Origin: a virus
Taxonomy: Duplodnaviria; Caudoviricetes
Direction: 5' to 3' (one strand)
DNA length: 64,000 nt
Virus record (IMG/VR): IMGVR_UViG_3300007508_000607
Span: 8 to 64,007 of that record
Positions within the stretch are counted from its first letter, which is position 1. Each line of letters opens with the position of its first letter. The notes beneath the pieces are model-generated. The model searched no databases and was not told where the DNA came from. It worked only from the letters and a program-made list of their open reading frames with translations. The position numbers and the translations under genes were made by a program. This document shows, piece by piece, positions 1 through 64,000 of this stretch.

Positions 1-2
1 GT

Positions 3-914
3 AATAGTTATAATAATACAAGTACGATTCGATTGAATAATGGACGAACTTCAATAATCTCTCAAATTGTAGATGGTACAGCTTATGGTGATACTGATAT
101 ACAGTTTGCCACCCGTGTATCTGGTACAACAGCTACAAGAATGATTGTTGACCATTTCGGCAGAGTCGGCATCGGAACGACTAGTCCTTCTGAAAAGCTA
201 CATATTGATGATTCTGGTGGTGGGATGATTAAACTTACAAGAACAACTGGTGGGGCTGCAGGAGAATTAGGGGCTATTCAATTTGGAAATGTAGATGTTG
301 ATAGTTATCTTGCAAGTATTAGGGCTTTTCAAGATGGTGGCACTGATGGGGCAAGACTTACATTTTATACAGAAGAAAGTGGGGGTGTTTTATCTGAAAA
401 AATGAGGATAGACCCTAATGGTAATGTAGGCATCGGGACAACATCGCCTTCGCAAAAACTCCACGTCAATGGAATAGGTCAATTTGACAGTGGTATTAAA
501 CCTAACTCTTCATCTTCCACACTCGATGACTACGAAGAAGGGACTTGGACTCCAACTTTTGATGTTGGGACTGCAACTGCAAGCCTTGCGTATTATATAA
601 AAATTGGGAATCTCGTTCATGTGAGCTTAAAAATTGCTTCAATTAGTGCGAGTGGTTCTACAAGCTACACAATAGGAGGATTGCCATACAATCCAAGCGG
701 TACTACATATAGAATTGCAGGAGGAAATGTCATGGTGAATAAGGTTACAAACCCATCTAAATCGCTTTCTTTAATCCCTTACATTAACGGGAATACTAAT
801 AAGATATATTTCTATTGGCAGAAAGGTGCTAATCTGAATTGGTCTGCATTGACAGCTTCTGAAATAGGAACTTCGGCAACGATGTATCTATCAATAACGT
901 ATGACACATTATAG
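3..914 (+). CDS. Tail fibre / virion structural protein, 5' partial
   Basis: Frame open from the window start; repeated G(R/N)VGIGTTSP..LH motifs and an LDDYEEGTWTP C-terminal module typical of phage fibres; TAG stop. Confidence 0.75.
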   Translation, partial: NSYNNTSTIRLNNGRTSIISQIVDGTAYGDTDIQFATRVSGTTATRMIVDHFGRVGIGTTSPSEKLHIDDSGGGMIKLTRTTGGAAGELGAIQFGNVDVDSYLASIRAFQDGGTDGARLTFYTEESGGVLSEKMRIDPNGNVGIGTTSPSQKLHVNGIGQFDSGIKPNSSSSTLDDYEEGTWTPTFDVGTATASLAYYIKIGNLVHVSLKIASISASGSTSYTIGGLPYNPSGTTYRIAGGNVMVNKVTNPSKSLSLIPYINGNTNKIYFYWQKGANLNWSALTASEIGTSATMYLSITYDTL

Positions 915-925
915 GAGAGAAAATA

Positions 926-1225
926 ATGGCATTAAAAAAAGAAGTAACGAATGACAAATACGAGATTGTAACACCCTTCAAGCATATACAAGTGCGTGAA
1001 GCGACTGTTATAACTGAAGGAACTGCAAGTGCAGGGTACACAGAATTGTCTCGTTCATTCAAACGAAGAGTACTTACGCCCGATATGGATGTATCAAGTG
1101 AAAGTGCTGAAATACAAGCATTAGCAAGTGCATTATGGACAGATGAAGTTAAGCAGGCTTGGACTGACCATGTAGCAAGTGTTAATACTGAATTAGAACC
1201 CGAAGTAGTAACAGAAGGAGTATAA
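926..1225 (+). CDS. Small fibre-associated phage protein (99 aa)
   Basis: AGGAG RBS; HIQVREAT...ELSRSFKRRVLTP...LWTDEV pattern recalled from small genes following fibre genes in aquatic phages. Confidence 0.65.
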   Translation: MALKKEVTNDKYEIVTPFKHIQVREATVITEGTASAGYTELSRSFKRRVLTPDMDVSSESAEIQALASALWTDEVKQAWTDHVASVNTELEPEVVTEGV

Positions 1226-1328
1226 CGTGAAAAACGGAGCAGTTAAAATTAAAGCAAGGGATTTAGAGGACCCTTTAGGAGTGAAATAGTTAGAGTCATT
1301 GTCTATAAAATAAACCAGAAAAATAAAC

Positions 1329-2993
1329 TTGAAGAAAACTTTATTGTTTGTGGCCCCACACCTGTCAACAGGGGGATCACCTGAGTGGCTGAGAAAAGTA
1401 ATAAACACTCTAAAAAATAATTTTAATATATATGTAGTAGAGTTCTCTAATATTTCTCCTAAGTATGTTATTCAAAGAAATAAGATAATAGAATTGGTAG
1501 GAGAAAAAAATTTTTATTCTTTGGGCAATACTGAAGCAGGCAGTAAAGGGTACTACGACAGTAAATATAAAATACTAGAAATAATTAATATAATCAATCC
1601 GGACATTATTCACTTAAATGAGATGCCTGAATTATTTACTTACGGTGGTTTTCCTGAGTCTATTTTAGAAATACTATATAGAAAAAAAAGGCCGTATAAA
1701 ATATACGAAACTAGTCACACATCAGCTGGCGAACCTGATAGTAAGAAAGTATTCCTCCCTGACGGGTTTATACACCCCAGTATTTTACATTTCAAACATT
1801 ACAGAAATTTTGAAATTCCCCAGTATTTAGCTGAGTACCCCATAGAGAAAAGAGAAAAAAAAGACAGACATCTATCTTTAAAAAAACTTAACTTAGACCC
1901 TGAAAAAATACATGTTTTACAAGTGGGACTTTTTTCATCTTGAAAAAATCAAGCATATACTTTTAAGTTGGCTAAAGAGACAGAATCTTTAAATATACAG
2001 TATCATTTTGTTGGTAATAAATGTTTTTTAGAGGAGAGTGGACTACCTGAGTATTTTTTAGATTTAAAAAACTGCAAGATTTGGGGAGAAAGAGGTGATG
2101 TCCATTCTTTCTATTCGGCTATGGATTATTTAGTTTTTCCTTCTACTTGGGAATTAAACCCTATTGTGTTAAAAGAAGCACTGTCCTGGGAAATGAGTAT
2201 ACTATTAAATAATTTACCGTCTTACTATGGTTCGTATGATTGTAATAAAAAGGTACAGTTTTTAACTTTAGACCCGTCTAAAGATAAACACATACTTACA
2301 GAAAATTTCAAAGGAATGTTAAGTAAGTCATCTCCATTACTAATCCCTATATATAGTTTTGAATCATTTCCATTATATATGAAATCTTTATCAAAGTCAT
2401 GCAGATCATCTCTCACAGTATCTAAACAGGATAAAATAATGTCATCTAAAAATCTTCAATTTTACCACGGGACTTTCGAATACATTACTATAGAATCTTT
2501 TATGAAAATGTGGACTAACCAAAAAATACATGAAGGATACCCGAGATGAGGTAGCTGGTCAATAGAATATTTAAAATATTTATTTAATGAAGGTGTTTTA
2601 GAGTGTTTTTATATGAAGAAAAAAGGAAAGGTTATATCGGTACATTTTTTATTTAAATGGGGGGACTATGTATACTGTAATTCACCATTATACGATAAAA
2701 GTAAGTACGACTCAATATCTTTAGGTAAGTTAATGTGGTTTCAATTAATTAAGTACTCTATAGGCCAGAAATTTTGTAAGTATTTAGACTTAGATGGAAA
2801 TAACCGGGGCGATACTTTCAAAAATGTCATAAGTGCACAAGAGACCCCTGGAACTCCCGGAGATTTTGGGTATAAGTGGTTCTTTATTCCTGAAAAAATA
2901 AAGAAAATGGATAATGGGTATAAAAATTTATACAATATAGAAATAGTAACAGATAAGAATAGTAAGCAGATAGAATTTAAAACCAGTGGATAG
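1329..2993 (+). CDS. GT4-type glycosyltransferase fused to a GNAT-like acetyltransferase domain (554 aa, TGA=Trp at 1941 and 2547)
   Basis: Three same-frame ORF-track fragments separated only by TGA; APHLSTGG, VGLFSS[W]KNQ and FPSTWELNPIVLKEA motifs; C-terminal SLGKLMW...YLDL..G...YK. Confidence 0.75.
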
Positions 2994-2994
2994 T

Positions 2995-5493
2995 ATGAGT
3001 AAAAAGTTGATGATAGTAGCACATCCAGACGATGAAAGTATATTTGGGTTCTCTGAGTTAATATCAGACAATAATTGGAAGGTTGTGTCAGTATCTGACC
3101 ACCTAAGACCAAATAATGAGTCTGGATTAGTGGAGTTTAAGAAAGCTATGTCGTTTTATAACATTATTGATTTCGAAATATGGGATTTTACAGCCAGTTT
3201 AATAAAGCACTTCCCTAGTAAAGAGTTGGACAAAAAAATAAAAATCCTAATCCAGTCGTCAGATTGAGGAAAAATAGTTACACACAATCCTATAGGAGAA
3301 TATGGACACATACAGCATAAGGACGTTTTTGATTCGGTACAAAAAGTAACATTTGATTTTTTTGTATTTTGTAAAGATCAGGTAAAATTAAATAGTGAAA
3401 GATTAAAACTAAAAAATGAAGTTCTTAGTATTTATAGTGGAACACAAGACTCTTTTTTAAAAGCCGATTGTCCTTGATGGGTAAGTCCAGACAACTCATC
3501 TAATTATATAGAATATGGGAATGTATCAAAATATTCTGAAGAAAAAAATACATCAGAATTTATTAATTGTTTAGAAAAAGAATATGGGAGTTGGGAACAT
3601 AATTTGAGTCTTAAAAAGAGAAAAAGCTTAAAAGTAGATTTAAAGGGGTTTAGTAAATTAGATGATTTGTTTAATGGGGTTGAAATGGGCAGTAGTAGTA
3701 ATTTAATTATAAAAGATTTTTTTCCATCATTTAGAGATAATGTAAATATTTCTTTTTTGGACGGACCTAAGGTTAGCATTTCAGGGAACTCAAACTGCGA
3801 GTATAATATCAGGTTTATAGACTCCGACTCAGAAAAAATTATATTTAACTCTACTATAACTTCTGGGATGTGGTCACAAGCTAATCAAAAATTTTTTGTA
3901 AGATGATTAATTGAGGTTGAGGACACATCATCAAGAATAGTAGAATCCTTTAATTTCGATTGCTCAGGAAAAATAGTTTATATAAAGTTTTCCAGTAAAG
4001 CGATAGGGGACACTATCGCTTGAATACCTTATGTTGAAGAATTTAGATTACAGAATAAATGTAAAGTTATATGCTCGACCTTTCATAATGACTGGTTTAA
4101 AGATATTTATCCTAATGTGACGTTTGTTCCGCCTGGTTCGTCCCAAGATCAGGTGTATACATCTTTTAGTATTGGATGGTACTATGATAAAACAATGAAC
4201 CCAGGAGACGTCAGAACCATACCGCTGCAACGAACGGCTTCTGACATTTTAGGCTTAAGGTACAGAGAAATAAAGCCAAGTATAAAGGGGGTAAGCGATG
4301 ACCGACCAATTAGTCAAAAATACGTCTGTATTTCAGTACAATCAACTGCACAAGCAAAATATTGAAATTGGCCAGGAGGTTGAGAGAAGATTGTAGAATA
4401 CTTACATGATAAGGGGTACAAAGTGGTTGTCATAGACAAATCTTTTGATTTTGGAAACCAATTAGTTAGAAATGTAGCGCCAAAAAATGCTATTGATAAA
4501 ACTAACGGAAGCCTAGACATGGCCATGAATTACATAAAACATGCAGAACTTTTTATAGGGCTTGGGTCAGGACTAGCTTGAATGTCGTGAGCTATAGGGA
4601 CCCCTGTAATTTTAATATCATCTTTTTCAAAACCGTGGTGTGAGTTTTCATCTGGGTGTGAGAGACTATATAATGATAATGACATATCCGGATACTATAA
4701 TAATTTAAATAATAAATTAGATCCTTCTGATTGAAATTGAAATCCTATAAAAGTCTGTAAAACAAAAGAGGATTGGTATGAAATGGAGACTATTTCCCCG
4801 TTACAAGTAAAGATAGCTATTGATAAATATTTGGATTTTAATACAGAAGATATGTCTGATGAACAGTTAAAAGAAGTTGGAGGATATTTTAAATATTTTG
4901 AGGTTAATGACAGCGACATTGTAGTTGACTTAGGTGCTTGTATTGGTTCTTTTGCTAAAGAAGCATTAAAACGGAATCCTAGTAAGTGTTATTGCGTTGA
5001 AGGGTCTAAAACAATGTTTGATATTTTAAAAAAAGAAATGTCCGTTTATAGCAATGTAAAACTTTTTTACAAGTTTATAGGTGATAATATACAAGATGAG
5101 AATTTATTCTTTACCAGTAATACTGAAGTAGAAGTTATGACATTTTATACCTTCGTAACTGAAAATAATATTAAAAAAATTGATTTTTTAAAAATAGATG
5201 TAGAAGGGTCCGAGTTCGATATCATCAGAGATAGAGATAGCTTGAATTGGATATCCCGTAATGTACGTAAAATAGCTGGTGAGCTGCATTTATTAGGCAG
5301 CGACAGGTCAACACAAATATATAGTTTTATTAAATCTATAGAATCGAGCGGATTCAACCTAGTTTTTAATAGTTTGGACGGGGCCGATATAACTGAAAAC
5401 ATAGTTAGTAATAAGTACTTAAAGTCAGAGGCAACTAGCTCTTTTAATTATTATGATGAAGTGTTATTTTTTGCTTCAAGGGATGAGGTGTAA
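2995..5493 (+). CDS. Tri-domain protein: PIG-L/LmbE-like deacetylase + AAH/TibC-like O-heptosyltransferase + FkbM-like methyltransferase (832 aa, 10 TGA=Trp)
   Basis: Single frame with no TAA/TAG; VAHPDDE and THNPIGEYGH; GDTIA[W]IPY, QAKY[W]N and GLGSGLA[W]MS[W]A; VDLGACIG and LKIDVEGSE. Confidence 0.8.
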
Positions 5494-5496
5494 ATT

Positions 5497-5886
5497 ATGC
5501 AAATTGAAGTATCAAATGGAGAGATTGTAGATAAAATAACGATTTTAAAAATAAAATTAAGAAATATTAAAAGTAAAGATAAGCTGGTAAACATAAAAAA
5601 AGAACTGTTTGAGTTACTCCCTAATTTACGAAAAATAGGGTTAAAACAAAAAAGTTCTTTATTTAAAAAGTTAGAAAGTATCAACTTGACTTTATGAGAA
5701 ATTGAGGATAAATTAAGAGAGAAGGAGTTACGAGAAGAGTTTGACAGTGACTTCGTAAAATTAGCTAGAAAAGTATACTATACTAATGATGAGAGGTCAG
5801 AAATTAAAAGAAAAATAAACATAGAGACTGGATCTTCCTTTATAGAAGAAAAAGGTTACGCTGATTATAAGAAGCAGGAGATTTAG
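5497..5886 (+). CDS. DUF6165-like protein (129 aa, TGA=Trp at 5695)
   Basis: GEIVDKITILKIK...INLTL[W]EIEDKLR...LARKVYYTNDERSEIKRKIN...EEK pattern; family often sits beside glycosyltransferases. Confidence 0.75.
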
Positions 5887-5888
5887 AC

Positions 5889-6383
5889 ATGCCAACAAGA
5901 TCTGAGATGATAACAAATTACATATCGTTCGATGACCAATTATTTGTAGATAGGTTAAGAAAGTGGTTGAATGATACAGTAGAACTGAATGTACTAGAAG
6001 AGGTACAAGAGTCCTCAGATGAGGAACTACATCACGCTCTACAAGATACGTTGGATGAAATAAATTACGAATTTTCTCCATCCTCAAATTATAAAACCTT
6101 TGGACAAGTTCCTAGCTGGAATCTTCTAAAGCTAGGAGCTACCCTGCAGGTTTTAACAAGTAAAGGAATCATGTCTTCCCGCAACACCATCACATATAGG
6201 GACGGAGGAGGAGTAACTGTACAAGACATGGATAAGTATGGAAGATACATTAATTACTTCAATATTCTTATCACAAAGTATTCTAGAGGCGTAATGAATA
6301 TGAAAAGAAGTGCTAATATAGACGCAGCCTATGGAGGAGTAGGGTCTGAGTACGGCACAGACTACTGGGAAACTATAAAATAG
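5889..6383 (+). CDS. Putative head-tail adaptor / neck protein
   Basis: AGGAG RBS, intact 164-aa ORF, position upstream of tail genes. Confidence 0.55.
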   Translation: MPTRSEMITNYISFDDQLFVDRLRKWLNDTVELNVLEEVQESSDEELHHALQDTLDEINYEFSPSSNYKTFGQVPSWNLLKLGATLQVLTSKGIMSSRNTITYRDGGGVTVQDMDKYGRYINYFNILITKYSRGVMNMKRSANIDAAYGGVGSEYGTDYWETIK

Positions 6384-6384
6384 A

Positions 6385-7170
6385 ATGCTAACATTAAAAT
6401 CATTGGATGTCAATTCTTTTGATATAAATAGTTTCACACTTACTTGAGAATTTGATCCCACATTTGAACTTATATCTGATTATAATATTGATGTATATAG
6501 ATCAGAGTCCCCCAATCTAGGAGAAATAACAGACTACGATCACGTAGCGTCAGGCATTGCAGCAACCAACTACTCTTACACAGACATAGGCGTATCTGGG
6601 CTTTACGACCCACACCGTAGTTGGTACTATAAAATAAAACTTACAGACACAGATACAGCTGAGACAAATGTAGTACCATATATGCCCGCATATGTAAAAG
6701 ACATAAGTATTGATAAAGTAACAAAACATGTATTAAGAAGAAAGTCTTTAGCTCTAAGGAAGTATTCGGGACGTACATTAAAAGTTTTAAAAAAGAGGTC
6801 CTGAGGAACCAGGTGTACAGAATGTTGGGACGACACCCTTATGAGGGTGACTGATGACTGTAACACATGTTATGGAACTGGGTGGCTAGAAGGGTACTTT
6901 ACACCAATAGAAATAAAAGGAATGTTAAGCCCGTCTCCTAAAATAAACCAGATTACTATGTTTGGGGAATGGATGCCAAGTGACACTTTACTTACTATGT
7001 TAAATTTTCCCCCACTGAAGCCTAGAGACATTATAGTAGATGATGTAAATAAACGATGGATCGTAAAAAATATAAGAACTATTGAGAAGGATGGTTTTAT
7101 AATTGAACAGAGTGCCCAACTAAACTTAATTTCTCAAGATGACCTTATTTATACTATACCAGTCGTTTAA
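6385..7170 (+). CDS. Putative neck/head-closure protein with N-terminal FN3-like domain and Cys cluster (261 aa, TGA=Trp at 6445 and 6802)
   Basis: ATG at 6385 in frame with the 6841 fragment; TLT[W]E...VYRSE FN3-like pattern; CTEC...CNTCYGTGW. Confidence 0.65.
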
Positions 7171-7178
7171 AATAAAAC

Positions 7179-7207
7179 TTGACAATTTTTTGCATCTTGG
7201 GTACATT
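7179..7207 (+). promoter_or_regulatory. Sigma70-type promoter (probably leaderless transcript)
   Basis: TTGACA-17 nt-TACATT; ATG 7213 lies 5 nt after the -10 box. Confidence 0.6.
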
Positions 7208-7212
7208 TAACT

Positions 7213-7410
7213 ATGAAGTTCATTATAGACGATCTAGATATGAAAGATGAAGGGGAGACTATCTTAAAAGAAGCAGAAATGGAAGTGGTCTCTGAAGCGG
7301 AAGGAGGCATGAAAGATAGTATCGAGTCTACTACTAATATACAAGTAACTCATAACCACATACCAACAGATTTAAAAACTTACCTATTTAAAGAAATAGA
7401 GGGTTTATAA
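7213..7410 (+). CDS. Hypothetical acidic protein (65 aa)
   Basis: ORF after the promoter, TAATG overlap with next gene. Confidence 0.55.
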   Translation: MKFIIDDLDMKDEGETILKEAEMEVVSEAEGGMKDSIESTTNIQVTHNHIPTDLKTYLFKEIEGL

Positions 7411-8312
7411 TGGCAGTTAGCACAGGAAACTTAAGTTTAGATGTAAAATATCTATTTATTACTTTTTTACAAGAGCTATTCTCCGAGGATTCAAAGTTTA
7501 CTTGGAATTCTAATGTAAGAAACACTAAGTTAATAATATCTGATAAAAATGCTATAGATCTTGGAGTAGTTGAAAAAAAACCGGCCTTAATAATTTCAAG
7601 AGGTGCAATGGCTTGGACCTTTACAAGTTTTTCTAGATCAGGCGCTAATCCAGAATTTTTGTATAAAGACGGAAAAGAGACGTTGGCCGGGCCATTAGGG
7701 TCTGCTGACTCAATAAAAAATTCCTCAGTCACTGACTTATTGAGAGCATCAGTTACAATAACGTGTGTAGCAAAACACGGGGTATTGGCAGAAGAACTTG
7801 CAAACTTAGTATTTACGGCTTTAACCGCTAATAAGACAGACTTAAGAGCGAACGGTATTCATAAGATTCAAGCCCTATCTTTTGGGGAAGAACAAATTTT
7901 AAAGTCTAGTTCTGGTATTGATTTGTCAGCAGTGGCAGTACAAATGCAGTACTTGACGCAAAAGGAAATAAGAAGAGGAGAAAAACAGTACAACATACAG
8001 ATATGGAAAGATGGTGTAGAGCAGTATGAAGGAATAGACTATAGAGTCGAGTTACCTTATGCCACGGATGTCATCTTTGAAGTGGACCCTGGAAGTGACT
8101 CAGTAGTTACCGGATCATACCTAGACGCTATATCAGGAGATTCTCACAACAAAGTTACTTTTGTAAGGGTTTCTTCGGCACACTACTCTGTTCCAATAAA
8201 CAGTGTGTATGGGTATTATAGAGTTGTAGAAGGAATGCTTATCGATATACCAGAAGAAAACGATGTCCTTGTGACGTCGGGCGGGCAATTTGTGCTCGTA
8301 GGAGAATCATAA
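7410..8312 (+). CDS. Putative tail completion/terminator protein
   Basis: 300-aa ORF directly before sheath; PALIISRG...SVTITCVAK...AEELA pattern. Confidence 0.55.
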   Translation: MAVSTGNLSLDVKYLFITFLQELFSEDSKFTWNSNVRNTKLIISDKNAIDLGVVEKKPALIISRGAMAWTFTSFSRSGANPEFLYKDGKETLAGPLGSADSIKNSSVTDLLRASVTITCVAKHGVLAEELANLVFTALTANKTDLRANGIHKIQALSFGEEQILKSSSGIDLSAVAVQMQYLTQKEIRRGEKQYNIQIWKDGVEQYEGIDYRVELPYATDVIFEVDPGSDSVVTGSYLDAISGDSHNKVTFVRVSSAHYSVPINSVYGYYRVVEGMLIDIPEENDVLVTSGGQFVLVGES

Positions 8313-8430
8313 ATACAAGGCTAGAATGTATCAAATTGCAGCAAAAGACGTTGCAATTTACATCTGAGCTTATCTAGCTAGAGCTCAGTATAATAACAAT
8401 ATTATAATATTATAATTGGAGGAAAAAATA

Positions 8431-10053
8431 ATGGCGTATGTCAAACCTGGAGTTGAAATAACTCAAGTACAAAACACGGCTACACCGGTTTTAATTGCTC
8501 CCGACTTAGAAGCAGTAGTTGTTGGTAAAGGGTACTATTGGCAGGACCCTACTCTTGATTCATCAGAGTACTCTGTCAGTTATTCTGGAGCCAGCATGAC
8601 TATTAACTTAAGTGACATAAACTCAGACTTTAACTCATTAGTTTCTGTAAATGACGAAGATCTCATTGTTGTTGACCTTTATGGTTCTGCAACAGTAGGG
8701 CAAGGAACAGAAGTGAAGCATCTTGTAAAAGATACTGATTGGAGTTATTCTAACGGTGATGTTACTCTTGTTTCTGGTATTACCACGCCAGGCTCAGGAA
8801 GTGCTTATGAACTTGCTTCTGTAAAGATTGGCTTTAGGGCCGATAATAGCGAAGCTATGGGATTTAAGAAAAGTTTAGCAAGTCCGGACGATATTAAAGA
8901 CGTGTTTGGTGGGGAAATAGTAAGTTGGAACCCACTAGCATATGGTGCGAAGTTAGCACAGGACAATGCATCTGCATCTGTTAATACTTATTGTATAAGC
9001 GGCGTATCAAGTATTTCCACAGAAATGTCCAGTGCAAGATCAGCACTAGCTTTAGAAGAGGTTTATGCTATAGGTGTTTTAGATAGTAAAGCAGGATCAA
9101 GTGGTTGGAAGTCTCATGTAGAGGACTATTCAGACGCAGTAAATAAAAAAGAGAGAATTGTATTCTTGACGGATGACGTAGTATATGGTGACTATGAGGG
9201 GAACAGTACTAGTGAAAAAACCACTATTGCTGAAACTTTAAGAACTAATAATGCAACATTCCAATCAAAAAGAATGTTTATGGTTCATCCTGATGTAGCA
9301 TATACGGACAGTGGATCACGACACATATCTACAGCACACCCTGACTGGATTGACGCAAGTTTTAAAGAGCACACTGGATTTGATATGTCTAGCCGAGGTG
9401 CTTATGCGTTATTCGCAAAGCCGGAGTCTGTTGGCAATAAAAATTATAAAGTAGGAGATAAAATCACTAGCTCTGTACATGCTGAATTAGTTTCAGCAGG
9501 GTATCATAGTGTATTTGTTTTTTCTCCTATCCCTGGTTTTTATTTTAATGCAGCAAATGCTGGGTTATGTGTAGGAGTTGCTCCAGAAGCACCCTTATCT
9601 AATGTTCCTATCTCAGGAATTTCTAGGACTTACGGATCTCAGGATTACTTTACAGAGGCTCAAATGAACACCATGGCTGAAGGCGGTACTTATATTATGA
9701 CTCAACTTTCTAGCTCGGCTCCCATTGTATCTAGGCATCAAACTAGTACCGATGTGACGAGTGTAGCTAAAAGAGAGTTAAGTATTACCAAAGCTTTAGA
9801 CTATACTGCCAAATTTTTAAGGAAGGGGTTAAATCCTTATATTGGTAGACACGTAGTAACACCTGCATTTTTAAAAATGTTAGAAAGTGTTCTTATTAGT
9901 CAAGGGCTATTCTTAGTACGAGCGGGAGTATTAAACGACTTGCAAGTTGCAAGTGTAAAACAGGATGATGCTAATCCAGATACTATTCAAGTAGAACTTA
10001 GTCTCTTGGTTAAGTATCCTGTTAACTACATTAAAATAAAAATGGTATTTTAG
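8431..10053 (+). CDS. Contractile tail sheath protein
   Basis: GGAGG RBS; N-terminal YVKPGV, C-terminal RELSITKALDY...DTIQVELSLLVKYPVNYIKI sheath signature. Confidence 0.9.
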   Translation: MAYVKPGVEITQVQNTATPVLIAPDLEAVVVGKGYYWQDPTLDSSEYSVSYSGASMTINLSDINSDFNSLVSVNDEDLIVVDLYGSATVGQGTEVKHLVKDTDWSYSNGDVTLVSGITTPGSGSAYELASVKIGFRADNSEAMGFKKSLASPDDIKDVFGGEIVSWNPLAYGAKLAQDNASASVNTYCISGVSSISTEMSSARSALALEEVYAIGVLDSKAGSSGWKSHVEDYSDAVNKKERIVFLTDDVVYGDYEGNSTSEKTTIAETLRTNNATFQSKRMFMVHPDVAYTDSGSRHISTAHPDWIDASFKEHTGFDMSSRGAYALFAKPESVGNKNYKVGDKITSSVHAELVSAGYHSVFVFSPIPGFYFNAANAGLCVGVAPEAPLSNVPISGISRTYGSQDYFTEAQMNTMAEGGTYIMTQLSSSAPIVSRHQTSTDVTSVAKRELSITKALDYTAKFLRKGLNPYIGRHVVTPAFLKMLESVLISQGLFLVRAGVLNDLQVASVKQDDANPDTIQVELSLLVKYPVNYIKIKMVF

Positions 10054-10063
10054 GAGGTAGAAA

Positions 10064-10735
10064 ATGAAAAATTTACTAAATTGGAACTTCAAATCTGGTA
10101 ATGTACAATCAGTTACGAATTCTACAGATTTTCTTTCGTCTGAGTCAGTTATTCTGTGCGCAGGTACTCCGCGATACGATGATATGGACAGCCCACTAGC
10201 TGAACTTATTCCTGTAGGATTAATTCAGAATGCTACGGTTTCTCAGAATAAACAAATTCAACAGTTGTTTGAAATTGGCTCTAGAGAGCCTGTGTTTATA
10301 CCTGGAAGAACAGTAGTGCAGGTTGCTGTATCAAGGATTTTATTTGATGGAGAATCGTTAATGCGTGCATTGTATTCTAACGCCAACCCTGATTTCGCTG
10401 ATTCAGTGTTTAAGGGGGAGGGTGACGATAGAGCACCTGGGTTACCTTATACGACTGCAGGGAGCTCGAGCAAGTTTTTTATAAACTTAGCAGCAGAGTT
10501 CTTTAACAGGCCTATGGGATTAGCTTTTATTCTAGAAGATATGGACAATGACGAAGCTGGGACATCACGATATGGTGGATTTTACTTAGAAAATTGTAGA
10601 ATTCAGTCGCATCAGTTCTCTGTTGCTAGTCAACAAACTATCTTGTTGGAGAATATTGGACTTAGAACTTCTAAGTTAATTCCTATACATGTTAGTGATC
10701 AAATATCACCTGATAAAGTACAAACAGAAGTATAA
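10064..10735 (+). CDS. Tail tube protein
   Basis: AGGAGG RBS; follows sheath; GLIQN...QQLFEIGS...IPGR tube-like motif. Confidence 0.8.
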   Translation: MKNLLNWNFKSGNVQSVTNSTDFLSSESVILCAGTPRYDDMDSPLAELIPVGLIQNATVSQNKQIQQLFEIGSREPVFIPGRTVVQVAVSRILFDGESLMRALYSNANPDFADSVFKGEGDDRAPGLPYTTAGSSSKFFINLAAEFFNRPMGLAFILEDMDNDEAGTSRYGGFYLENCRIQSHQFSVASQQTILLENIGLRTSKLIPIHVSDQISPDKVQTEV

Positions 10736-10762
10736 TCTTAGAAGACCTTAGGATTTTAAGTT

Positions 10763-10805
10763 AAAAAAATAGGGAGGAGTTTTCCTCCCTATTTCTTTAT
10801 TTTTT
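10763..10805. terminator. Bidirectional intrinsic terminator between convergent blocks
   Basis: AAATAGGGAGG-agtttt-CCTCCCTATTT with A run before and T-rich run after. Confidence 0.85.
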
Positions 10806-11168
10806 ACTTAGCCCACTTTCCTTCAGACACAATCCTTGAAATAACTCCGTAGACAGACAAATCTCCGAAAGCATCCACAACAGATTCATTCTGTGGCTCT
10901 CTCATTGTTTTCACAACTAAATTCAAAAGTCTCTGAACCTTATCATTCATTCGTATTATAAGACCTGTCATACTCATCCTTATCTCACTTTCATCATTCA
11001 AACTTGTCCCCAAACTAATATTCCCAGGCCCATAGTCCATCTGTTTCTCACAGAATATCTTATAGTCTTCTGACTGAATCTCTTTAAATCGTTCCATCAT
11101 GCTAGGGTATACTCGCTCACAATACGCTATAGCATCTTCTTTTTTACTACTACTTTTATTTCTATTCA
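10804..11168 (-). CDS. DUF1599 / nucleotide-modification-associated domain protein
   Basis: FCEKQMDYG...IRMNDKVQRL...ESVVDAFGDLSVY motif. Confidence 0.7.
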
Positions 11169-12926
11169 TTAATGTACCCAATGGTTATCTATTACTGCTT
11201 CTACTTCCATCGATATGCCAGGACAGTAGTGCTTAAATGCGTCTATCATCTCAATTTCTAGTAATCTTCCTACTTCGTCAGCTTCGTCCTCATGGGCTTC
11301 CACTAGTATCTCGTCATGAACTACATTTACTATTTTAGCGTCGTAATTACCGCCATCTATAGCCTCCTTTACTTTACATAATGCAAGCTTAGTAATAGAC
11401 GCAGAAGCTCCCTGACATATAATATTTTTAGAAATATTTAATGCATGAGATACCTGACGTTTATCATCCCAATCAAAAGAAGATAGGTCTCTCCTTCTTT
11501 TGTCAAGCGGTGATAGTGCGAATTTTCTTTTTTTTGCTGCTGATACTGCTTGGTCTAAAACTTTTTTAATGTTAGGAAAAGTAGAAAAATACTTATTCAT
11601 AAGAGTTTTAGCTTCCATAAAGCTTATACCTAAATTCTCTGCAAGCCTCCCAGGCCCAATACCATATATTAATCCGAACGTTAAAGCTTTAGCAGCATTA
11701 CGTTGTTTCTTTGTAATTTCCTTGTACGGAATTCCGTAGATTAAGCTTGCCGAGTTAGTATGAAGATCAACTTTATTATTTATAGCGTCTATTAACCCAG
11801 GCTCCTTACTGATATAAGCCAGAACTCTAATTTCCTGGCTAGCATAATCAGCTGCTATAATTTTATACTCCGGGTCTTGCGAAGTAAAAGCCGCTCTATA
11901 CCTCTCGTCACTTGGTATGTTCTGTAAATTAGGGCTAGTACTTGAGTATCTTCCAGAATCTGCGCCCAACTGTTTAAAATTGGAGTGTATTCTACCGTCG
12001 TACTTACTAACGAATTTGTTAAAAAATTCTTCTCCGTAAGTACTGATACGCTTTTGCTTTTCTCGGTAATCTAACAAGAAGTCCACGACCTCGTGGTTTA
12101 TTTTTTTTAATTCCTGCTCACCTGTAGAAGTTATATTCAATCCGGTAATCTTATTTAGTATAGGTAGTAGTTGTTTTGGAGATTTATAGTTTATATCAAC
12201 GCTATCAAATAAAGTTAATTGTCCACAGTAAGGCTCAAAGTATTTATCTAAACCATTTTTAGCTTTTTTAGCGGCGGTCTCTGCCTCCTCTCTTAAAGCT
12301 GTCCATCTTTTTTTGTCCAGATATAATCCGTTTAATTCCATGTCCCCTGTAGGAGAAACAGTTCTGTACTCTAATCTTGATAACTCGTCCATGTCCCTAC
12401 TTTCTAATAATCTCTGCATGTTTTTATACAAAGGAATTAGATGTTTAGTATCGTCACCAGCATACTTTATTTGACTTTCTGTAAAGGGTGATCCTAATCT
12501 CATATCAACAAAAGATTTCTGTTCGGCTTTACTAACTTCAACCCCTAAGTACTTGTACAAAACTGAGTCTAAACTGCTACTTAACTTTTTACCTGTAGTC
12601 AAAAGTTGGTTAGCGAGCATAGTACACCTCATATTTGTTAGTTCTACCTCAAAGTTTCCTTTTATCATCTTATAATCAAACTTTGCGTTATGTAAAACCT
12701 TAACTAAATCTTTTTCCGCTAACCAATGTAGCACTGTAAAAATTTTAGTACTTAGTTTGAAAACATCAAATACGAATTGCTTGTGCTCAGTACCAACCTG
12801 AAGTAGTAATACTTTATTTAGCATTGGATCTAGTCCGTTTGTTTCAGTATCAACTGCTACCATACTTTGCGTCTTTAAATAAGACATGGCATCACTTAAT
12901 CCTTCCTCTGTTGTTATGTATCCCAT
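11169..12926 (-). CDS. polA: Family A DNA polymerase (3'-5' exonuclease + polymerase)
   Basis: DTET, HNAKFD, YAGDD exonuclease motifs; SGRYSSTSPNLQNIP, ADYASQEIR, RNAAKALTFGLIYG, VHDE polymerase motifs. Confidence 0.95.
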   Translation of the reverse strand: MGYITTEEGLSDAMSYLKTQSMVAVDTETNGLDPMLNKVLLLQVGTEHKQFVFDVFKLSTKIFTVLHWLAEKDLVKVLHNAKFDYKMIKGNFEVELTNMRCTMLANQLLTTGKKLSSSLDSVLYKYLGVEVSKAEQKSFVDMRLGSPFTESQIKYAGDDTKHLIPLYKNMQRLLESRDMDELSRLEYRTVSPTGDMELNGLYLDKKRWTALREEAETAAKKAKNGLDKYFEPYCGQLTLFDSVDINYKSPKQLLPILNKITGLNITSTGEQELKKINHEVVDFLLDYREKQKRISTYGEEFFNKFVSKYDGRIHSNFKQLGADSGRYSSTSPNLQNIPSDERYRAAFTSQDPEYKIIAADYASQEIRVLAYISKEPGLIDAINNKVDLHTNSASLIYGIPYKEITKKQRNAAKALTFGLIYGIGPGRLAENLGISFMEAKTLMNKYFSTFPNIKKVLDQAVSAAKKRKFALSPLDKRRRDLSSFDWDDKRQVSHALNISKNIICQGASASITKLALCKVKEAIDGGNYDAKIVNVVHDEILVEAHEDEADEVGRLLEIEMIDAFKHYCPGISMEVEAVIDNHWVH

Positions 12927-13732
12927 TTTAAAAAATCCTCCAAAGTTTTGGAATGTTTCTTACTCCGCAACTTTTTTAATATCTTTTCTTTTATTTGTCT
13001 TATTCTTTCTCTTGTTAACCCCATATCTACGCCTATCTCTTTTAGAGTGTACGGCCTAACTTGCTCAATTCCGTAGTACATCTTTAATATACTCTTTTCC
13101 CTTTTAGGGAATGTTTTCAGTACGTGAGTTAGCTCTTTTTTAAACTCTTCATCTGTTTTTAATACGCCATAAGATAAATCAGCGGGTATAACCTCATTCA
13201 AAGTTTCATTATTTTCAGTATGTGGCGTATCAAGCCCAATCACTGTGTAGTTAAATTTTAAATCTCTTATAGCTGTTGTATCTCCTTCTAAATATTCTTC
13301 CAACTCATTCATAGAAGGGTACCTTCCTAAAGTATTTTCTAAACTTTCTGAAGCTTTTGTAGCTTTAGTGATGTTAGAAATTTTATTTAAAGGAAGTCTT
13401 ATAGTTTTTGCGTTTTCATGTAGTGAATTAAATATAGCTTGACGAATCCACCAAACAGCATAAGTAATAAATTTTACGTCCTTACTTACATCGAACTTCT
13501 CAAATGCTTTTACTAGCCCTAAGTTACCCTCTGATACTAGTTCATCTATTGTAAGTCCTTGATTTTGGTACTTTTTAGCCACACTAACAACAAATTTTAA
13601 ATTAGATATTATTACTTGTTCTCTTGCAGCATTATCACCATTCTTTCCTTTTTTTATTAATGCCCGCTCTTCTTCTTTACTTAAAGGAGTGCTAGGTATA
13701 ATAGATTTTAAATAGTAACTGAATGCATCCAT
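12914..13732 (-). CDS. RpoD/SigA-like sigma-70 factor (regions 2-4)
   Basis: NLKFVVSVAKKY, EGNLGLVKAFEKFD, KFITYAVWWIRQ, TLKEIG..MGLTRERIRQI. Confidence 0.92.
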   Translation of the reverse strand: MDAFSYYLKSIIPSTPLSKEEERALIKKGKNGDNAAREQVIISNLKFVVSVAKKYQNQGLTIDELVSEGNLGLVKAFEKFDVSKDVKFITYAVWWIRQAIFNSLHENAKTIRLPLNKISNITKATKASESLENTLGRYPSMNELEEYLEGDTTAIRDLKFNYTVIGLDTPHTENNETLNEVIPADLSYGVLKTDEEFKKELTHVLKTFPKREKSILKMYYGIEQVRPYTLKEIGVDMGLTRERIRQIKEKILKKLRSKKHSKTLEDFLKWDT

Positions 13733-13746
13733 ATTTATTTTTGATT

Positions 13747-13778
13747 AAAAAAAAGGGCACATCAATGATGCACCCTTT
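13747..13778 (-). terminator. Intrinsic terminator after the Ubl operon
   Basis: On - strand AAAGGGTGCATC-att-GATGTGCCCTTT followed by a T run. Confidence 0.7.
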
Positions 13779-13797
13779 ATTGTTATAAATGTTTGAA

Positions 13798-14001
13798 CTA
13801 GTTTTTTGCTTGGAAGTATGATCCCATAGCATCAACTACTCCTTGACCTGCGATATACGAAGGTACAATTGTAGTAATAGCTCCAACTAAGTTTTCAGCC
13901 ATTGCAGGATCTAGTCCTGCCCAGTCTACGATAAGTACGGATAAAACTCCGCCAAATGCAACCCATAGCTTCCTACTTGATAATTTCTCTTTCCAATTCA
14001 T
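13798..14001 (-). CDS. Small membrane protein, holin-like (67 aa)
   Basis: KLSSRKLWV followed by two hydrophobic segments. Confidence 0.5.
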   Translation of the reverse strand: MNWKEKLSSRKLWVAFGGVLSVLIVDWAGLDPAMAENLVGAITTIVPSYIAGQGVVDAMGSYFQAKN

Positions 14002-14266
14002 TTATTTTGCTTGGTTTTTTGTTTACATGGTATGTCTTATTATCAACCTGTCTAACAGCTTTTCCTGTATCTTCCAGTAATTGACAAATAGAACAATTTA
14101 TAGGTCCTCGGCATTCATCGTAATTGTCCCAGTTATGAAATATTTGATCAAACTTATCTCCATAATCAGGACCGACGGGACTTTGAGTATTTCTAATTTC
14201 GCCAAAGTCCTTGCTTTGAGATCTTTTTTGCCTACCATCATCTTGTTTAATTGAGTTTATGTTCAT
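13973..14266 (-). CDS. Hypothetical protein with Cys cluster (97 aa)
   Basis: ORF in operon; C-x4-C-x2-C. Confidence 0.5.
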   Translation of the reverse strand: MNINSIKQDDGRQKRSQSKDFGEIRNTQSPVGPDYGDKFDQIFHNWDNYDECRGPINCSICQLLEDTGKAVRQVDNKTYHVNKKPSKINELEREIIK

Positions 14267-14286
14267 ACTTTAATATAATCAATATT

Positions 14287-14880
14287 TTAGAAATGAGCAA
14301 TATAATGTTGAGGATTTTTATCTCCTCTGACCCAGTTTAACAAATACTGAGCTCCAATACTACTTACTATTCTATTTCCAAATTGTATTATATTGTTTTC
14401 AAACTCCCACTGTCTTTGACAGCTTCCATCCTCTACGTCATCTTTCGGTAAAGTTTTTAACATTACTTCAAGAGTATTTTTTTTATTCTTTGTGAATACA
14501 GCGATATCTCTTCCTTCGCTTCTCATATCCATCCAATATACGTCTTCATTTTTATCCACATAATTAAATAATAATTTTCTGAATTTTGAGTTATCGACGC
14601 AACATACTATTCCTTCATATCCATTAAGTTGATCTTCCGATTCTATACGAGATGTTATTGACCCAAATCCATATCTTGCAGACAATGATTCAGATTTCTC
14701 ATCCATTATATCCTCCATAAAAAAGTTTTGGTAGGATAAATTTTTATTTTCTACTGTATCGTCATCTGCAAACGTAAATGATACGTTGTCAGAAAACTGA
14801 CCGTGAGTATCTAAATTGTATAAATGCTCGGCAAGCCAACTTCCTATTCCACCTGCTCCAACTACCAGTACACGTTTCAT
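14287..14880 (-). CDS. ThiF/E1-like adenylyltransferase
   Basis: VVGAGGIG, DDDTVENKNLSYQNF, CCVDN..R, WMDMRSEG, candidate catalytic Cys in GSCQ; TAATG overlap with JAB gene. Confidence 0.88.
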   Translation of the reverse strand: MKRVLVVGAGGIGSWLAEHLYNLDTHGQFSDNVSFTFADDDTVENKNLSYQNFFMEDIMDEKSESLSARYGFGSITSRIESEDQLNGYEGIVCCVDNSKFRKLLFNYVDKNEDVYWMDMRSEGRDIAVFTKNKKNTLEVMLKTLPKDDVEDGSCQRQWEFENNIIQFGNRIVSSIGAQYLLNWVRGDKNPQHYIAHF

Positions 14881-15308
14881 TAATTTATCTCCATTTCTAT
14901 TGGTTCCCACCTACGTTCAGACTCATTTCCATCATAGTAGTATGCCTTTGTTTCTTTAAATTTAGGTGAGTGTATTATATACACACCAGTATATCCAGCA
15001 CCCTGTAAATCTGTAATAGAAGGAATAGGTTTATTATTTGGGTGAGAATGCATTATCCCAATAAAGTCATTCTCTGCTTTAGGAGACACGTGAGTAGTCT
15101 CTCGAAGCATACCCATAAATTCATTCGGGTCCGGTATATAATGTACCTCCTTGTTCTCTGTACTAACGTTTGTTAGCGGTATAAACTTTTCACACTTCCA
15201 TGAGTTTCCTTGTTTTTTACCGACCATAGCCCCGACGATCTCGTCAGGGCTATCATCTGCATAACTTGTCATTTCATAGAGTGTATCTTTTGAAATGTTA
15301 AAGTTCAT
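14880..15308 (-). CDS. JAB/MPN+ metallopeptidase
   Basis: N-terminal Glu (PDEIVG) and intact HSHP-x5-PS-x2-D motif. Confidence 0.9.
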   Translation of the reverse strand: MNFNISKDTLYEMTSYADDSPDEIVGAMVGKKQGNSWKCEKFIPLTNVSTENKEVHYIPDPNEFMGMLRETTHVSPKAENDFIGIMHSHPNNKPIPSITDLQGAGYTGVYIIHSPKFKETKAYYYDGNESERRWEPIEMEIN

Positions 15309-15309
15309 T

Positions 15310-15567
15310 TTATCCACCAACTAATGCATTAGCCATCATAATTTCTTCTGCTTCCATTATGTCTTCTAAAGAAATAGTATCAGGAGTTTTATGCTGCCCG
15401 TCTACGTAAGCCCAACGTCCAGTTGTTTCTGACTCGTACTTGATTTTTTCTAATGCAGCTACAGGCATTCCTGACCATTCGTCGTGCCCCTTTGTAGATA
15501 CAATTTTTATTGTGACAGGAGTCAACTCTCTTGATAAATCACTTCCGTTATTTTTGTTTTCGCTCAT
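15310..15567 (-). CDS. Ubiquitin-like (beta-grasp, ThiS/MoaD-like) protein ending in Gly-Gly
   Basis: 85 aa ending NALVGG-stop, immediately upstream of JAB and E1 genes. Confidence 0.8.
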   Translation of the reverse strand: MSENKNNGSDLSRELTPVTIKIVSTKGHDEWSGMPVAALEKIKYESETTGRWAYVDGQHKTPDTISLEDIMEAEEIMMANALVGG

Positions 15568-15599
15568 GTTTTCTTACCATGGTTTTTTTGTTTATAATA

Positions 15600-17672
15600 T
15601 TATAATGTGTGAATGGCACTTGCGACTAAAGCGTCGTTATGAAGTGCATATATTCTATTAACTAACTTATCCATTCCTACCTGACTTGAAGATTTGTCTA
15701 CGATACATATATACTTTCCGTCAGGGAATGAATATACTCCGCACTGTGGGTCATTAGTATTTATCTGCTCCTTACCGCCCGTATCTATAAAGTAGTTTCG
15801 TAAGGATCCTTTAATAAGATACCCAGTTTTTGACTCCCCATCAGACATTATTACTGTCTCTTCTTCAATGCCAAATGTTTTCTCAGTCTCCACCAGTAGT
15901 TCTTTACTTTTCTCTATAGCATCTATAAAAGCCTTCTTACCAGAAGAGATAATACCTTTTATATCATCAACCTCTACCCCTTCCACTGATTTACCATCTA
16001 AAAGAGTATTAACCACATCAAGCATAGATCCCTGTCTAGATAACCTTATAATTTTCTGGGTATTTTTTACTCTGTACGACGTATCATTTATAACAATGTA
16101 GTTGATATTTTTTCTTCTCTCTAGAGGCAGTTTTAAAGATACATTCGTAAAGTCAAATTCATCCCTAACATTTATATCTACACCTATTTGTAAGTATGTA
16201 TGCATTTTTAATGAACATTTACTGACAGACTTTATAAAGTAGTCAAAATCATCTTGTTTAGTAAAACACAGACCCCTCTCAATAACAGGTTCTACCTCAT
16301 CAGAATTTATTCGTTTATCGTTTACATACATTCTAGTAGTAGATATTCCAATGCTATTTGTACTTACCCTTTTCTCTACTTTAAAAGAAACTTCTCCAAC
16401 ACTCCCACTTCCTTCTGTATTTGAGACATAGGATAAAAATATTGGTAGAGCTTGATCAAAGTTAATATCATCTAAGTTGTATGCTTTAGACAAAGTACTT
16501 AAAACTTTATACGGCAATCCAGAGATATCCGATTTTAGCACTTGGTTCTCGTACTCTATTTTATCCTCTGAGTACAGAACACCATTCAATTTTAATGACT
16601 TTCCTGGTATCAATAAAGTATTTAATCTATCCTTTATTTTCTCACGCAGTTTTTCCTGTGATTTTATAGCAGCCTGCTCTCTTGCAGTTCTTTGTAAATC
16701 CCGTTTAGTAATAAGATTTAAAGAATTATTATCTAAAAATTCTACGTGATTGTCGTCCCTACCTCTCAGATAGTTATCAAGAATTTTAATATTAGGTAAT
16801 GCTGGATCCAAGTCTGTAAAAATCAAATTTCCAACTGGCACATGGTTTTCGTATCTTTGGTAGTACCCTCTCCTAACGCTATCACTACAAAAGTAATATC
16901 TACCAACGTCTACGTAATTATATGAAGGGTCCGAGTGCGGTATGACTTTTAAAGAAACACTAGTATCGGTACTCCACCTACTATGCTCTCTCTGCTGTGA
17001 AACAAATAGTCTGAAGTTATCTTTTTCTAACACATTTGTTATAAAACTTAGCTTTCTATTGTCGTATAAAAGCCTTTTGTTTTTCTTATCAAGGCATATT
17101 GTTGACTCTTTACCACCTTTGAACACTTCTTTTAATACCAACTCTATATCCTTTTTGTCTATATTCATTCGGATAGATGACCAATTATCCATCAAGTAAT
17201 CTTCACATGTAGATACTACATCCTTTACGTTTTTATGTACTTTGTTCGATACCCCAGGTACCTCAATATCGTCCAATATACGTGATAGTACATACATAGA
17301 CTCAAAATCTGTTTCTTGTATATTTTCAATGTATAGGTTATCTCTGTATGTTATCTTTAACTTGAAAAGGTTTTTCTTATCTCCCCAGTGCTGGTAATGT
17401 CCACCGTCCTCAAATTCCTTATCATTTATTTTTTGTATATTAACTTGGGAGCCGCAGCCAGATGATACTATTACAGAAGATTTACGCACCTCATATTCTA
17501 AGACATTAAGTATATCTACCGCACTGTCTTTGTAATATTTATTACCTACTGCTGCAGTCATACCTCTTTCTAAATCACTAACTTTTGAATTAATATCTTC
17601 CATATCTTTGTCGGATAGACCTAATTCATACAACCCGTTTATGGCGGGTAGTAAATGTTGCGTTGTATTCAT
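15600..17672 (-). CDS. Large hypothetical protein (690 aa) with C-terminal Cys-containing domain
   Basis: AGGA RBS; intact ORF; C-terminal GYLIKGSLRNY...DGKYICIVD...ALHND. Confidence 0.8.
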   Translation of the reverse strand: MNTTQHLLPAINGLYELGLSDKDMEDINSKVSDLERGMTAAVGNKYYKDSAVDILNVLEYEVRKSSVIVSSGCGSQVNIQKINDKEFEDGGHYQHWGDKKNLFKLKITYRDNLYIENIQETDFESMYVLSRILDDIEVPGVSNKVHKNVKDVVSTCEDYLMDNWSSIRMNIDKKDIELVLKEVFKGGKESTICLDKKNKRLLYDNRKLSFITNVLEKDNFRLFVSQQREHSRWSTDTSVSLKVIPHSDPSYNYVDVGRYYFCSDSVRRGYYQRYENHVPVGNLIFTDLDPALPNIKILDNYLRGRDDNHVEFLDNNSLNLITKRDLQRTAREQAAIKSQEKLREKIKDRLNTLLIPGKSLKLNGVLYSEDKIEYENQVLKSDISGLPYKVLSTLSKAYNLDDINFDQALPIFLSYVSNTEGSGSVGEVSFKVEKRVSTNSIGISTTRMYVNDKRINSDEVEPVIERGLCFTKQDDFDYFIKSVSKCSLKMHTYLQIGVDINVRDEFDFTNVSLKLPLERRKNINYIVINDTSYRVKNTQKIIRLSRQGSMLDVVNTLLDGKSVEGVEVDDIKGIISSGKKAFIDAIEKSKELLVETEKTFGIEEETVIMSDGESKTGYLIKGSLRNYFIDTGGKEQINTNDPQCGVYSFPDGKYICIVDKSSSQVGMDKLVNRIYALHNDALVASAIHTL

Positions 17673-17700
17673 TTTGTTTCCTTTGGTTTACTCAAATGGT

Positions 17701-18096
17701 TTACTCAAATAAGTTTGATTTTTCCAAGTTTTCTTCGTCCATTTTACACGATGTCATAACTAAAAAGTTGTCGTTATCCGGGTATACGCTGACTTCCTTG
17801 CCGATTAATTCATTTAAATCAGAGATACCATAGTACCTCATTAATTTAGCTAGAGAGCTATTTGGCGATATATTACCTTCATGGTTTAATGACAGCCAAA
17901 GCCCCTGGATTCTCTTATTTCCTTTATTATCTTCTGTCCATACATCAGAAATTTGAAAGTTTTTTCCGTCCGGCTGCTCCACAGAAAATTTAATTTTTTC
18001 TGAGGTCTCGCCACGCACGTCCACTTCTACTTTTTCTGCGTTTGTAACAGTAACTTTTCTTAGCTGACTTCCTACTTTTAAATTTAAAAAACTCAT
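17701..18096 (-). CDS. Hypothetical protein, possibly OB-fold ssDNA-binding
   Basis: Beta-rich 131 aa with acidic tail ending LFE, like the 24217-24648 protein. Confidence 0.5.
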   Translation of the reverse strand: MSFLNLKVGSQLRKVTVTNAEKVEVDVRGETSEKIKFSVEQPDGKNFQISDVWTEDNKGNKRIQGLWLSLNHEGNISPNSSLAKLMRYYGISDLNELIGKEVSVYPDNDNFLVMTSCKMDEENLEKSNLFE

Positions 18097-18217
18097 ATGT
18101 TTTTTTCGGTTTGTTGTTTATCTTTTATTCCTTCTTATTAGTGTGTTTGATAAACAAAAATGACCCATAAAAATTTTTACAGGCCATTTCATAGTAAGTC
18201 GCATACTTACTATATTA

Positions 18218-18228
18218 TTCTTATACCA
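18218..18228 (-). promoter_or_regulatory. Putative phage early promoter TGGTATAAGAA (copy 1)
   Basis: Identical 11-mer at 34401-34411; both intergenic, same strand, extended -10-like. Confidence 0.5.
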
Positions 18229-18232
18229 TATA

Positions 18233-20203
18233 TTATATTATTTCACAGGTATCATTATTACAAAATTTTTCAACAATCGCTTCCTCACCTTTAACTGCTC
18301 CAAAGTTTAGTTTGGTCAATTGCGAAATCATTTTAGTATATTCAGTTTGTGTAATTTCCTCATAAGGCATCTGAGGGTACGCACCTTTCTCCAATCTAGG
18401 TAGAAAACTAATTCCCTTCAATTGATATTGAAAGTATTGTAATGCGTACTTTAATTGAGGTCCCTCTATTTTAGGATCAAAGGTCACTGTACAAGAAACT
18501 TGATTATCTGCCCAGTATTTTTGCATAAAGGCAGCTAAGCTTAACTGTTCCCACATAGTAACTTCCTCTAATGTTCTTATACCTTCTCCTACATCTACAG
18601 GAATATTTACGACTACAGTACTTTCCTCACTACCGAAAGCAGGTTCAATAGAGTAACCAGCTTTTTCTAAAGGTTTAATTAAGGCACTATGTCTTGACAG
18701 TCTCATGCGGCGTATGTAAAACCTAGACTCAGGATAATGTAATCCTGGAGTAGCTCCTGCAAGTAAAGACACTGTTCCAGAAGGCTTTACAGACGTAGTT
18801 TTAATACTGCGAGGCACTGCTAGCCAATCAGAGTATTTCTTATCATACTCTTGTATTCTATCAAATCCCGTCTCTAACCATTCTCTTAATACATGTAAAC
18901 CACGTACATGTTTGAATTGAGCTATACCTGAAACAGATGTTCCTATACGTCTATTTCGTAACATTACTCGATTAGTTTCGGGCCAATGAGTTTTCCCTAG
19001 AGTAACTGTTTTTGCGTATAGATACGCATACTTAAGTGTTTTTAAATAGTCACCTAAATCTTCATGATTATTTGGAAAGGTTTCTACCAAACAGCAAAGT
19101 TCGTATGACTCTAATGTCTGTTCTAAACATGGATTCCCTCCAGTTGCTCTGTGATCTTTCCAATCTTTACCATTACGCATACGAGAGTATGCTTGCATAT
19201 TTTCTAGCCATGCAAACCCTGGCTCACCATTCTTTATAATACGGTTACAAGTCTCGTCATAATCCATACCTAGTTCAGCAAAGACTGAATTATTTGATGT
19301 CCAGCCATGCTCCATTCTATCAGGGTTCACTTCATAGTTTTTTAAGTCGAGGTATTCATCTGATAAAGGGTCTCCAAAAACTATTTCAGCTGTTCGTCGT
19401 ACATTACCTGCGACCACACATTTACCTATATGGTTTTGTATATCCACAATCGCTGTAACTGATAATGGGTTTCCAATCTCATTACGTAAGGTGTTAGTGA
19501 CTTGAATATGTAATTCTTTTAAAGGTCTATGCCCACTAGACACACCTCCAAAACCTCTTATAATCTCACCCTCAGCTCTTATTTTAGAGTAGTCAAAAGT
19601 TATAGGAGCCGTACCTTGAAAATATGACTCAATTAATCGTTTAACCGATTCAACCCATCCTTCCCTTGTATCAGGGATCACATATAGGTCTTCACTTCTA
19701 TCTGTGTTAGGACCTTTTACTACCAACTGTCCTGCGCCCTTTGTATCAAATCCAACACCAACACCTAGCATAGACGCATCCATTAAAAATGTAAATGGCT
19801 TCGCTAAATCTTCTTTTATGTTATCTGTTGATACATACGCACAATTGTTTAATGCAGCGTATAATTTACGTTCTTCAGTTATTGGGGAGCCCATTGCCCA
19901 AATACCTCTTCCTGGAGGTAAGAATTTCATATTAAAAATTCTATCATACATTTCTTGAGCACTTCTCTGTGCTTGCCATGGATTCCATCCTAAACTATGG
20001 TGATCTATCCAGTCCATTTGCATATTGTAAGTTCCCTCTACTACACGCTGAACTGTTTCCCACCACCTCTCATTTTTGCCACTGTCTTTTATTCGGCTAT
20101 AAGTACGCATATAGACTAATTCACCTAAACCATTAAATCCAAAAGGAGGTTTTTTTCTCTTATATTTATTTATAAAGTTTTCTGATAAAGAAAATCCACT
20201 CAT
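18233..20203 (-). CDS. nrdJ: Class II (adenosylcobalamin) ribonucleoside-triphosphate reductase
   Basis: RTYSR, FLPPGRGIW, LNNC, GGNPCLEQ, TSVKPSGTVSLLAG, C-terminal C-x4-C; GGGAGG RBS. Confidence 0.95.
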   Translation of the reverse strand: MSGFSLSENFINKYKRKKPPFGFNGLGELVYMRTYSRIKDSGKNERWWETVQRVVEGTYNMQMDWIDHHSLGWNPWQAQRSAQEMYDRIFNMKFLPPGRGIWAMGSPITEERKLYAALNNCAYVSTDNIKEDLAKPFTFLMDASMLGVGVGFDTKGAGQLVVKGPNTDRSEDLYVIPDTREGWVESVKRLIESYFQGTAPITFDYSKIRAEGEIIRGFGGVSSGHRPLKELHIQVTNTLRNEIGNPLSVTAIVDIQNHIGKCVVAGNVRRTAEIVFGDPLSDEYLDLKNYEVNPDRMEHGWTSNNSVFAELGMDYDETCNRIIKNGEPGFAWLENMQAYSRMRNGKDWKDHRATGGNPCLEQTLESYELCCLVETFPNNHEDLGDYLKTLKYAYLYAKTVTLGKTHWPETNRVMLRNRRIGTSVSGIAQFKHVRGLHVLREWLETGFDRIQEYDKKYSDWLAVPRSIKTTSVKPSGTVSLLAGATPGLHYPESRFYIRRMRLSRHSALIKPLEKAGYSIEPAFGSEESTVVVNIPVDVGEGIRTLEEVTMWEQLSLAAFMQKYWADNQVSCTVTFDPKIEGPQLKYALQYFQYQLKGISFLPRLEKGAYPQMPYEEITQTEYTKMISQLTKLNFGAVKGEEAIVEKFCNNDTCEII

Positions 20204-20204
20204 A

Positions 20205-20609
20205 TTATTCCTCCCGTACTGAAGCACTATCCTCTAAAAGAAACTTATATTCTTTAGAAAATATCACTCTTGCTATTGGGTCCCCAGGCAATAGAGTTAT
20301 TGGATAAGGCCCTGTGTTAGAAACTACTATGCAGACCTCTGCACCGTTTGTGGAAGTATTTAGTACTCCAGATTTAATAGACAGCGTATGCTCCAAAGCT
20401 ACGTCCCTAATATCATATATTTTTCCTACGTACCCAGACGGGACATCCAGCGCTACCCCGGTCTTTATATTCTTTACCGTTTGGCCAGCAACCACAACCT
20501 TCTCACTCACGTAGAGACATACTTCTGATTGCCCATCCTCACTACATACTGGGTCTACTGCTTTAGAATTTAGTTTCTTGTATTTTACTTTCATTGTTCT
20601 TTTAGCCAT
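20205..20609 (-). CDS. dUTPase-fold protein with degenerate catalytic motifs
   Basis: KTGVALDVPSGYVG and GDPIARV retained, but motif 3 Asp/Tyr, motif 2 RS and motif 5 are missing. Confidence 0.7.
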   Translation of the reverse strand: MAKRTMKVKYKKLNSKAVDPVCSEDGQSEVCLYVSEKVVVAGQTVKNIKTGVALDVPSGYVGKIYDIRDVALEHTLSIKSGVLNTSTNGAEVCIVVSNTGPYPITLLPGDPIARVIFSKEYKFLLEDSASVREE

Positions 20610-20622
20610 TATTTTTTCTTGG

Positions 20623-20850
20623 TTAATTTAAAATCATTATTAATTTAATATTTTGTGTAGGTATTAATATCGTGTATGGTGTAGGCTCCCCAAACTCTTT
20701 TATAAGTTTTTCGTTCGTATGTGGTTTTAACATCACAAATGTTTCATTATAACTCACAATATGCCCTACCCCTCCACCTACAAGAGAGTCGTGTACTATT
20801 TGTACTACGTTTTTCTTTTTTACTATGTCTTCTATAAATCGTAAATCCAT
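20623..20850 (-). CDS. Hypothetical protein (75 aa)
   Basis: ORF overlapping the end of recU. Confidence 0.55.
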   Translation of the reverse strand: MDLRFIEDIVKKKNVVQIVHDSLVGGGVGHIVSYNETFVMLKPHTNEKLIKEFGEPTPYTILIPTQNIKLIMILN

Positions 20851-21308
20851 GTGTCTTTGTCGGTTAGTAATGTTAAATAGTCGTCAGTTTCCACTAACCA
20901 CTCTTCTTTAAAGTCCGCGTATGGTATGGATTTTCTACCGTCACCATACCAGTACTTTGACACCAACGATATGGGCGTCACAAATGCACGATTATGCATT
21001 TTTTTAAAGTGTATGAGAAAGAATGCCAAACCTCCAAGCTCCTCCACTAGTTCTAAATACATGAGCTGATGTTGCTTTATATTCTTTAACGGAAAGGAAG
21101 TCTTAATTTGAGTTTCCTTTGCGTCAAACGCTACAAACCTTCCATCTGGCGGCACTAGTCCTGTGTAATCAACTGTACTAGTCTGCGCTATTAAACCTTT
21201 TCTTGTATAAAGAATAGGAACTGGCACTTTCAATATAAGGGCTTTCTTCTTCTTTCTATATTTCCAATTGGCTGCGTTAGCAGATTTTTCTAGTTCGTTA
21301 GCTTTCAT
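20832..21308 (-). CDS. recU: RecU-family Holliday junction resolvase
   Basis: STVDYTG, AFDAKET, NIKQHQ, AFFLIHF motifs. Confidence 0.9.
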   Translation of the reverse strand: MKANELEKSANAANWKYRKKKKALILKVPVPILYTRKGLIAQTSTVDYTGLVPPDGRFVAFDAKETQIKTSFPLKNIKQHQLMYLELVEELGGLAFFLIHFKKMHNRAFVTPISLVSKYWYGDGRKSIPYADFKEEWLVETDDYLTLLTDKDTWIYDL

Positions 21309-21385
21309 TTTTTATTTAATAGTTATGTCGTATCTGTAAGTTTCAGCGTGCTGTAAGAGCATATTCCAATATTTAGATGATACGT

Positions 21386-21907
21386 CTATTTTTTTAACTC
21401 ATATTTTTGTTTTGACGGTATATTTGTATTATATTTCTGATTTAAATATAAATTCGTATTAGATGATACCCCAAGTTTTTTTAGCAATTTTGGTATGTCA
21501 TGCTCCAGTTTATAATATTCTGGAATAATTTTAGATATTTTTTTGCTCCAATTCGCGACATGAAAAATTGCCTGCTCCACTGGATCTTGCACTTTTTTTA
21601 GTTCTGGCAGATGCTGTACTAAAAACGAATAATGAGGATCACTTTTTTTCATAAAAAATTTTCTAGTTACTCAGCTTTCAATCACTTTCACTGGATTTCT
21701 TACCACATGAAACTTTGGGATATCGTAATTTGCTAAAAAAGGAGCTGCTAACCAACTAACATCACAATCATAATCTTTAATATTCTTTAAGGTATCTTTG
21801 GTATGAGTAAAAACAGCTTCATGCCCACTTTTAAACCCGTTCAGCTCTAAAGTTTTGTAAGTAAAACCGGTTCCAGATCTCCCTGTTCCTGTAATTATAA
21901 ATTTCAT
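21386..21907 (-). CDS. Sulfotransferase-like P-loop protein (TGA=Trp at 21671-21673)
   Basis: TGTGRSGT, GHE, HVVRNP motifs; two fragments joined in frame through TGA (ES[W]VTRKFFM). Confidence 0.65.
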
Positions 21908-21952
21908 ACTATCTCCCCTGTAATTTAAGTTTCTAGTTAGTTTATTTTCGCT

Positions 21953-22444
21953 TTATAGCACTGAGTATCCTTTCTCTGCCTCTGGGTAAATATAGTGACT
22001 GGCTTTCTTGCTCAGTAACTCTTCTAAAGAATTACAAAGTTCCATCTCGCGTATCCTATTCGTATCATCTACTATGATAGGAACACGTACATTAAATATA
22101 TCAATATTTTTTAAAAATCCTATCCTTCCAATACTTCCAGGAGGCCCATCTATTACTATCAGATCATAATTTTTTGGCAAAGTATTTTTTAAAATAGACA
22201 CATCATACCAAGAATAATCGTTATACTCTCTTATAGGCGCATAAATATAGTTGCTATCTTTGCAAAAGTTTACCCATTCTTTATTATGTTCTATAGAGTA
22301 CACCTCATAGTTTTTAACTAATTCCTTAGTACCTGTACCGCTACCTAACTCAAGTATTGTGCTTCCTTTCGGTACTAATTGCTCTATGTGATAAAGAAGT
22401 TCTTCACTAATAGCCCATCCACCTAAATTTCTTTTATCTATCAT
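21953..22444 (-). CDS. Class I SAM-dependent methyltransferase
   Basis: ILELGSGTGT, SIEH, YDLIVIDGP, IIVDD. Confidence 0.8.
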   Translation of the reverse strand: MIDKRNLGGWAISEELLYHIEQLVPKGSTILELGSGTGTKELVKNYEVYSIEHNKEWVNFCKDSNYIYAPIREYNDYSWYDVSILKNTLPKNYDLIVIDGPPGSIGRIGFLKNIDIFNVRVPIIVDDTNRIREMELCNSLEELLSKKASHYIYPEAEKGYSVL

Positions 22445-22458
22445 TTATATCTCTGTAA

Positions 22459-23130
22459 TTAATTGTTATCTTTTTTATCAACTCTTCTGCCTCTACCAGC
22501 TCTTTGGTGCTCTGTTGTCGATGATAGCACTTTATCTACCCATAAGGCGTTTCTTTCTCCCCATCTCCCCTTCATAAGATCGTGTATGAAATGAAAATCT
22601 CCACACCCCTTATCTGGAAATAACGTACTTTCTATAAAAGATTTCTTTACTATGAACCCTATCATGGATATTTGTCCTAAAACTAACGGTTTTTTCCAGT
22701 AGCTATTGTTTGGAACTGTGCCACCAGCAGCTCGTACCTTCCAAAAAATTATATCTTTTTTATGCTCCAGTAACATACCCATTGCTGTAGACAACGAATC
22801 TTTTGATGTATAGTAATCATCATCATCTAGAAAACATACATAATCATTATTAGGAACCATCTCCATAGCCACATTTAGATATAAGTTATAATGTTTGAAA
22901 TCTTCTTTTTTTAATTTTAAAAGTTTAACATCATTATAAGAATTTACGTAAGTATCTAAAGGATCGTCTGACGTAACTAAGTGTCTTATATATGGGTATG
23001 ACTGTTCTTTTACGCTACTATAGCACGTACTAAAAAATTTCGGCCTACCAGACGTTCTTGTAATAACGTGTAGTGTTGGGAGCATTTGTGTGTACCCTAC
23101 TTTGTCAATTAATAAGTCCCAGTAAGTCAT
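22459..23130 (-). CDS. GT2-like glycosyltransferase
   Basis: ITRTSGRP, FLDDDD motif. Confidence 0.75.
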   Translation of the reverse strand: MTYWDLLIDKVGYTQMLPTLHVITRTSGRPKFFSTCYSSVKEQSYPYIRHLVTSDDPLDTYVNSYNDVKLLKLKKEDFKHYNLYLNVAMEMVPNNDYVCFLDDDDYYTSKDSLSTAMGMLLEHKKDIIFWKVRAAGGTVPNNSYWKKPLVLGQISMIGFIVKKSFIESTLFPDKGCGDFHFIHDLMKGRWGERNALWVDKVLSSTTEHQRAGRGRRVDKKDNN

Positions 23131-23131
23131 G

Positions 23132-23821
23132 TTATTTATTAAAAGGTTTTTTAAACTTTTCTTGACCTGGAAGTCCGCCTCATTTTTGAATGAAGTACCT
23201 CCTATTAGAGCTAAAATCTTTATTCAAGTTCGGGTCTTTTTTAATTGTCATTGACTTTCGATAAACCAAGGGATCCAGGCCTTTTATATTACTGTGCTCT
23301 GTATCATTTAATTTTAATCTATAAGCGTAATCATTGTCCTCAAAATAAGCGGGATAAAATTTAGTGTCAAATAACCCTATTTTATTGATGCACTCTTTAG
23401 ATATAAAGAAACATGACCAACATGCCCCCATAGTCAGCACGTTGTAATCTCCAACCTCATCTAGTACGGACTGTACTTGACTAAGACTTTTGCCCCATAT
23501 TATATCGTCGTTTAGAATAGCTAGGTGACCTCCAGTAGAAGCGAATTTATTTATAATATAATTCCAACTAGCAGACACCCCTAAATTTTTTCCAGGTTTA
23601 TGTATGTGGGTTTTATCCTTTAAATTATTAGGTATATTAAAATTTTGATTTCCATTATCTACTATTATAACTTCTTGTACATCACCCATATTTTTTGAGA
23701 TATCTTGCAAGCTCTCCTCCAATAAGTCAGCCTGATTAATAGTAGGTATACCTATTGTTAATTTCAGTTTTTCTACGCTATCGTATTTGTATTTTTTTGA
23801 CAACGAAGCCCATATACTCAT
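23132..23821 (-). CDS. GT2 glycosyltransferase (TGA=Trp at 23180-23182)
   Basis: IIVDNG, NLGVSASWN, LNDDI, FYPAYFEDND; readthrough gives K[W]GG and a TAA adjacent to the next start. Confidence 0.8.
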
Positions 23822-23831
23822 ATCAATGACC

Positions 23832-24137
23832 TTAGTTATTAAAAGCTTTTCTTGCGTCAATTATTTTTTGTATTGTATCTATAAGGCCATCGTCATTACC
23901 ACTTATAGCAACATATGAATTATATAAATTATTAACAATACTTACAGTCTCAGAAAAAGAAGAACTAGAGTCCACTACTCCTAAAGTTTCTAATAACTTC
24001 TTCTCTTTTTTTAAGATATTTTCCTCTTGTTCTTTAACAGAGGCTTCTCTACCATCAATTTCTTCTGCTTTTTCTTTCAGACCGTTTTCAATTAATTTTA
24101 ATTTATCTTCAGCTTCCTTTATCTCTTTCTCATTCAT
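23832..24137 (-). CDS. Coiled-coil hypothetical protein
   Basis: E/K-rich 101-aa ORF. Confidence 0.55.
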   Translation of the reverse strand: MNEKEIKEAEDKLKLIENGLKEKAEEIDGREASVKEQEENILKKEKKLLETLGVVDSSSSFSETVSIVNNLYNSYVAISGNDDGLIDTIQKIIDARKAFNN

Positions 24138-24163
24138 ATTAAATATCTTTTGTTTTTTAATTT

Positions 24164-24193
24164 AAAAAAGGCGGGCATAAAATACACCCGCCT
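24164..24193 (-). terminator. Intrinsic terminator after DUF669-like gene
   Basis: On - strand AGGCGGG...CCCGCCT followed by a T run. Confidence 0.75.
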
Positions 24194-24216
24194 ATAAACT
24201 GCTTTGTTACAAGATA

Positions 24217-24648
24217 CTACTCAAATAAACTTGCCCCAGTCAGCTCTTCGCCCTGAGTAACTTCTCTATATTTAGATAAAGGGTTTGTAGGGTTACCGTT
24301 TGGAGTCTTCCCCGGCTCGGTGTACGCTGATACTTTCAATCCAACAAGTCCGGCTGCTATATCGTTTGGTTCTACATCTTCCTGAGTAACTAGATCGCTA
24401 CCAGCTGCTCGTAAGAACCCAAATAAGAATCCATAAGCTTTAGGAGTCAAAACAAAATTGCTCCATAATTTCCTGTTCTTAAAGCTACCTTCTGTTACGT
24501 GAAATGTAGTTTTTATCATCTCATTACCAGTCGATGCTGTCGTTAACTCAGCGTTTTCTACTACTAAGTTATAACGTCCTTCTGGCAACGGTTCGAATCC
24601 GTCCCCACTCTTCTGAGTTTCTCCTACTTCTTTAAAATTAATACCCAT
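24217..24648 (-). CDS. DUF669-like ssDNA-binding protein
   Basis: FEPLPEGRY...STGNEMI...NRKLW motif; next to Sak4-like ATPase. Confidence 0.8.
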   Translation of the reverse strand: MGINFKEVGETQKSGDGFEPLPEGRYNLVVENAELTTASTGNEMIKTTFHVTEGSFKNRKLWSNFVLTPKAYGFLFGFLRAAGSDLVTQEDVEPNDIAAGLVGLKVSAYTEPGKTPNGNPTNPLSKYREVTQGEELTGASLFE

Positions 24649-25586
24649 TATTTATTATTGGTTTTAGTTGTTAAGTCTGACAATAGTAACTCGGCTTCAT
24701 CTTGCTTAAGATCAAGTACGCTAGTTACCATGTAATCAGCTTTTAGTTTCTTTTTTAAATCCTTTTGGTCCATGCTGCTAGCAGCTTTCTCAAGTTTCTC
24801 TAAAGTATCTGCCTTTACACCAGCCGTCTTTAGCTCTTTTCCTTTGTACTCTATGTCAACACTTCTACTCATACTTTCATTCTGCTCTAAGTTTTGTTGT
24901 TGATTGAATACTACCGCTTCCCTTTCTAAGCCTTCTATCCCAATATATTGGGTGAAAGATTTGTAATTAAATTCGAACTCATGTGGAAGTTTATTAGTCC
25001 TATCTTTTACCATTTTAGCCATGTGATTACCGTTTTCATCTGTGTATAATTCAAGCACAATATCAAAATGATAGGGCAAATCTTTAGGCCCTTCTGGAGT
25101 AGTTCCTATTACTTGCATAAATTCATCTTTGTCTGTACTATACAAAGGTTTGGATTTAGCTGTAACTATTATATTCATATCTAACGAAAGCATCTTTGTT
25201 ATTAAGATTTTAACATCAGACTTGATAAACTTGTAGTCAAGTGGCCTAATTTCATAATTAGGGTTACCTGACTTTACTCGCATTTTAGCTACTTGTTTTT
25301 CTATGATAGAGTCGTATAAATTACTAAACGAATCAATTACAAAAGTTTTAAAACCTGTAGGATCCTTTAGTAGCTCATCTACTGCTTTGTTTACTTGCTT
25401 AGGACTCACTGTTTGGATACGGTGGAAGTCGAAGTACTCCCCGTAATGCTCAGTCCCTCTTTCTGTGTCGATAACAGCCGGCTTAGGAAAGTGTAAACTT
25501 ACTACAGATTTTCCAGTTCCAGATGCACCATACACAAGCATTTTTAGCCTCTCAGCTCTAGGCTTCGCTTTTTCAAATAAGCTCAT
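24648..25586 (-). CDS. AAA_24 / Sak4-like recombination ATPase
   Basis: YGASGTGKS, IDTERG, VIDS, YHFDIVL, KDRT. Confidence 0.85.
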   Translation of the reverse strand: MSLFEKAKPRAERLKMLVYGASGTGKSVVSLHFPKPAVIDTERGTEHYGEYFDFHRIQTVSPKQVNKAVDELLKDPTGFKTFVIDSFSNLYDSIIEKQVAKMRVKSGNPNYEIRPLDYKFIKSDVKILITKMLSLDMNIIVTAKSKPLYSTDKDEFMQVIGTTPEGPKDLPYHFDIVLELYTDENGNHMAKMVKDRTNKLPHEFEFNYKSFTQYIGIEGLEREAVVFNQQQNLEQNESMSRSVDIEYKGKELKTAGVKADTLEKLEKAASSMDQKDLKKKLKADYMVTSVLDLKQDEAELLLSDLTTKTNNK

Positions 25587-25609
25587 TAGTTTTCTTGGTT
25601 ATTTTTGTT

Positions 25610-26266
25610 CTACTTTATAAAAGTATAATTTTTTGATATTAAGTACGCATTATACGTTGCTTGAACATCTCTTAAACAGTACTCTTTTATTTCTTGTATT
25701 CTTCCGTCTCTGTACGCAACGGAGACGTTTTCTGCTGTTATTTCTTCTTCTTTTGGAGACGGTATTCCTAGATGATCACAAGTTAGTCTTAGGCTTGCAC
25801 CTTTAAATCTATCATAGTCAGCCATGATAACGTGAACATCCCAATGAGGGTACTTGAAGAATTTTTTAGTATTTAAAAAGCTTTGGTTTGTAGCTTTCAA
25901 GTCATGCTTCATTGATCTTTTTATAATCCAAGGCACGTCAAAAGACAGTCCGTTGAATGATATGAACAGACCTCTAAAGCCTGACACTATTTTCCAAAAT
26001 CTAGATAAAATATCTTTCTCATCCCCCACTAATCCTATAGTATCGTATTTCCCATCTGAAGTTGTTTTCATGAGACCTATACACACTATTTCTCCAAAAT
26101 ATGGATTAGTTCCCATTATTAAAGACTTAGCTGATTCGTATTCCTCAGCGGTAGGTTCGTCGGAATTAGCAAACCTTCTCTCTAACTTTTTATCCAACTC
26201 GTATTGTTGAATATCTGTTAGTTTTGTTTGCGGTATTGTTTCTATATCGAAAGTAATAGTTTCCAT
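25610..26266 (-). CDS. DEDDy 3'-5' exonuclease (PolB-exo-like)
   Basis: FDIET, FNGLSFDVP, YCLRDV. Confidence 0.85.
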   Translation of the reverse strand: METITFDIETIPQTKLTDIQQYELDKKLERRFANSDEPTAEEYESAKSLIMGTNPYFGEIVCIGLMKTTSDGKYDTIGLVGDEKDILSRFWKIVSGFRGLFISFNGLSFDVPWIIKRSMKHDLKATNQSFLNTKKFFKYPHWDVHVIMADYDRFKGASLRLTCDHLGIPSPKEEEITAENVSVAYRDGRIQEIKEYCLRDVQATYNAYLISKNYTFIK

Positions 26267-26334
26267 TTAATTTTATGATTTTTAGTTATATTAATTTTAT
26301 TTACTTCTCTCTTTAATATAACTAATTCATTTAA

Positions 26335-27090
26335 TTAAAGCAACAACGGTTCTGATAGTGGTGCTACTAAAAACAAACTTTCAAACCTTGGAAAGGTATT
26401 TTTCATCAATTCTAATACTATGTCAGGAGTGTTAGTCCTAGAACTCAAGTGTCCAAATGCAATCCATTCTACTTTTTCTAGGTTAACATCATTTTCTATA
26501 TACTCTGATATTTGATGGTTACCTAAATGTCCGAAAGGACCTGATATTCTCATCTTAAGTAGCTCATCATATTTTTCATAATCGTCCAGCATCTGCTGGT
26601 CATAGTCAGCCTCTAGAAAGTATGCGTTACAAGACTCTAAAGCTACTCTCATTACTTTTGATATACTACCTGAGTCAGTTAAGTATCCAAACTTTTTATT
26701 TGAGGTAGTATCTGTAATTGTATATCCTAAACTAGCTTTACTGTCGTGTTTAGTAGTATATGCTTTTACTAGCATATCTCCTACTTTAATCTCATCCCCA
26801 CCTCCTATGAATTGTACATCACAATTTTTAAATATTTTTTCCTTTGCAATGAATGATTCCTCTGGTATATAAATAGGGCATCCTTGTTTCCTTCCTACAA
26901 CCCCTGCTCCTGCAACATGATCATGATGTTCATGCGTTATAAAAAGGGCTGATATTTCTAAGTCATCTTCTTCAGATGCCTCAAGTATTCTCTTGTAACT
27001 AACTCCTGCGTCTATTAGCAAAGTAGCCTCCGAAGAGGCCACTTTACAACAATTACCAGAGCTGCTACTATACAACGGGTGTATTTCCAT
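26335..27090 (-). CDS. Metallo-beta-lactamase-fold nuclease (YycJ/WalJ-like)
   Basis: SSSSGNC, IDAG, THEHHDH, HD, TDSG, GHLS. Confidence 0.85.
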   Translation of the reverse strand: MEIHPLYSSSSGNCCKVASSEATLLIDAGVSYKRILEASEEDDLEISALFITHEHHDHVAGAGVVGRKQGCPIYIPEESFIAKEKIFKNCDVQFIGGGDEIKVGDMLVKAYTTKHDSKASLGYTITDTTSNKKFGYLTDSGSISKVMRVALESCNAYFLEADYDQQMLDDYEKYDELLKMRISGPFGHLGNHQISEYIENDVNLEKVEWIAFGHLSSRTNTPDIVLELMKNTFPRFESLFLVAPLSEPLLL

Positions 27091-29825
27091 TATAAATAAC
27101 CTGGTTTTACTATTATTACTCGTACAGACCTACCGCGCATTTTTCTTGACTGTACTGTTTTATTATATATCATTCCATTCTCATAAAGCTCATGTATTAT
27201 AGCTTTCTTTGTGTGAGTTAAACTTTCATTTGAAGCTCTTAAAAATGACTGTATTTCTTTAAAAGCTAAGTTAACTACTAAGTACCCTACAGGTTCCTTA
27301 GTCTCTTTGTGCGATCCCCAGTACCCGATTATAGGTGTATGGTTATTTTCTTCGACATCCTCCATATAATTTGGTAACATCCTTACCTTGTTGCTGGACA
27401 TTAATTCCTGTAAACCTTTTAAAAATCTATCAGATGCCAACTCTTCTGCAGCTTCCGATGCTACGTCCATGATTTGTACATCAAGAATACGCATAAAAGT
27501 TTCTTGCGCTTCTATTGCCTTTTTCTTACTCCAAAGAAAGTCCGATATAAATTTAAAACTTGTTGCTAACAATGAAACATTTCTAGCTATTCTAATATCG
27601 TTTGACTGCCCGCCTACTTTCTTATAAAAATGATCCATATTATCTTGCATTACTTTATTTAATAGTACAGGTGCTACATTAAATAAATGGTGCATATATC
27701 TAGCCGTAAATCCTGGGTAGAATTTTTTCATCTCTTGGATTCTTTTACCACGAACCATGTCTTTATACTTTGTGTTACACGTAACTGGTATTAACCTTGC
27801 AAGATTTGAAGCTTCACCGGACGGTGTATCCTCACCAGTGGATGCTAGCCACCCTTTGACAACGAATGTTTTTGCTAGTTCCATATTAGCATTCATCCTT
27901 GACCTAGCTGTGTTATCTGCGTAGTTTTGCATAAGGGTTAAGGCACCATCAAAAGCTCCCGGCTTATTGAACATTCTCTTTTTAAAGTCATCAATCATAA
28001 ATAAAGAATCTTTCATAAAATACCCTATCCTCCCCAAGGAATTAGCTGTGGAACTCCAAGTCGGTACAGAGTCAAACTCACCGTAAAAGTTTTGGAATGC
28101 TTGCATTGTATATGACTTTCCTGTTCCTGATTCCCCTCTAACAAAGTAAGTAAACTTTGTTCTATCTCCTTCTAAAAACGGGAATAAGATTGGTAAGAAT
28201 GTAAAGGATAAAGCACCATAGGTGACTTCTTCATTTACAACTTTTATTAAATCCTCTTGTATATGTTTTTTTAATGCGATAAAAGTTTCATCGTCTATTT
28301 TTTGTAGATCTAAACACTCCGCAAATTCTTCCCCTTCTAAGCTAACCAACGTGTCGTCATTACTTCTTATACCGTCTTTATCTACAATAACTGACGGACT
28401 CATATACTTGTACGGATACTTATCGCTGCCCTTTAAATCATTAAATCCAAACTGCTTTAGTATGAATACAGGCTCTGCATCTGCATACTTTTGAATAGCA
28501 GTTTTAATAGATTGTATATTATCTATTAATAGTTTATTTGGCCCTAAAGCCTTATAGATGAAAGCTTTTAATTTCTCGTCATTAGAAAAGTCATCCGAAG
28601 AAATTTCGAAGTCTATATCATCCTTCTTCTTCTTTATAACCCCCTCAAATAATCTTTTGTCATACTCAGGCATGCCTGTACTAATTGTAGTATCTTTAGT
28701 TATATCCATTGTAAAACTTGAAAGTTTTTTTATTTTTGTATCTTCCTTACCTGGAAGTCTTTCGTAATATGAGTTCCCTCTCTGAAAAAGAAAATCTGAT
28801 TTATCTAAAGCATTTATATCAACTTCTTTTTCTTGGGTGGACCAGTGGTAGAAAGCTATAGGACTTTTTGCTCTTCCAATAGCCGAGCATTTTTGAGAAC
28901 AGATGCTACCATACTTTCCGTCTTGAAGCTTTTCACACGTTATAGGAAGGTAACCTTCTCCCTCTTCACGCATCTTTGTCTTCATAACTCCTATATTCTT
29001 TTTTGTCAACTCCGAATCATAGTTCTTCATTCTGCTAAAGAAGTTTTGTGTGGCGTATCTTTCAGCCTCCTTCCCCATATTAGTAAACATGTACCCAACT
29101 ATTTCGTTAAAAAAGTTAGGGGACTCTTCTTGCTCTAAACACGTATCCCACATATTTTGCAAAGCTTCGCATTTTTTTAGAGGTTCCGTATAAGGGGCTG
29201 ACTCATTAGAAAATGACATAGTATCAGCGTAGTCAATAGTACTTACTGATAAATTATCTATAAATTCACTAAAGACTTTAGACTTATGATGATACCCGTT
29301 CGGCCCTTTTACGAGATTTCCAAAAGATCCTTTATTTACTTGAGTTTGTTTAGGGAATATCTCCCACTCAATCCCGTTTGCGGTAGGGCGCATATTTGAA
29401 AATATACTTTCAAAACCACTCTTTATGATACTAGACGGAACCGGATTTTCAAAGAAAACCCATACATGGTAACCTTTATTTCCTGAAAACTCAATATAAG
29501 ATGGTATCCCCTTATTGCTAAGAAGTTTTTTTGAAATCTCTGCCTGTTCTAATAACTTATCCTTCCAGTCTTCGATATTAAAACTTTCACTACTCCACAC
29601 TGATTTAGTTAGGTCTATGTCTAAGCAAGCCCATTTAATGGTATTCTCTTCCGGCTTCACTTGGTACAATCCTATTGTCTGTCGTCCAGTCAAATGTGCT
29701 TCTATTATATCTTCATCAATAGGCTCTTTTACTGGAATATAAGAACCTTTTGTCTGCTGTATAGCATAGACATCGTCCCTGTGGACGAAAAGTTTTTTAA
29801 ATATATCTGTACTAATTTTTCCCAT
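27090..29825 (-). CDS. AEP primase-helicase fusion
   Basis: CLDID, SGNKGYHVW, EIFPKQ AEP motifs; Cys-rich PriL-like segment; Walker A GESGTGKS and IDD. Confidence 0.85.
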   Translation of the reverse strand: MGKISTDIFKKLFVHRDDVYAIQQTKGSYIPVKEPIDEDIIEAHLTGRQTIGLYQVKPEENTIKWACLDIDLTKSVWSSESFNIEDWKDKLLEQAEISKKLLSNKGIPSYIEFSGNKGYHVWVFFENPVPSSIIKSGFESIFSNMRPTANGIEWEIFPKQTQVNKGSFGNLVKGPNGYHHKSKVFSEFIDNLSVSTIDYADTMSFSNESAPYTEPLKKCEALQNMWDTCLEQEESPNFFNEIVGYMFTNMGKEAERYATQNFFSRMKNYDSELTKKNIGVMKTKMREEGEGYLPITCEKLQDGKYGSICSQKCSAIGRAKSPIAFYHWSTQEKEVDINALDKSDFLFQRGNSYYERLPGKEDTKIKKLSSFTMDITKDTTISTGMPEYDKRLFEGVIKKKKDDIDFEISSDDFSNDEKLKAFIYKALGPNKLLIDNIQSIKTAIQKYADAEPVFILKQFGFNDLKGSDKYPYKYMSPSVIVDKDGIRSNDDTLVSLEGEEFAECLDLQKIDDETFIALKKHIQEDLIKVVNEEVTYGALSFTFLPILFPFLEGDRTKFTYFVRGESGTGKSYTMQAFQNFYGEFDSVPTWSSTANSLGRIGYFMKDSLFMIDDFKKRMFNKPGAFDGALTLMQNYADNTARSRMNANMELAKTFVVKGWLASTGEDTPSGEASNLARLIPVTCNTKYKDMVRGKRIQEMKKFYPGFTARYMHHLFNVAPVLLNKVMQDNMDHFYKKVGGQSNDIRIARNVSLLATSFKFISDFLWSKKKAIEAQETFMRILDVQIMDVASEAAEELASDRFLKGLQELMSSNKVRMLPNYMEDVEENNHTPIIGYWGSHKETKEPVGYLVVNLAFKEIQSFLRASNESLTHTKKAIIHELYENGMIYNKTVQSRKMRGRSVRVIIVKPGYL

Positions 29826-30180
29826 GTATTCTCACTTCGTCCCAAAAGACTTGGTTGTTTTCGATTAATTGTTTTATATGTTTTTGCTTTTTTGATAACC
29901 TAGACTTACCAGATTTTACCTCAATAAAAGTAATCTGATTATCTCCATAATGTATATAGTCTATTGGCTGCCCTAAGAATTTTACTTGCTTTGGGTCATA
30001 AGGAAAGTTATCTAAGAAGGGGGCTAGCTGTTCTGCTATATGGCCCGTAACTACTTCACTGCTTTTCTTCTGTGATAAAATCTTAGAGTATTTAGCCTTT
30101 AGACTTCTTACAGTCTTTATAGTATAGTATGTATTTAAACTTAGAGCTATAATTGAAATTATTAAAAAAGCAATTAACAT
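29812..30180 (-). CDS. Membrane-anchored PD-(D/E)xK Holliday-resolvase-like endonuclease
   Basis: N-terminal TM helix; EQLAPF, FLGQPIDYI, FIEVKSG. Confidence 0.8.
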   Translation of the reverse strand: MLIAFLIISIIALSLNTYYTIKTVRSLKAKYSKILSQKKSSEVVTGHIAEQLAPFLDNFPYDPKQVKFLGQPIDYIHYGDNQITFIEVKSGKSRLSKKQKHIKQLIENNQVFWDEVRIHGKN

Positions 30181-30183
30181 TTT

Positions 30184-31662
30184 TTATTTTGATTTTTCTG
30201 TATTGTCACATAAGAAGTTACAGAAAACTCCGCACCTTAGCCTACCGTCTGGAAAAATATCAGCACTCCCTTTTTGCTTCTCAGACCAGGTATGAAAAAG
30301 ATGAGGCTTATCTAGTGGGCATCTTATATGATTTATTTTATAAACTGCACGTCTCAAGTTCTGTGGCTTGTTTTGTAATTTACCTATAACAAGTTTTTGC
30401 TCAAGATACTCTCTGACTTTAGTTACAGATCCCTCTACGTTATCAGTAGTCTTTTTTATTATGGACTCAATTTGTGAGTTTGATAACTTAATTTTTATTT
30501 TATCTGGAGAAGACTTAGACAACAGTTTATTAACCTTTTCTCTTAGAATGTCCACAGGTTTCATTGATATATCTGGACGTCCGCATCCCATCCTATCCGC
30601 CACACGTAAATCAAGTAAATTGTGTATATTATTCTCTCCGACTTTAGCAATCAACTTCTTTACTGATGCTTCTGATTTTCTAAAAGATGCATCAAATAGA
30701 TGATTCCTTATTAGAAGAGTGACTGTCTCTATAATAGAACTAGGATACCCCCACTGTGTTAGTATTTTCTCAGCTACGAAAGCTCCAACATTTTCGTGGT
30801 TATAAAAATGCATCCCAGTATTAGTATACACCTCAGTAGCAGGCTTACCTATATCATGCAACAGTGCGGATGTTCTTAGTAGTAGGGTATTTGAATGGTT
30901 CAATGGCACAGAGTCAAGCGCATACATAATATGCTGGTATAAGTCTAAGTTCTTTCTTTTATTACTTTGCTCTATACCTACACAAGACTTTAATTCAGTA
31001 AACAGCTCTTCGTCTAGTTTAGATTTGACCATCAGTGCAAAAAATCTGCTTGGCGTTTCGCACCTAGTAAGAACCTTTTTAAACTCGTTAAATATTTGTT
31101 TAGAAGGTGCTCCAGCTATCTTTAACTTATTATCTTGCACAGCCTTTAACGATGTGTCATCTATTTTCCAAGATTTTCCTAATATGCTACATAGAGATAT
31201 AGCTCTCAGTAATCTAACCTTAGATTCAAGTATTCTCTGGTAAGGGTCACCGACAAACTTTATAGTCTTATTATTCAAATCTTTAATCCCGTCGTAAAAA
31301 TCAAACCACTCATCTTTTAAAGGGTTGAAATAAAGGGCATTCACTGTAAAGTCTTTAGATGCCGCATCATCCTCCAAATTATCTGTAAAAGAATAATTGT
31401 AGTAAGTATTTTGTAACTTAACTTTTTTTAACGGGTACAAACAATACTCTCTATCTTTGTACTTTATAGTTACAGATGTATCATACTGGTTTATTCTTAG
31501 TATCTTCGGGGTTAGTGCAGCACGGAGTTCTTTTAAGTTAGCTCTTATAGCAACATCAAATCCGCTTGGCTCCACACCTAGATATATGTCTCTGGCGGTT
31601 CCGCCGCAAAGCCAAGCATCGAACCCGTAAGAATTGAGCATCTTTATAATTTGAGTTCCCAT
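30184..31662 (-). CDS. cca: CCA-adding enzyme / poly(A) polymerase family protein with HD domain (NTase motifs degenerate)
   Basis: GGTARD, DFTVNA, RLLRA; HD domain LLHDIGKP, HENVGA, VADR. Confidence 0.85.
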   Translation of the reverse strand: MGTQIIKMLNSYGFDAWLCGGTARDIYLGVEPSGFDVAIRANLKELRAALTPKILRINQYDTSVTIKYKDREYCLYPLKKVKLQNTYYNYSFTDNLEDDAASKDFTVNALYFNPLKDEWFDFYDGIKDLNNKTIKFVGDPYQRILESKVRLLRAISLCSILGKSWKIDDTSLKAVQDNKLKIAGAPSKQIFNEFKKVLTRCETPSRFFALMVKSKLDEELFTELKSCVGIEQSNKRKNLDLYQHIMYALDSVPLNHSNTLLLRTSALLHDIGKPATEVYTNTGMHFYNHENVGAFVAEKILTQWGYPSSIIETVTLLIRNHLFDASFRKSEASVKKLIAKVGENNIHNLLDLRVADRMGCGRPDISMKPVDILREKVNKLLSKSSPDKIKIKLSNSQIESIIKKTTDNVEGSVTKVREYLEQKLVIGKLQNKPQNLRRAVYKINHIRCPLDKPHLFHTWSEKQKGSADIFPDGRLRCGVFCNFLCDNTEKSK

Positions 31663-32024
31663 TAGTCTTCTCTCACCATCCCGTCTACACCAAATTCTAC
31701 TTCACACCAATCAGACACCATACTTATGTTATAAGCTCTTGACCTTATAACATGGTTTTCACAAACAGTAGTAGCGTGACATTTAGGCCACTCTTCTTTT
31801 ATTTGGTTACGTATAGATTCATCATAGCACTCTTTTCTACTCTTGTTTATTTTTTTTAATTTCATTTTAGTTACTCCGCAATTCCCATGTTTTTTTATTC
31901 TTGTGAATGACATAAAATATTTACAGTTACCGCACGTCTTCACAATCCTAAAATTGGGTCTGTTTTTTAAATCGTCGTTATTTTGAGGTGTCCCTAAATC
32001 ACTGAAGTCATATTTATTACTCAT
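31662..32024 (-). CDS. Cys-rich hypothetical protein
   Basis: CGNC...C...VCENH probable Zn-binding pattern. Confidence 0.6.
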   Translation of the reverse strand: MSNKYDFSDLGTPQNNDDLKNRPNFRIVKTCGNCKYFMSFTRIKKHGNCGVTKMKLKKINKSRKECYDESIRNQIKEEWPKCHATTVCENHVIRSRAYNISMVSDWCEVEFGVDGMVRED

Positions 32025-32028
32025 AATA

Positions 32029-32550
32029 TTATATAGTCTTTCCTTGTAAATGATCATACTCATGTTGAATAATAGTAGGTAGGTAGGTAAGGTTTCCGTA
32101 CATCTTCATACTACGCCGCTGCTCTGCATCTTCTAGAGTATAGTATGATATTTCAACGTTTTTTCTTCTAATAACCTTTTTAGGTTTTTGACCAGGGTAG
32201 CTGAGACAGCCCTCTTCTGACTTGTACTTTTTACCCGTCCCATTCACAGTCGGGTTAATAAATTCCTTCCACTTCCAGCCGTTTCCGGTGTCATCGAGTA
32301 CTCTAACTACAAACACTGATAAAGGTGGGGACTTCTTATCCCAAATTTGATTAGATGCCAGACCCAAACATTTGTCAGATACAGACTCTGCGGTATCCTT
32401 CAAATCATTTACGATATCAATCGTGTCTTGGTCCCATACTTTAGAGTCATTGCCAGTAACTGGCATCACCAAACTTCCGTTTGTAGTTTTACAGTCTGTA
32501 CTTTGTTGTTTTAATTTTAAATTATCAAATGTATTTATCTTTTTAATCAT
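32029..32550 (-). CDS. def: Peptide deformylase
   Basis: GLASNQ, EGCLS, QHEYDH motifs all present. Confidence 0.93.
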   Translation of the reverse strand: MIKKINTFDNLKLKQQSTDCKTTNGSLVMPVTGNDSKVWDQDTIDIVNDLKDTAESVSDKCLGLASNQIWDKKSPPLSVFVVRVLDDTGNGWKWKEFINPTVNGTGKKYKSEEGCLSYPGQKPKKVIRRKNVEISYYTLEDAEQRRSMKMYGNLTYLPTIIQHEYDHLQGKTI

Positions 32551-32740
32551 CAGAACTAAACTCCCTCATAACTTCGGAGTTATAGTTTGTAATTTCAGAT
32601 AACATACTTTGTGATTTAGGTAGAACCTCTATTGTACCTGATATAGACACATAGTATTGCCTGTCTCCTATCTTTTCTAACTTATTTTTTACTTCTGTAT
32701 TTTTGCTGTCATCATGCGACAAAGATTTTATTTCTTTCAT
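32543..32740 (-). CDS. Hypothetical protein (65 aa)
   Basis: AAAGGA RBS; overlaps def start. Confidence 0.5.
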   Translation of the reverse strand: MKEIKSLSHDDSKNTEVKNKLEKIGDRQYYVSISGTIEVLPKSQSMLSEITNYNSEVMREFSSDD

Positions 32741-32755
32741 GTTTAGTTTCCTTTG

Positions 32756-34138
32756 TTATAACTTCTTAAAAATTTTATTTCTATGGTATCCCTGATACTT
32801 TAATATATCAATTTTTTGATCAATAAAGTCAATTATTTTTGCTTTTTTCTTTCCTTTAGACATCCTCATCAGTCTTCCGGCAGCTTGTCTAAGTTTGACT
32901 TCCGACTTTATAGGTGCACAAAGATATAATATTTCCAGTTGTGGAATATCTATTCCAGTCGAGAACAAACCATAAGTAGAGACAACAATTTTTTTCTCTC
33001 CAGCGTACAGTTCACCCATCACTTCTCCTCTCTTTTTCTTAGTCATTTTTGATGTTAACATCACGCTCTTATCCCCTAATGCGTGATTCAGGTATTCTAC
33101 TTGTGATATTCTAGTACAAAGTAGAATACTGTACTTATCTTTATTTTCGTCACTTATTACGTAGTCTAAGATGAAGTCGTTTCTATCATCATCCTGCGAT
33201 AGATCAGTAATCATCTCTTGATACTCCTGTGTAGAAAACATTTGAAATTCATACTGAGTTTTTACCTGCTCTACCTCAGGTGTAATTAAGAAATTCTCTA
33301 GAGCAGACTTAGGTACTTTATGTATTATAGGTCCGGCTGCAAAGTGTATCACTTTAGTTAGGCCGTCGTCCCTTCTAGGTGTCGCTGTAAAACCGAATTT
33401 ATACTTTGCACTAATATTATTCATGGTTCTAAACCAAGTTTCAGCGCCAACGATGTGAATTTCATCTCCAATAACTTGTCCAAATCTTTCGTTTACTATT
33501 TCAAATTTATCTTTTTTTAACTTAGACATAGTTTGGTGTAACCCTATAGTTATAGGTTTTACTTCGAACCTACCATCACCTATAAATCCTATATCATCTT
33601 CATTCAGATTAGAAAATTTTACAAACGATTTTATAGTTTGATTCGCTAACTCAAGCGTATGCACGAGAATCAATGTAGGTTCCTTTCTTCTCAAGGTTAA
33701 ATTAACAAAACATATTGTTTTACCTGACCCAGTCATCGCTTCTACTATTCCTATACTCTTACTCATACAGGATGTCACTATATCTTCCTGGTACCCCCTT
33801 AACTTGCCTTTAAACTTAAAGTTAGAAAAGTAGTCCGTTTTAGGGTTACTTAGTCTCTTGTCATGAATATCAGATCCATCTACTTTTATCTCGTGCGAGC
33901 GGGCTATTTTAAGAATTTCTCCTAAAGCTCCTACGGGCGCTATTAATAAGTTATCGTTATCATTACCTGTTTCATAGTACTTTAGTGATGAGGGAATCCC
34001 CCAGTTTTGTAACCCTAAGTCCAACCTCTTGTGAAAAAGAGGATTACTTATAGTTAAAAGTTTTTTTATATCGTCTTGAACCTCTTTTGGAAATCCAAGA
34101 ATAGAAACTTTGTTTTTTATTACAATTAGTATCTCCAT
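32756..34138 (-). CDS. Superfamily 2 (DExH) helicase
   Basis: LRGYQ, TGSGKT, DEIH, TATP, GIDIP, QAAGR; GGAGGA RBS before ATG 34138. Confidence 0.92.
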   Translation of the reverse strand: MEILIVIKNKVSILGFPKEVQDDIKKLLTISNPLFHKRLDLGLQNWGIPSSLKYYETGNDNDNLLIAPVGALGEILKIARSHEIKVDGSDIHDKRLSNPKTDYFSNFKFKGKLRGYQEDIVTSCMSKSIGIVEAMTGSGKTICFVNLTLRRKEPTLILVHTLELANQTIKSFVKFSNLNEDDIGFIGDGRFEVKPITIGLHQTMSKLKKDKFEIVNERFGQVIGDEIHIVGAETWFRTMNNISAKYKFGFTATPRRDDGLTKVIHFAAGPIIHKVPKSALENFLITPEVEQVKTQYEFQMFSTQEYQEMITDLSQDDDRNDFILDYVISDENKDKYSILLCTRISQVEYLNHALGDKSVMLTSKMTKKKRGEVMGELYAGEKKIVVSTYGLFSTGIDIPQLEILYLCAPIKSEVKLRQAAGRLMRMSKGKKKAKIIDFIDQKIDILKYQGYHRNKIFKKL

Positions 34139-34168
34139 AATCCTCCATTTTATTTTTATTTTAAAATA

Positions 34169-34203
34169 ATAGTAGGAGGCATTAGACAATCACACCTCCC
34201 TAT
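34169..34203 (-). terminator. Terminator/attenuator-like hairpin ahead of the helicase gene
   Basis: On - strand GGAGGTGT...ATGCCTCC stem followed by TATTATTTT. Confidence 0.5.
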
Positions 34204-34204
34204 T

Positions 34205-34398
34205 TAATTTAGGCTCTTACGCCATATTTCTTATGATAGCCCTATTCAACTATCCTCATGTGTACCCTTCTTATGCGTAGTCTAAACACAATTCACCACA
34301 CAGTCACAGCAAATACCTCCGTCGTGATGAGGTCCTAGGCACCTGACACTCTGCTGGTTGAGTCAGGCAAAAGTGAATTTTACGGCTCACCTTACCAT
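34205..34398 (-). ncRNA. Candidate structured non-coding RNA / leader
   Basis: GC-elevated intergenic stretch between a promoter-like motif and a hairpin; nested stems GCCGTA/TATGGC, AATTCAC/GTGAATT, GCCTGAC/GTCAGGT, ACCTC/GAGGT, GATAGTT/GGCTATC. Confidence 0.45.
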
Positions 34399-34400
34399 TG

Positions 34401-34411
34401 TTCTTATACCA
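34401..34411 (-). promoter_or_regulatory. Putative phage early promoter TGGTATAAGAA (copy 2)
   Basis: Identical to 18218-18228; sits at the head of the - strand block. Confidence 0.5.
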
Positions 34412-34430
34412 AATTTTGAGTAAATATACA

Positions 34431-34459
34431 TTGATTTGACGGTGTACAATGTTTATATT
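34431..34459 (+). promoter_or_regulatory. Possible sigma70-type promoter for the tail operon
   Basis: TTGATT-17 nt-TATATT in the divergent intergenic region. Confidence 0.35.
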
Positions 34460-34515
34460 TTAAGTATAAAGAAGTTAATTAATAAAACATGATAAAATAA
34501 ATCAGATAAAAATAT

Positions 34516-34947
34516 ATGAATTTTTTAGAACAGGTATTTGAAAATGGCTACGCTACAAAAGAGGTAGAATTAGCTAATGGGAAGATAAAAGTTAGTTTGC
34601 AGAATTTATCTGCTAAAGACCAGTTAATAATAGAAGACAGTATGAGCGATGTTACAGGATCTTCTGCTTTTGTGCTGCATACTTACAGTCTAATGCTGTT
34701 ATCTTTTACAGTAAAGAAATATAATAAGCATTCATTTAAGTCTACAGACGAAGCAAAAGACTTTCTTGAAAATCAACCAAGTTTTGTATTAGATAAACTT
34801 ACTAAAGAGCACTCGGAATTTGAAAAGGAACTTGGTGAAGCTATAACTGGAGAGGAGATCGAAAAAACTTTTTTCGAAACAAGCTCAATGCCAAACGACT
34901 TAGAGCAAAAGTCAGGGGAATTGAGCTCGGGGAAAGAGGAAGCTTAA
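34516..34947 (+). CDS. Tail assembly chaperone (gpG-like)
   Basis: Position before the tape measure gene; slippery site near its 3' end. Confidence 0.75.
   Translation: MNFLEQVFENGYATKEVELANGKIKVSLQNLSAKDQLIIEDSMSDVTGSSAFVLHTYSLMLLSFTVKKYNKHSFKSTDEAKDFLENQPSFVLDKLTKEHSEFEKELGEAITGEEIEKTFFETSSMPNDLEQKSGELSSGKEEA
34869..34928 (+). other. Programmed -1 frameshift signal
   Basis: In-frame T TTT TTC heptamer (34869-34875), then AGCTCAAT/ATTGAGCT stem starting 6 nt downstream; -1 frame open to 35288. Confidence 0.75.
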
Positions 34948-35288
34948 AAGAACTTATTCTTTTAAGTGGCCTAGACCGCGACATGCAGGGTGAATATCTA
35001 AAAACAGCGATAATTGCTAAAGCTGCTACCCTTGACACTGGATCTTCGGATCAAGTACAAAAATTTAATGACTTACTAAAGAGATACTATGATAATGTAT
35101 TTTTTGTAGAAGATTCACATAAACAGGATGATGAAATTACAAAAGATAACATAGACGATAAGCTGAAAGGTTTCAGAGGACTTTTTAAAGGAAAATCTTT
35201 GGGAAATGTTTCTAAGAAGGGAACGGACGTAAAGGACGAAGATTTTAGTAATATTAATATAAAAGATATGGGCAATTATACGGAATAG
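34875..35288 (+). CDS. Frameshift extension of tail chaperone (gpGT-like)
   Basis: -1 frame has no stop from the heptamer through the 34983-35288 ORF. Confidence 0.7.
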   Translation, partial: RNKLNAKRLRAKVRGIELGERGSLKELILLSGLDRDMQGEYLKTAIIAKAATLDTGSSDQVQKFNDLLKRYYDNVFFVEDSHKQDDEITKDNIDDKLKGFRGLFKGKSLGNVSKKGTDVKDEDFSNINIKDMGNYTE

Positions 35289-35293
35289 TAGTT

Positions 35294-38200
35294 ATGGCGG
35301 AAAAAGTATTAAAGTATAAAATTGAGCTAGATAGCTCTGACTTAGCGGGTCAACTGGACAGTATAAGAGAAAGAGTCTCTCAGGCTGTAAACTCCCAGTC
35401 TGGAGGGGCTTCTACCTTTTCTTCTTTAGGAGGAGGGGCCGCAACTCCATCAGGATTCGCAGTTACAGCGCCATCATTTGCTGTACCAGAAGTTCTCCAG
35501 TCAACGTCGCAGTTTCAAAACACTTTTGCTAATACAGTAAATAACTCTTTAAATGAAGTAAAGGACTTTGCGTCTAGAATTTCTGATGTAGCACAAGTCG
35601 GGTTTCAACGAATGTCCGGAAGTATGGCGACAAATGCTGGAGACTTCTCACTATCAACTCGAGAGCAGAATATCTCTAACTCATCTTTCCTAGGACAAGC
35701 TATGGGAGGACTAGGGGCAGGGTACGACCCTAACTCCTCTGTAGGTTACAATGAGTATAGGTCAGCGAATGCAGACCAGTTTGCTCGATCTGTAACAAAT
35801 TTTGGTATGGATAACTTCAGTAAATTTAGTGGAGCCCTTGGAGGCTTAATGTTGGGCGGTCCTGCGGGTGCTGTTATTGGAGGGCTTGCGGGGTGAGGAC
35901 AAGATTTAGCTAAACAAGCAGTAATGTCCCCAGCTAGACAGGCAGAGAGCCTAGCAGGAGGTCTGCAATCATTGGCATCTAGTTCATTTGGAAATATGAG
36001 CATGGATGATGCTATAGGAATGGCAAATGGAATTTTAAGTAGGCCGAATGGAGTAACTGATAGGCTTCAGGGTATAGATAGTCAAGTAGCCCAAACAGCT
36101 ATCATGGATTTTGGAGCTGCTGGTGGATTCAAAGGGGTCAGCAATGCAGAAGAATTTAGAAAAGAAGCAGATGATGTTGTTAGTAACTTAAGATTATTTC
36201 AGAATGCTTTTAATACTACTATGCAAGAGGCCACACAGATAATGGCATCTATAAAACAATCTGGAGTTCAGGGAACTGACGGTATAGGGGCTTGAGGAGC
36301 GCAGTTTGCAGGAACAGCAAGCTCTATGGGCCAGTCTCCCACCCAATTTTTAAATACCGTAACCCATGCTGGGAATGAGATGCAAGCTATGGGTCTTTTA
36401 GGAGCACAAAATTTAGTAAACCCAGCACAATCTTTCCAGTCTGGGTTAGAAAGTATTCTTAGATCTGGGGCACAATATGAAGGTTTTGCAGGACAAATCA
36501 ATAAAGGTATGAGTATGGGTGACAGAGCAAGTATGGTATCTAGCAGTCAAAATGCGGCTATGATGCAAGGTCCAGGCTCTTTAGGTTTTTGGCAAGCAGC
36601 TGAGTTTGGGACGTCGGGTAATGTTTCAATTATGCCTAGAGATGTACTAAATAGCGCTAGCTCGTTAATGCAAAATCCTATGAATGTGTTGTCTTCTATG
36701 GCAACTCAAGGTATGAACGTTCAAGCCATGGGACCGCAAAATAGGGCGGATGCTGCTTTATCTGACGTAATAGGATTTTTTGAAAGTACTAATAGAAGTT
36801 TTACTCCACAAGCATTCTTAGGTGCTACAATGCTTATGAAAGGTGTTGATGCAAGAACAGGAATGGGTATGATGATGGATGCAGCCTTTGGAGCAGAGAA
36901 CCAAAATTTACAAACAGTGGCTGGAGCATATAATGCTTACCAAGACTTAAATAGTTCGTCTAGATCCGGACCAGTGACTCGTGGAATAGCCACAGCTTAC
37001 GAAGGTATTAGCACAGCAGTGGACAGGGTTTTTGCCCCATTAGGGGCATTAGGAAGATCCATGGTGGGCGGTGGACGAGATTTTACAGAAGGTTTAGCAG
37101 ACTGGTGGGGGAATAAAACCACGACCAAATTTACTGGTAGGTATACCGAGAAGCAGTTAAAACAAGGTATAGACATACTAACAGCATCAGACCCTGTATC
37201 GGAAGCTATCAGGGGTTCTGAAGGATACCAGGATGCTAAGGAAGATTATATAGGGTCTATTCTAGGTGAAGCGGTTTACCGCGAAGGGGAGTCTGAAGTC
37301 TATGCAACCCAAGACAAATCTGGGAGGGCCGCTCTTTCAGACTGGGTGGTTAAAAATGAAACTGTTAAAAGTAAGATAGGAGTAAAAGAGTTAAAAAAAG
37401 GCCTCAACTACTCACAAATACTACAAGATACTAGGGATGCTAAGTCAGATGAAGAAGTCCCAGATTTCGCTACAAGAGGGATAGTTGCAAGCAAAACAAG
37501 GCAAAGTAGGAAAGAGTTTGGACAAAGTATGGCAGGTATGGATGCTGCTGTAAGAAAGTATGTAGAAGATAATAACTTACTAGCAGATCCAAGTAATAAA
37601 GGCAAAGTAACTTTTGGGAATGCAGAAGATTATTTATCAGAAGAAGGTAAAAAACAGATTGGAGATATACGATTAGGTGTTTTTTCTGGTTTGGGTGGTG
37701 AAAACAGTTCCATTCTACCAAATTCATCTGAAACAATAGGGTATAATATAGGGTCTGAACAACTAGAAAAAAATGTAGATATTTACTATAATAATAGGAA
37801 TAAGGGAGAGAATATAATTAAGTCAGTAGGAGCGTCTGTTGCTGTAACCAAAAAGCAAATTTCGGGCGGTGACATAGAGAATGCTCTAGAAAAAATGGGA
37901 GAAGAGGGGCTTATATCTAATGTAAGAGATATCCTAGGATTCATGGGTGGTTGGGGTGATATCGACACTGCAGAAGAGTACTCTAAATTTACGAAAATGT
38001 TAATCAACAAAGGAGTCGATATAAACGAACTTTCTGTTAATGTGTCAGCAGTAGGAAGTAAGCAGAGTTCAGAAGCCATGGCAAATATAGCAGAACAAAT
38101 TACAAACAATAAAGAAGGTATAGATAGTTATAAAGCTGGCCTTGCTGCTGAAGATTTACAAAAAGCTAGAAGAATGTACACGGCAGCTTTTGACGGGAAA

Positions 38201-38551
38201 AAGTTAAGTGCTGAAGAAGAGAGAGCTGTAAATCAGATGGCCAACCAGCTTGTCGCTGAGGGCGGTGAAATTGTAAGTTATGATGGTGGTGTGCCCAATA
38301 TGGGTAATAACGTTAAAGTAGACATCATGAAGCAGATAAACGATAAAATGGAGGATAACTTATCTAAAGAAAGTTCTGTATTTGGTGGAAAAGACTGGCA
38401 AGAAAACTTAAGACAATTTGTAAAAAAAGGTGAAGTAAGTGCCATGCAAGCGGCTAAACTTCAAGCGTCCCACAGAACACGGGACGCACTAGAAAAGTTT
38501 AAATTTACAGACGAAGAGGGCTACCTAAAGGTGGTCAACTATCCAAGATAA
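35294..38551 (+). CDS. Tape measure protein (1085 aa, TGA=Trp at 35894 and 36293)
   Basis: Three same-frame fragments; Gly/Ala/Met-rich; follows G/GT chaperones. Confidence 0.85.
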
Positions 38552-38554
38552 TAA

Positions 38555-41185
38555 ATGAAGATAACAAATCCAACTATAAATTTATTCGATGACTTCGAGC
38601 TTTTTCTGGAAGGGGTAAAAGTTCCTTTTGTTTCTGCAAACATATCAGAGAACGAAGTAGGGTTTCCGTCTTTAAATCTTTCTTTTGGGGCCGGTACTGG
38701 GGCACTAAGAGTTTTACCTGGAACTATCGTTCAGTTATTTGGCCCTAATACTACTCCATTAGGAAAGTCTGAATCTGTTCTAATATACGAAGGAGAGGTC
38801 AGTTCTGTGGGATACCAAAAAACAGACTCATCTAGATCAGTTAGCTTATCATGTACAAATTTATTAGTTAGGTGGGGAGACATAGAGCACGTCTCTAAAG
38901 ACGTAGTTCCTTTTGACTCCCTAAGCTCCAGTGAGAATGGTATGTATAATTTTATAAATACGGAAACTGACGCTGGACAAGTAACTTCAAGCATGTTAAA
39001 GAACTCGGGTAATGTACCAGAAAAAACAACATCAGGTAGTTTTGAAAGTATAGCCATGTTAGGTGGAGTGGTAAGTACTATTGATCAGCTAATACAATCA
39101 CACTCAGAGGGTGAAAATAAAGCGGACTGGCATTCTCTTCTTCGAGACATACTGACGAGTTTTGAAAGTACTGACTTATTTTTTCAATTCTTAAACTCTT
39201 CCATGGGTTTAAAGAATAGTGTAGTAGCTTTCCCAAATAAGTCAAACTTAGATGGCATGAAAAATGCACTTCTTTTAAAGGTTTTACAAACACTAGGTAA
39301 AAATGCGAGAAAAACAAGTTTACTGTATATAATAATGACGGTTTTAAATGAATTAAAATACTCACTACTAGCACCAGCATCACCAACTTCTGGATATTCT
39401 CCGTCAGGGGACAATACTAAGATACCTTTTAGATGTTTAGTAGCCCCTTCCCTTGAATGGGGCCCGCCAGCGTTATGTAATGTTTTTTTCTCAGACCAAG
39501 TTACGTCCTTTAGATATAATAGAGCATACCTGGGCGAGCCGACAAGATCTTATACTCAATTAACTTACAGCTACTCCCCAAAAAAGGGAGAGACGTACAC
39601 AGATAGTACAATATATGCAATACCATCCGTTCCGACTGTATACGAAAATCCTACTTTATCCACGTCACACAATATAGAAGAAACATACAGAGGGATGCGT
39701 CCCCACAGAATGAAGTTAAATGATGTAAATATTACAGGGTTAGTCAAACAAGTAATTTCAGATGGGGATGACGAGAGGCCTACTACACGAGAAGACTACA
39801 TAGGGAAGGGGTCTGAGGGCGTAAAAATAATTAGAGAGTTATCTCTTCAATCATTTGCTAAGCAAAAATTTTCTTCTAGGTCCCTCACATTAGATACAGT
39901 ATGAAGTCCTAATAGATTTTGTGGAATGCCGGCAGTCATAATAGAGCCAGGAGCTCCTTCGATTGTTGGTGTAATAACTGATATAAAAACTGCTATTTCT
40001 GCACAAGGGGGCGCAAGAAGCTCAATTACTTTTAAAAATACCGTACTAATTTATGATGATAACTTCTCAGGGATATTCTCCCCACCATCCGGTAGTAGTG
40101 AAGAAGGGTCTTGAGAAAAATATGCTATAAATGACTTCTCCGCTGATATGATTCCCGTATCGTTTAGCGGGTACTTTGATAATGAGTTGTATAGTTATCG
40201 TAATGTAGGGACAGATATTTACACGTATATGCTTTTTGGAAAAATATCAGAGAGAAAGAAACTGCAGGATGATTCTGGGTACTCAAAAGAAATAAACGAA
40301 ACTTTAAAAACTAGATCTAAAGAAAAGGACGGTCAGTTCATAAAAACTGATAGATACGATCAGTCTATCTTTAATTATATTCGCGGGAGTAAAAAAGATA
40401 GCTACCCACTTGTGTCTAGAGAGGGTTTTTCTCCGGATGATAATACTGAGTCGGAATCCCTAAAGTACAGTAAGTATCTTTACCAGTCTATAATAGAGTT
40501 AAAGAAACTGTATAAAAAAGTGGCTGGAACAACAGCATCTCAGTCATTTATGACCAGAGTAAACTACAGACCTATAATAACTCAAGCAGATTATTTAAAC
40601 TTTATTGGTGCTCGTAATAACTACCCAAGTAACGCGAATACCGATTATAAACAACTTTCCACTATTTTACATGATATAAATATTCACAAGAAAGCAAAAG
40701 AAACTACACCGGATCCTGCAACAAATACTTTTGTAGTTACAGAATACGGAAGTGATGATAAAAGTTCTTTTACTGTGAATCAAGTAAACTTAAAAATAAA
40801 AAATTTAAAACGAGACATAAAAACATACGAAGATTGGATTATGGGAATAGAGAGTGACTATCTAGAAATGTTACTTCCACCAGTAATTTCTATGGAAAAA
40901 TCAATAGAGCAGGCTAAAATAAACGCATCTTCCAATTCAGAGCTTATTAATTTGAAAAGTAAGATAAGCGAACAGCAGGAAAAAATATATAAGTGGTTGA
41001 AAGCTATAGCTTCTTTTAAAAGTAATAAAGTAGATAATACAAAAGACGCAGGCCCGTCTCAAGTAGAAGAAACTCTCAGTGAAAATATAGACAAACCTTA
41101 CTCTTATGTAAGACTAAACCACGTATTAGAAGCATTTATAAGGAACTCAGAGCGTAAGTCAAATAAAATAAATTTAGTGAGGTAA
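38555..41185 (+). CDS. Putative baseplate hub / tail-associated protein (876 aa, TGA=Trp at 39902 and 40112)
   Basis: Three same-frame fragments; LFLEGVKVPF, PPALCNVFF; position after tape measure. Confidence 0.65.
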
Positions 41186-41188
41186 CAA

Positions 41189-42322
41189 ATGGGAACTGGA
41201 CTTTCAGAGCAAAAAAATATAATTGACACAGGAACAAATACCAAGAGTACTACATTCCCTCAAGCCATGAACAAGGTAGGAAGGGATAAAAATATTTTAA
41301 TTCCATTGGTGAGGAAAGACTCGCCAACTCATTTAGCAGAGTCTATAAATTCTAACAATGAAGGTGTAGGTGCTTTTATAAATGTAAAAGAAGGAAGTAA
41401 AATAATGTATCAAACAAATAAATTTACTTTGCAGGCATTTTCATTTAACCTGCAAGAGAGATCACAAATATTAAACACTTTTGGATCATCCAGTGTATCT
41501 TTCTTCGGTGACTCAGCTAGAGTATACAATTTTTCAGGGGCAGCAGTTGATTATAGATCTACAAGGACAGGAAGAGAGCATGAATACTTTCACGGGAGTA
41601 GTTTAATAAAAATGTATAATGACGTCTTAAGGGGGACTCAATTAGTGAAGAACAATCAAATAGCATACATCACTATTGGCAATCACCAAGTTGAGGGATA
41701 CCCTCTCTCCTTTAGTTCGACATACTCGTCTAATTCAGACAAGATTGTGACGTTTAATATGTCCTGATTAGTTACAAATCATAGTCTTTCAAATGGGGCT
41801 CCAGATGTTGTATCTGAGAGGGATTTACAAAACATGTATATACCGTCAGTTGACTTAGATAAAGTAACTGCCCAGTATATAAAAAAAATAGACTCTATCC
41901 TTGATCCAGTAGAGAACTTTTTAGTACTTAGTAAGTACACGGATAAAGTAAAAGATGGACAAGAAATTATAGAATTTATAAATTTTGGGACAGACTACTT
42001 TTTAATGGTAGACGATAAGTTTAAAAAAATTGATCCTAACATAGACATAGTCAGAGAAATGAAGGAGAGAGCAGTGGTATGTAAAGACGCGATATTAAAT
42101 TTTTATGATAATCCAGATTCATACTTATCACCTATACTTGGAAGTATGTGAGTATCCAAAGAAAGGGTAGAAGAGTCTTTTACTGGTATTTTATCAGGTA
42201 TAGAAAGTATTTCGACCGACAAGGTATCAGATGTTATCTATGAACTTGGAGACGGGATCCGTTTATTGGGTACCCTTCCAAACAAACTATATTCTGTAAA
42301 AGCACAACATTTAACTCAATAA
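41189..42322 (+). CDS. Putative tail tube initiator / baseplate protein (377 aa, TGA=Trp at 41765 and 42149)
   Basis: QERSQILNTFG...FFGDSARVYNFSG; readthrough ends at TAA just before next gene. Confidence 0.6.
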
Positions 42323-42335
42323 TCACTCATAACTT

Positions 42336-43058
42336 ATGAATACATATTCAAAACAACAGGAATTAGAACTTTTTAATAAGTACAAAGGTGGAGATAAGCA
42401 AGCCAAAATAGATTTGGTTCAGTCTCTAACTCCGATAGTCATGATGCAATCTAATAAATGGGCTGCATCTGGCTTACCAAAAGCTTACATAGAGCTAGAA
42501 GCAAAAAGATTAGTGGGGGAGGCAATAGATACTTACGATCCAACAATGTCGCAATTAAACACTCATGTAATTAATTATTTAAAAAAACTAAGCCGTAGTG
42601 TCATGAATTATCAAAACGTCGGGCATATACCAGAAAACAGGACATTAATTATAGGTAAATATAATACTGTATACGATAACTTAGAGGATAAGAAAGGTAG
42701 ACCGCCCACTGTGGTTGAATTGTCTGACTCTATGAATGTTTCTATTGGGGAGATAGAGAGGTTACAATTAGAGCAACGTAAAGATCTATCCATGGCTGAG
42801 CTACAAGATTCTGATGATGCAGGAGGTTTTTATTTTTATGCAAGGAACGAAGATGTAGACCCAGTATTAAAGCAGGCAATACAGTTCGTATACTTTGATG
42901 CTGATCCTGTGGATAAAAAAATAATGGAACATACTTTTGGATTAAGCGGTATGCCCAGAATGACCGCTAAAAACTTGAGATCTAAACTTGGGTTAAAGGC
43001 TGGAGACATGAAAAGACGTCAAAATAACATTGCCAAGGAGATTAAAGGACTAATATAA
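42336..43058 (+). CDS. Divergent sigma-70-like factor (candidate late sigma)
   Basis: GDKQAKIDLV, EAIDTYDP, GRPPTVVELSD, C-terminal HTH-like segment. Confidence 0.7.
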   Translation: MNTYSKQQELELFNKYKGGDKQAKIDLVQSLTPIVMMQSNKWAASGLPKAYIELEAKRLVGEAIDTYDPTMSQLNTHVINYLKKLSRSVMNYQNVGHIPENRTLIIGKYNTVYDNLEDKKGRPPTVVELSDSMNVSIGEIERLQLEQRKDLSMAELQDSDDAGGFYFYARNEDVDPVLKQAIQFVYFDADPVDKKIMEHTFGLSGMPRMTAKNLRSKLGLKAGDMKRRQNNIAKEIKGLI

Positions 43059-45157
43059 TGGCAGCACCGTTAGAAACACTTGCCCTAACTTTAGGTAACT
43101 TAGGGTTTGAAATAGATGATCCCTGTGATCCATCTAGTATTTTAGAAGTTCTTGCGGACGAGACAGCCAAGATGGTAGAAAGGGTGGAGGACGCTATAGA
43201 TGACTTACTAGGGAAATCTGGAGGGTCGGTACTTGCAGCTTTATCTGTAATAGTTGCTCATATGGCAAAAGATGCAGCTAGGGACTATGTAAATGGTTTT
43301 GTTAGTGACTTAATGTCAAAGGGTTATGGTGCAGTTTTTGGGGCAGTTGCGGCTGCTTTAGGGTCTACAGTTAGAATAGAAATTATTATTCAATACTACG
43401 CGGTCCAACATTTAATGGCTGAGCTAGAAAAAAGAAAAGAACTTGGGTTTATACTAAAAAATGATGTTGCTTCTGTGGCTGCTGTTCTTTTAAATATAAA
43501 GAATACTATTCACGGTAGACAAGGTGACGACCCCTTTAAAGAGATAACTAGTAGTCAGCTCCATATAAAAAGGGCCGGTAAGATTGTTAGTGGGGAGATT
43601 AACAGGATGAAAATACAGAGTGGGTCTTTCCCAAGAATGTACTATTTAAAAACTGCATCAACTAACATTGAAGCTGCTATAAATTCATTGTCTGGAAATT
43701 TTTTTACAGAACTAAAAAAAAGAAAAGATGAAGTTACGCCTATTTTTACTAAGTACGGTATGGATGTTTCGTCTGTAGAAGTTTTATCCCCAACTTTACT
43801 GAAAAATAGTATACAAGACAGATTCTTTAATGTTCCGTCAAACCTAAGTGATTCTGAAAAAGAGGGGTATATAGAGGAGCAAAATACTGCCTTTACAAAT
43901 TTTATGTCAGAAGTTACTCCGGTATTACCTAAAGATTTACAAACATTTTTATTGGAAAATTCTATATCAGGTGTTATTGATAGATTGGTAGAGTTAATGC
44001 CAATCACGGCTATTAAGTACACGAGAGATATGTTAAATTTAGGTAGTGGTCCTTCAAACAATTTCTCCAATCAAATAGGATCATCTCTATCAGGTAAGAA
44101 AGAAACTGAAAAGGCTATGAATTATATGAGTGACCCATCAAAAAATAAAACACATTGAAAGAGGATAATGGGGTCTATATCTGTAGCCAACGGGGCTATA
44201 ACTTTATTTTTATCTAATTGAGGTATACTAAAGATTTTAGGAAGTTCCACTACATTGCTATTAGAGCCGGCTCTTAATACAATTTCTGAGGTAAGTGTTG
44301 ATGTTAGAGGTTTCTTAGATAAGGATACAAAAACAAAGATGGAAGCTTTTGGAAAAAAGAGCTCGTGAGTAACTAAGCTTACTTCTGCACAAACACAGTT
44401 AAAATCTGTTATAGGAGAAGAAAAAGTAGATGAGGACGGGAATTCAATATTTTCACCTCAAGATGACTTAGAGTCCTTTGACGTAGCACAAGAAAGGTTC
44501 GAAGACTTAAGAATTTATATAAAAGATACTTTCAATAAAAAAGATTCCGCTAAAAATGCTTTTAAACAATCTCAAGTATCTCTAACCCCTGTTGGTATGG
44601 GTATAATGGGCATTGTTTTAGGCGGCATTAATTCTAAAACTATAGGTCAGTTACGAAGTATACAGAGTAGTATAACAAATCAAATAATACATGATGATGC
44701 TTTGTACGGGTATTGCTCAAACTTCATGTCTTCTGTAGAGCAGGTAAATGACTTCCCCGAATTAAAGAAAAAGTACGATGATTTAATATCCGGTATGCCC
44801 GATTCTATGAAAGGGCCTCTATCTCTTGGAAATATAAGTAATATAGTAGCTACACTCAGTGGAGACTCGTTGGAAGGCAGTGCTCTGGGAGAGCTTTTAG
44901 GATGTTTAAATGTAAAAACTATGGACGGGTTTCCAATAGGAGACCCTACTAGGATAATTAAAGAGAAGGCGCAGGAAGCATCAGCAAAGCTTATGGGGTT
45001 GGGAGAAGGACTTTCGGACTTCAAAATATGGAATGAAGATGCAGAAGACACTATGAATGAGCTAGAAGATGCATACATTTTAATAAATAAGCTATACACG
45101 CAAGTAAAAGACGTTATAGAAAAATTAGAGATAGATAGAACTATAGGAGCAAATTAG
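43058..45157 (+). CDS. Hypothetical helical virion protein (699 aa, TGA=Trp at 44156, 44219, 44366)
   Basis: Readthrough fills the 44158-44597 gap with no TAA/TAG. Confidence 0.7.
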
Positions 45158-45159
45158 TT

Positions 45160-45588
45160 ATGGGATTAGTAGATTTTAAGTTAATTGACTACGTGGGAAC
45201 ATCTGACAGAAGGATGACAACCTTTTTTCCCGGGACTCCTGAGCAAGTAGACGGAGTTTCTAACTTGATTCAAAGGATAATAAAGCGTATATTTACAATA
45301 GAGGGGTCGGATGCTTTTAATACAGACTTGGGAACAAATTTTTACGGGTTGTTTACCGCACTCTCATTAGATGAAGTAAAACAATTTAAAAATACTTTCT
45401 CTATTCTTTTAAAGGACGTAGAAGAAGAACTTATAAATGAACAAAATGATTATTCAAACTTATCAGACTATGAGACATTACAGGAGCTATCTGTGGAGTC
45501 GATAGAGTACGACGAAACTTTTGGTGGGTGGCTTATCACGATAAATGTTTTAACGAACGCAAACAACTCAATACTAGTGACAGTCTAG
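45160..45588 (+). CDS. gp25-like baseplate wedge protein
   Basis: LIQRIIKRIFTIEGS...LGT motif; precedes baseplate J. Confidence 0.7.
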   Translation: MGLVDFKLIDYVGTSDRRMTTFFPGTPEQVDGVSNLIQRIIKRIFTIEGSDAFNTDLGTNFYGLFTALSLDEVKQFKNTFSILLKDVEEELINEQNDYSNLSDYETLQELSVESIEYDETFGGWLITINVLTNANNSILVTV

Positions 45589-45598
45589 AGGACATTAT

Positions 45599-47221
45599 AT
45601 GCCAATAAATATTCCAAATTATATAAGAAAAAGAATACAGGAGTTAGATAATACAATAGACGTACGTGAGGGTAGCGTTATATCAGATATTTTAATTAAC
45701 CCTTTAACTTCAATACTAACGCCATACCAGTTAGATCATGAAGAATTTCTTAAGAACCAATCTTTGACAGATATTTCTAAGTTAACTGAAGAGGAGTTAG
45801 ATGCTATTGCCTCAAATTATTTAATAGAAAGAAAATCTGGTAGTTTTTCATCTGGGTTTATAAACATATATTTTTCAGCCCCTAGGTCAGTAGGCCTGCC
45901 AAAAGGTACTATGTTCACGGATACATCTGGCAGTTTAAAGTTTGAGACAGTAACAGAATTCAATATAACTAAATACCAGATGAGTCAGAATACATCGGAC
46001 TACCCAAACTATGATACAGGTAAAATTCCAGTTAAATCTGTCAATCCAGGAAATGAGTATAATATGAAGGCCGGTACTATTACAAAATCCAGTAGTCTTG
46101 GATTCACTCCATTATATATAACTAACGTACAAGCTTTTACTGGTGGGGTACAACATGAAGACAACGAAAGTTTTTTAATACGGTTAAAAGATGAGATAAA
46201 CAATATTTCACTAGCATCAGCATATGGCATAAAGTCTAAGTTGAAAAGTTCTTACTCCAGTATTGTAGACATAGAGGTAGTTGGAGCAGGACATCCGTTA
46301 ATGAAAAGGGACTTAACAAACCTTGTAGAACAAGTATCTTCTTACGAAGAAGAGGATTTTTATTTAGTTTATTCTGGTAAGCATGACGGACTATACGATA
46401 AAAAACATGCAGCATACTCCGATGTATTTGTAGATATAGACGAATCAGCAGACGTTGCCTTTCCAAACCCAGCTGGGTGAATAAATGAATTTTCTGATGC
46501 TATGTATGAAGGTTTATACAAAAAAAATGATATAGAATATTCTAGACAAGATCAATTTGTCTTAGTTAGAGAGTACTTTAATTTTATAGGAGGGGCAGAA
46601 ACAGCTAACGTACAAGAAGAGTTACAGATGCATTTTGCAACTGTACTTAATTCAGGACAGTGGCAACTTCACGATGGAATTACTCCTAGTAATACGCTAG
46701 CATATTTAGATGAAATAGGTCTTGGGTATGATTCTGGCGCAGAAACAGGAGTTTTAAGGTTAGGAAAGTCATTAAGCCAGGATCCAGATTCTCCAGATTA
46801 TACAGGAGATATACAAGTTGGGCTAGCTGAATTACAAAACATATACTCCTTAGTTGGGTCGGTAATGGCAGGAACAACTGATGCTGCATATGAAGAATTA
46901 TCGAGTATGATAAGTAATGAAAACTATAATAATTTAGCCCCTATTTTTCATAAGCCTTTGTCTCAGCATACCGGTACTACAACAACTTGTAGATTTAAAA
47001 CAAACGATAAATCAGAGAACGGGGAGATGTCCTATATTACATCACTTAGAAACTCTAGCCCACATTTACCACATGATGGGTATGGAATAGCTTGGAGAAA
47101 ACAACCAGGATTTTTATTAAGGATGCAAAATAATCAAGTCTTAGGTCCTGGGGAATTCTTAAACGATCCTAACGGAGCTACACATGAAGACAATGATAAC
47201 AACAAAGGAGAAGCTCAATAA
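45599..47221 (+). CDS. Baseplate J-like protein, N-terminal part (TGA=Trp at 46478)
   Basis: DVREGSVISDIL, ELDAIASNYLIERK, FTGG...EDNESFLIRL. Confidence 0.8.
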
Positions 47222-48840
47222 TGCCAGTTTATACATCAAAAGATCCGTACAGCCCTAATTACATGGGAGACCTAGCTATGTTTGCAGAACATACTGGAAT
47301 GACTGTACAAGAAGCATCTGGATACGTAGGGAAGATAAAAGAAAACAAAAATTTTTGAAAGTACAACGTGTACTTAGTAGATAATGATATCTTACAAGAA
47401 GAGGTATGGGTAGGTCATGATCAGATGTTTGATCAGACATCTGGTAAGAATCAATTTCTACAAGCAGCTAAATCGTGGATAGAACCTAATAAGTGGTATG
47501 ATTTTCAAATGAAAGTTTGGCCAAAGATGGCTACCAAAGCTTGAGTATTTGACTCAGAAGAATTTACAGAGTTTGCGGATAACACCGCAATAATAGATAG
47601 AGGGCAAACATACCCTCCTTACATACCCGTTGCTAATGGGGAACACTTTGGGTTATCTGTTGCACAAACTAGAAATTCTGAGTGGTACTACGACAACTTA
47701 ATTATTGAATCTTTTGAAGAAACATTCCCTATGCAGTTATTTAAGTTTAAACTGGATAGCTTAGAGTTTCCGGATACTGGCCCTTTAACCATAGACTATT
47801 ATGGTGTCGGGTATGACCCTGTATTGTATGCTGCAGAGTCTGATAAAGCAACTTATCCACACAGTAAAGTGAAGCTTGGTATTTGGAATGTTAAGAACTC
47901 CGAGTGGGAATCTTTAGGTTACCATTCACACACAATAGACGACGATAGGGACTTACAAAAAATACAAGCATCTGTAGAACCAGTTAGCTGATATAAGGAT
48001 GACAATGGATTTGTAAGCTTGGCTGCAACCGCCGCTAACTCGGGGCCTGACTTTGAATACCCAGGCGCTGACTTAGACAGAGACGTAGAGCACTCTCTTG
48101 TTACGTATTATATAAAAGTTTCAAATACTAATTTAGACGGCATACACAGAGGAAACTCTACTGACATTTACGTCCATGACCCTAGTAACTATCAAGTAGG
48201 TACAGCTACTGGTACTGTAAATGACAGTAATCAAATAATTACAAATAGCATATCTTCTTTTGACCCTTACGTTGTAGAGATACTATCACTGACAGAGCAT
48301 TACTCTCAAGAAGAGTTTGATCCTTCATCCTACACAGTGTCTATGGTGGACAAATCATTAGCATTTTCAAACAAGGCAAATTTTTTAATACTATTTGAAG
48401 AGGATAGCGTTGGTACAGAAGTGGATATAACCTACAGACACTGATCTTTTGGGTCTTCTGCTAACTCCCTAATAACTGGAGAAAATTTTAAATTCCCAGC
48501 ATCTGATATGCTAGTAAAAGCAATGCCTCCTCATATAATTCAAATCAATGATTTAGAATATTCTGGTGGTATAGACGAAGTACTTATGAAAGATAAGTTT
48601 AAAGAGTATATTAACTCACTAGAAGGTACTTCATTTGATAAGTCTGACTTTGTAGACTTATTATATACTAATGGTGCTACTTACGTAAACTTAGACATGG
48701 ACGTATCAGTGAAGTATTTTAACACTGAATTTGAGAGTGATACTATAGAATTAAGTTCTCAAACATATGAAATGTCTTTAACTCAAGTTGGGAGATTCTA
48801 TGCTAATGACGATAGTGTAGAAGGAATATCACAGGTTTAG
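47221..48840 (+). CDS. Baseplate protein, possibly C-terminal J-like part (539 aa, TGA=Trp at 47356, 47542, 47989, 48442)
   Basis: ATG overlapping the preceding TAA (TAATG); single frame to TAG 48840. Confidence 0.65.
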
Positions 48841-48841
48841 G

Positions 48842-50749
48842 ATGTTTTCCCCAGACCCAAATATTAATGTTTCAGCTCTATGGGATATATTAGGAACTTT
48901 TTATGGTAAGCTTGATAAAGAAAGTAAGGAAAGAATAGAAGCTTTTTGAACTGCACTGTTCGAAGGAACAGAAGGATTAACATATGATCTGTATCAATCT
49001 AATCTTACTCAATATTTAGATCTATCAAGAGGGTACATAGAACATGGTCACCAAATTTACGATATAATTTTTGAAGGTGACGAGAAGAACACTATAAATA
49101 TGATTAGTGGTCTCCACTATTACAAACTGCCAGGAGACAATATGTACTTGTCAATTCCTGAATTAAGTGGTATAAACACTGGGCAAGTTTTACAAGAAGG
49201 CACGGATTACGAGATCCATAACTTACACTATTTAAAATTTTTAACCGATGTAAATTCTTATGAAAACAACGGTAACGAATACACCACTGCCAATAGTGGG
49301 ATAAACTTGGATACAAATCAGATGCCTGGTAACTACGGGGAGTCGTACTACTCTGTTGAGGGAATAAGTTTAGTTCCGTCATTAACCGGAGTATTTTTCT
49401 CAGCATTTGGTGATCCTAACCCAGAAAAAATTATACTTAGTGGTCGGTACGAACCCTTTGTAAGCGGGTGGCATGAAGAGAATAAGAATTACCTAGAGAA
49501 AAAGAAGGAGTGGGCTTTACATTTAACTAAGCTAACCCAGGCAATGTACTCGACATCTAAAAAACATCCTACCTTAAAAAATTTACAAAACTTGTACTCT
49601 CTTATTTTAGGTGTGCCTTTTAGTTATGAGTCTGGAGTAGTAACTAATTTAACTAGTAATTCTTCCAATAACTACATTACTATATCCGGATTGACGGGGG
49701 ACATAGTTTATGAGGTTACTAGTGACTCTCATTTCTCCCCATCAGTAGGAGATACTGTAGATAAATTCTCTTCATTGGTATCAGGTGTGTCGATGTATGA
49801 TTACAGTAGTGACCCCTCTATGATATCTGGCATACTTACAAGAAACGGAGATACATTTAAAGTGACCACATCCTTAAAAGAAGCGGGAGATGATGGATAT
49901 TACGACGGAGGTAAAAATCAATTTTCTATAAATGGCGAAAAAAGAAAATCTATTTCATTAGTCAGAAGAAAACGCTATAAATTTGAAGTTGAATCCAATA
50001 ACCACGCTTTTTACTTCTCATCAGATGTTAGAGGCGGGTACCCATTAAGGGACGAAGAAAATAGATTAGTTGAAAACGGGAAGTCTGAAGTAGGGAATGT
50101 GTTCTTTACTCCATTGAAAGACACTCCAAGTACGGTTTATTACCAGTGTGCCTATCATGAGAACGAGGGAGGTAAAGTAAATATTATAGACGACGAGAGT
50201 CGATACTTAGGAGACGTATCAAATCCACAGGAGTTTTACCATACTTTGGGTATACAAGTTACCAACCGTGTGAAGGACGTATTTAAAGGCCACAAACTCT
50301 TTATAGATAAATTTCTTACTGACAGGGTACCTCCTGGTTTAAAAGCAAATGTTTTTAATTTACCTCCGGAAGTAGTTACTTACTCAGATTATGAGTGGTA
50401 TGATCCAACATCATCTTCAGCAAATATTTTACTTTCGGGCTTGGTTTCTGACCCTGAAGACGATATATTAAATTATAAATGAGAGCTTGTAGAACCAATA
50501 GAAAGTTATGGGGGTTCTGACTTAGGGGTGACTATAGCTAATGATACAAATTTAGAATCGTCGGCTATCGTCTCTAACGTACCACCTACTAACAGGCTAT
50601 ATAAATTTAAATTGACAACTTACGATTCAGATAATTCAGTCGAAACTGAGCATTTGGTAAAAGTATCTGGTACAAGCGAGTGAACAACTTGGGGAGAAGA
50701 CGGATGAACACTGTGAGATGCAGAACTACCTTATGAAGATTTACCTTAA
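48842..50749 (+). CDS. Baseplate wedge-like protein with PKD/Ig-like C-terminus (635 aa, 5 TGA=Trp)
   Basis: Single frame; SDPEDDILNYK[W] Ig/PKD motif; YYQCAYH module. Confidence 0.65.
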
Positions 50750-50773
50750 TTTAGATAACGGATAAGAAAAGAT

Positions 50774-53503
50774 ATGGCAAATATAACATTAATTACGTCA
50801 GGGATGACTCCTAGAGAAGGTATGAATACTATGAATAGTAATATGGCTAGTATTGATGCGGACTTGGATGTATTCGACGTTGACAACGCGACTTCAGAAA
50901 CTTACGAAGCTATAGGTCCCAACGCCCCAGCTAGCAGTGTTTTAGTAGGTACGAGTGCAACACAAACCTTAAAAAACAAAACTATTACATCTGAAAATTC
51001 AGTAGATGATTTAGGGGTTTCTGGCGATAATGCACTAAATATAGGTAGAAAAGACTTACACAGCACACTAATAAAATTTGATTCACCGGAAGATAACGAC
51101 AACAACTATTCATCTTACGAGATGGCTGTAGATGATACAAATGAAGTAAGTGTAATTACGGTGTCAGGCTCTAATGGCATAACGACAGACTGAACTCCAA
51201 ATCAACCACACGGAACTCTAGAGATATCTCTTGACTCAGATGCACAACTTGTAAAGACCGGGCAAACTTTAACTTTTGGAGAAGGGAATACTTTAACGTC
51301 TGGATTTAAAATGGATGTTCAAGGTCAAGTATTGATGTCAGAAAACCTATCCATAGGGAACGATGTTACGGGCGTGTCCTCTGATCCACTAACTATATAT
51401 GACTCTAGCGATAATCTTGCAACCTTCGAAAGTTCAGATGCTAGTTCTTACATAACAATAAAAAATTCTTCTTATAAAGCAGTAAAATTTTCAGATAGTA
51501 CTGAGACAAAATCTTACGTAGGTAGGCATGATGACGGTACTTTTAGGATTATACAGAACTCTTCGTTTGGTAGTACTGATGGTATAGTAATGAGTACCAC
51601 CGGTAATGTCGGTATACAAACTTCAAGTGGTTTAGATACTTATAAACTACATGTGTCTGGAGACACTAAAGTAGACGGAACTCTTCTCTCTACAGGTAAT
51701 GTAGATTTTGACAGTGACTTAAACGTAGATGGTAATTCTTCATTAGTTGGAACTCTGGAAGTTACTGGTGCAACAACTTTATCAAATGACTTATATGTAT
51801 CTGGTAATCAAGGTATAGGTACTACCTCTCCTACCGTTAGTGGTCTAGATATAGACGTGACTAGCGCTAATGGAAATATTATACGAGTAAAGAATAGTGG
51901 GACAGGTTCCTTTATATCTTTCGAGGACCAGGGATCCACAGCTAATTACAATTGGATAGGAGCAACAAGCAACAACTTAATTTTTAGAGCAAATAACGAA
52001 GAACGAGTCAGGGTAACATACAACGGTAAAGTAGGAATAAACGAAACTAACCCACAACAAACTTTACATGTTGGTGGACAAATTAGAATAGAAGATACAG
52101 ACGCTAGATTAGAAATACATGATACTACTGGGGATAACTACAGAATACAAAACCAAAATGGTACTTTAAAATTTATAAATAGTACTGACTCCGATAGGGA
52201 AGATATTGCTATTACTGGGGGCGGTCGGGTAGGTATTGATAAGTCAGTTCCGGAGGGTAAGTTACATGTATACTCCTCGGCATCAGAATCCAATGATGTA
52301 TCAGCAGTTTTTGAGGGTGATGATCATTCAATAGTACGGATTAAGGGAACAGGACAAAGAACTATAAACTTTGTAAATAGTAGTAGTGATACTAACTGGA
52401 TGATTGGGATGGATGACTCCAACGGTTCCGGAGGAAATGCATCAGACTATATTATTAAACAAGGTGACAATGTAGTGCCGGAGTTTATAGTTGATACATC
52501 AGGTAATATAGGTATCAATACTAATAACCCTGAACGTAAACTTGATGTTAATGCAACAAACTTAAATAATGCCTTCAGAGTAAGGGACTCATCGTCATAT
52601 ATAATGACTAATACTATCGGAGGGTCCCCTGTTTTAGAGATGCAGGACGACACAGGATCAGCTTTTATAAAGTTTATAAAAGGATCTGATACAGAAAACG
52701 ACGTATTTTTACGTGCATATGATGGAAAGATAGGAATAAGTAATAATCAAGCTGATTCACCAGATGAGTTGCTCCATGTTCGTGGAAATATAAAAGCTGA
52801 TGGGTTTACAGTTGCCGGAACTCTTACTATCGGTACTTTAAACGTAACTGAGGCTTATACTACTAACGATATTACAGTAAACAATGCACTCTCTGTAAAT
52901 AACTTAACTAAGTTAAGCGGACAAACTGATATTGGGGTATACTCTGATCTACAGTTTCAGCCCAATAAAGACATAAAAGATGTAAGAAAGGTAACTGCTG
53001 ATCAGTTTCAGGTAAACTCAAGTAATGATGTTCCTAATTATTGTGCCCCATTTACCACGATAATTGTTGAGTATAGCTCCGGAAATTCAAGAAAATTTGC
53101 TGATGATACATCACCTGTTCATGGAAGGATAGGCTGGTCAGATACAGACAACGCTACTTCAATAAATGCTCCATTTAATGGGACAGGCTCTTCATCTAAG
53201 TATACTTACTGACCTAAATCTGGATATTATAGAATAGTAGCTAATGTGGGAGCAAATTATACTTACTCCGGAGATGATGCAAAGTCGTACATAAAGGCAT
53301 TAGTAGACAATACTACGGTAGGAGTATCATACTCATCTGATTATAATAGTAATGGTGATACTGTTCAGTATTATTCACTTCACGGGGTGTATCGTTGCAC
53401 ATCCTCTGGATTTAAACAACTTACTTTTAAACTGGATGACAGGGATCATGTAGATTTTTGTATGTTATTTAATTGTACAGTAGAATGAATAGCACCTTTA
53501 TAA
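50774..53503 (+). CDS. Tail fibre protein (909 aa, TGA=Trp at 51191, 53210, 53486)
   Basis: Multiple G(N/K/R)(V/I)GI...P...LHV repeats; same-frame fragments. Confidence 0.8.
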
Positions 53504-53520
53504 AATAGGAAGATAAAAAT

Positions 53521-56500
53521 ATGAGAATAAAAATACCATCAGGAACAGTACAGAATTTAGAGAAAGTATTTGACGATCTTCAGGTAGCTGTACAATCAAA
53601 CTTGTCTAAAAGACTGAATACATTATTTAATTCTTTTGCAATTCCAGTCGACTTGGTAAACGGGGACGTTTCTATATCAGACTCTACTTTAAAAGTTTTT
53701 TCACAGCCAACATCCGGGGTACCAACACAATTTTTAGTTCAACCAGGTAAGGCATTTTTTAGTAATGGTAACCTACTAAATTTAGAATCAAACACATATT
53801 TTTCTCTCCCGGAATTAGGGATAACTACACAAGCTGATACTATATATCTTATAAAAGGATCATTCCAAGAAGTAGGTAGTAACCCAGTGTCAGCAATGAA
53901 TGCTTTTTTATATGATACTTCGGGAGAAACTCCTTATTCTAAAAGAAACACTTTATATACCGATTCATTCATACCTTCTATTAAAGTATTGGTTTCTGGG
54001 GATAACCTAAATTCATCTTTAATTGTAGACCCATTGAATGAAGTTCCATTAGCAATAGTAAAAACTGATAGTACTGGAAAATTAATTAATACGAGTACTT
54101 TCACATTTCTTGACTCATCGAGTAAAACATGGGTATCTGATTCAAATGGTGTTATAGACTTGAGATCTTTATCCTCACTAAAAATATCAAAGAATGTTCT
54201 TGACGAGAATGATGTAATTTTAAAAGATAGGGATTCTACAGGAAATTTTAAACAGCAAGGTAAGGTTGAGTTTGGTGATGATATACTTGTATCTGACGAT
54301 GTTTTTATTGTAAATAAAAGCGAAGGAAAGGTTGGGATAAAAACTGGTACTCCTACTTCAGAGCTAACAATTGATGGTAATATAGAATTTACTCCTAGTA
54401 CGTCGAGACGAGTATATATGGGTGGGCAAGCAGAAGCCACTTTTGGAGTTGCTTATTCTACTGATATGCCAGATCACGGTATTTTTTATACGGAGGGTTC
54501 TCCTGATATTATAAACCTGTCCCCTAATGGAAGTTCAGTTGCTGGGGTAGTCACCGTTACTGGTGATGGGAAAGTAGGTATAAATAAAACAAACCCTGAT
54601 GAAGCATTGCACCTAGAAGGAAGTATTAGGGGCGACCAAGATGGCGGATCAATAAGAATTCAAACAGCAAGTGGGTGGACAAATATCGGTTCACAAAACA
54701 GTAATTGAACTCACATACAAACAGATAGAGAGAGATTTTATTTTAATAAAGAAGTAGTTGTAAATACCGGAAAAATCAGTTCTTATGATGAGAATTTAGT
54801 TTTGAAGGCTGACTACGATAACTCTATAACGGACAATCAACTATATTTAAAAACAGACGGGTCTATTGGTGTTGGGTACGTACCATCTTCTACAGATATA
54901 TCATCTTTACATATTAAACAGACGTCTGACTTGTGGAAAGCTTTGACTATCCATAACGCTGATGATACTAGTTCTATTAGTGTATATACTGGAACAAGCG
55001 AATCATTTATAGAGACAGACTCTACCTCAAATTTAGTAATTAAAACTGGTAGTAATGACAGAATTTTAGTAAGATACCTTGATGGCCATGTGGGAATTAA
55101 TAATCTATCTCCAGATGAAATGCTTCATGTTATCGGAAACATAAAATCATCGGACACTATTTACTCAAAAGATGCAGACTTGTCTGGAAATCTTACAGTG
55201 AATAAGTTAGGAACAATACAGAATTTAACTGGAGGGTTTGCACAGTTACAAGAAGTTAACATTGTTGGGGACGGCGGACTTTCAGTTTCTGGGGGGTCAG
55301 CATCTATACAAACGTTATATAATGCATATGGGACAATAGAAAATTTAGATGTTAGTAACTCATCAACAATAAATGAAGCATCAATTAAAAGTTTGAGCGT
55401 TCCAACTGCATCTGGTCAAAACTTTACTAATATGGGTGCAGGATTTGATAGGTCTGGAAACCTGGCTTTAGGGGTTAACAAGCCTATAAACACTGAAAAC
55501 TCTAGACTTTTAGTAAAAGGTGACACTAGATTTTTTAATGACTCTGGTAGTGCAGCCAATTTTAATCTTGGTGGCGTTGCAACTTCTGGTGGATTTAACT
55601 TTCAGGTCAATGGATCAGATATGGAAGTCACAGGCCCTGGAGGACACGTTGCTTCCTTTAGAAGCTTAGACGGAGTTTTATATTCTCCTAAAATTCTAGC
55701 AGACGATATAGACTTAGTCCAAGACCCAACATTAAGCGGTACCCGTACCTTTGGGTGGGGCTATGCTAACATGAGTATACTTGATATTGATGCTAATGAA
55801 GTTAGGACGGGTGGAGCAAGTATAGGACAATCTTCTGAATTTACTGGAGTGACGACTTTACATGACGCAGTTATATATGGACTTACATTAGGTGGAGGCG
55901 ATGAAGGATCCAATGTATATATAAGTGGCGTTACAAATGAAGAATTTTATCTAGGTCTTGGAACTGATAACCAAAGAATGGTAGCTACGGTAGCAGGAAC
56001 CCCAACAACATTAACAAATTTCAGACTGTATGATATATACCCGACATCTAATAAAGAAGAGCAGGCTGGATTTGTGTCATTGAAGTGGAATTATGATGGA
56101 TTAAGTTTTGTAGCAGGTCAAGCTCCGTCAGTAGGGGGAAATACCGTGAAGCTTACCCATTTTACTATGTCTAGCAATGATTTACTACTAGCTTCTGGAA
56201 AAACATTGTACTTAGAAGAAACATCTAATTCTTATGAGATATTGTCTATAGTAGATAATAGTACTGACATTGAAGTTACAATAAGAGGAGTCTTCTCACA
56301 AAGTGACCAAGACTCTGCAGCTACTGCTCGCATTGTAGATAGACATGTTACTGATTATGTTTTAAAATGTATCGAGTTAGATTTAAATACATCACAACCA
56401 ACTGGGTATGTAGAAACATATATGCTAGATTCTGAGTTTGTAACTAACCCAAATTATATCGTAAAGTTAAACTTAGGAAAAAGATGGTATTTTGAATTAA

Positions 56501-57177
56501 AGGGTAAAAACTCTTACTTAGAAGGTAGCTTTGAAAGAATGCCAGCAGGTACATATGATCCTGATCATGACGGGGTAGGCTATGTTTCTTACTCACAAAA
56601 TTACTTACATGAGCTGCCGGACATAACCACAGCAGCGGGTATATCTTTAACGAGCAGTGTATTTGGATTTAATATTGAGATTGTGGGAAGTGGTTGGTAC
56701 GATTCGACAGATGATCAAAATAGCGCGCATGAATTTGAAGTAGTTTACTCAAAAACAGAGAACCCCTCTTTTTCTGCATCTGATACAAGCGTCACAAAAT
56801 TTATAACTGGGAACAAACTTACTCCTGTTACTACTAATACGCCGTCTATGTGGTACGTAAAGGTTAGGCCTTTACAGAATAAACAACCCGTTGGAACAGA
56901 ACTTTACAGTGATATAGTCAGTGGTGGTGGTGGTATAGCTCCTGGGGACCAGATTTTGGTGCAGATGCCTGTGAATGTTACAGTAGTTTCAGGGTTAGTA
57001 ACCAAAGACGTAGGAACGGGAGACGTTACTTTTAATGCTTTTGATAAAAATGGGGATGAAATTACTATGGGTAACGGCGAACAGACTGGTAAGGATATTA
57101 TTATAAAAGACTCCACTGGTAGTACTAATAAGGGAGAAACAAAAATTAACAGGCACTCAACAACCTTTAGCGCATAG
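53521..57177 (+). CDS. Tail fibre / large virion protein (1218 aa, TGA=Trp at 54706)
   Basis: GKVGI repeats; IGSQNSN[W]THIQTDRERFYFNK module; FN3-like segments. Confidence 0.8.
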
Positions 57178-57186
57178 GAAATAGAT

Positions 57187-57606
57187 ATGGGATTTACACA
57201 AAAAATGGTTTTAGATAGTGAGCCTTCTGGGCTTACAACCGGAGATAAGTGGTTTTCAGGAATTACAGAAGGAGCTAGAGAGTTACATAGAGAAAACTTA
57301 ACTGTTGACTTTACACTCACTAGTATTACTTTTGATTGTAAGGGAGCAGACGGAGTAAGTGGGTCTGATCCAGCAATTATACGAGTCTACCAAAGTGGTC
57401 AAAAGTCTATGGCGGCTATACTAGAAGTTTCTGGTACCGGAATTTTTTCTCAGTCTATAAATGTCGATATCACTGCTGCTCAAGGATCAACAAGAACTAT
57501 GATTATTGATGCCTTTGACCCCGATGATACCTCACCAAATAATGATTGTGCATTTACTGGCAGTATTTCCATAACAGGAAAGCCGAAAATATCAGATAAT
57601 GGTTAG
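57187..57606 (+). CDS. Hypothetical virion protein (139 aa)
   Basis: AGGA RBS, beta-rich. Confidence 0.6.
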   Translation: MGFTQKMVLDSEPSGLTTGDKWFSGITEGARELHRENLTVDFTLTSITFDCKGADGVSGSDPAIIRVYQSGQKSMAAILEVSGTGIFSQSINVDITAAQGSTRTMIIDAFDPDDTSPNNDCAFTGSISITGKPKISDNG

Positions 57607-57612
57607 TAAGTC

Positions 57613-58641
57613 ATGGCTTCTTATAAGGCTAGACTAGACAAAAGTGGTGTAATGGCCTCCATATATAATTCTAATAGCATTAGAGTTGATGTGGATGTGA
57701 CTGATAAGTATGGTTTTTATGAGTTTAAAAATTTAGTAACAGGTCCATACCTAATAAAATTTTATGGTATGGGGTACTCGTCAGATGACAATATAAATAT
57801 TAGCATAGTTGACGAATTCGATGCAGAGGACACAGCTCCTTTAACTTTTCAAACTCCACCTGCTTTAGGCGTTACAGAAGGTAACCCATTTTCAGGACAA
57901 CAGGGGGAAGGTAGTGAAGGTATATTTGCATTCAGTAATCTACAACCATCCACAGGAATCTTAGGTAAAGTAGATATTTTTTATAAATTATCATCATCCT
58001 CAGATTATAATGTCCTATTTTCTTTAAGTATAGGAGACGATACTCCCGGTTATGATAAAGCAAATGGATTGCTAGAGACTGACTTTCCAATAGAATTGGT
58101 AGATAAGCCCTCTACTTATGATTTCAAAGTTTTCTTTTTTAACCCTTCCAGTGAGCCAGCTTTAAATTCATCCAACGACACTATTACTGCAGATGACACA
58201 TCTATAACCTTTAACGGTATTCCAGATTTAGACGAGTACATAGGAGTAACAGGTGTAGAAGTCAGTAACAGTAATGCTGCTGGCACAAAAGTACCTACTA
58301 ATGAAATTATAGTTACATGGGATGACATGTCTAATGAATCTGCTGGTACTTACGAAGACGCATCCGGTAGTTCTGTGACCGTATCAGAAAATCAGTTAAA
58401 AAATATATCTTCTTATATTGTATATATGTATGTGAGTGCTGGTACTTCGCCCCCTTCAAACGGTGAAAATTATCCTAATAAAACAGAAACTAATGGAGAG
58501 TGGTACATGCTGGATACAATTCATTCTAGCCAGCAGAGAGCCAGCCTAAGAGTTCCTCAACAAAAATCAGTTATGCTGTGAATTGGTTTTCTTACAGGAG
58601 GGACTTCTTCGTCTACTACAAGTAATGAGTACAACTTCTAG
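57613..58641 (+). CDS. Ig/FN3-like virion protein (342 aa, TGA=Trp at 58579)
   Basis: TDKYGFYEFKNL..G.Y carboxypeptidase-regulatory-like motif; VTWD FN3-like. Confidence 0.6.
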
Positions 58642-58692
58642 TGGTTCTAAAACTACAGTTGTACAGAAAGCAAAAAATACGTATATTTAATT

Positions 58693-59262
58693 ATGTCAAG
58701 TACAACAAATTTATTAGCAGTCCCAGGCGACGATGATGTCGATTTGCAAACACTTAAAAATTTTGCACTAACAGTTAGTTGGGCTAGTAAAGCTATACTA
58801 GAGGTTTTTTATGATGAGGTGTTAAGACATGAATCTTCGCCAGGAGACTTGGTAGTCAACGGAGGGGAATTAACCACTCCAGTGACAGCTTCGTCTTTAA
58901 CTTCGTACACTTGGAATTCAAAATATTTTCCTTTAGTCTCGGGTACAGAATCTTTAACAAAAGCTACAATGGATATTGGTGCAACTACTTATGGATTAGG
59001 CAGTGTAAAAGTTGATGCAACTTTAAACTCCGGCTTAAATTGGTATACTTGGTATGATACGGATACAGCGGGAACAGGGGGAGACTACCCCGACGGATTT
59101 TTAAACAGGAGTAAGATAGAAAAAACAGCAGATACGGTTTTGACTTCTGGCCAAACAGCTGCTATAAGGGTAACTATTACAACTGACTCATCTGGGTTTG
59201 GCGGAGCAGTTGATTATGTTGCATTACTCACAGACCCAGATCTTTTTGATTACGGGTATTAA
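58693..59262 (+). CDS. Hypothetical virion protein (189 aa)
   Basis: Intact beta-rich ORF in structural block. Confidence 0.6.
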   Translation: MSSTTNLLAVPGDDDVDLQTLKNFALTVSWASKAILEVFYDEVLRHESSPGDLVVNGGELTTPVTASSLTSYTWNSKYFPLVSGTESLTKATMDIGATTYGLGSVKVDATLNSGLNWYTWYDTDTAGTGGDYPDGFLNRSKIEKTADTVLTSGQTAAIRVTITTDSSGFGGAVDYVALLTDPDLFDYGY

Positions 59263-59277
59263 ACCAACTTTGTACTT

Positions 59278-60423
59278 ATGAATGAATATAATATACACTT
59301 TGTTTCCTACCCAGTGTTACCAGTACAATATTATCATAATGTTTATGGAGGCAACCCCTTCAACCAAAAAACATATTTATTAAGTAGGACTTTAGTTAAA
59401 AACGGGATAAAAACATACTACTACGGATGGGATGATAGTGAGTTTATATGCACTAAGAAATTTAATGTAGATACTCACAAAAAATATATTTATAAAAATA
59501 GGAGTAATCTTGTGCGCGGGTTATCTCAGAAAGCCATAGAAACCTGAACAGCCAAATTTTTAGATCAATACAAAAAAAATAAGAGCTCAGGAATAGTAAA
59601 TGATAAATCCATTTTTTTATTTTCTGGAAATTGTTCTATCATACCTGCTATAAATGATGCATTAACTAAAGATAACATGATAACATGCGAATACCCTGTT
59701 GCTTATTTAGTATCATCTAGTCAATACAAAATTTTTGAGTCTACTTCAATCCTACATTTATTCATGGGATGAAATCACTGTAATAATACTAACCACATTA
59801 GTTGACAAGACATTAGAAAGATAGATACAGCTAATCCAAATTTCTGACTATACAAAAAAATTAGTCCAATAATGGATGTGGATGCTCTTACTTTTTCTGA
59901 AACTTGCTCTGGTTATCATCTATATATTGGGAGGCCTATTGAAACTAAAGGAATATCTATAGTGCTTTCATTGATTAAAGAGTTTCCAAATGAGAAGTTT
60001 GTTTGTATGTTTAACAATGACCACACATACTCCTTCCTAGAGTCTGCAAAAAACGTAACTATTCATAAGTCACCAGAGTTTAGTGATAAAATAAATATTA
60101 TAAAAAAAGCAAAATCAATCCTTTCACCAACATTAGCTTCAGAATGTTTTGGGAGTGCCCACGTTGAAGGGCAGTTATGCGGAGTGCCCGCAATAACCAC
60201 TGATTGGGGGGCTTATACAGAAACAGTTAAAAATGGTGTAAACGGTTTTAGGTGTAGAAGTTGGGACGATTTTAAATCTGCTATAAAAAATGTAGGGAAT
60301 TTAAACCGGGCTGATATATCAAAAGAAGCGCATATTAAGTATGGGGAAGATCAGTTCAGTAAATTTGACTCTTTTTTTAAGTATATGGTTACAAATAAAT
60401 TTAATGGGTGGTACGGAACCTAA
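59278..60423 (+). CDS. GT4 glycosyltransferase (381 aa, 4 TGA=Trp)
   Basis: LYIGR...KG, ECFGSAHVEGQLCGVPAITTDWG. Confidence 0.85.
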
Positions 60424-60425
60424 CT

Positions 60426-61193
60426 ATGAAAAACTATACTTTTATATTTATAACTGGCGCTTATAATACAGCTTCATACGCAGAAAGATATTTTAAAAGT
60501 ATCTTCTCACAGACTTATAAAAATTATAATATCTGGTATGTGTGTGATGGGTGCACTGATGGTACCTATGATATTGCCAAGAAGTATTTACGTCAAGAAG
60601 ATACTTTAACTGTGAATCCCTATTCAAATCGAGGGCCTATGGCATCTACATTAAAAAATCTGTCTCACCACAAAAGAGATGAATCTGAAGATACCATTTA
60701 TATATATTTAGATGGGGATGACTGGCTTTGTGATAATAAAGTATTGGAATACTTAAATGATGAATTTCAAAATGAAGACACTTGAATGGTATACAATGGA
60801 GCTTCTATGGTGACTACTAAAGACTTAGATACTCCATCTGAAGAACGTTTTGGTGTAGAAAGTGCTTATACGAAAGAAGAGTATATGAAAGGACTTCGTG
60901 GGGTATACTATTGAAAAGGATGGCATTTAAAGGCATGGCGAGCTCCCTTGTGAGATTATATTAATCACTCTAGATATAAAAATCTTTTCCATGCTGGTGA
61001 TCGAGCTTGATTCTATGACTTATTCGATCTATGTGGATTTAATAGGGTAAAACCTTTAGAAAAACCTTTAATGGTATATAATCTTCATAACCCTTTAAAT
61101 CACCATAAAGTACATGAGTCAGCTGAGAAAGAAATACAATATATAAGCACTATACCTCCTTTAAAAAAACTTAAAAGCTTAACCAAGGTCTAG
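60426..61193 (+). CDS. GT2 glycosyltransferase (255 aa, 4 TGA=Trp)
   Basis: AYN...SIFSQTY, DGCTDGT, LDGDDWL; readthrough fills the gap to TAG 61193. Confidence 0.85.
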
Positions 61194-61194
61194 T

Positions 61195-62295
61195 ATGAAT
61201 AAAGTAAGAATACACGTGCACGGGCCAGTAAACACTATAACTAGTAACTCAGATAGACGCTTTATTTCGTGCCCATACACTACGAAAATGTTTAATATAT
61301 GTAAAATGTTCCATGAGAATGGGCATGAGGTTTTTCATTATGGGGTTGAAACGTCTAACCCACCCTGTACTGAAAATATAGAGTACATTCCTTACTCTGT
61401 GTGAGATGCTGCGCATGGGGCAAAATCTATAGAGAAAGACTATGAACAAACAGGTCTTTCTTACTCGTCATATCAGTTTGCAGAGCAACATCTGTTTAAT
61501 GAGTTAGAAAAAAGAGTGAAAGGGAAGACTGATGTTATACTAAATGGAATTGGGTGATGGACACACAAATTGGAAGATATAAATAAATTAGCACCTCATA
61601 TTGAATTTGGTATAGGCCATCCGGGAGCTGGAGCGCCCTATCAAGTTTTTGAAAGTTATGCTTATCAGAATCATCAATACGCTGAAGATAAACACTTTTC
61701 TAGAAAATGGGTGGGGAATGTAATACCTGGATATATAGATGAACAATACTTTTATTATGATTCAACTATAAAACAAGATGTAAAAAAACCTTATCTTTTA
61801 TTTCTTGGTAGAGTTATAAGTAATAAGGGTGTGGAGTTGGCGGCTCAGTTAGCAAAATACTGTGGAATGACATTAAAAGTTGCTGGTCACGGTGACTATA
61901 GTATACTAAGTGGGTACGAAGATATAGTTGAATACTTGGGAGTTGTAGGGCTGCATGAAAAAATAGACTTGATTAGAAAGGCACATGCAATGATGGCCTT
62001 AACTTATTATGTGGAGCCTTTTGGCAACAGCCACGCTGAATCTTTGATGCTTGGGACTCCTGTTATAAGCACAGATTGAGGAGTATACACTGAAACAATT
62101 CAAAATGGTAAAAATGGATTCAGGGGAAGATTCTGGTCAGATTTTTTAAAAGGTATAGAGGGCGTAAAGAACTTAAACAGGGAGGAAATATCTAAATTAG
62201 CATATAATAAATTTTCCTTGGAGAGTGTATATCCTAAATTTAATAAGTACTTTTCTGATGTATTAAATATTCATAATAATGGGTGGTATTCATAA
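61195..62295 (+). CDS. GT4 glycosyltransferase, paralog of 59278-60423 (366 aa, 3 TGA=Trp)
   Basis: LFLGRVISNKG, EPFGNSHAESLMLGTPVISTD[W]G. Confidence 0.85.
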
Positions 62296-62322
62296 TGTAT
62301 TCTTTACGAAGAGGTGAAACAA

Positions 62323-62823
62323 ATGGGAACTAGCTACTGCGGGTTCAGAAAATTTATTGTTGACTATTTAAAAGACACTTATAGTGAAGATGCTACTATA
62401 CTTGATGTTGGGCCAGGGATAGGGACTTATTACTATATACTTAACCATTACTTTAAAAAAATAGATTGCGTTGAAATTTATAAACCATATATTGACGAGT
62501 ATAATTTAAAGAGTAAGTACCAAAATGTTTATAATTGTGATATACTGGGCTTTGATCTCTCCAAGTATGATGTAGTTATTATGGGCGATGTTTTAGAGCA
62601 TATTTCAATAAAAAATAGTACACTTCTTATAGATAGTATACTTAAAACATGTAAAGAAGTTATAGTAGTAGTTCCTTGGCAATATAAACAAGGTGAAATT
62701 AATGGTAATATATATGAAGCACATAAACAAGATGACTTAACAAAAGATGTTATGTTAAGTCGATACCAAAATTTAAAGTGTATAAAATATAATGATCACA
62801 GCGGGGTTTTTGTAAAGTGCTAA
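62323..62823 (+). CDS. Class I SAM-dependent methyltransferase
   Basis: ILDVGPGIG, GDVLEH; GAGG RBS. Confidence 0.8.
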   Translation: MGTSYCGFRKFIVDYLKDTYSEDATILDVGPGIGTYYYILNHYFKKIDCVEIYKPYIDEYNLKSKYQNVYNCDILGFDLSKYDVVIMGDVLEHISIKNSTLLIDSILKTCKEVIVVVPWQYKQGEINGNIYEAHKQDDLTKDVMLSRYQNLKCIKYNDHSGVFVKC

Positions 62824-63863
62824 CTATAAACATAATAGTAAAGAATGAGGAAAGTAATATTGAAAGATGTTTAAACAGTGTAAAAAATATTGCTGATTTT
62901 TGGGTATTAGTTGATACTGGATCTACTTCAGAAGTAACAGCTGACCTTGCGATGCGCGTTATGTCAGGCATCCCTGGTAAAATAATATATTTAAATGAAT
63001 TTAAAGATTACTCATATGCAAGAAATATTGCTTTGGATGAATCTTCAAAAAATACTTGGATATTAAGTATTGATGCTGATGAGGAGTTTAGGGGAGAATT
63101 ACCTTTTTTAGATGATAGTGCTTCACGATATAAAGTAAAAATATCTGATGGATACCAAGATTTTTGAAACTATAGATTATTTAATAAAAAATTCGGATCA
63201 AATTGGGTAGGCCCAATTCATGAGATAGTAGAATTTGAAAAAGAGGGGCCAATACTCGAGAGCCCTGATTTTTATTTACATCATTATAGATCTGGTACTG
63301 CTATGACCTCTAAAGAAAAATTTAATTTTTATTTCTCTAAACTTTTAGATGATTATGAGTCTACTGGTAGTCCTAGATCATTGTTTTACCTATTTAAAAC
63401 TTTAGTAGAGACCCCATACGAAAGTGTTGACCTAGATAAAATTTTATATTATGGTAAAAAGTGTTTAGACTCAGAAACTATTGGAAACGATGAGAAGTAT
63501 ATATGTAGTTTTTTTATAGGAGATGTTTACTTTAATAAGGAGTCTTTTAATAACGCCTCTTTTTGGTATGAAAAATCTTTAAATTACAACAGAAAAAGAA
63601 AAGAATCTTTAGCAAGGTTGATGCAAATCCAATGTAATCTTAAAAATTATGAGTACGCCTATAAGATTGGGTGTATTGCTGATATAGAATATAAGAGTGA
63701 TTTTTTTGTGAAGTTGAGGGATGTGAACGAAATTTTTTGATTGTACTTTGAGCTAGCATGTTATTATTCTGGGCGACTCAACAAGGCCAAAGAAATTAAT
63801 ACATATTTACAAGCTACTTATCCAAATAATAAATTATACAAAACTAATGGAGAATTTTATTAG
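62817..63863 (+). CDS. GT2 glycosyltransferase with TPR-like C-terminus (348 aa, TGA=Trp at 63165 and 63738)
   Basis: IVKNEE, VDTGST, ARN.AL, IDADE, W.G.IHE, helical TPR-like tail. Confidence 0.85.
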
Positions 63864-64000
63864 TGCCTACTCTTTCTAAAAATATATCGGGATATTGAGA
63901 AAAAACTGTATTAGACACCGAGCAAATCGGTCCTCCCGGACCTACTGGAGATACCGGAGCTCAAGGTCAGACAGGAGATCAAGGAGCTCAAGGACCAACC
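63863..64000 (+). CDS. Collagen-like (Gly-X-Y) protein, 3' partial (TGA=Trp at 63896)
   Basis: GTG overlapping the previous TAG; GPPGPTGDTGAQGQTGDQGAQGPT. Confidence 0.75.

Follow-up and report, generated by a model that had tools for sequence, protein, structure and literature searches.

TGA as a predicted tryptophan codon in the late genes of a large marine tailed phage with a code-neutral replication block

The DNA stretch analyzed as a whole (the window) covers 64 kb, i.e., about one third of a phage genome estimated at approximately 200 kb (CheckV completeness 31%), and is AT-rich, with 35.4% GC. The sequence was carried by runs labelled as marine or seawater metagenomes. The phage is a large tailed marine phage, and its clade is myovirus-like with a tail sheath and does not belong to Crassvirales. 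A close relative with approximately 79% nucleotide identity to the window, available as fragments of 52-60 kb, was used as the reference for codon pairs (hereafter the relative). Two complete relatives in which TGA is also recoded, G005 and G006, were used for ortholog comparison. Genes with in-frame TGA (code-4 gene calls) and other features of the window are listed below.

1329..2993, + strand: glycosyltransferase group 1 and GNAT-like gene (Pfam PF00534, PF13480, code-4 translation); TGA 1941, 2547
2986..5493, + strand: 835-aa fusion of PIG-L, TibC-like GT9 heptosyltransferase and FkbM methyltransferase (Pfam); ten TGAs, 3265, 3475, 3904, 4021, 4363, 4381, 4579, 4588, 4732, 4738
5497..5886, + strand: DUF6165 gene (Pfam PF19662); TGA 5695
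6385..7170, + strand: gene without assigned function; TGA 6445, 6802, both kept as TGA in the relative
7213..10735, + strand: TGA-free genes; 0 TGA, 9 TGG
8416-10053, + strand: tail sheath (PHROG tail sheath)
10804..34189, - strand: replication (early) block of 28 genes (PHROG, Pfam), including PolA, sigma factor, ThiF, JAB, RNR, dUTPase, RecU, AAA_24, exonuclease, MBL, AEP primase, Holliday-junction endonuclease, CCA-adding enzyme, peptide deformylase and helicase
21386..21907, - strand: P-loop gene inside the early block; TGA 21673-21671, in a stretch without alignment to the relative
23132..23860, - strand: GT2 gene; TGA 23182-23180, the table-11 stop, corresponds to TGG in the relative; the code-4 reading continues to TAA 23132, adjoining the next start at 23130
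30184..31662, - strand: tRNA nucleotidyltransferase (CCA-adding enzyme; PHROG 2244, E 1.3e-37), TGA-free
35294..38551, + strand: 1085-aa gene, tape-measure-like as judged from position and length, with no family matches in Pfam/PHROG-type searches; split in three by table 11; TGA 35894 (TGA in window and relative), 36293 (TGG in the relative)
38555..41185, + strand: 876-aa tail or baseplate gene with orthologs in G005 and G006; TGA 39902, 40112, both TGA in the relative
41189..42322, + strand: 377-aa gene with zero TGG; TGA 41765, 42149
43058..45157, + strand: 699-aa gene; TGA 44156, 44219, 44366, the last two TGG in the relative
45599..47221, + strand: Baseplate J / wedge gene (Pfam PF04865, PHROG 6); TGA 46478 (TGG in the relative)
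47221..48840, + strand: 539-aa baseplate-region gene; TGA 47356, 47542, 47989, 48442, three of the four TGG in the relative; in reverse, TGG 47884 and 47905 of the window are TGA in the relative
48842..50749, + strand: 635-aa gene with a PKD-like domain (Pfam match sub-threshold, 25.6 bits vs 27); TGA 48947, 50480 (TGA in the relative too), 50681, 50705, 50714; an RNA-library contig spans 50321-50514 with zero differences
50774..53503, + strand: 909-aa tail fibre gene (PHROG 18345); TGA 51191, 53210, 53486
53521..57177, + strand: 1218-aa fibre-like gene; TGA 54706
57613..58641, + strand: 342-aa gene; TGA 58579
59278..60423, + strand: GT4 glycosyltransferase (Pfam PF00534); TGA 59545, 59770, 59803, 59845
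60408..61193, + strand: GT2 glycosyltransferase; TGA 60783, 60912, 60951, 61008
61195..62295, + strand: GT4 glycosyltransferase; TGA 61402, 61555, 62077, the last within the Pfam domain at 195-309
62817..63863, + strand: GT2-TPR gene; TGA 63165, 63738

In total, 54 in-frame TGAs were found in 20 genes. Fifty-two of them, in 18 genes, are on the + strand, close to the about 50 of the original prediction, and the remaining two, 21673 and 23182, belong to - strand genes. Three doubtful short ORFs (901-1152, 13745-13966 and 34282-34449), holding ten further TGAs, were left out of this count. The open frame following a TGA had a median length of 245.5 codons, against 13.0 expected by chance from the out-of-frame TAA/TAG density, and TAA or TAG did not accumulate over 7194 codons downstream of TGAs. 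When TGA was read as sense, greedy gene calls decreased from 88 to 62 and coding density rose from 0.909 to 0.974. The controls fell short of this, i.e., 93 genes and 0.938 with TAG as sense, 84 genes and 0.919 with TAA as sense. It had been proposed that TGA splits the genes and that readthrough fills the gaps up to a TAA or TAG by the next start; indeed, all 59 counted genes end in TAA (39) or TAG (20), each a few bases from the next start, and none in TGA. Mismatches with the relative, by codon position, were distributed as 137:76:418 in codons downstream of TGAs (some segments overlap) and as 1762:983:6253 over all genes. Single segments showed the same kind of counts, i.e., 5:4:36 in the 78 codons after TGA 6445 and 24:10:65 in the 137 codons after TGA 54706. 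TGA is therefore a sense codon here.

The assignment of TGA to tryptophan is supported by four independent lines of sequence evidence, i.e., apparently synonymous TGA/TGG swaps, conserved-Trp columns, third-position divergence as given above, and an equal (TGA+TGG) share. On the + strand, 8949 codon pairs, in frame in window and relative alike, were compared, and 37 of these held TGA. They were TGA/TGA (14), TGA/TGG (10), TGG/TGA (11) and two odd pairs, in which in-frame TGAs of the relative face AGG and TAT in the window. The partner was thus TGA or TGG in 35 of 37 pairs, 21 being swaps, and was never a Gly, Ser, Cys or stop codon (no GGN, TCN, AGY or TGY). The share of TGA and TGG together was 1.185% of codons in the recoded (+ strand) genes and 1.174% in the essentially TGA-free (- strand) genes.

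The homologs place Trp at the TGA columns. The predicted Trp of the L(W)EIED motif in the DUF6165 gene, TGA 5695, falls in a column that is Trp in 150/150 homolog representatives. The 2986..5493 product aligned to TibC (PDB 4rap) with E 4.7e-45, and the eight TGA sites in the aligned part correspond to six Trp and two Phe (TGA 3904 and 4732). TGA 4579 and 4588, which had been placed at conserved Trp, align with both Trp of 'sglswlawa' in TibC. In the GT2 gene at 60408..61193, TGA 60783, 60912, 60951 and 61008 face Trp in 12, 6, 4 and 3 of 13 homologs, respectively, and the three closest homologs have Trp at all four sites. The paralogous GT4 control also stands, as the TGG in TTDWGAYTE of the 59278-60423 gene aligns with TGA 62077 in STDxGVYTE. 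Of the window's TGAs, 24 could be aligned to G006, and one of these faced Gly; the columns above do not show Gly, which would have spoken against Trp.

The original prediction extended the recoding over 1329-64000. Recoding is present there but is not uniform, and 10804-34189 and 7213-10735 are essentially free of TGA both as sense and as stop. The replication block holds 86 TGG and two TGA, and all of its stops are TAA or TAG, whereas the + strand genes hold 52 TGA and 103 TGG (Fisher p = 6e-10). It shares 61 TGG/TGG pairs with the relative, with no TGG-to-TGA swaps. Only one of 27 table-11 ORFs of the - strand ends in TGA, at a codon that is TGG in the relative, whereas 24-30% of ORFs terminate with TGA in five standard-code relatives. 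The same division is repeated in the recoded relatives: TGA and TGG numbered 3 and 71 (G005) and 0 and 67 (G006) in early-block orthologs, and 75 and 58 (G005) and 61 and 98 (G006) in late-gene orthologs. The recoded codon is therefore enriched in late and structural genes and depleted in replication genes, and TGA is not used as Trp over all gene classes in the manner of table 4. Because the replication block and the sheath region are essentially TGA-free, the genome is block-structured rather than plain table-4. Replication genes avoid TGA as sense and as terminator, so they are read correctly with or without TGA suppression. Gene function and strand suggest which block is early and which is late.

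Within the window (approximately 31% of the genome), no tRNA, release factor or TrpRS was found, in agreement with the original prediction, which had seen neither suppressor tRNA nor release factor. With only about one third of the genome in view, the lack of a suppressor tRNA here does not argue that the phage is without one. The 52-60 kb of the close relative likewise held no tRNA, release factor or TrpRS, and a pattern scan recovered none for the window's own lineage. Five near-complete clade members (G005-G009) were searched for an RF-1 domain and a class Ib synthetase, and neither was detected. Relatives of 180-210 kb encode 17-29 tRNA genes by ARAGORN and give 21-32 hits with the Rfam tRNA model. 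A tRNA with anticodon UCA is present in both complete recoded relatives (2/2) and in none of five standard-code relatives (0/5, three near-complete and two partial), an association that counts only seven independent lineages. The TGA-rich fibre block has this tRNA gene at its 3' edge, where 18-34 nt separate it from an endolysin-like gene downstream; no lysis gene or homolog of this endolysin module is found within the window.

The UCA tRNA of the relatives combines a long variable arm with G73, and its consensus fold is a 7/5 acceptor/T arrangement. The acceptor end is Trp-like, i.e., A1-U72 (5/6 variants), G2-C71, G3-C70 and G73. Seven compensatory pairs across six variants show that it is a maintained tRNA. 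Whole-sequence similarity is divided between tRNA-Ser(UGA) and tRNA-Trp(CCA). ARAGORN labels it tRNA-SeC, and that of G005 scores 48.5 bits on Rfam tRNA-Sec (cut-off 47); this label is weak, because the same model gives 50.3 bits to a phage tRNA-Ser(UGA). According to rules cited by Mukai et al. 2017 (PMC5389517), a long variable arm with G73 favours charging by SerRS over TrpRS. A tRNA-Trp(CCA) is also carried by G005, G006 and the standard-code G007. The candidate suppressor may be of an undescribed kind.

The likely explanation is a late-stage TGA-to-Trp switch driven by the phage with its own UCA suppressor tRNA in a standard-code host. TGA would serve as a Trp codon in the late genes, i.e., tape measure, baseplate, tail fibres and two glycosyltransferase islands. 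The host would use the standard code, as the avoidance of TGA by early genes and the TGA stops of clade relatives suggest, and the phage would bring the suppressor tRNA with anticodon UCA. The gene of this tRNA would be outside the fragment, probably past its right end beside an endolysin gene, as in the complete relatives. If the UCA tRNA is the decoder and Trp its charge, late proteins would be possible only after the charged tRNA builds up, and the arrangement may thus time late expression.

The phage could instead simply share the code of a host that itself uses code 4, of the Mycoplasma or Spiroplasma type, with no switch of its own. The AT-rich composition and the absence of suppressor tRNA, RF1 and TrpRS from the fragment fit this, as does RecU, which is typical of Firmicutes and Mollicutes. 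However, such a host gives no reason for a replication block that keeps TGG in 61 of 61 pairs while TGG and TGA interchange freely in late genes, nor for the same early/late split in G005 and G006. Same-clade members use TGA as a stop, recoded members have their own UCA tRNA, and the runs are marine; a code-4 host is therefore improbable. Slightly less so, but still unlikely, is reading without a dedicated suppressor, in which a near-cognate tRNA-Trp(CCA) of host or phage decodes TGA with phage interference on RF2 and the UCA tRNA is otherwise employed. The tRNA-Trp(CCA) of G005 and G006 could do this, the UCA tRNA resembles a class II or Sec-like tRNA, and TGA suppressors are detectable in only 35% of code-4 phage genomes according to the preprint's main text (10.1101/2021.08.26.457843). 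Yet G007 has tRNA-Trp(CCA) with the standard code, the UCA tRNA tracks recoding and is maintained, and genes with up to 32 TGAs would require very efficient read-through.

A residue other than Trp is very improbable. The tRNA-SeC call could speak for selenocysteine, and long-arm G73 tRNAs, which are SerRS substrates (PMC5389517), for Ser; Gly and Cys were considered as well. Against these stand the codon pairs and the Trp columns (150/150, 12/13, 6/8). Selenocysteine was rejected on its weak label, on 54 sites, far above what Sec insertion would lead one to expect, and on 0 pairs with TGT or TGC. Code 25, in which TGA is Gly in Gracilibacteria, Absconditabacteria and their phages, was rejected by 0/37 GGN pairs and zero Gly in the DUF6165, TibC and GT2 columns. 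For miscalled TGG or pseudogenes of a dead element, no points in favour were found, and this reading is practically negligible. Fourteen TGAs are kept as TGA in a relative only approximately 79% identical, and contigs of two DNA runs, which may be the window's source, match every TGA in 44001-64000, with nine differing places and none within TGA codons. Decay is opposed by the dominance of third codon positions in the divergence after TGAs and by the long downstream stretches without TAA or TAG build-up.

A TGA-to-Trp switch driven by the phage is an already known kind of system. The Agate and Jade clades are TGA-to-Trp (code 4) phages of human and animal guts (Borges, Peters et al., 10.1101/2021.08.26.457843). 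In the main text of that preprint, as here, in-frame TGA stands at Trp of homologs, one clade mixes recoded and standard-code members, and a suppressor tRNA is detectable in part of the genomes. The code-change genes of Jade adjoin the lysis cassette, similar to the relatives' UCA tRNA beside the endolysin gene. The present phage differs in its marine or seawater runs, in five near-complete clade members without detected RF1 or TrpRS, and in a long-armed candidate suppressor that tRNA finders call tRNA-Sec; the preprint text, supplementary tables aside, is silent on selenocysteine, on marine samples and on a variable arm. Long-arm non-canonical tRNAs of phages and bacteria, some of them UCA opal suppressors, are also described, and the tRNA-Sec-like allo-tRNAs and selC* tRNA-Cys(UCA) insert Ser, Ala or Cys (PMC5389517). 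The relatives' UCA tRNA differs from these in its 7/5 acceptor/T arrangement and Trp-like acceptor end, and the codon evidence demands Trp. Genome blocks with different genetic codes, a stop codon being reassigned in one part only, were reported for crAss-like phages with the Mgcod tool (10.1101/2022.06.29.495998). Compared with these, the non-recoded block here is code-neutral, being essentially without TGA, TGA stops included, and the clade is the myovirus-like one with a tail sheath. In NCBI table 4 (Mycoplasma, Spiroplasma), TGA is Trp and TAA and TAG are the sole terminators, cell-wide and in all genes. The meaning of the three codons is the same here, but one gene class excludes TGA, which points to a switch taking place during infection.

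The window covers bases 8-64007 of a single virus record of 64,007 bases and has a GC content of 35.4%. No terminal repeat was found in the window, and CheckV estimated its completeness as 31%. Isolated phages were only distantly related, i.e., the top PolA identity was 28.7%. The close relative used for comparison is one IMG/VR phage, i.e., records G001-G004, which are mutually 99.98-100% identical and share 74-82% nucleotide identity with the window across 5889-58166. Shine-Dalgarno-like motifs were present before 20 of 61 starts and were uninformative as a hint of the host. The genes were arranged as follows.

+ strand: tail sheath, baseplate J/wedge and tail fibre genes
10804-34189, - strand: replication block, i.e., PolA, sigma factor, ribonucleotide reductase, dUTPase, RecU, AAA_24 ATPase, exonuclease, AEP primase, Holliday-junction endonuclease, CCA-adding tRNA nucleotidyltransferase, peptide deformylase and helicase

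With the standard code (table 11), the + strand genes were split into same-frame pieces, which were joined again when TGA was read as sense. Greedy gene calling predicted 88 genes at a coding density of 0.909 under table 11 and 62 genes at 0.974 under TGA-sense. The control reassignments showed no such gain, i.e., 93 genes at 0.938 for TAG-sense and 84 genes at 0.919 for TAA-sense. The original prediction of TGA as a sense codon was borne out. In-frame TGAs were counted after removal of three doubtful short ORFs (10 TGAs), and 52 were found in 18 + strand genes and two in - strand genes. The removed ORFs, judged spurious, were 901-1152 (six TGAs), 13745-13966 (two TGAs, which are CGA and TCA in the relative) and 34282-34449 (two TGAs). 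The gene at 926-1225 (no TGA, two TGGs, TAA stop) is likelier than ORF 901-1152 and is absent from the counts.

All 59 counted genes terminated with TAA (39) or TAG (20), and the next start was a few bases away. The frame stayed open past TGA for a median of 245.5 codons versus 13.0 predicted from the out-of-frame TAA/TAG density, and the 7194 non-overlapping codons downstream of TGAs included no TAA or TAG. In the stretches past TGA that table 11 leaves untranslated, mismatches to the relative were 137:76:418 at codon positions 1:2:3, a count in which some segments overlap; the ratio for all genes together was 1762:983:6253. Judged by these sequence patterns, TGA is translated. Annotation with table 11 breaks up 20 genes of this fragment. 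The gene at 48842-50749 is stored twice in a public protein collection, i.e., as 635 aa, the code-4 length (P0284), and as 460 aa (P0285). The shorter form terminates at TGA 50480 and is a table-11 truncation.

The amino acid was assigned by comparison with the relative and with protein homologs. Codon pairs were counted only where they were in frame in both phages. The 8949 pairs of the + strand included 42 TGG/TGG, 14 TGA/TGA, 10 with TGA in the window and TGG in the relative, and 11 with the reverse. Only two further pairs held a TGA, i.e., AGG and TAT of the window against TGA of the relative, both within a fibre gene. None of these pairs set TGA against a stop codon or a codon for Gly, Ser or Cys, which speaks against the alternative that TGA falls at Gly positions. 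Cruder counts had shown six odd pairs; these were excluded because the codon of the relative was not in frame.

Homologs were searched using queries with X at every TGA. The TGA at 5695 in the DUF6165 gene was aligned to Trp in 150 of 150 representatives, and the eight aligned TGAs of the TibC-like domain were opposite six Trp and two Phe in PDB 4rap. In the GT2 gene at 60408-61193, Trp occupied the four TGA columns in 12, 6, 4 and 3 of 13 homologs, respectively; the third column was aromatic in all 13, and the three closest homologs had Trp at all four. The paralog control of the original prediction, i.e., TGG in one GT4 gene against TGA 62077 in another, also holds. Distant GT4 structures in PDB have Lys, Ser or Asn opposite TGA 62077, and therefore this column is not conserved in the GT4 family. 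For the 635-aa gene holding TGA 50480, whose PKD-type motif was part of the original prediction, neither the full-length protein nor its isolated PKD-like domain had a meaningful match in PDB, and a homolog search with residues 515-612 returned only the two predictions of the same gene. The summed share of TGA and TGG was 1.185% of codons on the + strand and 1.174% on the - strand, and the share of TGG alone was 0.79% versus 1.15%. The reading of TGA as Trp was supported by the TGA/TGG swaps with the relative and by the Trp columns of the DUF6165, TibC and GT2 homologs.

The possibility that the TGAs are miscalled TGG codons was also considered. Two DNA runs from two studies provided contigs that may themselves have been the source of the window. 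These differed from 44001-64000 at nine places and by two three-base indels, and no difference was located within a TGA codon. As 14 TGAs are also kept in the relative, miscalling does not account for them. TGA 50480 was unchanged in one RNA-library contig. The late genes are covered in part by RNA-library contigs. As DNA may be present in libraries of this type, these contigs are no evidence of transcription, and on RNA editing they bear only on this one TGA. At its right end (63863-64000), the window breaks off inside a gene whose product has collagen-like Gly-X-Y repeats (..GPPGPTGDTGAQGQTGDQGAQGPT). The contigs of the two runs also end there, at 63936-63965, and the assembly stop was probably caused by the repeat.

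The original prediction had placed the recoding in 1329-64000. Its assignment of Trp stands, and its extent is refined, i.e., only late genes and glycosyltransferase genes are recoded. There are 52 TGAs and 103 TGGs in the 31 + strand genes, versus two TGAs and 86 TGGs in the 28 - strand genes (Fisher p = 6e-10). Both - strand TGAs lie in the glycosyltransferase-type insert at 21315-24159, and the relative has TGG in place of the one at 23182-23180. Two GT2 genes and one P-loop gene are located in this variable insert of the replication block, which barely aligns with the relative. In the comparison of the - strand block with the relative, 61 Trp codons were TGG in both phages and no flips to TGA were found. 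With table 11, TGA closed just 1 of the 27 - strand ORFs, versus 24-30% of the ORFs in five standard-code members of the clade. Because TGA is absent both as sense and as stop, the replication genes can be read correctly under either code. This loss in both roles is a clean genomic signature of the temporal-switch model. The sheath region of the + strand (7213-10735) has no TGA and nine TGGs, a small sample.

More distant relatives were found through PolA homologs (42-55% identity) as IMG/VR contigs of 180-210 kb, and their synteny was matched to the window. The near-complete relatives encode 17-29 tRNA genes by ARAGORN, and the Rfam tRNA model was matched 21-32 times in them. This richness fits the CCA-adding enzyme of the window, and in its light the absence of tRNAs in the window says little. 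Two relatives were TGA-recoded, i.e., G005 (density 0.853 to 0.934) and G006 (0.867 to 0.920), and G007, G008, G009, G010 and G013 were not. G011, G012 and G014 nearly duplicate G005, G008 and G009 and are not independent in counts. The in-frame TGAs of the two recoded relatives were mostly opposite Trp or TGA. In alignments that include unverified greedy ORFs, 24 window TGAs were opposite W (12), TGA (6), F (3) and others (3) in G006, and 41 G005 TGAs were opposite TGA (12), W (10), Y (5), F (3) and others (11) in the window. The early/late split of TGA was also observed in G005 and G006. The four recoded rows were placed on the same side of one branch in the primase tree (SH-aLRT 92), and no resolved grouping of recoded rows was obtained in the sheath tree. 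A clade with recoded and standard-code members offers a natural series for the origin of the code change. No RF-1 domain and no TrpRS/TyrRS-type synthetase was found in G005-G009. The main tRNA cluster of G005 contains a CUA-anticodon tRNA (105393-105469, - strand; 'Pyl' in ARAGORN), and TAG-sense raised the density of G005 just from 0.853 to 0.869.

Several other genes were recognized. At 2986-5493, a PIG-L deacetylase is joined in one frame of 835 aa with a heptosyltransferase of the TibC-like (GT9) type and an FkbM methyltransferase. Glycosyltransferase genes were predicted at 59278-63863 (four GT4/GT2) and 22459-23860 (two GT2), and these domains, with the fused frame, suggest glycosylation of phage proteins or of the host surface. 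Neighbouring ThiF (E1-like) and prokaryotic JAB genes in the replication block (14287-15320, - strand), a ubiquitin-like conjugation/deconjugation pair, are kept in G005 and G006. The ribonucleotide reductase ORF is 664 aa in the window (18233-20227) versus 993 aa in G001 (L003:16380-19361), and the nucleotide alignment is broken there, suggesting an insertion, e.g., an intein or homing element. The baseplate J gene (540 aa) and the following 539-aa gene are separate in the window (45599-48840), where TAA overlaps ATG at 47219-47223; the best-matching ORFs of G005, G006, G007 and G010 are 1018-1050 aa and apparently fused. The - strand regions 27090-29825 and 32029-32550 encode a 911-aa primase, whose AEP domain was assigned to the Pfam family named after the 'TOTE conflict system', and the peptide deformylase of the phage.

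A tRNA with the UCA anticodon, the candidate decoder of TGA, was found among the clade relatives only in G005 (L175:10650-10746) and G006 (L164:5786-5883). Its length is 97-98 nt; the variable arm is long, the discriminator is G73 and the CCA is encoded. The late strand carries its gene, away from the main cluster of tRNA genes. An endolysin-like gene follows 18-34 nt downstream in both phages (PHROG endolysin/amidase in G005; the G006 ortholog is 49% identical). At this site, the TGA-rich fibre genes give way to a TGA-free module that includes a portal-like gene. No homolog of this endolysin/portal-like module was found in the 64-kb window, and the orthologs of the last fibre genes of the window lie 5.7-8.6 kb upstream of the tRNA. 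A copy in the window phage would therefore lie beyond the right end. For extension, the right-end protein had no match in viral contigs. The left-end fibre-like protein matched 80 loci at 24-44% identity, none of them a close relative, and these loci were left unused. The only Rfam hits in the window, i.e., an L20-leader (31.4 bits, cut-off 58.7) and a snoRNA (E 0.92), were taken as chance.

ARAGORN labelled this tRNA as tRNA-SeC, and the Rfam tRNA-Sec model (cut-off 47 bits) scored it at 48.5 bits in G005 and at 32.5 bits in G006. The Sec label is weak, as a phage tRNA-Ser(UGA) reached 50.3 bits with the same model. A pattern made from the tRNAs of the relatives was matched by 12 loci in viral and metagenome contigs, some of them on unrelated contigs, and none matches the window beyond 106 bases. 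L268, an unrelated contig (31% GC) with a variant of the tRNA, rose in density from 0.722 to 0.835 under TGA-sense. Members of the family were observed in G005, G006, L263 and L265-L268, i.e., among the contigs examined, only in TGA-recoded ones. Six variants share an acceptor stem of 7 bp and anticodon and T stems of 5 bp, with seven compensatory pairs. Their acceptor end has G2-C71, G3-C70 and G73, with A1-U72 in five of six; the first pair may also be G1-U72. This end equals that of the tRNA-Trp(CCA) of the phages themselves, unlike their tRNA-Ser (G1-C72, A3-U70), at positions which we take to be TrpRS identity elements. Similarity over the whole sequence was ambiguous between Ser(UGA) and Trp(CCA).

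It is possible, though we would put it at somewhat under even chances, that the recoded clade members, marine phages of about 200 kb, switch code by this long-armed opal suppressor with a Trp-like acceptor end, a kind of tRNA for which no description was found, beside the endolysin gene, with phage RF1 and TrpRS absent, the same design on unrelated recoded metagenome contigs (L265-L268), and the copy of the window past its right end. For the phage of the window, the mechanism inferred from the relatives would comprise an off-window UCA tRNA decoding TGA, a standard-code host and a temporal switch in which replication genes are expressed first and TGA genes later. If the tRNA proves to insert Trp, it would be a new natural orthogonal-looking tRNA scaffold, and its acceptance by TrpRS would call for an explanation.

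Phages reading TGA as Trp, with mixed codes within clades, were described in the Borges/Peters preprint (10.1101/2021.08.26.457843), and late-gene recoding is therefore already a known kind of system. According to the preprint, TGA suppressors are detectable in just 35% of code-4 genomes, and the code-change operon of Jade phages adjoins the lysis cassette; marine samples, selenocysteine and a variable arm are unmentioned in its text. Late-gene TGA-to-Trp recoding has been described mainly in gut phages, and the window adds a marine clade whose phages have genomes of about 200 kb. A literature search, with most subscription journals and supplements outside its scope, returned no description of marine TGA-recoded phages or of a Sec-like Trp suppressor. 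The nearest precedent to the UCA tRNA is the Sec-like allo-tRNAs in phages, together with the Cys-inserting UCA suppressors, as described by Mukai et al. (PMC5389517).

What the first reader, a model, noticed from the sequence alone, without database searches (positions are those of the whole stretch)
10804..34138. Early/replication block is code-neutral while late genes need recoding: a likely code switch
Seen: the core - strand genes (PolA, sigma, E1/JAB/Ubl, NrdJ, RecU, primase, CCA, Def, helicase) contain roughly 70 Trp codons by hand count, all TGG (15 in NrdJ, 11 in primase), and every stop I checked is TAA/TAG. They translate correctly in code 11 or code 4. Tape measure, baseplate, neck and fibre genes need TGA=Trp. 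Inference: the host uses code 11 and the phage installs UGA decoding mid-infection, gating morphogenesis. An AT-rich phage of a native code-4 host would be expected to use TGA in all genes.
Basis: partly seen in the sequence, partly recalled or inferred. Interest (0 to 1): 0.85.

Follow-up and report, generated by a model that had tools for sequence, protein, structure and literature searches.

The report
Two-code marine phage: TGA as tryptophan
This fragment of a large marine phage spells about a third of the tryptophans in its tail, fibre and sugar-transfer genes with the stop codon TGA but keeps its DNA-replication genes free of TGA, a known phage habit seen here in a new lineage.

Summary
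Observation confirmed. In 28 minus-strand replication genes I count 86 TGG and 2 in-frame TGA. In 33 plus-strand genes I count 105 TGG and 53 TGA (Fisher p=6.6e-10). All stops are TAA or TAG.

TGA means Trp. Against an 80%-identical relative, 22 of 78 conserved Trp sites in plus-strand genes swap TGA and TGG, close to the neutral rate of 35%. In the replication block only 1 of 71 swaps, against 24.7 expected (P=2.7e-12).

The window is about 31% of a roughly 210-kb phage and holds no tRNA. A complete relative and a sister contig carry a conserved tRNA(UCA) inside the lysis cassette, beside a peptidoglycan amidase. In the sister contig, minus-strand small genes use TGA as a stop, with ATGA stop/start overlaps and TAA at the same place in orthologues. 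Together these point to a walled host that uses the standard code.

The reading matches the published model of Borges et al. Timing and gating are untested, the host is unknown, and one relative has TGA in its sigma gene.

This scan already noted TGA-recoded phages on other DNA. Its gut-phage notes describe a tRNA(UCA) with an extra hairpin copying the Trp anticodon loop, and the same feature occurs here. Verdict: new member of a known kind.

The parts
10804..34189 (-). Replication/nucleotide/takeover block of 28 genes. It is readable in code 11 or code 4 except for two accessory genes: 86 TGG, 2 in-frame TGA, all stops TAA or TAG.
   Evidence: Pfam; counts; TGG<->TGA exchange 1 of 71 against relative G001.
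21671..21673 (-). In-frame TGA in the P-loop transferase-like gene 21386-21907, inside a variable island that G001 lacks.
   Evidence: Six homologues span the site, with F, C or L in that column. No orthologue in G001 or G002.
23180..23182 (-). In-frame TGA 16 codons before the end of GT2 gene 23132-23860.
   Evidence: The site is TGG in G001 and G002. The phrog_29879 match covers residues 31-242 of 242.
34516..64000 (+). Late block that needs TGA=Trp: 38 in-frame TGA against 63 TGG. It holds a tape-measure-like 1085-aa ORF, baseplate, fibres, a glycosyltransferase cluster and the start of a collagen-like fibre gene cut by the contig end.
   Evidence: The G001 and G002 orthologues are continuous across the TGAs.
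1..7170 (+). Plus-strand genes that also need TGA=Trp: tail-fibre piece, glycosyltransferase/methyltransferase fusion 2986-5493 with 10 TGA, and neck-region genes. All 15 in-frame TGA of the 1-10735 plus block lie here (15 TGA, 33 TGG).
7213..10735 (+). Structural genes without TGA: small ORF, 300-aa protein, tail sheath 8416-10053 and putative tube 10064-10735. Counts are 0 TGA and 9 TGG. The evidence is weak: P about 0.02, and the G002 orthologue of 7410-8312 has one TGA.
   Evidence: (phrog_2839 tail sheath).
7179..7207 (+). Sigma-70-like promoter match TTGACA-17-TACATT in the 42-nt gap ahead of the TGA-free sheath segment. The hexamers are kept in G001 and G002.
   Evidence: It is a consensus match only; the scan found no more matches than in shuffled sequence.
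34401..34411 (-). TGGTATAAGAA motif (resembles an extended -10) at the head of the minus block. The only other exact copy is at 18218-18228, also minus-strand and intergenic.
10767..10794 (.). Two-way terminator-like hairpin where the plus and minus blocks converge.
63863..64000 (+). Start of a collagen-like (Gly-X-Y) gene cut by the contig end. The sister contig G005 begins inside a collagen-like fibre gene and carries tRNA(UCA) 3.8 kb further on.

Best explanation
The window is roughly a third of a marine myovirus-like phage of about 210 kb that writes its genes in two dialects. Plus-strand genes (tail, baseplate, fibres, glycosyltransferases and, in relatives, lysis genes) use TGA as a tryptophan codon at about one Trp site in three. 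The minus-strand replication block is kept free of TGA by selection, so it can be translated by an unmodified host that reads TGA as stop.

The likely device is a phage tRNA with anticodon UCA. In the complete relative and in a sister contig this gene lies on the late strand, between spanin-like genes and an amidase endolysin, just past the point where this contig breaks. It has the A1-U72/G73 acceptor end of the phage's own tRNA-Trp. It also has an extra hairpin whose loop, GUCCAAA, copies the tRNA-Trp anticodon loop, which may be the handle for host TrpRS.

Shown: TGA=Trp, the module-specific selection, the tRNA in relatives, and TGA used as stop in minus-strand small genes of the sister contig.
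Inferred: the host uses code 11, this genome carries the tRNA, the tRNA is charged with Trp, and expression is late.
Untested: that recoding gates morphogenesis.
For: TGA is sense:
- PHROG glycosyltransferase profiles match end to end across 3 and 4 TGAs.
- G001 and G002 orthologues are open across the sites.

TGA is Trp:
- Window against G001, plus-strand genes: 14 TGA=TGA, 10 TGA->TGG and 12 TGG->TGA. Only 1 F, 1 Y and 1 R pair with a TGA.
- Window TGA against G002, with TGA masked as X: 26 aligned sites give 12 TGG, 7 TGA, 3 F, 1 Y, 1 G, 1 N and 1 V.

Module contrast:
- 2/86 against 53/105, p=6.6e-10.
- Twelve control codon pairs are equal between blocks.
- Trp-site exchange is 1/71 against 22/78, while K/E/Q exchange is 34.7% against 34.8%.
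- Replication blocks of relatives: 0/47, 0/60, 0/29 and 0/31 TGA per Trp codon. The G002 5-35 kb bins give 1 TGA and 117 TGG.

Device:
- tRNA(UCA) is present in G002, G005, G006 and G007.
- Seven of 27 base pairs show compensatory change between G005 and G002.
- Rfam tRNA-Sec scores are 32.5 and 38.5 bits.
- Acceptor AGGC.../G73 matches tRNA-Trp(CCA).
- The extra-arm loop is GUCCAAA in both genomes.

Host reads TGA as stop and has a wall:
- G005 minus-strand genes have 7 terminal and 1 internal TGA, against 0 and 19 on the plus strand, p=9e-6.
- Six ATGA overlaps with the next start codon.
- TAA in both testable G002 orthologues, at the same position in one and 2 codons earlier in the other.
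- Amidase_2 endolysin lies next to the tRNA in 4 of the 5 records searched; the exception is this window's own contig.
- The TGA share in late genes is 0.34, well below the 0.6-0.8 A share of other NNA/NNG pairs.
Against: - No tRNA lies on this contig.
- No RF-1 or TrpRS domain is found in G000, G001 or G002.
- The link from this contig to G005 rests only on synteny with G002, equal distance to G002, and both contigs breaking in collagen-like repeats. blastn finds no overlap between them.
- The host is unknown. Two genome-contig scans found nothing.
- Two minus-block genes do carry in-frame TGA.
- Relative L068 has TGA at the conserved WWIRQ Trp of sigma, and a second TGA in RecU.
- In G002, code-4 ORFs of the 95-155 kb region hold many TGAs that I did not resolve into stops and sense codons.
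- The tRNA scores below Rfam's gathering cut-off of 47 bits and has a Sec-like or Ser-like long arm, so its charging with Trp is inferred from codon evolution only.
- 'Early' and 'late' are assigned from gene function, not from expression data.
Confidence: 0.72

Rival explanations
1. Same two-dialect genome and suppressor tRNA, but no gating function. TGA codons simply drift into any gene that is only translated once the phage tRNA(UCA) is present, and are purged from genes that must work before that. On this reading the pattern is a by-product of expression order, not a regulator of morphogenesis.
For: In plus-strand genes TGA and TGG swap at 28%, close to the 35% neutral rate at K/E/Q sites, so no individual TGA site is conserved as such. 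The TGA share is 0.34 and is spread over accessory glycosyltransferases as well as virion genes. Borges et al. also describe 'detoxified' stop codons accumulating after tRNA acquisition (passages).
Against: Nothing here separates by-product from regulator. A handful of TGAs per operon would be enough to gate it, whichever sites they occupy. The tRNA sits inside the lysis cassette, and the endolysin has 2 TGAs, as in the published lysis-timing idea.
Confidence: 0.3
2. The host natively reads TGA as Trp (code 4), and the replication block avoids TGA for some other reason, such as recent transfer from a code-11 phage or a codon-efficiency effect.
For: No suppressor tRNA lies on this contig. No RF1 or TrpRS gene is found. 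RecU, present here, is typical of Firmicutes and Mollicutes (recalled).
Against: The avoidance is maintained by selection across genomes whose synonymous sites are 35% exchanged and in 4 further relatives. TGA behaves as a stop in minus-strand genes of the sister contig. An amidase endolysin and a lipobox spanin-like gene imply a walled host. The TGA share is only 0.34 where mutation bias would give about 0.7. Relatives carry their own tRNA(UCA). The habitat is seawater; I recall no free-living marine code-4 bacteria.
Confidence: 0.06
3. TGA stands for glycine (code 25, a phage of Gracilibacteria or Absconditabacteria), for selenocysteine, or for serine as the long arm of the tRNA might suggest.
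For: ARAGORN and Rfam class the tRNA(UCA) of relatives as Sec-like. A long variable arm plus G73 are also features of tRNA-Ser (recalled). Code-25 phages exist (Borges passages).
Against: Of 26 window TGA sites aligned to G002, 19 are TGG or TGA and 4 are F or Y. Only 1 is G, and none is C or S. Twenty-two TGA<->TGG swaps occur at otherwise conserved Trp sites.
Confidence: 0.02
4. The TGAs are real stops and the plus-strand genes are broken or split (pseudogenes, assembly errors or many small genes).
For: Under code 11 several pieces start with ATG soon after a TGA, for example 35924 and 36326.
Against: Coding density on the plus-strand parts rises from 0.70-0.91 to 0.96-1.00 with TGA read as sense. 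All pieces stay in frame. Orthologues in two other genomes are open across the same sites, often with TGG. Profile matches span the TGAs.
Confidence: 0.01

Closest known systems
TGA-recoded 'Agate' phages (about 127 kb) of animal guts, Borges et al., bioRxiv 10.1101/2021.08.26.457843 (passages read)
   Same: TGA read as Trp in structural and lysis genes. The DNA-replication module is kept in the standard code. A suppressor tRNA is present. Hosts are predicted to use the standard code. Genomes have low GC.
   Different: This lineage is marine and about 210 kb, with a contractile-tail gene set. I did not test whether it is related to Agate. Its recoding is partial (0.34 of Trp codons in late genes). 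The gain in coding density in G002, 0.852 to 0.924, is below the 10% rule used in one large jumbo-phage screen (PMC13037316, passage).
[quoted passage not shown] S6)
   Same: The UGA-reading tRNA sits at the lysis cassette, and lysis genes carry in-frame TGA.
   Different: No TrpRS or RF1 gene is found in the complete relative. The tRNA alone, with an extra CCA-loop hairpin, appears to be the whole device.
Block-wise dual coding in crAss-like phages (Yutin et al. PMC7886860; Mgcod preprint 10.1101/2022.06.29.495998; abstracts seen in the search listing)
   Same: The genome is divided into blocks, one readable in the standard code and one needing a reassigned stop.
   Different: Different phage group. 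Here the blocks coincide with the coding strand, and the sister contig shows TGA in active use as a stop with ATGA overlaps.
Two-headed tRNA(UCA) of gut phages noted earlier in this scan (e1-5768471, e1-5755457, e1-5686554; AI notes)
   Same: A UCA anticodon plus a conserved extra hairpin whose loop copies the tRNA-Trp anticodon loop. Here the loop is GUCCAAA against UUCCAAA.
   Different: The hairpin occupies the variable-arm position and is found in a marine jumbo phage. I did not compare its sequence with the gut examples. The function is untested in both.
allo-tRNAs and Sec-like tRNAs with unusual cloverleaves (PMC5389517; abstract seen in the search listing)
   Same: The tRNA is picked up by tRNA-Sec models, has a long extra arm, and in some cases a UCA anticodon.
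   Different: Those have 8/4 or 9/3 acceptor/T branches. This one folds as 7/5, and codon evolution points to Trp.

Membership tests
Stop-codon-recoded phage (TGA to Trp) of a standard-code host, with a standard-code early module (Borges type) | In-frame TGA inside genes whose homologues read through | tested here: met
   PHROG profiles span 3 and 4 TGAs. Orthologues in G001 and G002 are open across the sites. Density is 0.70-0.91 under code 11 against 0.96-1.00 under code 4 on the plus-strand parts.
Stop-codon-recoded phage (TGA to Trp) of a standard-code host, with a standard-code early module (Borges type) | TGA aligns with tryptophan | tested here: met
   22 TGA<->TGG swaps among 78 conserved Trp sites. 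19 of 26 sites are TGG or TGA in G002 with TGA masked as X.
Stop-codon-recoded phage (TGA to Trp) of a standard-code host, with a standard-code early module (Borges type) | Recoded codons concentrated in structural/lysis genes; replication genes compatible with the standard code | tested here: met
   2/86 against 53/105. Selection test P=2.7e-12. Four further relatives have 0 TGA in the replication block, and one (L068) has 2.
Stop-codon-recoded phage (TGA to Trp) of a standard-code host, with a standard-code early module (Borges type) | Phage-encoded suppressor tRNA with anticodon UCA | tested here: inconclusive
   Absent from this 31%-complete contig. Present and covarying in G002, G005, G006 and G007.
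Stop-codon-recoded phage (TGA to Trp) of a standard-code host, with a standard-code early module (Borges type) | Host uses the standard code | tested here: inconclusive
   No host found. Indirect evidence: TGA acts as a stop in minus-strand genes of the sister contig, an amidase endolysin is present, and the TGA share is low.
Stop-codon-recoded phage (TGA to Trp) of a standard-code host, with a standard-code early module (Borges type) | Code changes during infection (early standard, late recoded) | not testable with these tools
   Needs time-resolved RNA, tRNA or ribosome data from a cultured phage-host pair.
Phage of a native code-4 host (Mollicutes type) | TGA used as the main Trp codon in all gene classes | tested here: not met
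   TGA share is 0.02 in the replication block and 0.34 elsewhere, against a 0.6-0.8 A share at other NNA/NNG pairs.
Phage of a native code-4 host (Mollicutes type) | TGA never acts as a stop | tested here: not met
   In the sister contig only: 6 ATGA stop/start overlaps, and TAA in both testable orthologues, at the same position in one and 2 codons earlier in the other.
Code-25 phage (TGA = Gly; Gracilibacteria/Absconditabacteria hosts) | TGA aligns with glycine | tested here: not met
   1 of 26 aligned sites is G.
Selenocysteine decoding | TGA at Cys/Sec positions of a few selenoproteins | tested here: not met
   55 in-frame TGAs in the curated gene set, none aligned to C in late genes. Only the site at 21671-21673 has C in 3 of 6 homologues. 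SECIS elements and SelB were not searched.

The most novel reading that the evidence does not exclude
A marine jumbo-phage lineage runs two genetic codes from one genome using a single RNA device: a tRNA(UCA) in the lysis cassette. Its acceptor end matches tRNA-Trp, and an extra hairpin displays a copy of the Trp anticodon loop (GUCCAAA), so the host TrpRS charges it without any phage synthetase or release factor. In the same genome TGA still ends early genes, with back-up TAA/TAG stops a few codons downstream. Because only a third of late Trp codons are TGA, such phages pass code screens as 'standard code'. One marine jumbo-phage survey found code 11 in all 85 of its bins (PMC9123017, passage).
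Probability: 0.4. Interest if true: 0.6.

Novelty: new member of a known kind. Interest (0 to 1): 0.4.

Why it matters
Gene callers run in code 11 would shred the tail, fibre and glycosylation genes of this phage. Whole-genome code screens can miss it because the recoding is partial and confined to one strand. The paired genomes give a clean quantitative picture. TGA<->TGG is nearly neutral in late genes and strongly selected against in replication genes, while TGA remains a working stop in early-type genes of a sister contig. That is about as close as sequence alone can come to showing that one genome is read in two codes. The finding also extends a phenomenon described mainly from guts to seawater. 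And it gives a second, independent habitat for the odd tRNA(UCA) with a Trp-anticodon-like extra hairpin, which could be tested in a simple reporter assay.

Tried and rejected
- Host search: two genome-contig scans found no relative, one with the AAA_24 protein and one with a 4-sequence alignment of it. No host call is made.
- Cultured relatives: the sheath gives only remote hits at 25-34% identity (Vibrio, Salmonella, Bacillus G and Eggerthella phages). They are of no use for host or code.
- Gene 21386-21907 has no match in 'phages'.
- RF-1 and TrpRS domains: none in G000, G001 or G002.
- Shine-Dalgarno use as a host clue: 21 of 60 genes have a GGAG/GAGG/AGGA word upstream. This is not discriminating and I dropped it.
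- I first thought that the sheath operon is a code-neutral, host-promoter-driven unit. The TTGACA-17-TACATT match is conserved. But 0 of 9 Trp codons is weak (P about 0.02), and the G002 orthologue of 7410-8312 has a TGA. I keep it only as a note. The P for 30 codons printed rests on a wrong count and is withdrawn.
- The G002 middle region (95-155 kb) shows many code-4 'in-frame' TGAs, but code-11 and code-4 densities are about equal there. I did not sort these into stops and sense codons, so I make no claim about them.
- The head genes (capsid, portal, terminase) were not identified in the window, or among the nine G005 proteins I scanned.
No expression claim is made.
- Supplementary tables of the papers were not opened. 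Table S2 and the genome lists of Borges et al. may already hold related phages.
- The literature search for an extra-arm Trp suppressor tRNA (14 papers held at least 4 of 5 terms, 10 were listed) showed no such description by title. That one search is the only basis for calling it undescribed.

Full report
WHAT THE WINDOW IS

The window is all but 7 bases of a 64,007-bp linear virus record with a CheckV completeness of 31%. GC content is 0.35. GC skew flips at about 10.7 kb and 34.3 kb, which matches three gene blocks: plus-strand genes at 1-10735, minus-strand genes at 10804-34189, and plus-strand genes at 34516-64000.

PHROGs places tail sheath, baseplate wedge, tail fibres and glycosyltransferases on the plus strand. 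Many plus-strand proteins have no family.

THE OBSERVATION

With a curated gene list, the 28 minus-strand genes hold 86 TGG and 2 in-frame TGA. The 33 plus-strand genes hold 105 TGG and 53 TGA (Fisher p=6.6e-10). Every complete gene ends in TAA (40) or TAG (20).

I dropped small unsupported ORFs and 5' extensions before counting; they are listed under the observation check. Counting them all at face value still gives p=6.7e-7.

The contrast is not a strand or composition effect. Twelve other NNG/NNA codon pairs have the same A share (0.59-0.84) in both blocks, while TGA is 0.02 against 0.34.

NrdJ (15) and the primase (11) are exact.

Both sit in accessory transferase genes of an island that the closest relative lacks. 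It also missed that the segment 7213-10735, which holds the sheath and the putative tube, has no TGA (0 against 9 TGG).

TGA IS SENSE AND MEANS TRYPTOPHAN

Glycosyltransferase profiles match end to end across 3 and 4 TGAs.

A relative at about 80% nucleotide identity (G001, 52.2 kb) is collinear with window 5889-58166. In plus-strand orthologues, TGA pairs with TGA 14 times and with TGG 10 times, and TGG pairs with TGA 12 times. Only F, Y and R, once each, otherwise pair with a TGA.

Against the distant complete relative G002, with TGA masked as X in the alignment, 26 window TGA sites align to 12 TGG, 7 TGA, 3 F, 1 Y, 1 G, 1 N and 1 V. Glycine, cysteine and serine readings are therefore excluded.

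Even the tape-measure-like ORF 35294-38551 is one gene. It looks like three ATG-started genes under code 11, but its second TGA is TGG in G001.

SELECTION, NOT HISTORY

Between the window and G001, conserved Lys, Glu and Gln codons have exchanged their third base (G<->A) at 34.7% of sites in the minus block (376 of 1,083) and 34.8% in the plus blocks (416 of 1,196).

Conserved Trp sites exchanged TGG<->TGA at 22 of 78 in the plus blocks, but at 1 of 71 in the minus block. The expectation there was 24.7, giving P=2.7e-12. TGA is therefore nearly neutral in late genes and is purged from replication genes.

The replication blocks of further relatives agree. They show 0 TGA among 47, 60, 29 and 31 Trp codons in four contigs, and 1 TGA against 117 TGG in the 5-35 kb bins of G002.

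One relative, L068, is an exception. It has a TGA at the conserved WWIRQ tryptophan of sigma and another in RecU.

WHERE THE DECODING DEVICE IS

The window has no tRNA by ARAGORN, by Rfam at E<=1, or by the tRNA model. But it is only a fragment.

G002 is 210,208 bp with a CheckV completeness of 100%. It is collinear with window 1329-58641, and 45 of 60 window proteins have a match in it. It is recoded in the same way: coding density is 0.924 under code 4 against 0.852 under code 11.

G002 carries 25 ordinary tRNAs and, apart from that cluster, a 98-nt tRNA with anticodon UCA at 65786-65883. This lies immediately after the fibre genes where synteny with the window ends.

A pattern taken from this tRNA found three more contigs:
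- G005 (64.7 kb).
- G006, which is 99.97% identical to G005. Its record name shares a metagenome number with G001.
- G007.

G005 is as distant from G002 as the window is (66.5% against 67.9% identity). It continues the synteny with G002 from 65.8 kb onward. It begins inside a collagen-like fibre gene, just as the window ends inside one. It is thus the neighbouring part of the same phage or a sister phage, although no sequence overlap proves this.

The tRNA is real. Between G005 and G002, 7 of its 27 base pairs changed on both sides and stayed paired, in the acceptor, D, anticodon and extra arms. Rfam scores it as tRNA-Sec-like at 32.5 and 38.5 bits, below the cut-off of 47.

Its acceptor end (A1-U72, AGGC..., discriminator G73) matches the phage's own tRNA-Trp(CCA). 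That these are TrpRS identity elements is recalled, not tested.

A lead from earlier notes of this scan made me look at the extra arm. Its loop is GUCCAAA in both genomes while its stem covaries. The anticodon loop of tRNA-Trp is UUCCAAA. This fits the 'second head' that those notes describe for gut-phage suppressors. Its role as a TrpRS handle is a hypothesis.

No RF-1 or TrpRS domain is encoded in G000, G001 or G002.

WHAT THE HOST PROBABLY READS

In G005 the tRNA lies on the late strand. On one side are a small membrane protein and an overlapping lipobox protein, which I read as a spanin-like pair. On the other side is an Amidase_2 endolysin with two in-frame TGAs. The host therefore has peptidoglycan, which wall-less code-4 Mollicutes lack.

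The minus-strand small genes of G005 give a stronger indication:
- Fifty-two minus-strand genes of 70 aa or more (44 at 26-58 kb and 8 at 10-18 kb) hold 152 TGG, 1 internal TGA, and 7 TGAs within the last 15 codons.
- Plus-strand genes hold 19 internal TGAs and no terminal ones (p=9e-6).
- Six of the terminal TGAs form ATGA overlaps with the next gene's start codon.
- Two genes with usable G002 orthologues end there in TAA, one at the same position and one 2 codons earlier.

TGA is therefore a working stop in these genes, backed by a TAA or TAG a few codons downstream. G002 shows the same ATGA pattern.

The low TGA share in late genes (0.34, where mutation bias would give about 0.7) also fits a costly or recent reassignment better than a native one.

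The host itself was not found. The DNA is held in full by four runs from two studies labelled marine or seawater metagenome, some of which may be the source.

HOW IT MOST LIKELY WORKS

Host ribosomes translate the TGA-free replication and takeover block, which includes the phage sigma factor. Late-strand transcription then yields both the TGA-bearing mRNAs and the tRNA(UCA), after which TGA is read as Trp.

- Shown: the codon meaning, the selection pattern, the tRNA in relatives, and TGA acting as a stop in a sister contig.
- Inferred: the host's code, the presence of the tRNA in this genome, its charging with Trp, and its late expression.
- Untested: any gating role. The near-neutral TGA<->TGG turnover means that single sites are not conserved, so a by-product reading is a live rival.

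COMPARISON WITH WHAT IS KNOWN

This is the model of Borges et al. (bioRxiv 10.1101/2021.08.26.457843; passages read). Their points match:
- TGA-recoded Agate phages keep replication genes in the standard code.
- Jade phages place code-change genes next to the lysis cassette.
- Only 35% of code-4 genomes showed a detectable suppressor tRNA.

Block-wise dual coding is also the subject of the Mgcod preprint and of Yutin et al. (abstracts seen in the search listing).

What is new here is the lineage and the habitat. A marine jumbo-phage survey reported code 11 for all 85 of its bins (PMC9123017, passage). A large jumbo-phage screen required a 10% gain in coding density (PMC13037316, passage), which G002 would narrowly miss.

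This scan has already recorded TGA-recoded phages and the two-headed tRNA on other DNA.

VERDICT

The finding is a new member of a known kind.

Noticed in passing
L052:3834-3933 (G005) and L039:1500-1594 (G002): The tRNA(UCA) of relatives has an extra arm whose 7-nt loop GUCCAAA is conserved while its stem covaries. It resembles the tRNA-Trp anticodon loop UUCCAAA. G002 encodes CCA after G73, whereas G005 has CCC there. The window encodes a PolyA_pol+HD (CCA-type) protein at 30184-31662.
   Followed up: partly
window 7179-7207: The only TTGACA-N16-18-TAnnnT match on the plus strand of the window. It sits in the 42-nt gap before the TGA-free sheath segment, and the hexamers are kept in G001 and G002 while the spacer varies.
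   Followed up: partly
window 34401-34411 and 18218-18228 (minus strand): The exact 11-mer TGGTATAAGAA occurs twice, both times in the large minus-strand intergenic spacers. It may be an early promoter resembling an extended -10.
   Followed up: partly
window 21386-24137: Variable island of transferase-like genes inside the replication block. It is mostly absent from G001, and it holds the only two in-frame TGAs of that block.
   Followed up: partly
window 18233-20227 against G001 (G001rc 12840-15857): The open frame holding the NrdJ orthologue in G001 is about 1 kb longer than the window's gene. A block is absent from the window (G001rc 13676-15507 against window 19069-19891). It may be an intein or a homing-endonuclease insertion.
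   Followed up: no
L068 (IMGVR_UViG_3300028372_000017), 13287-14078 and 11548-12006: In this more distant relative the sigma gene has TGA at the conserved WWIRQ tryptophan and RecU has a TGA where the window has His. Its early block is therefore not code-neutral.
   Followed up: partly
G002 95541-95943 (minus strand): ARAGORN calls a tmRNA-like gene next to the cluster of 25 tRNAs. Its tag peptide does not end in the usual Ala-Ala.
   Followed up: no
L060:6203-7195 (G005): Full-length match to Pfam Volactin (E 5e-65), an actin-like protein, in the late strand of the sister contig. MoxR-type AAA and VWA genes lie at 15284-17959.
   Followed up: no
window 63863-64000 and L052:2-2800: The window and two relatives' contigs all break inside collagen-like Gly-X-Y repeats, so the assembly gap probably lies within one fibre gene.
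   Followed up: partly
window 13733-13972: A 240-nt spacer after the sigma gene with a strong terminator-like hairpin. The code-4 ORF 13745-13966 in it translates to a W/R/S-rich peptide and looks non-coding.
   Followed up: no
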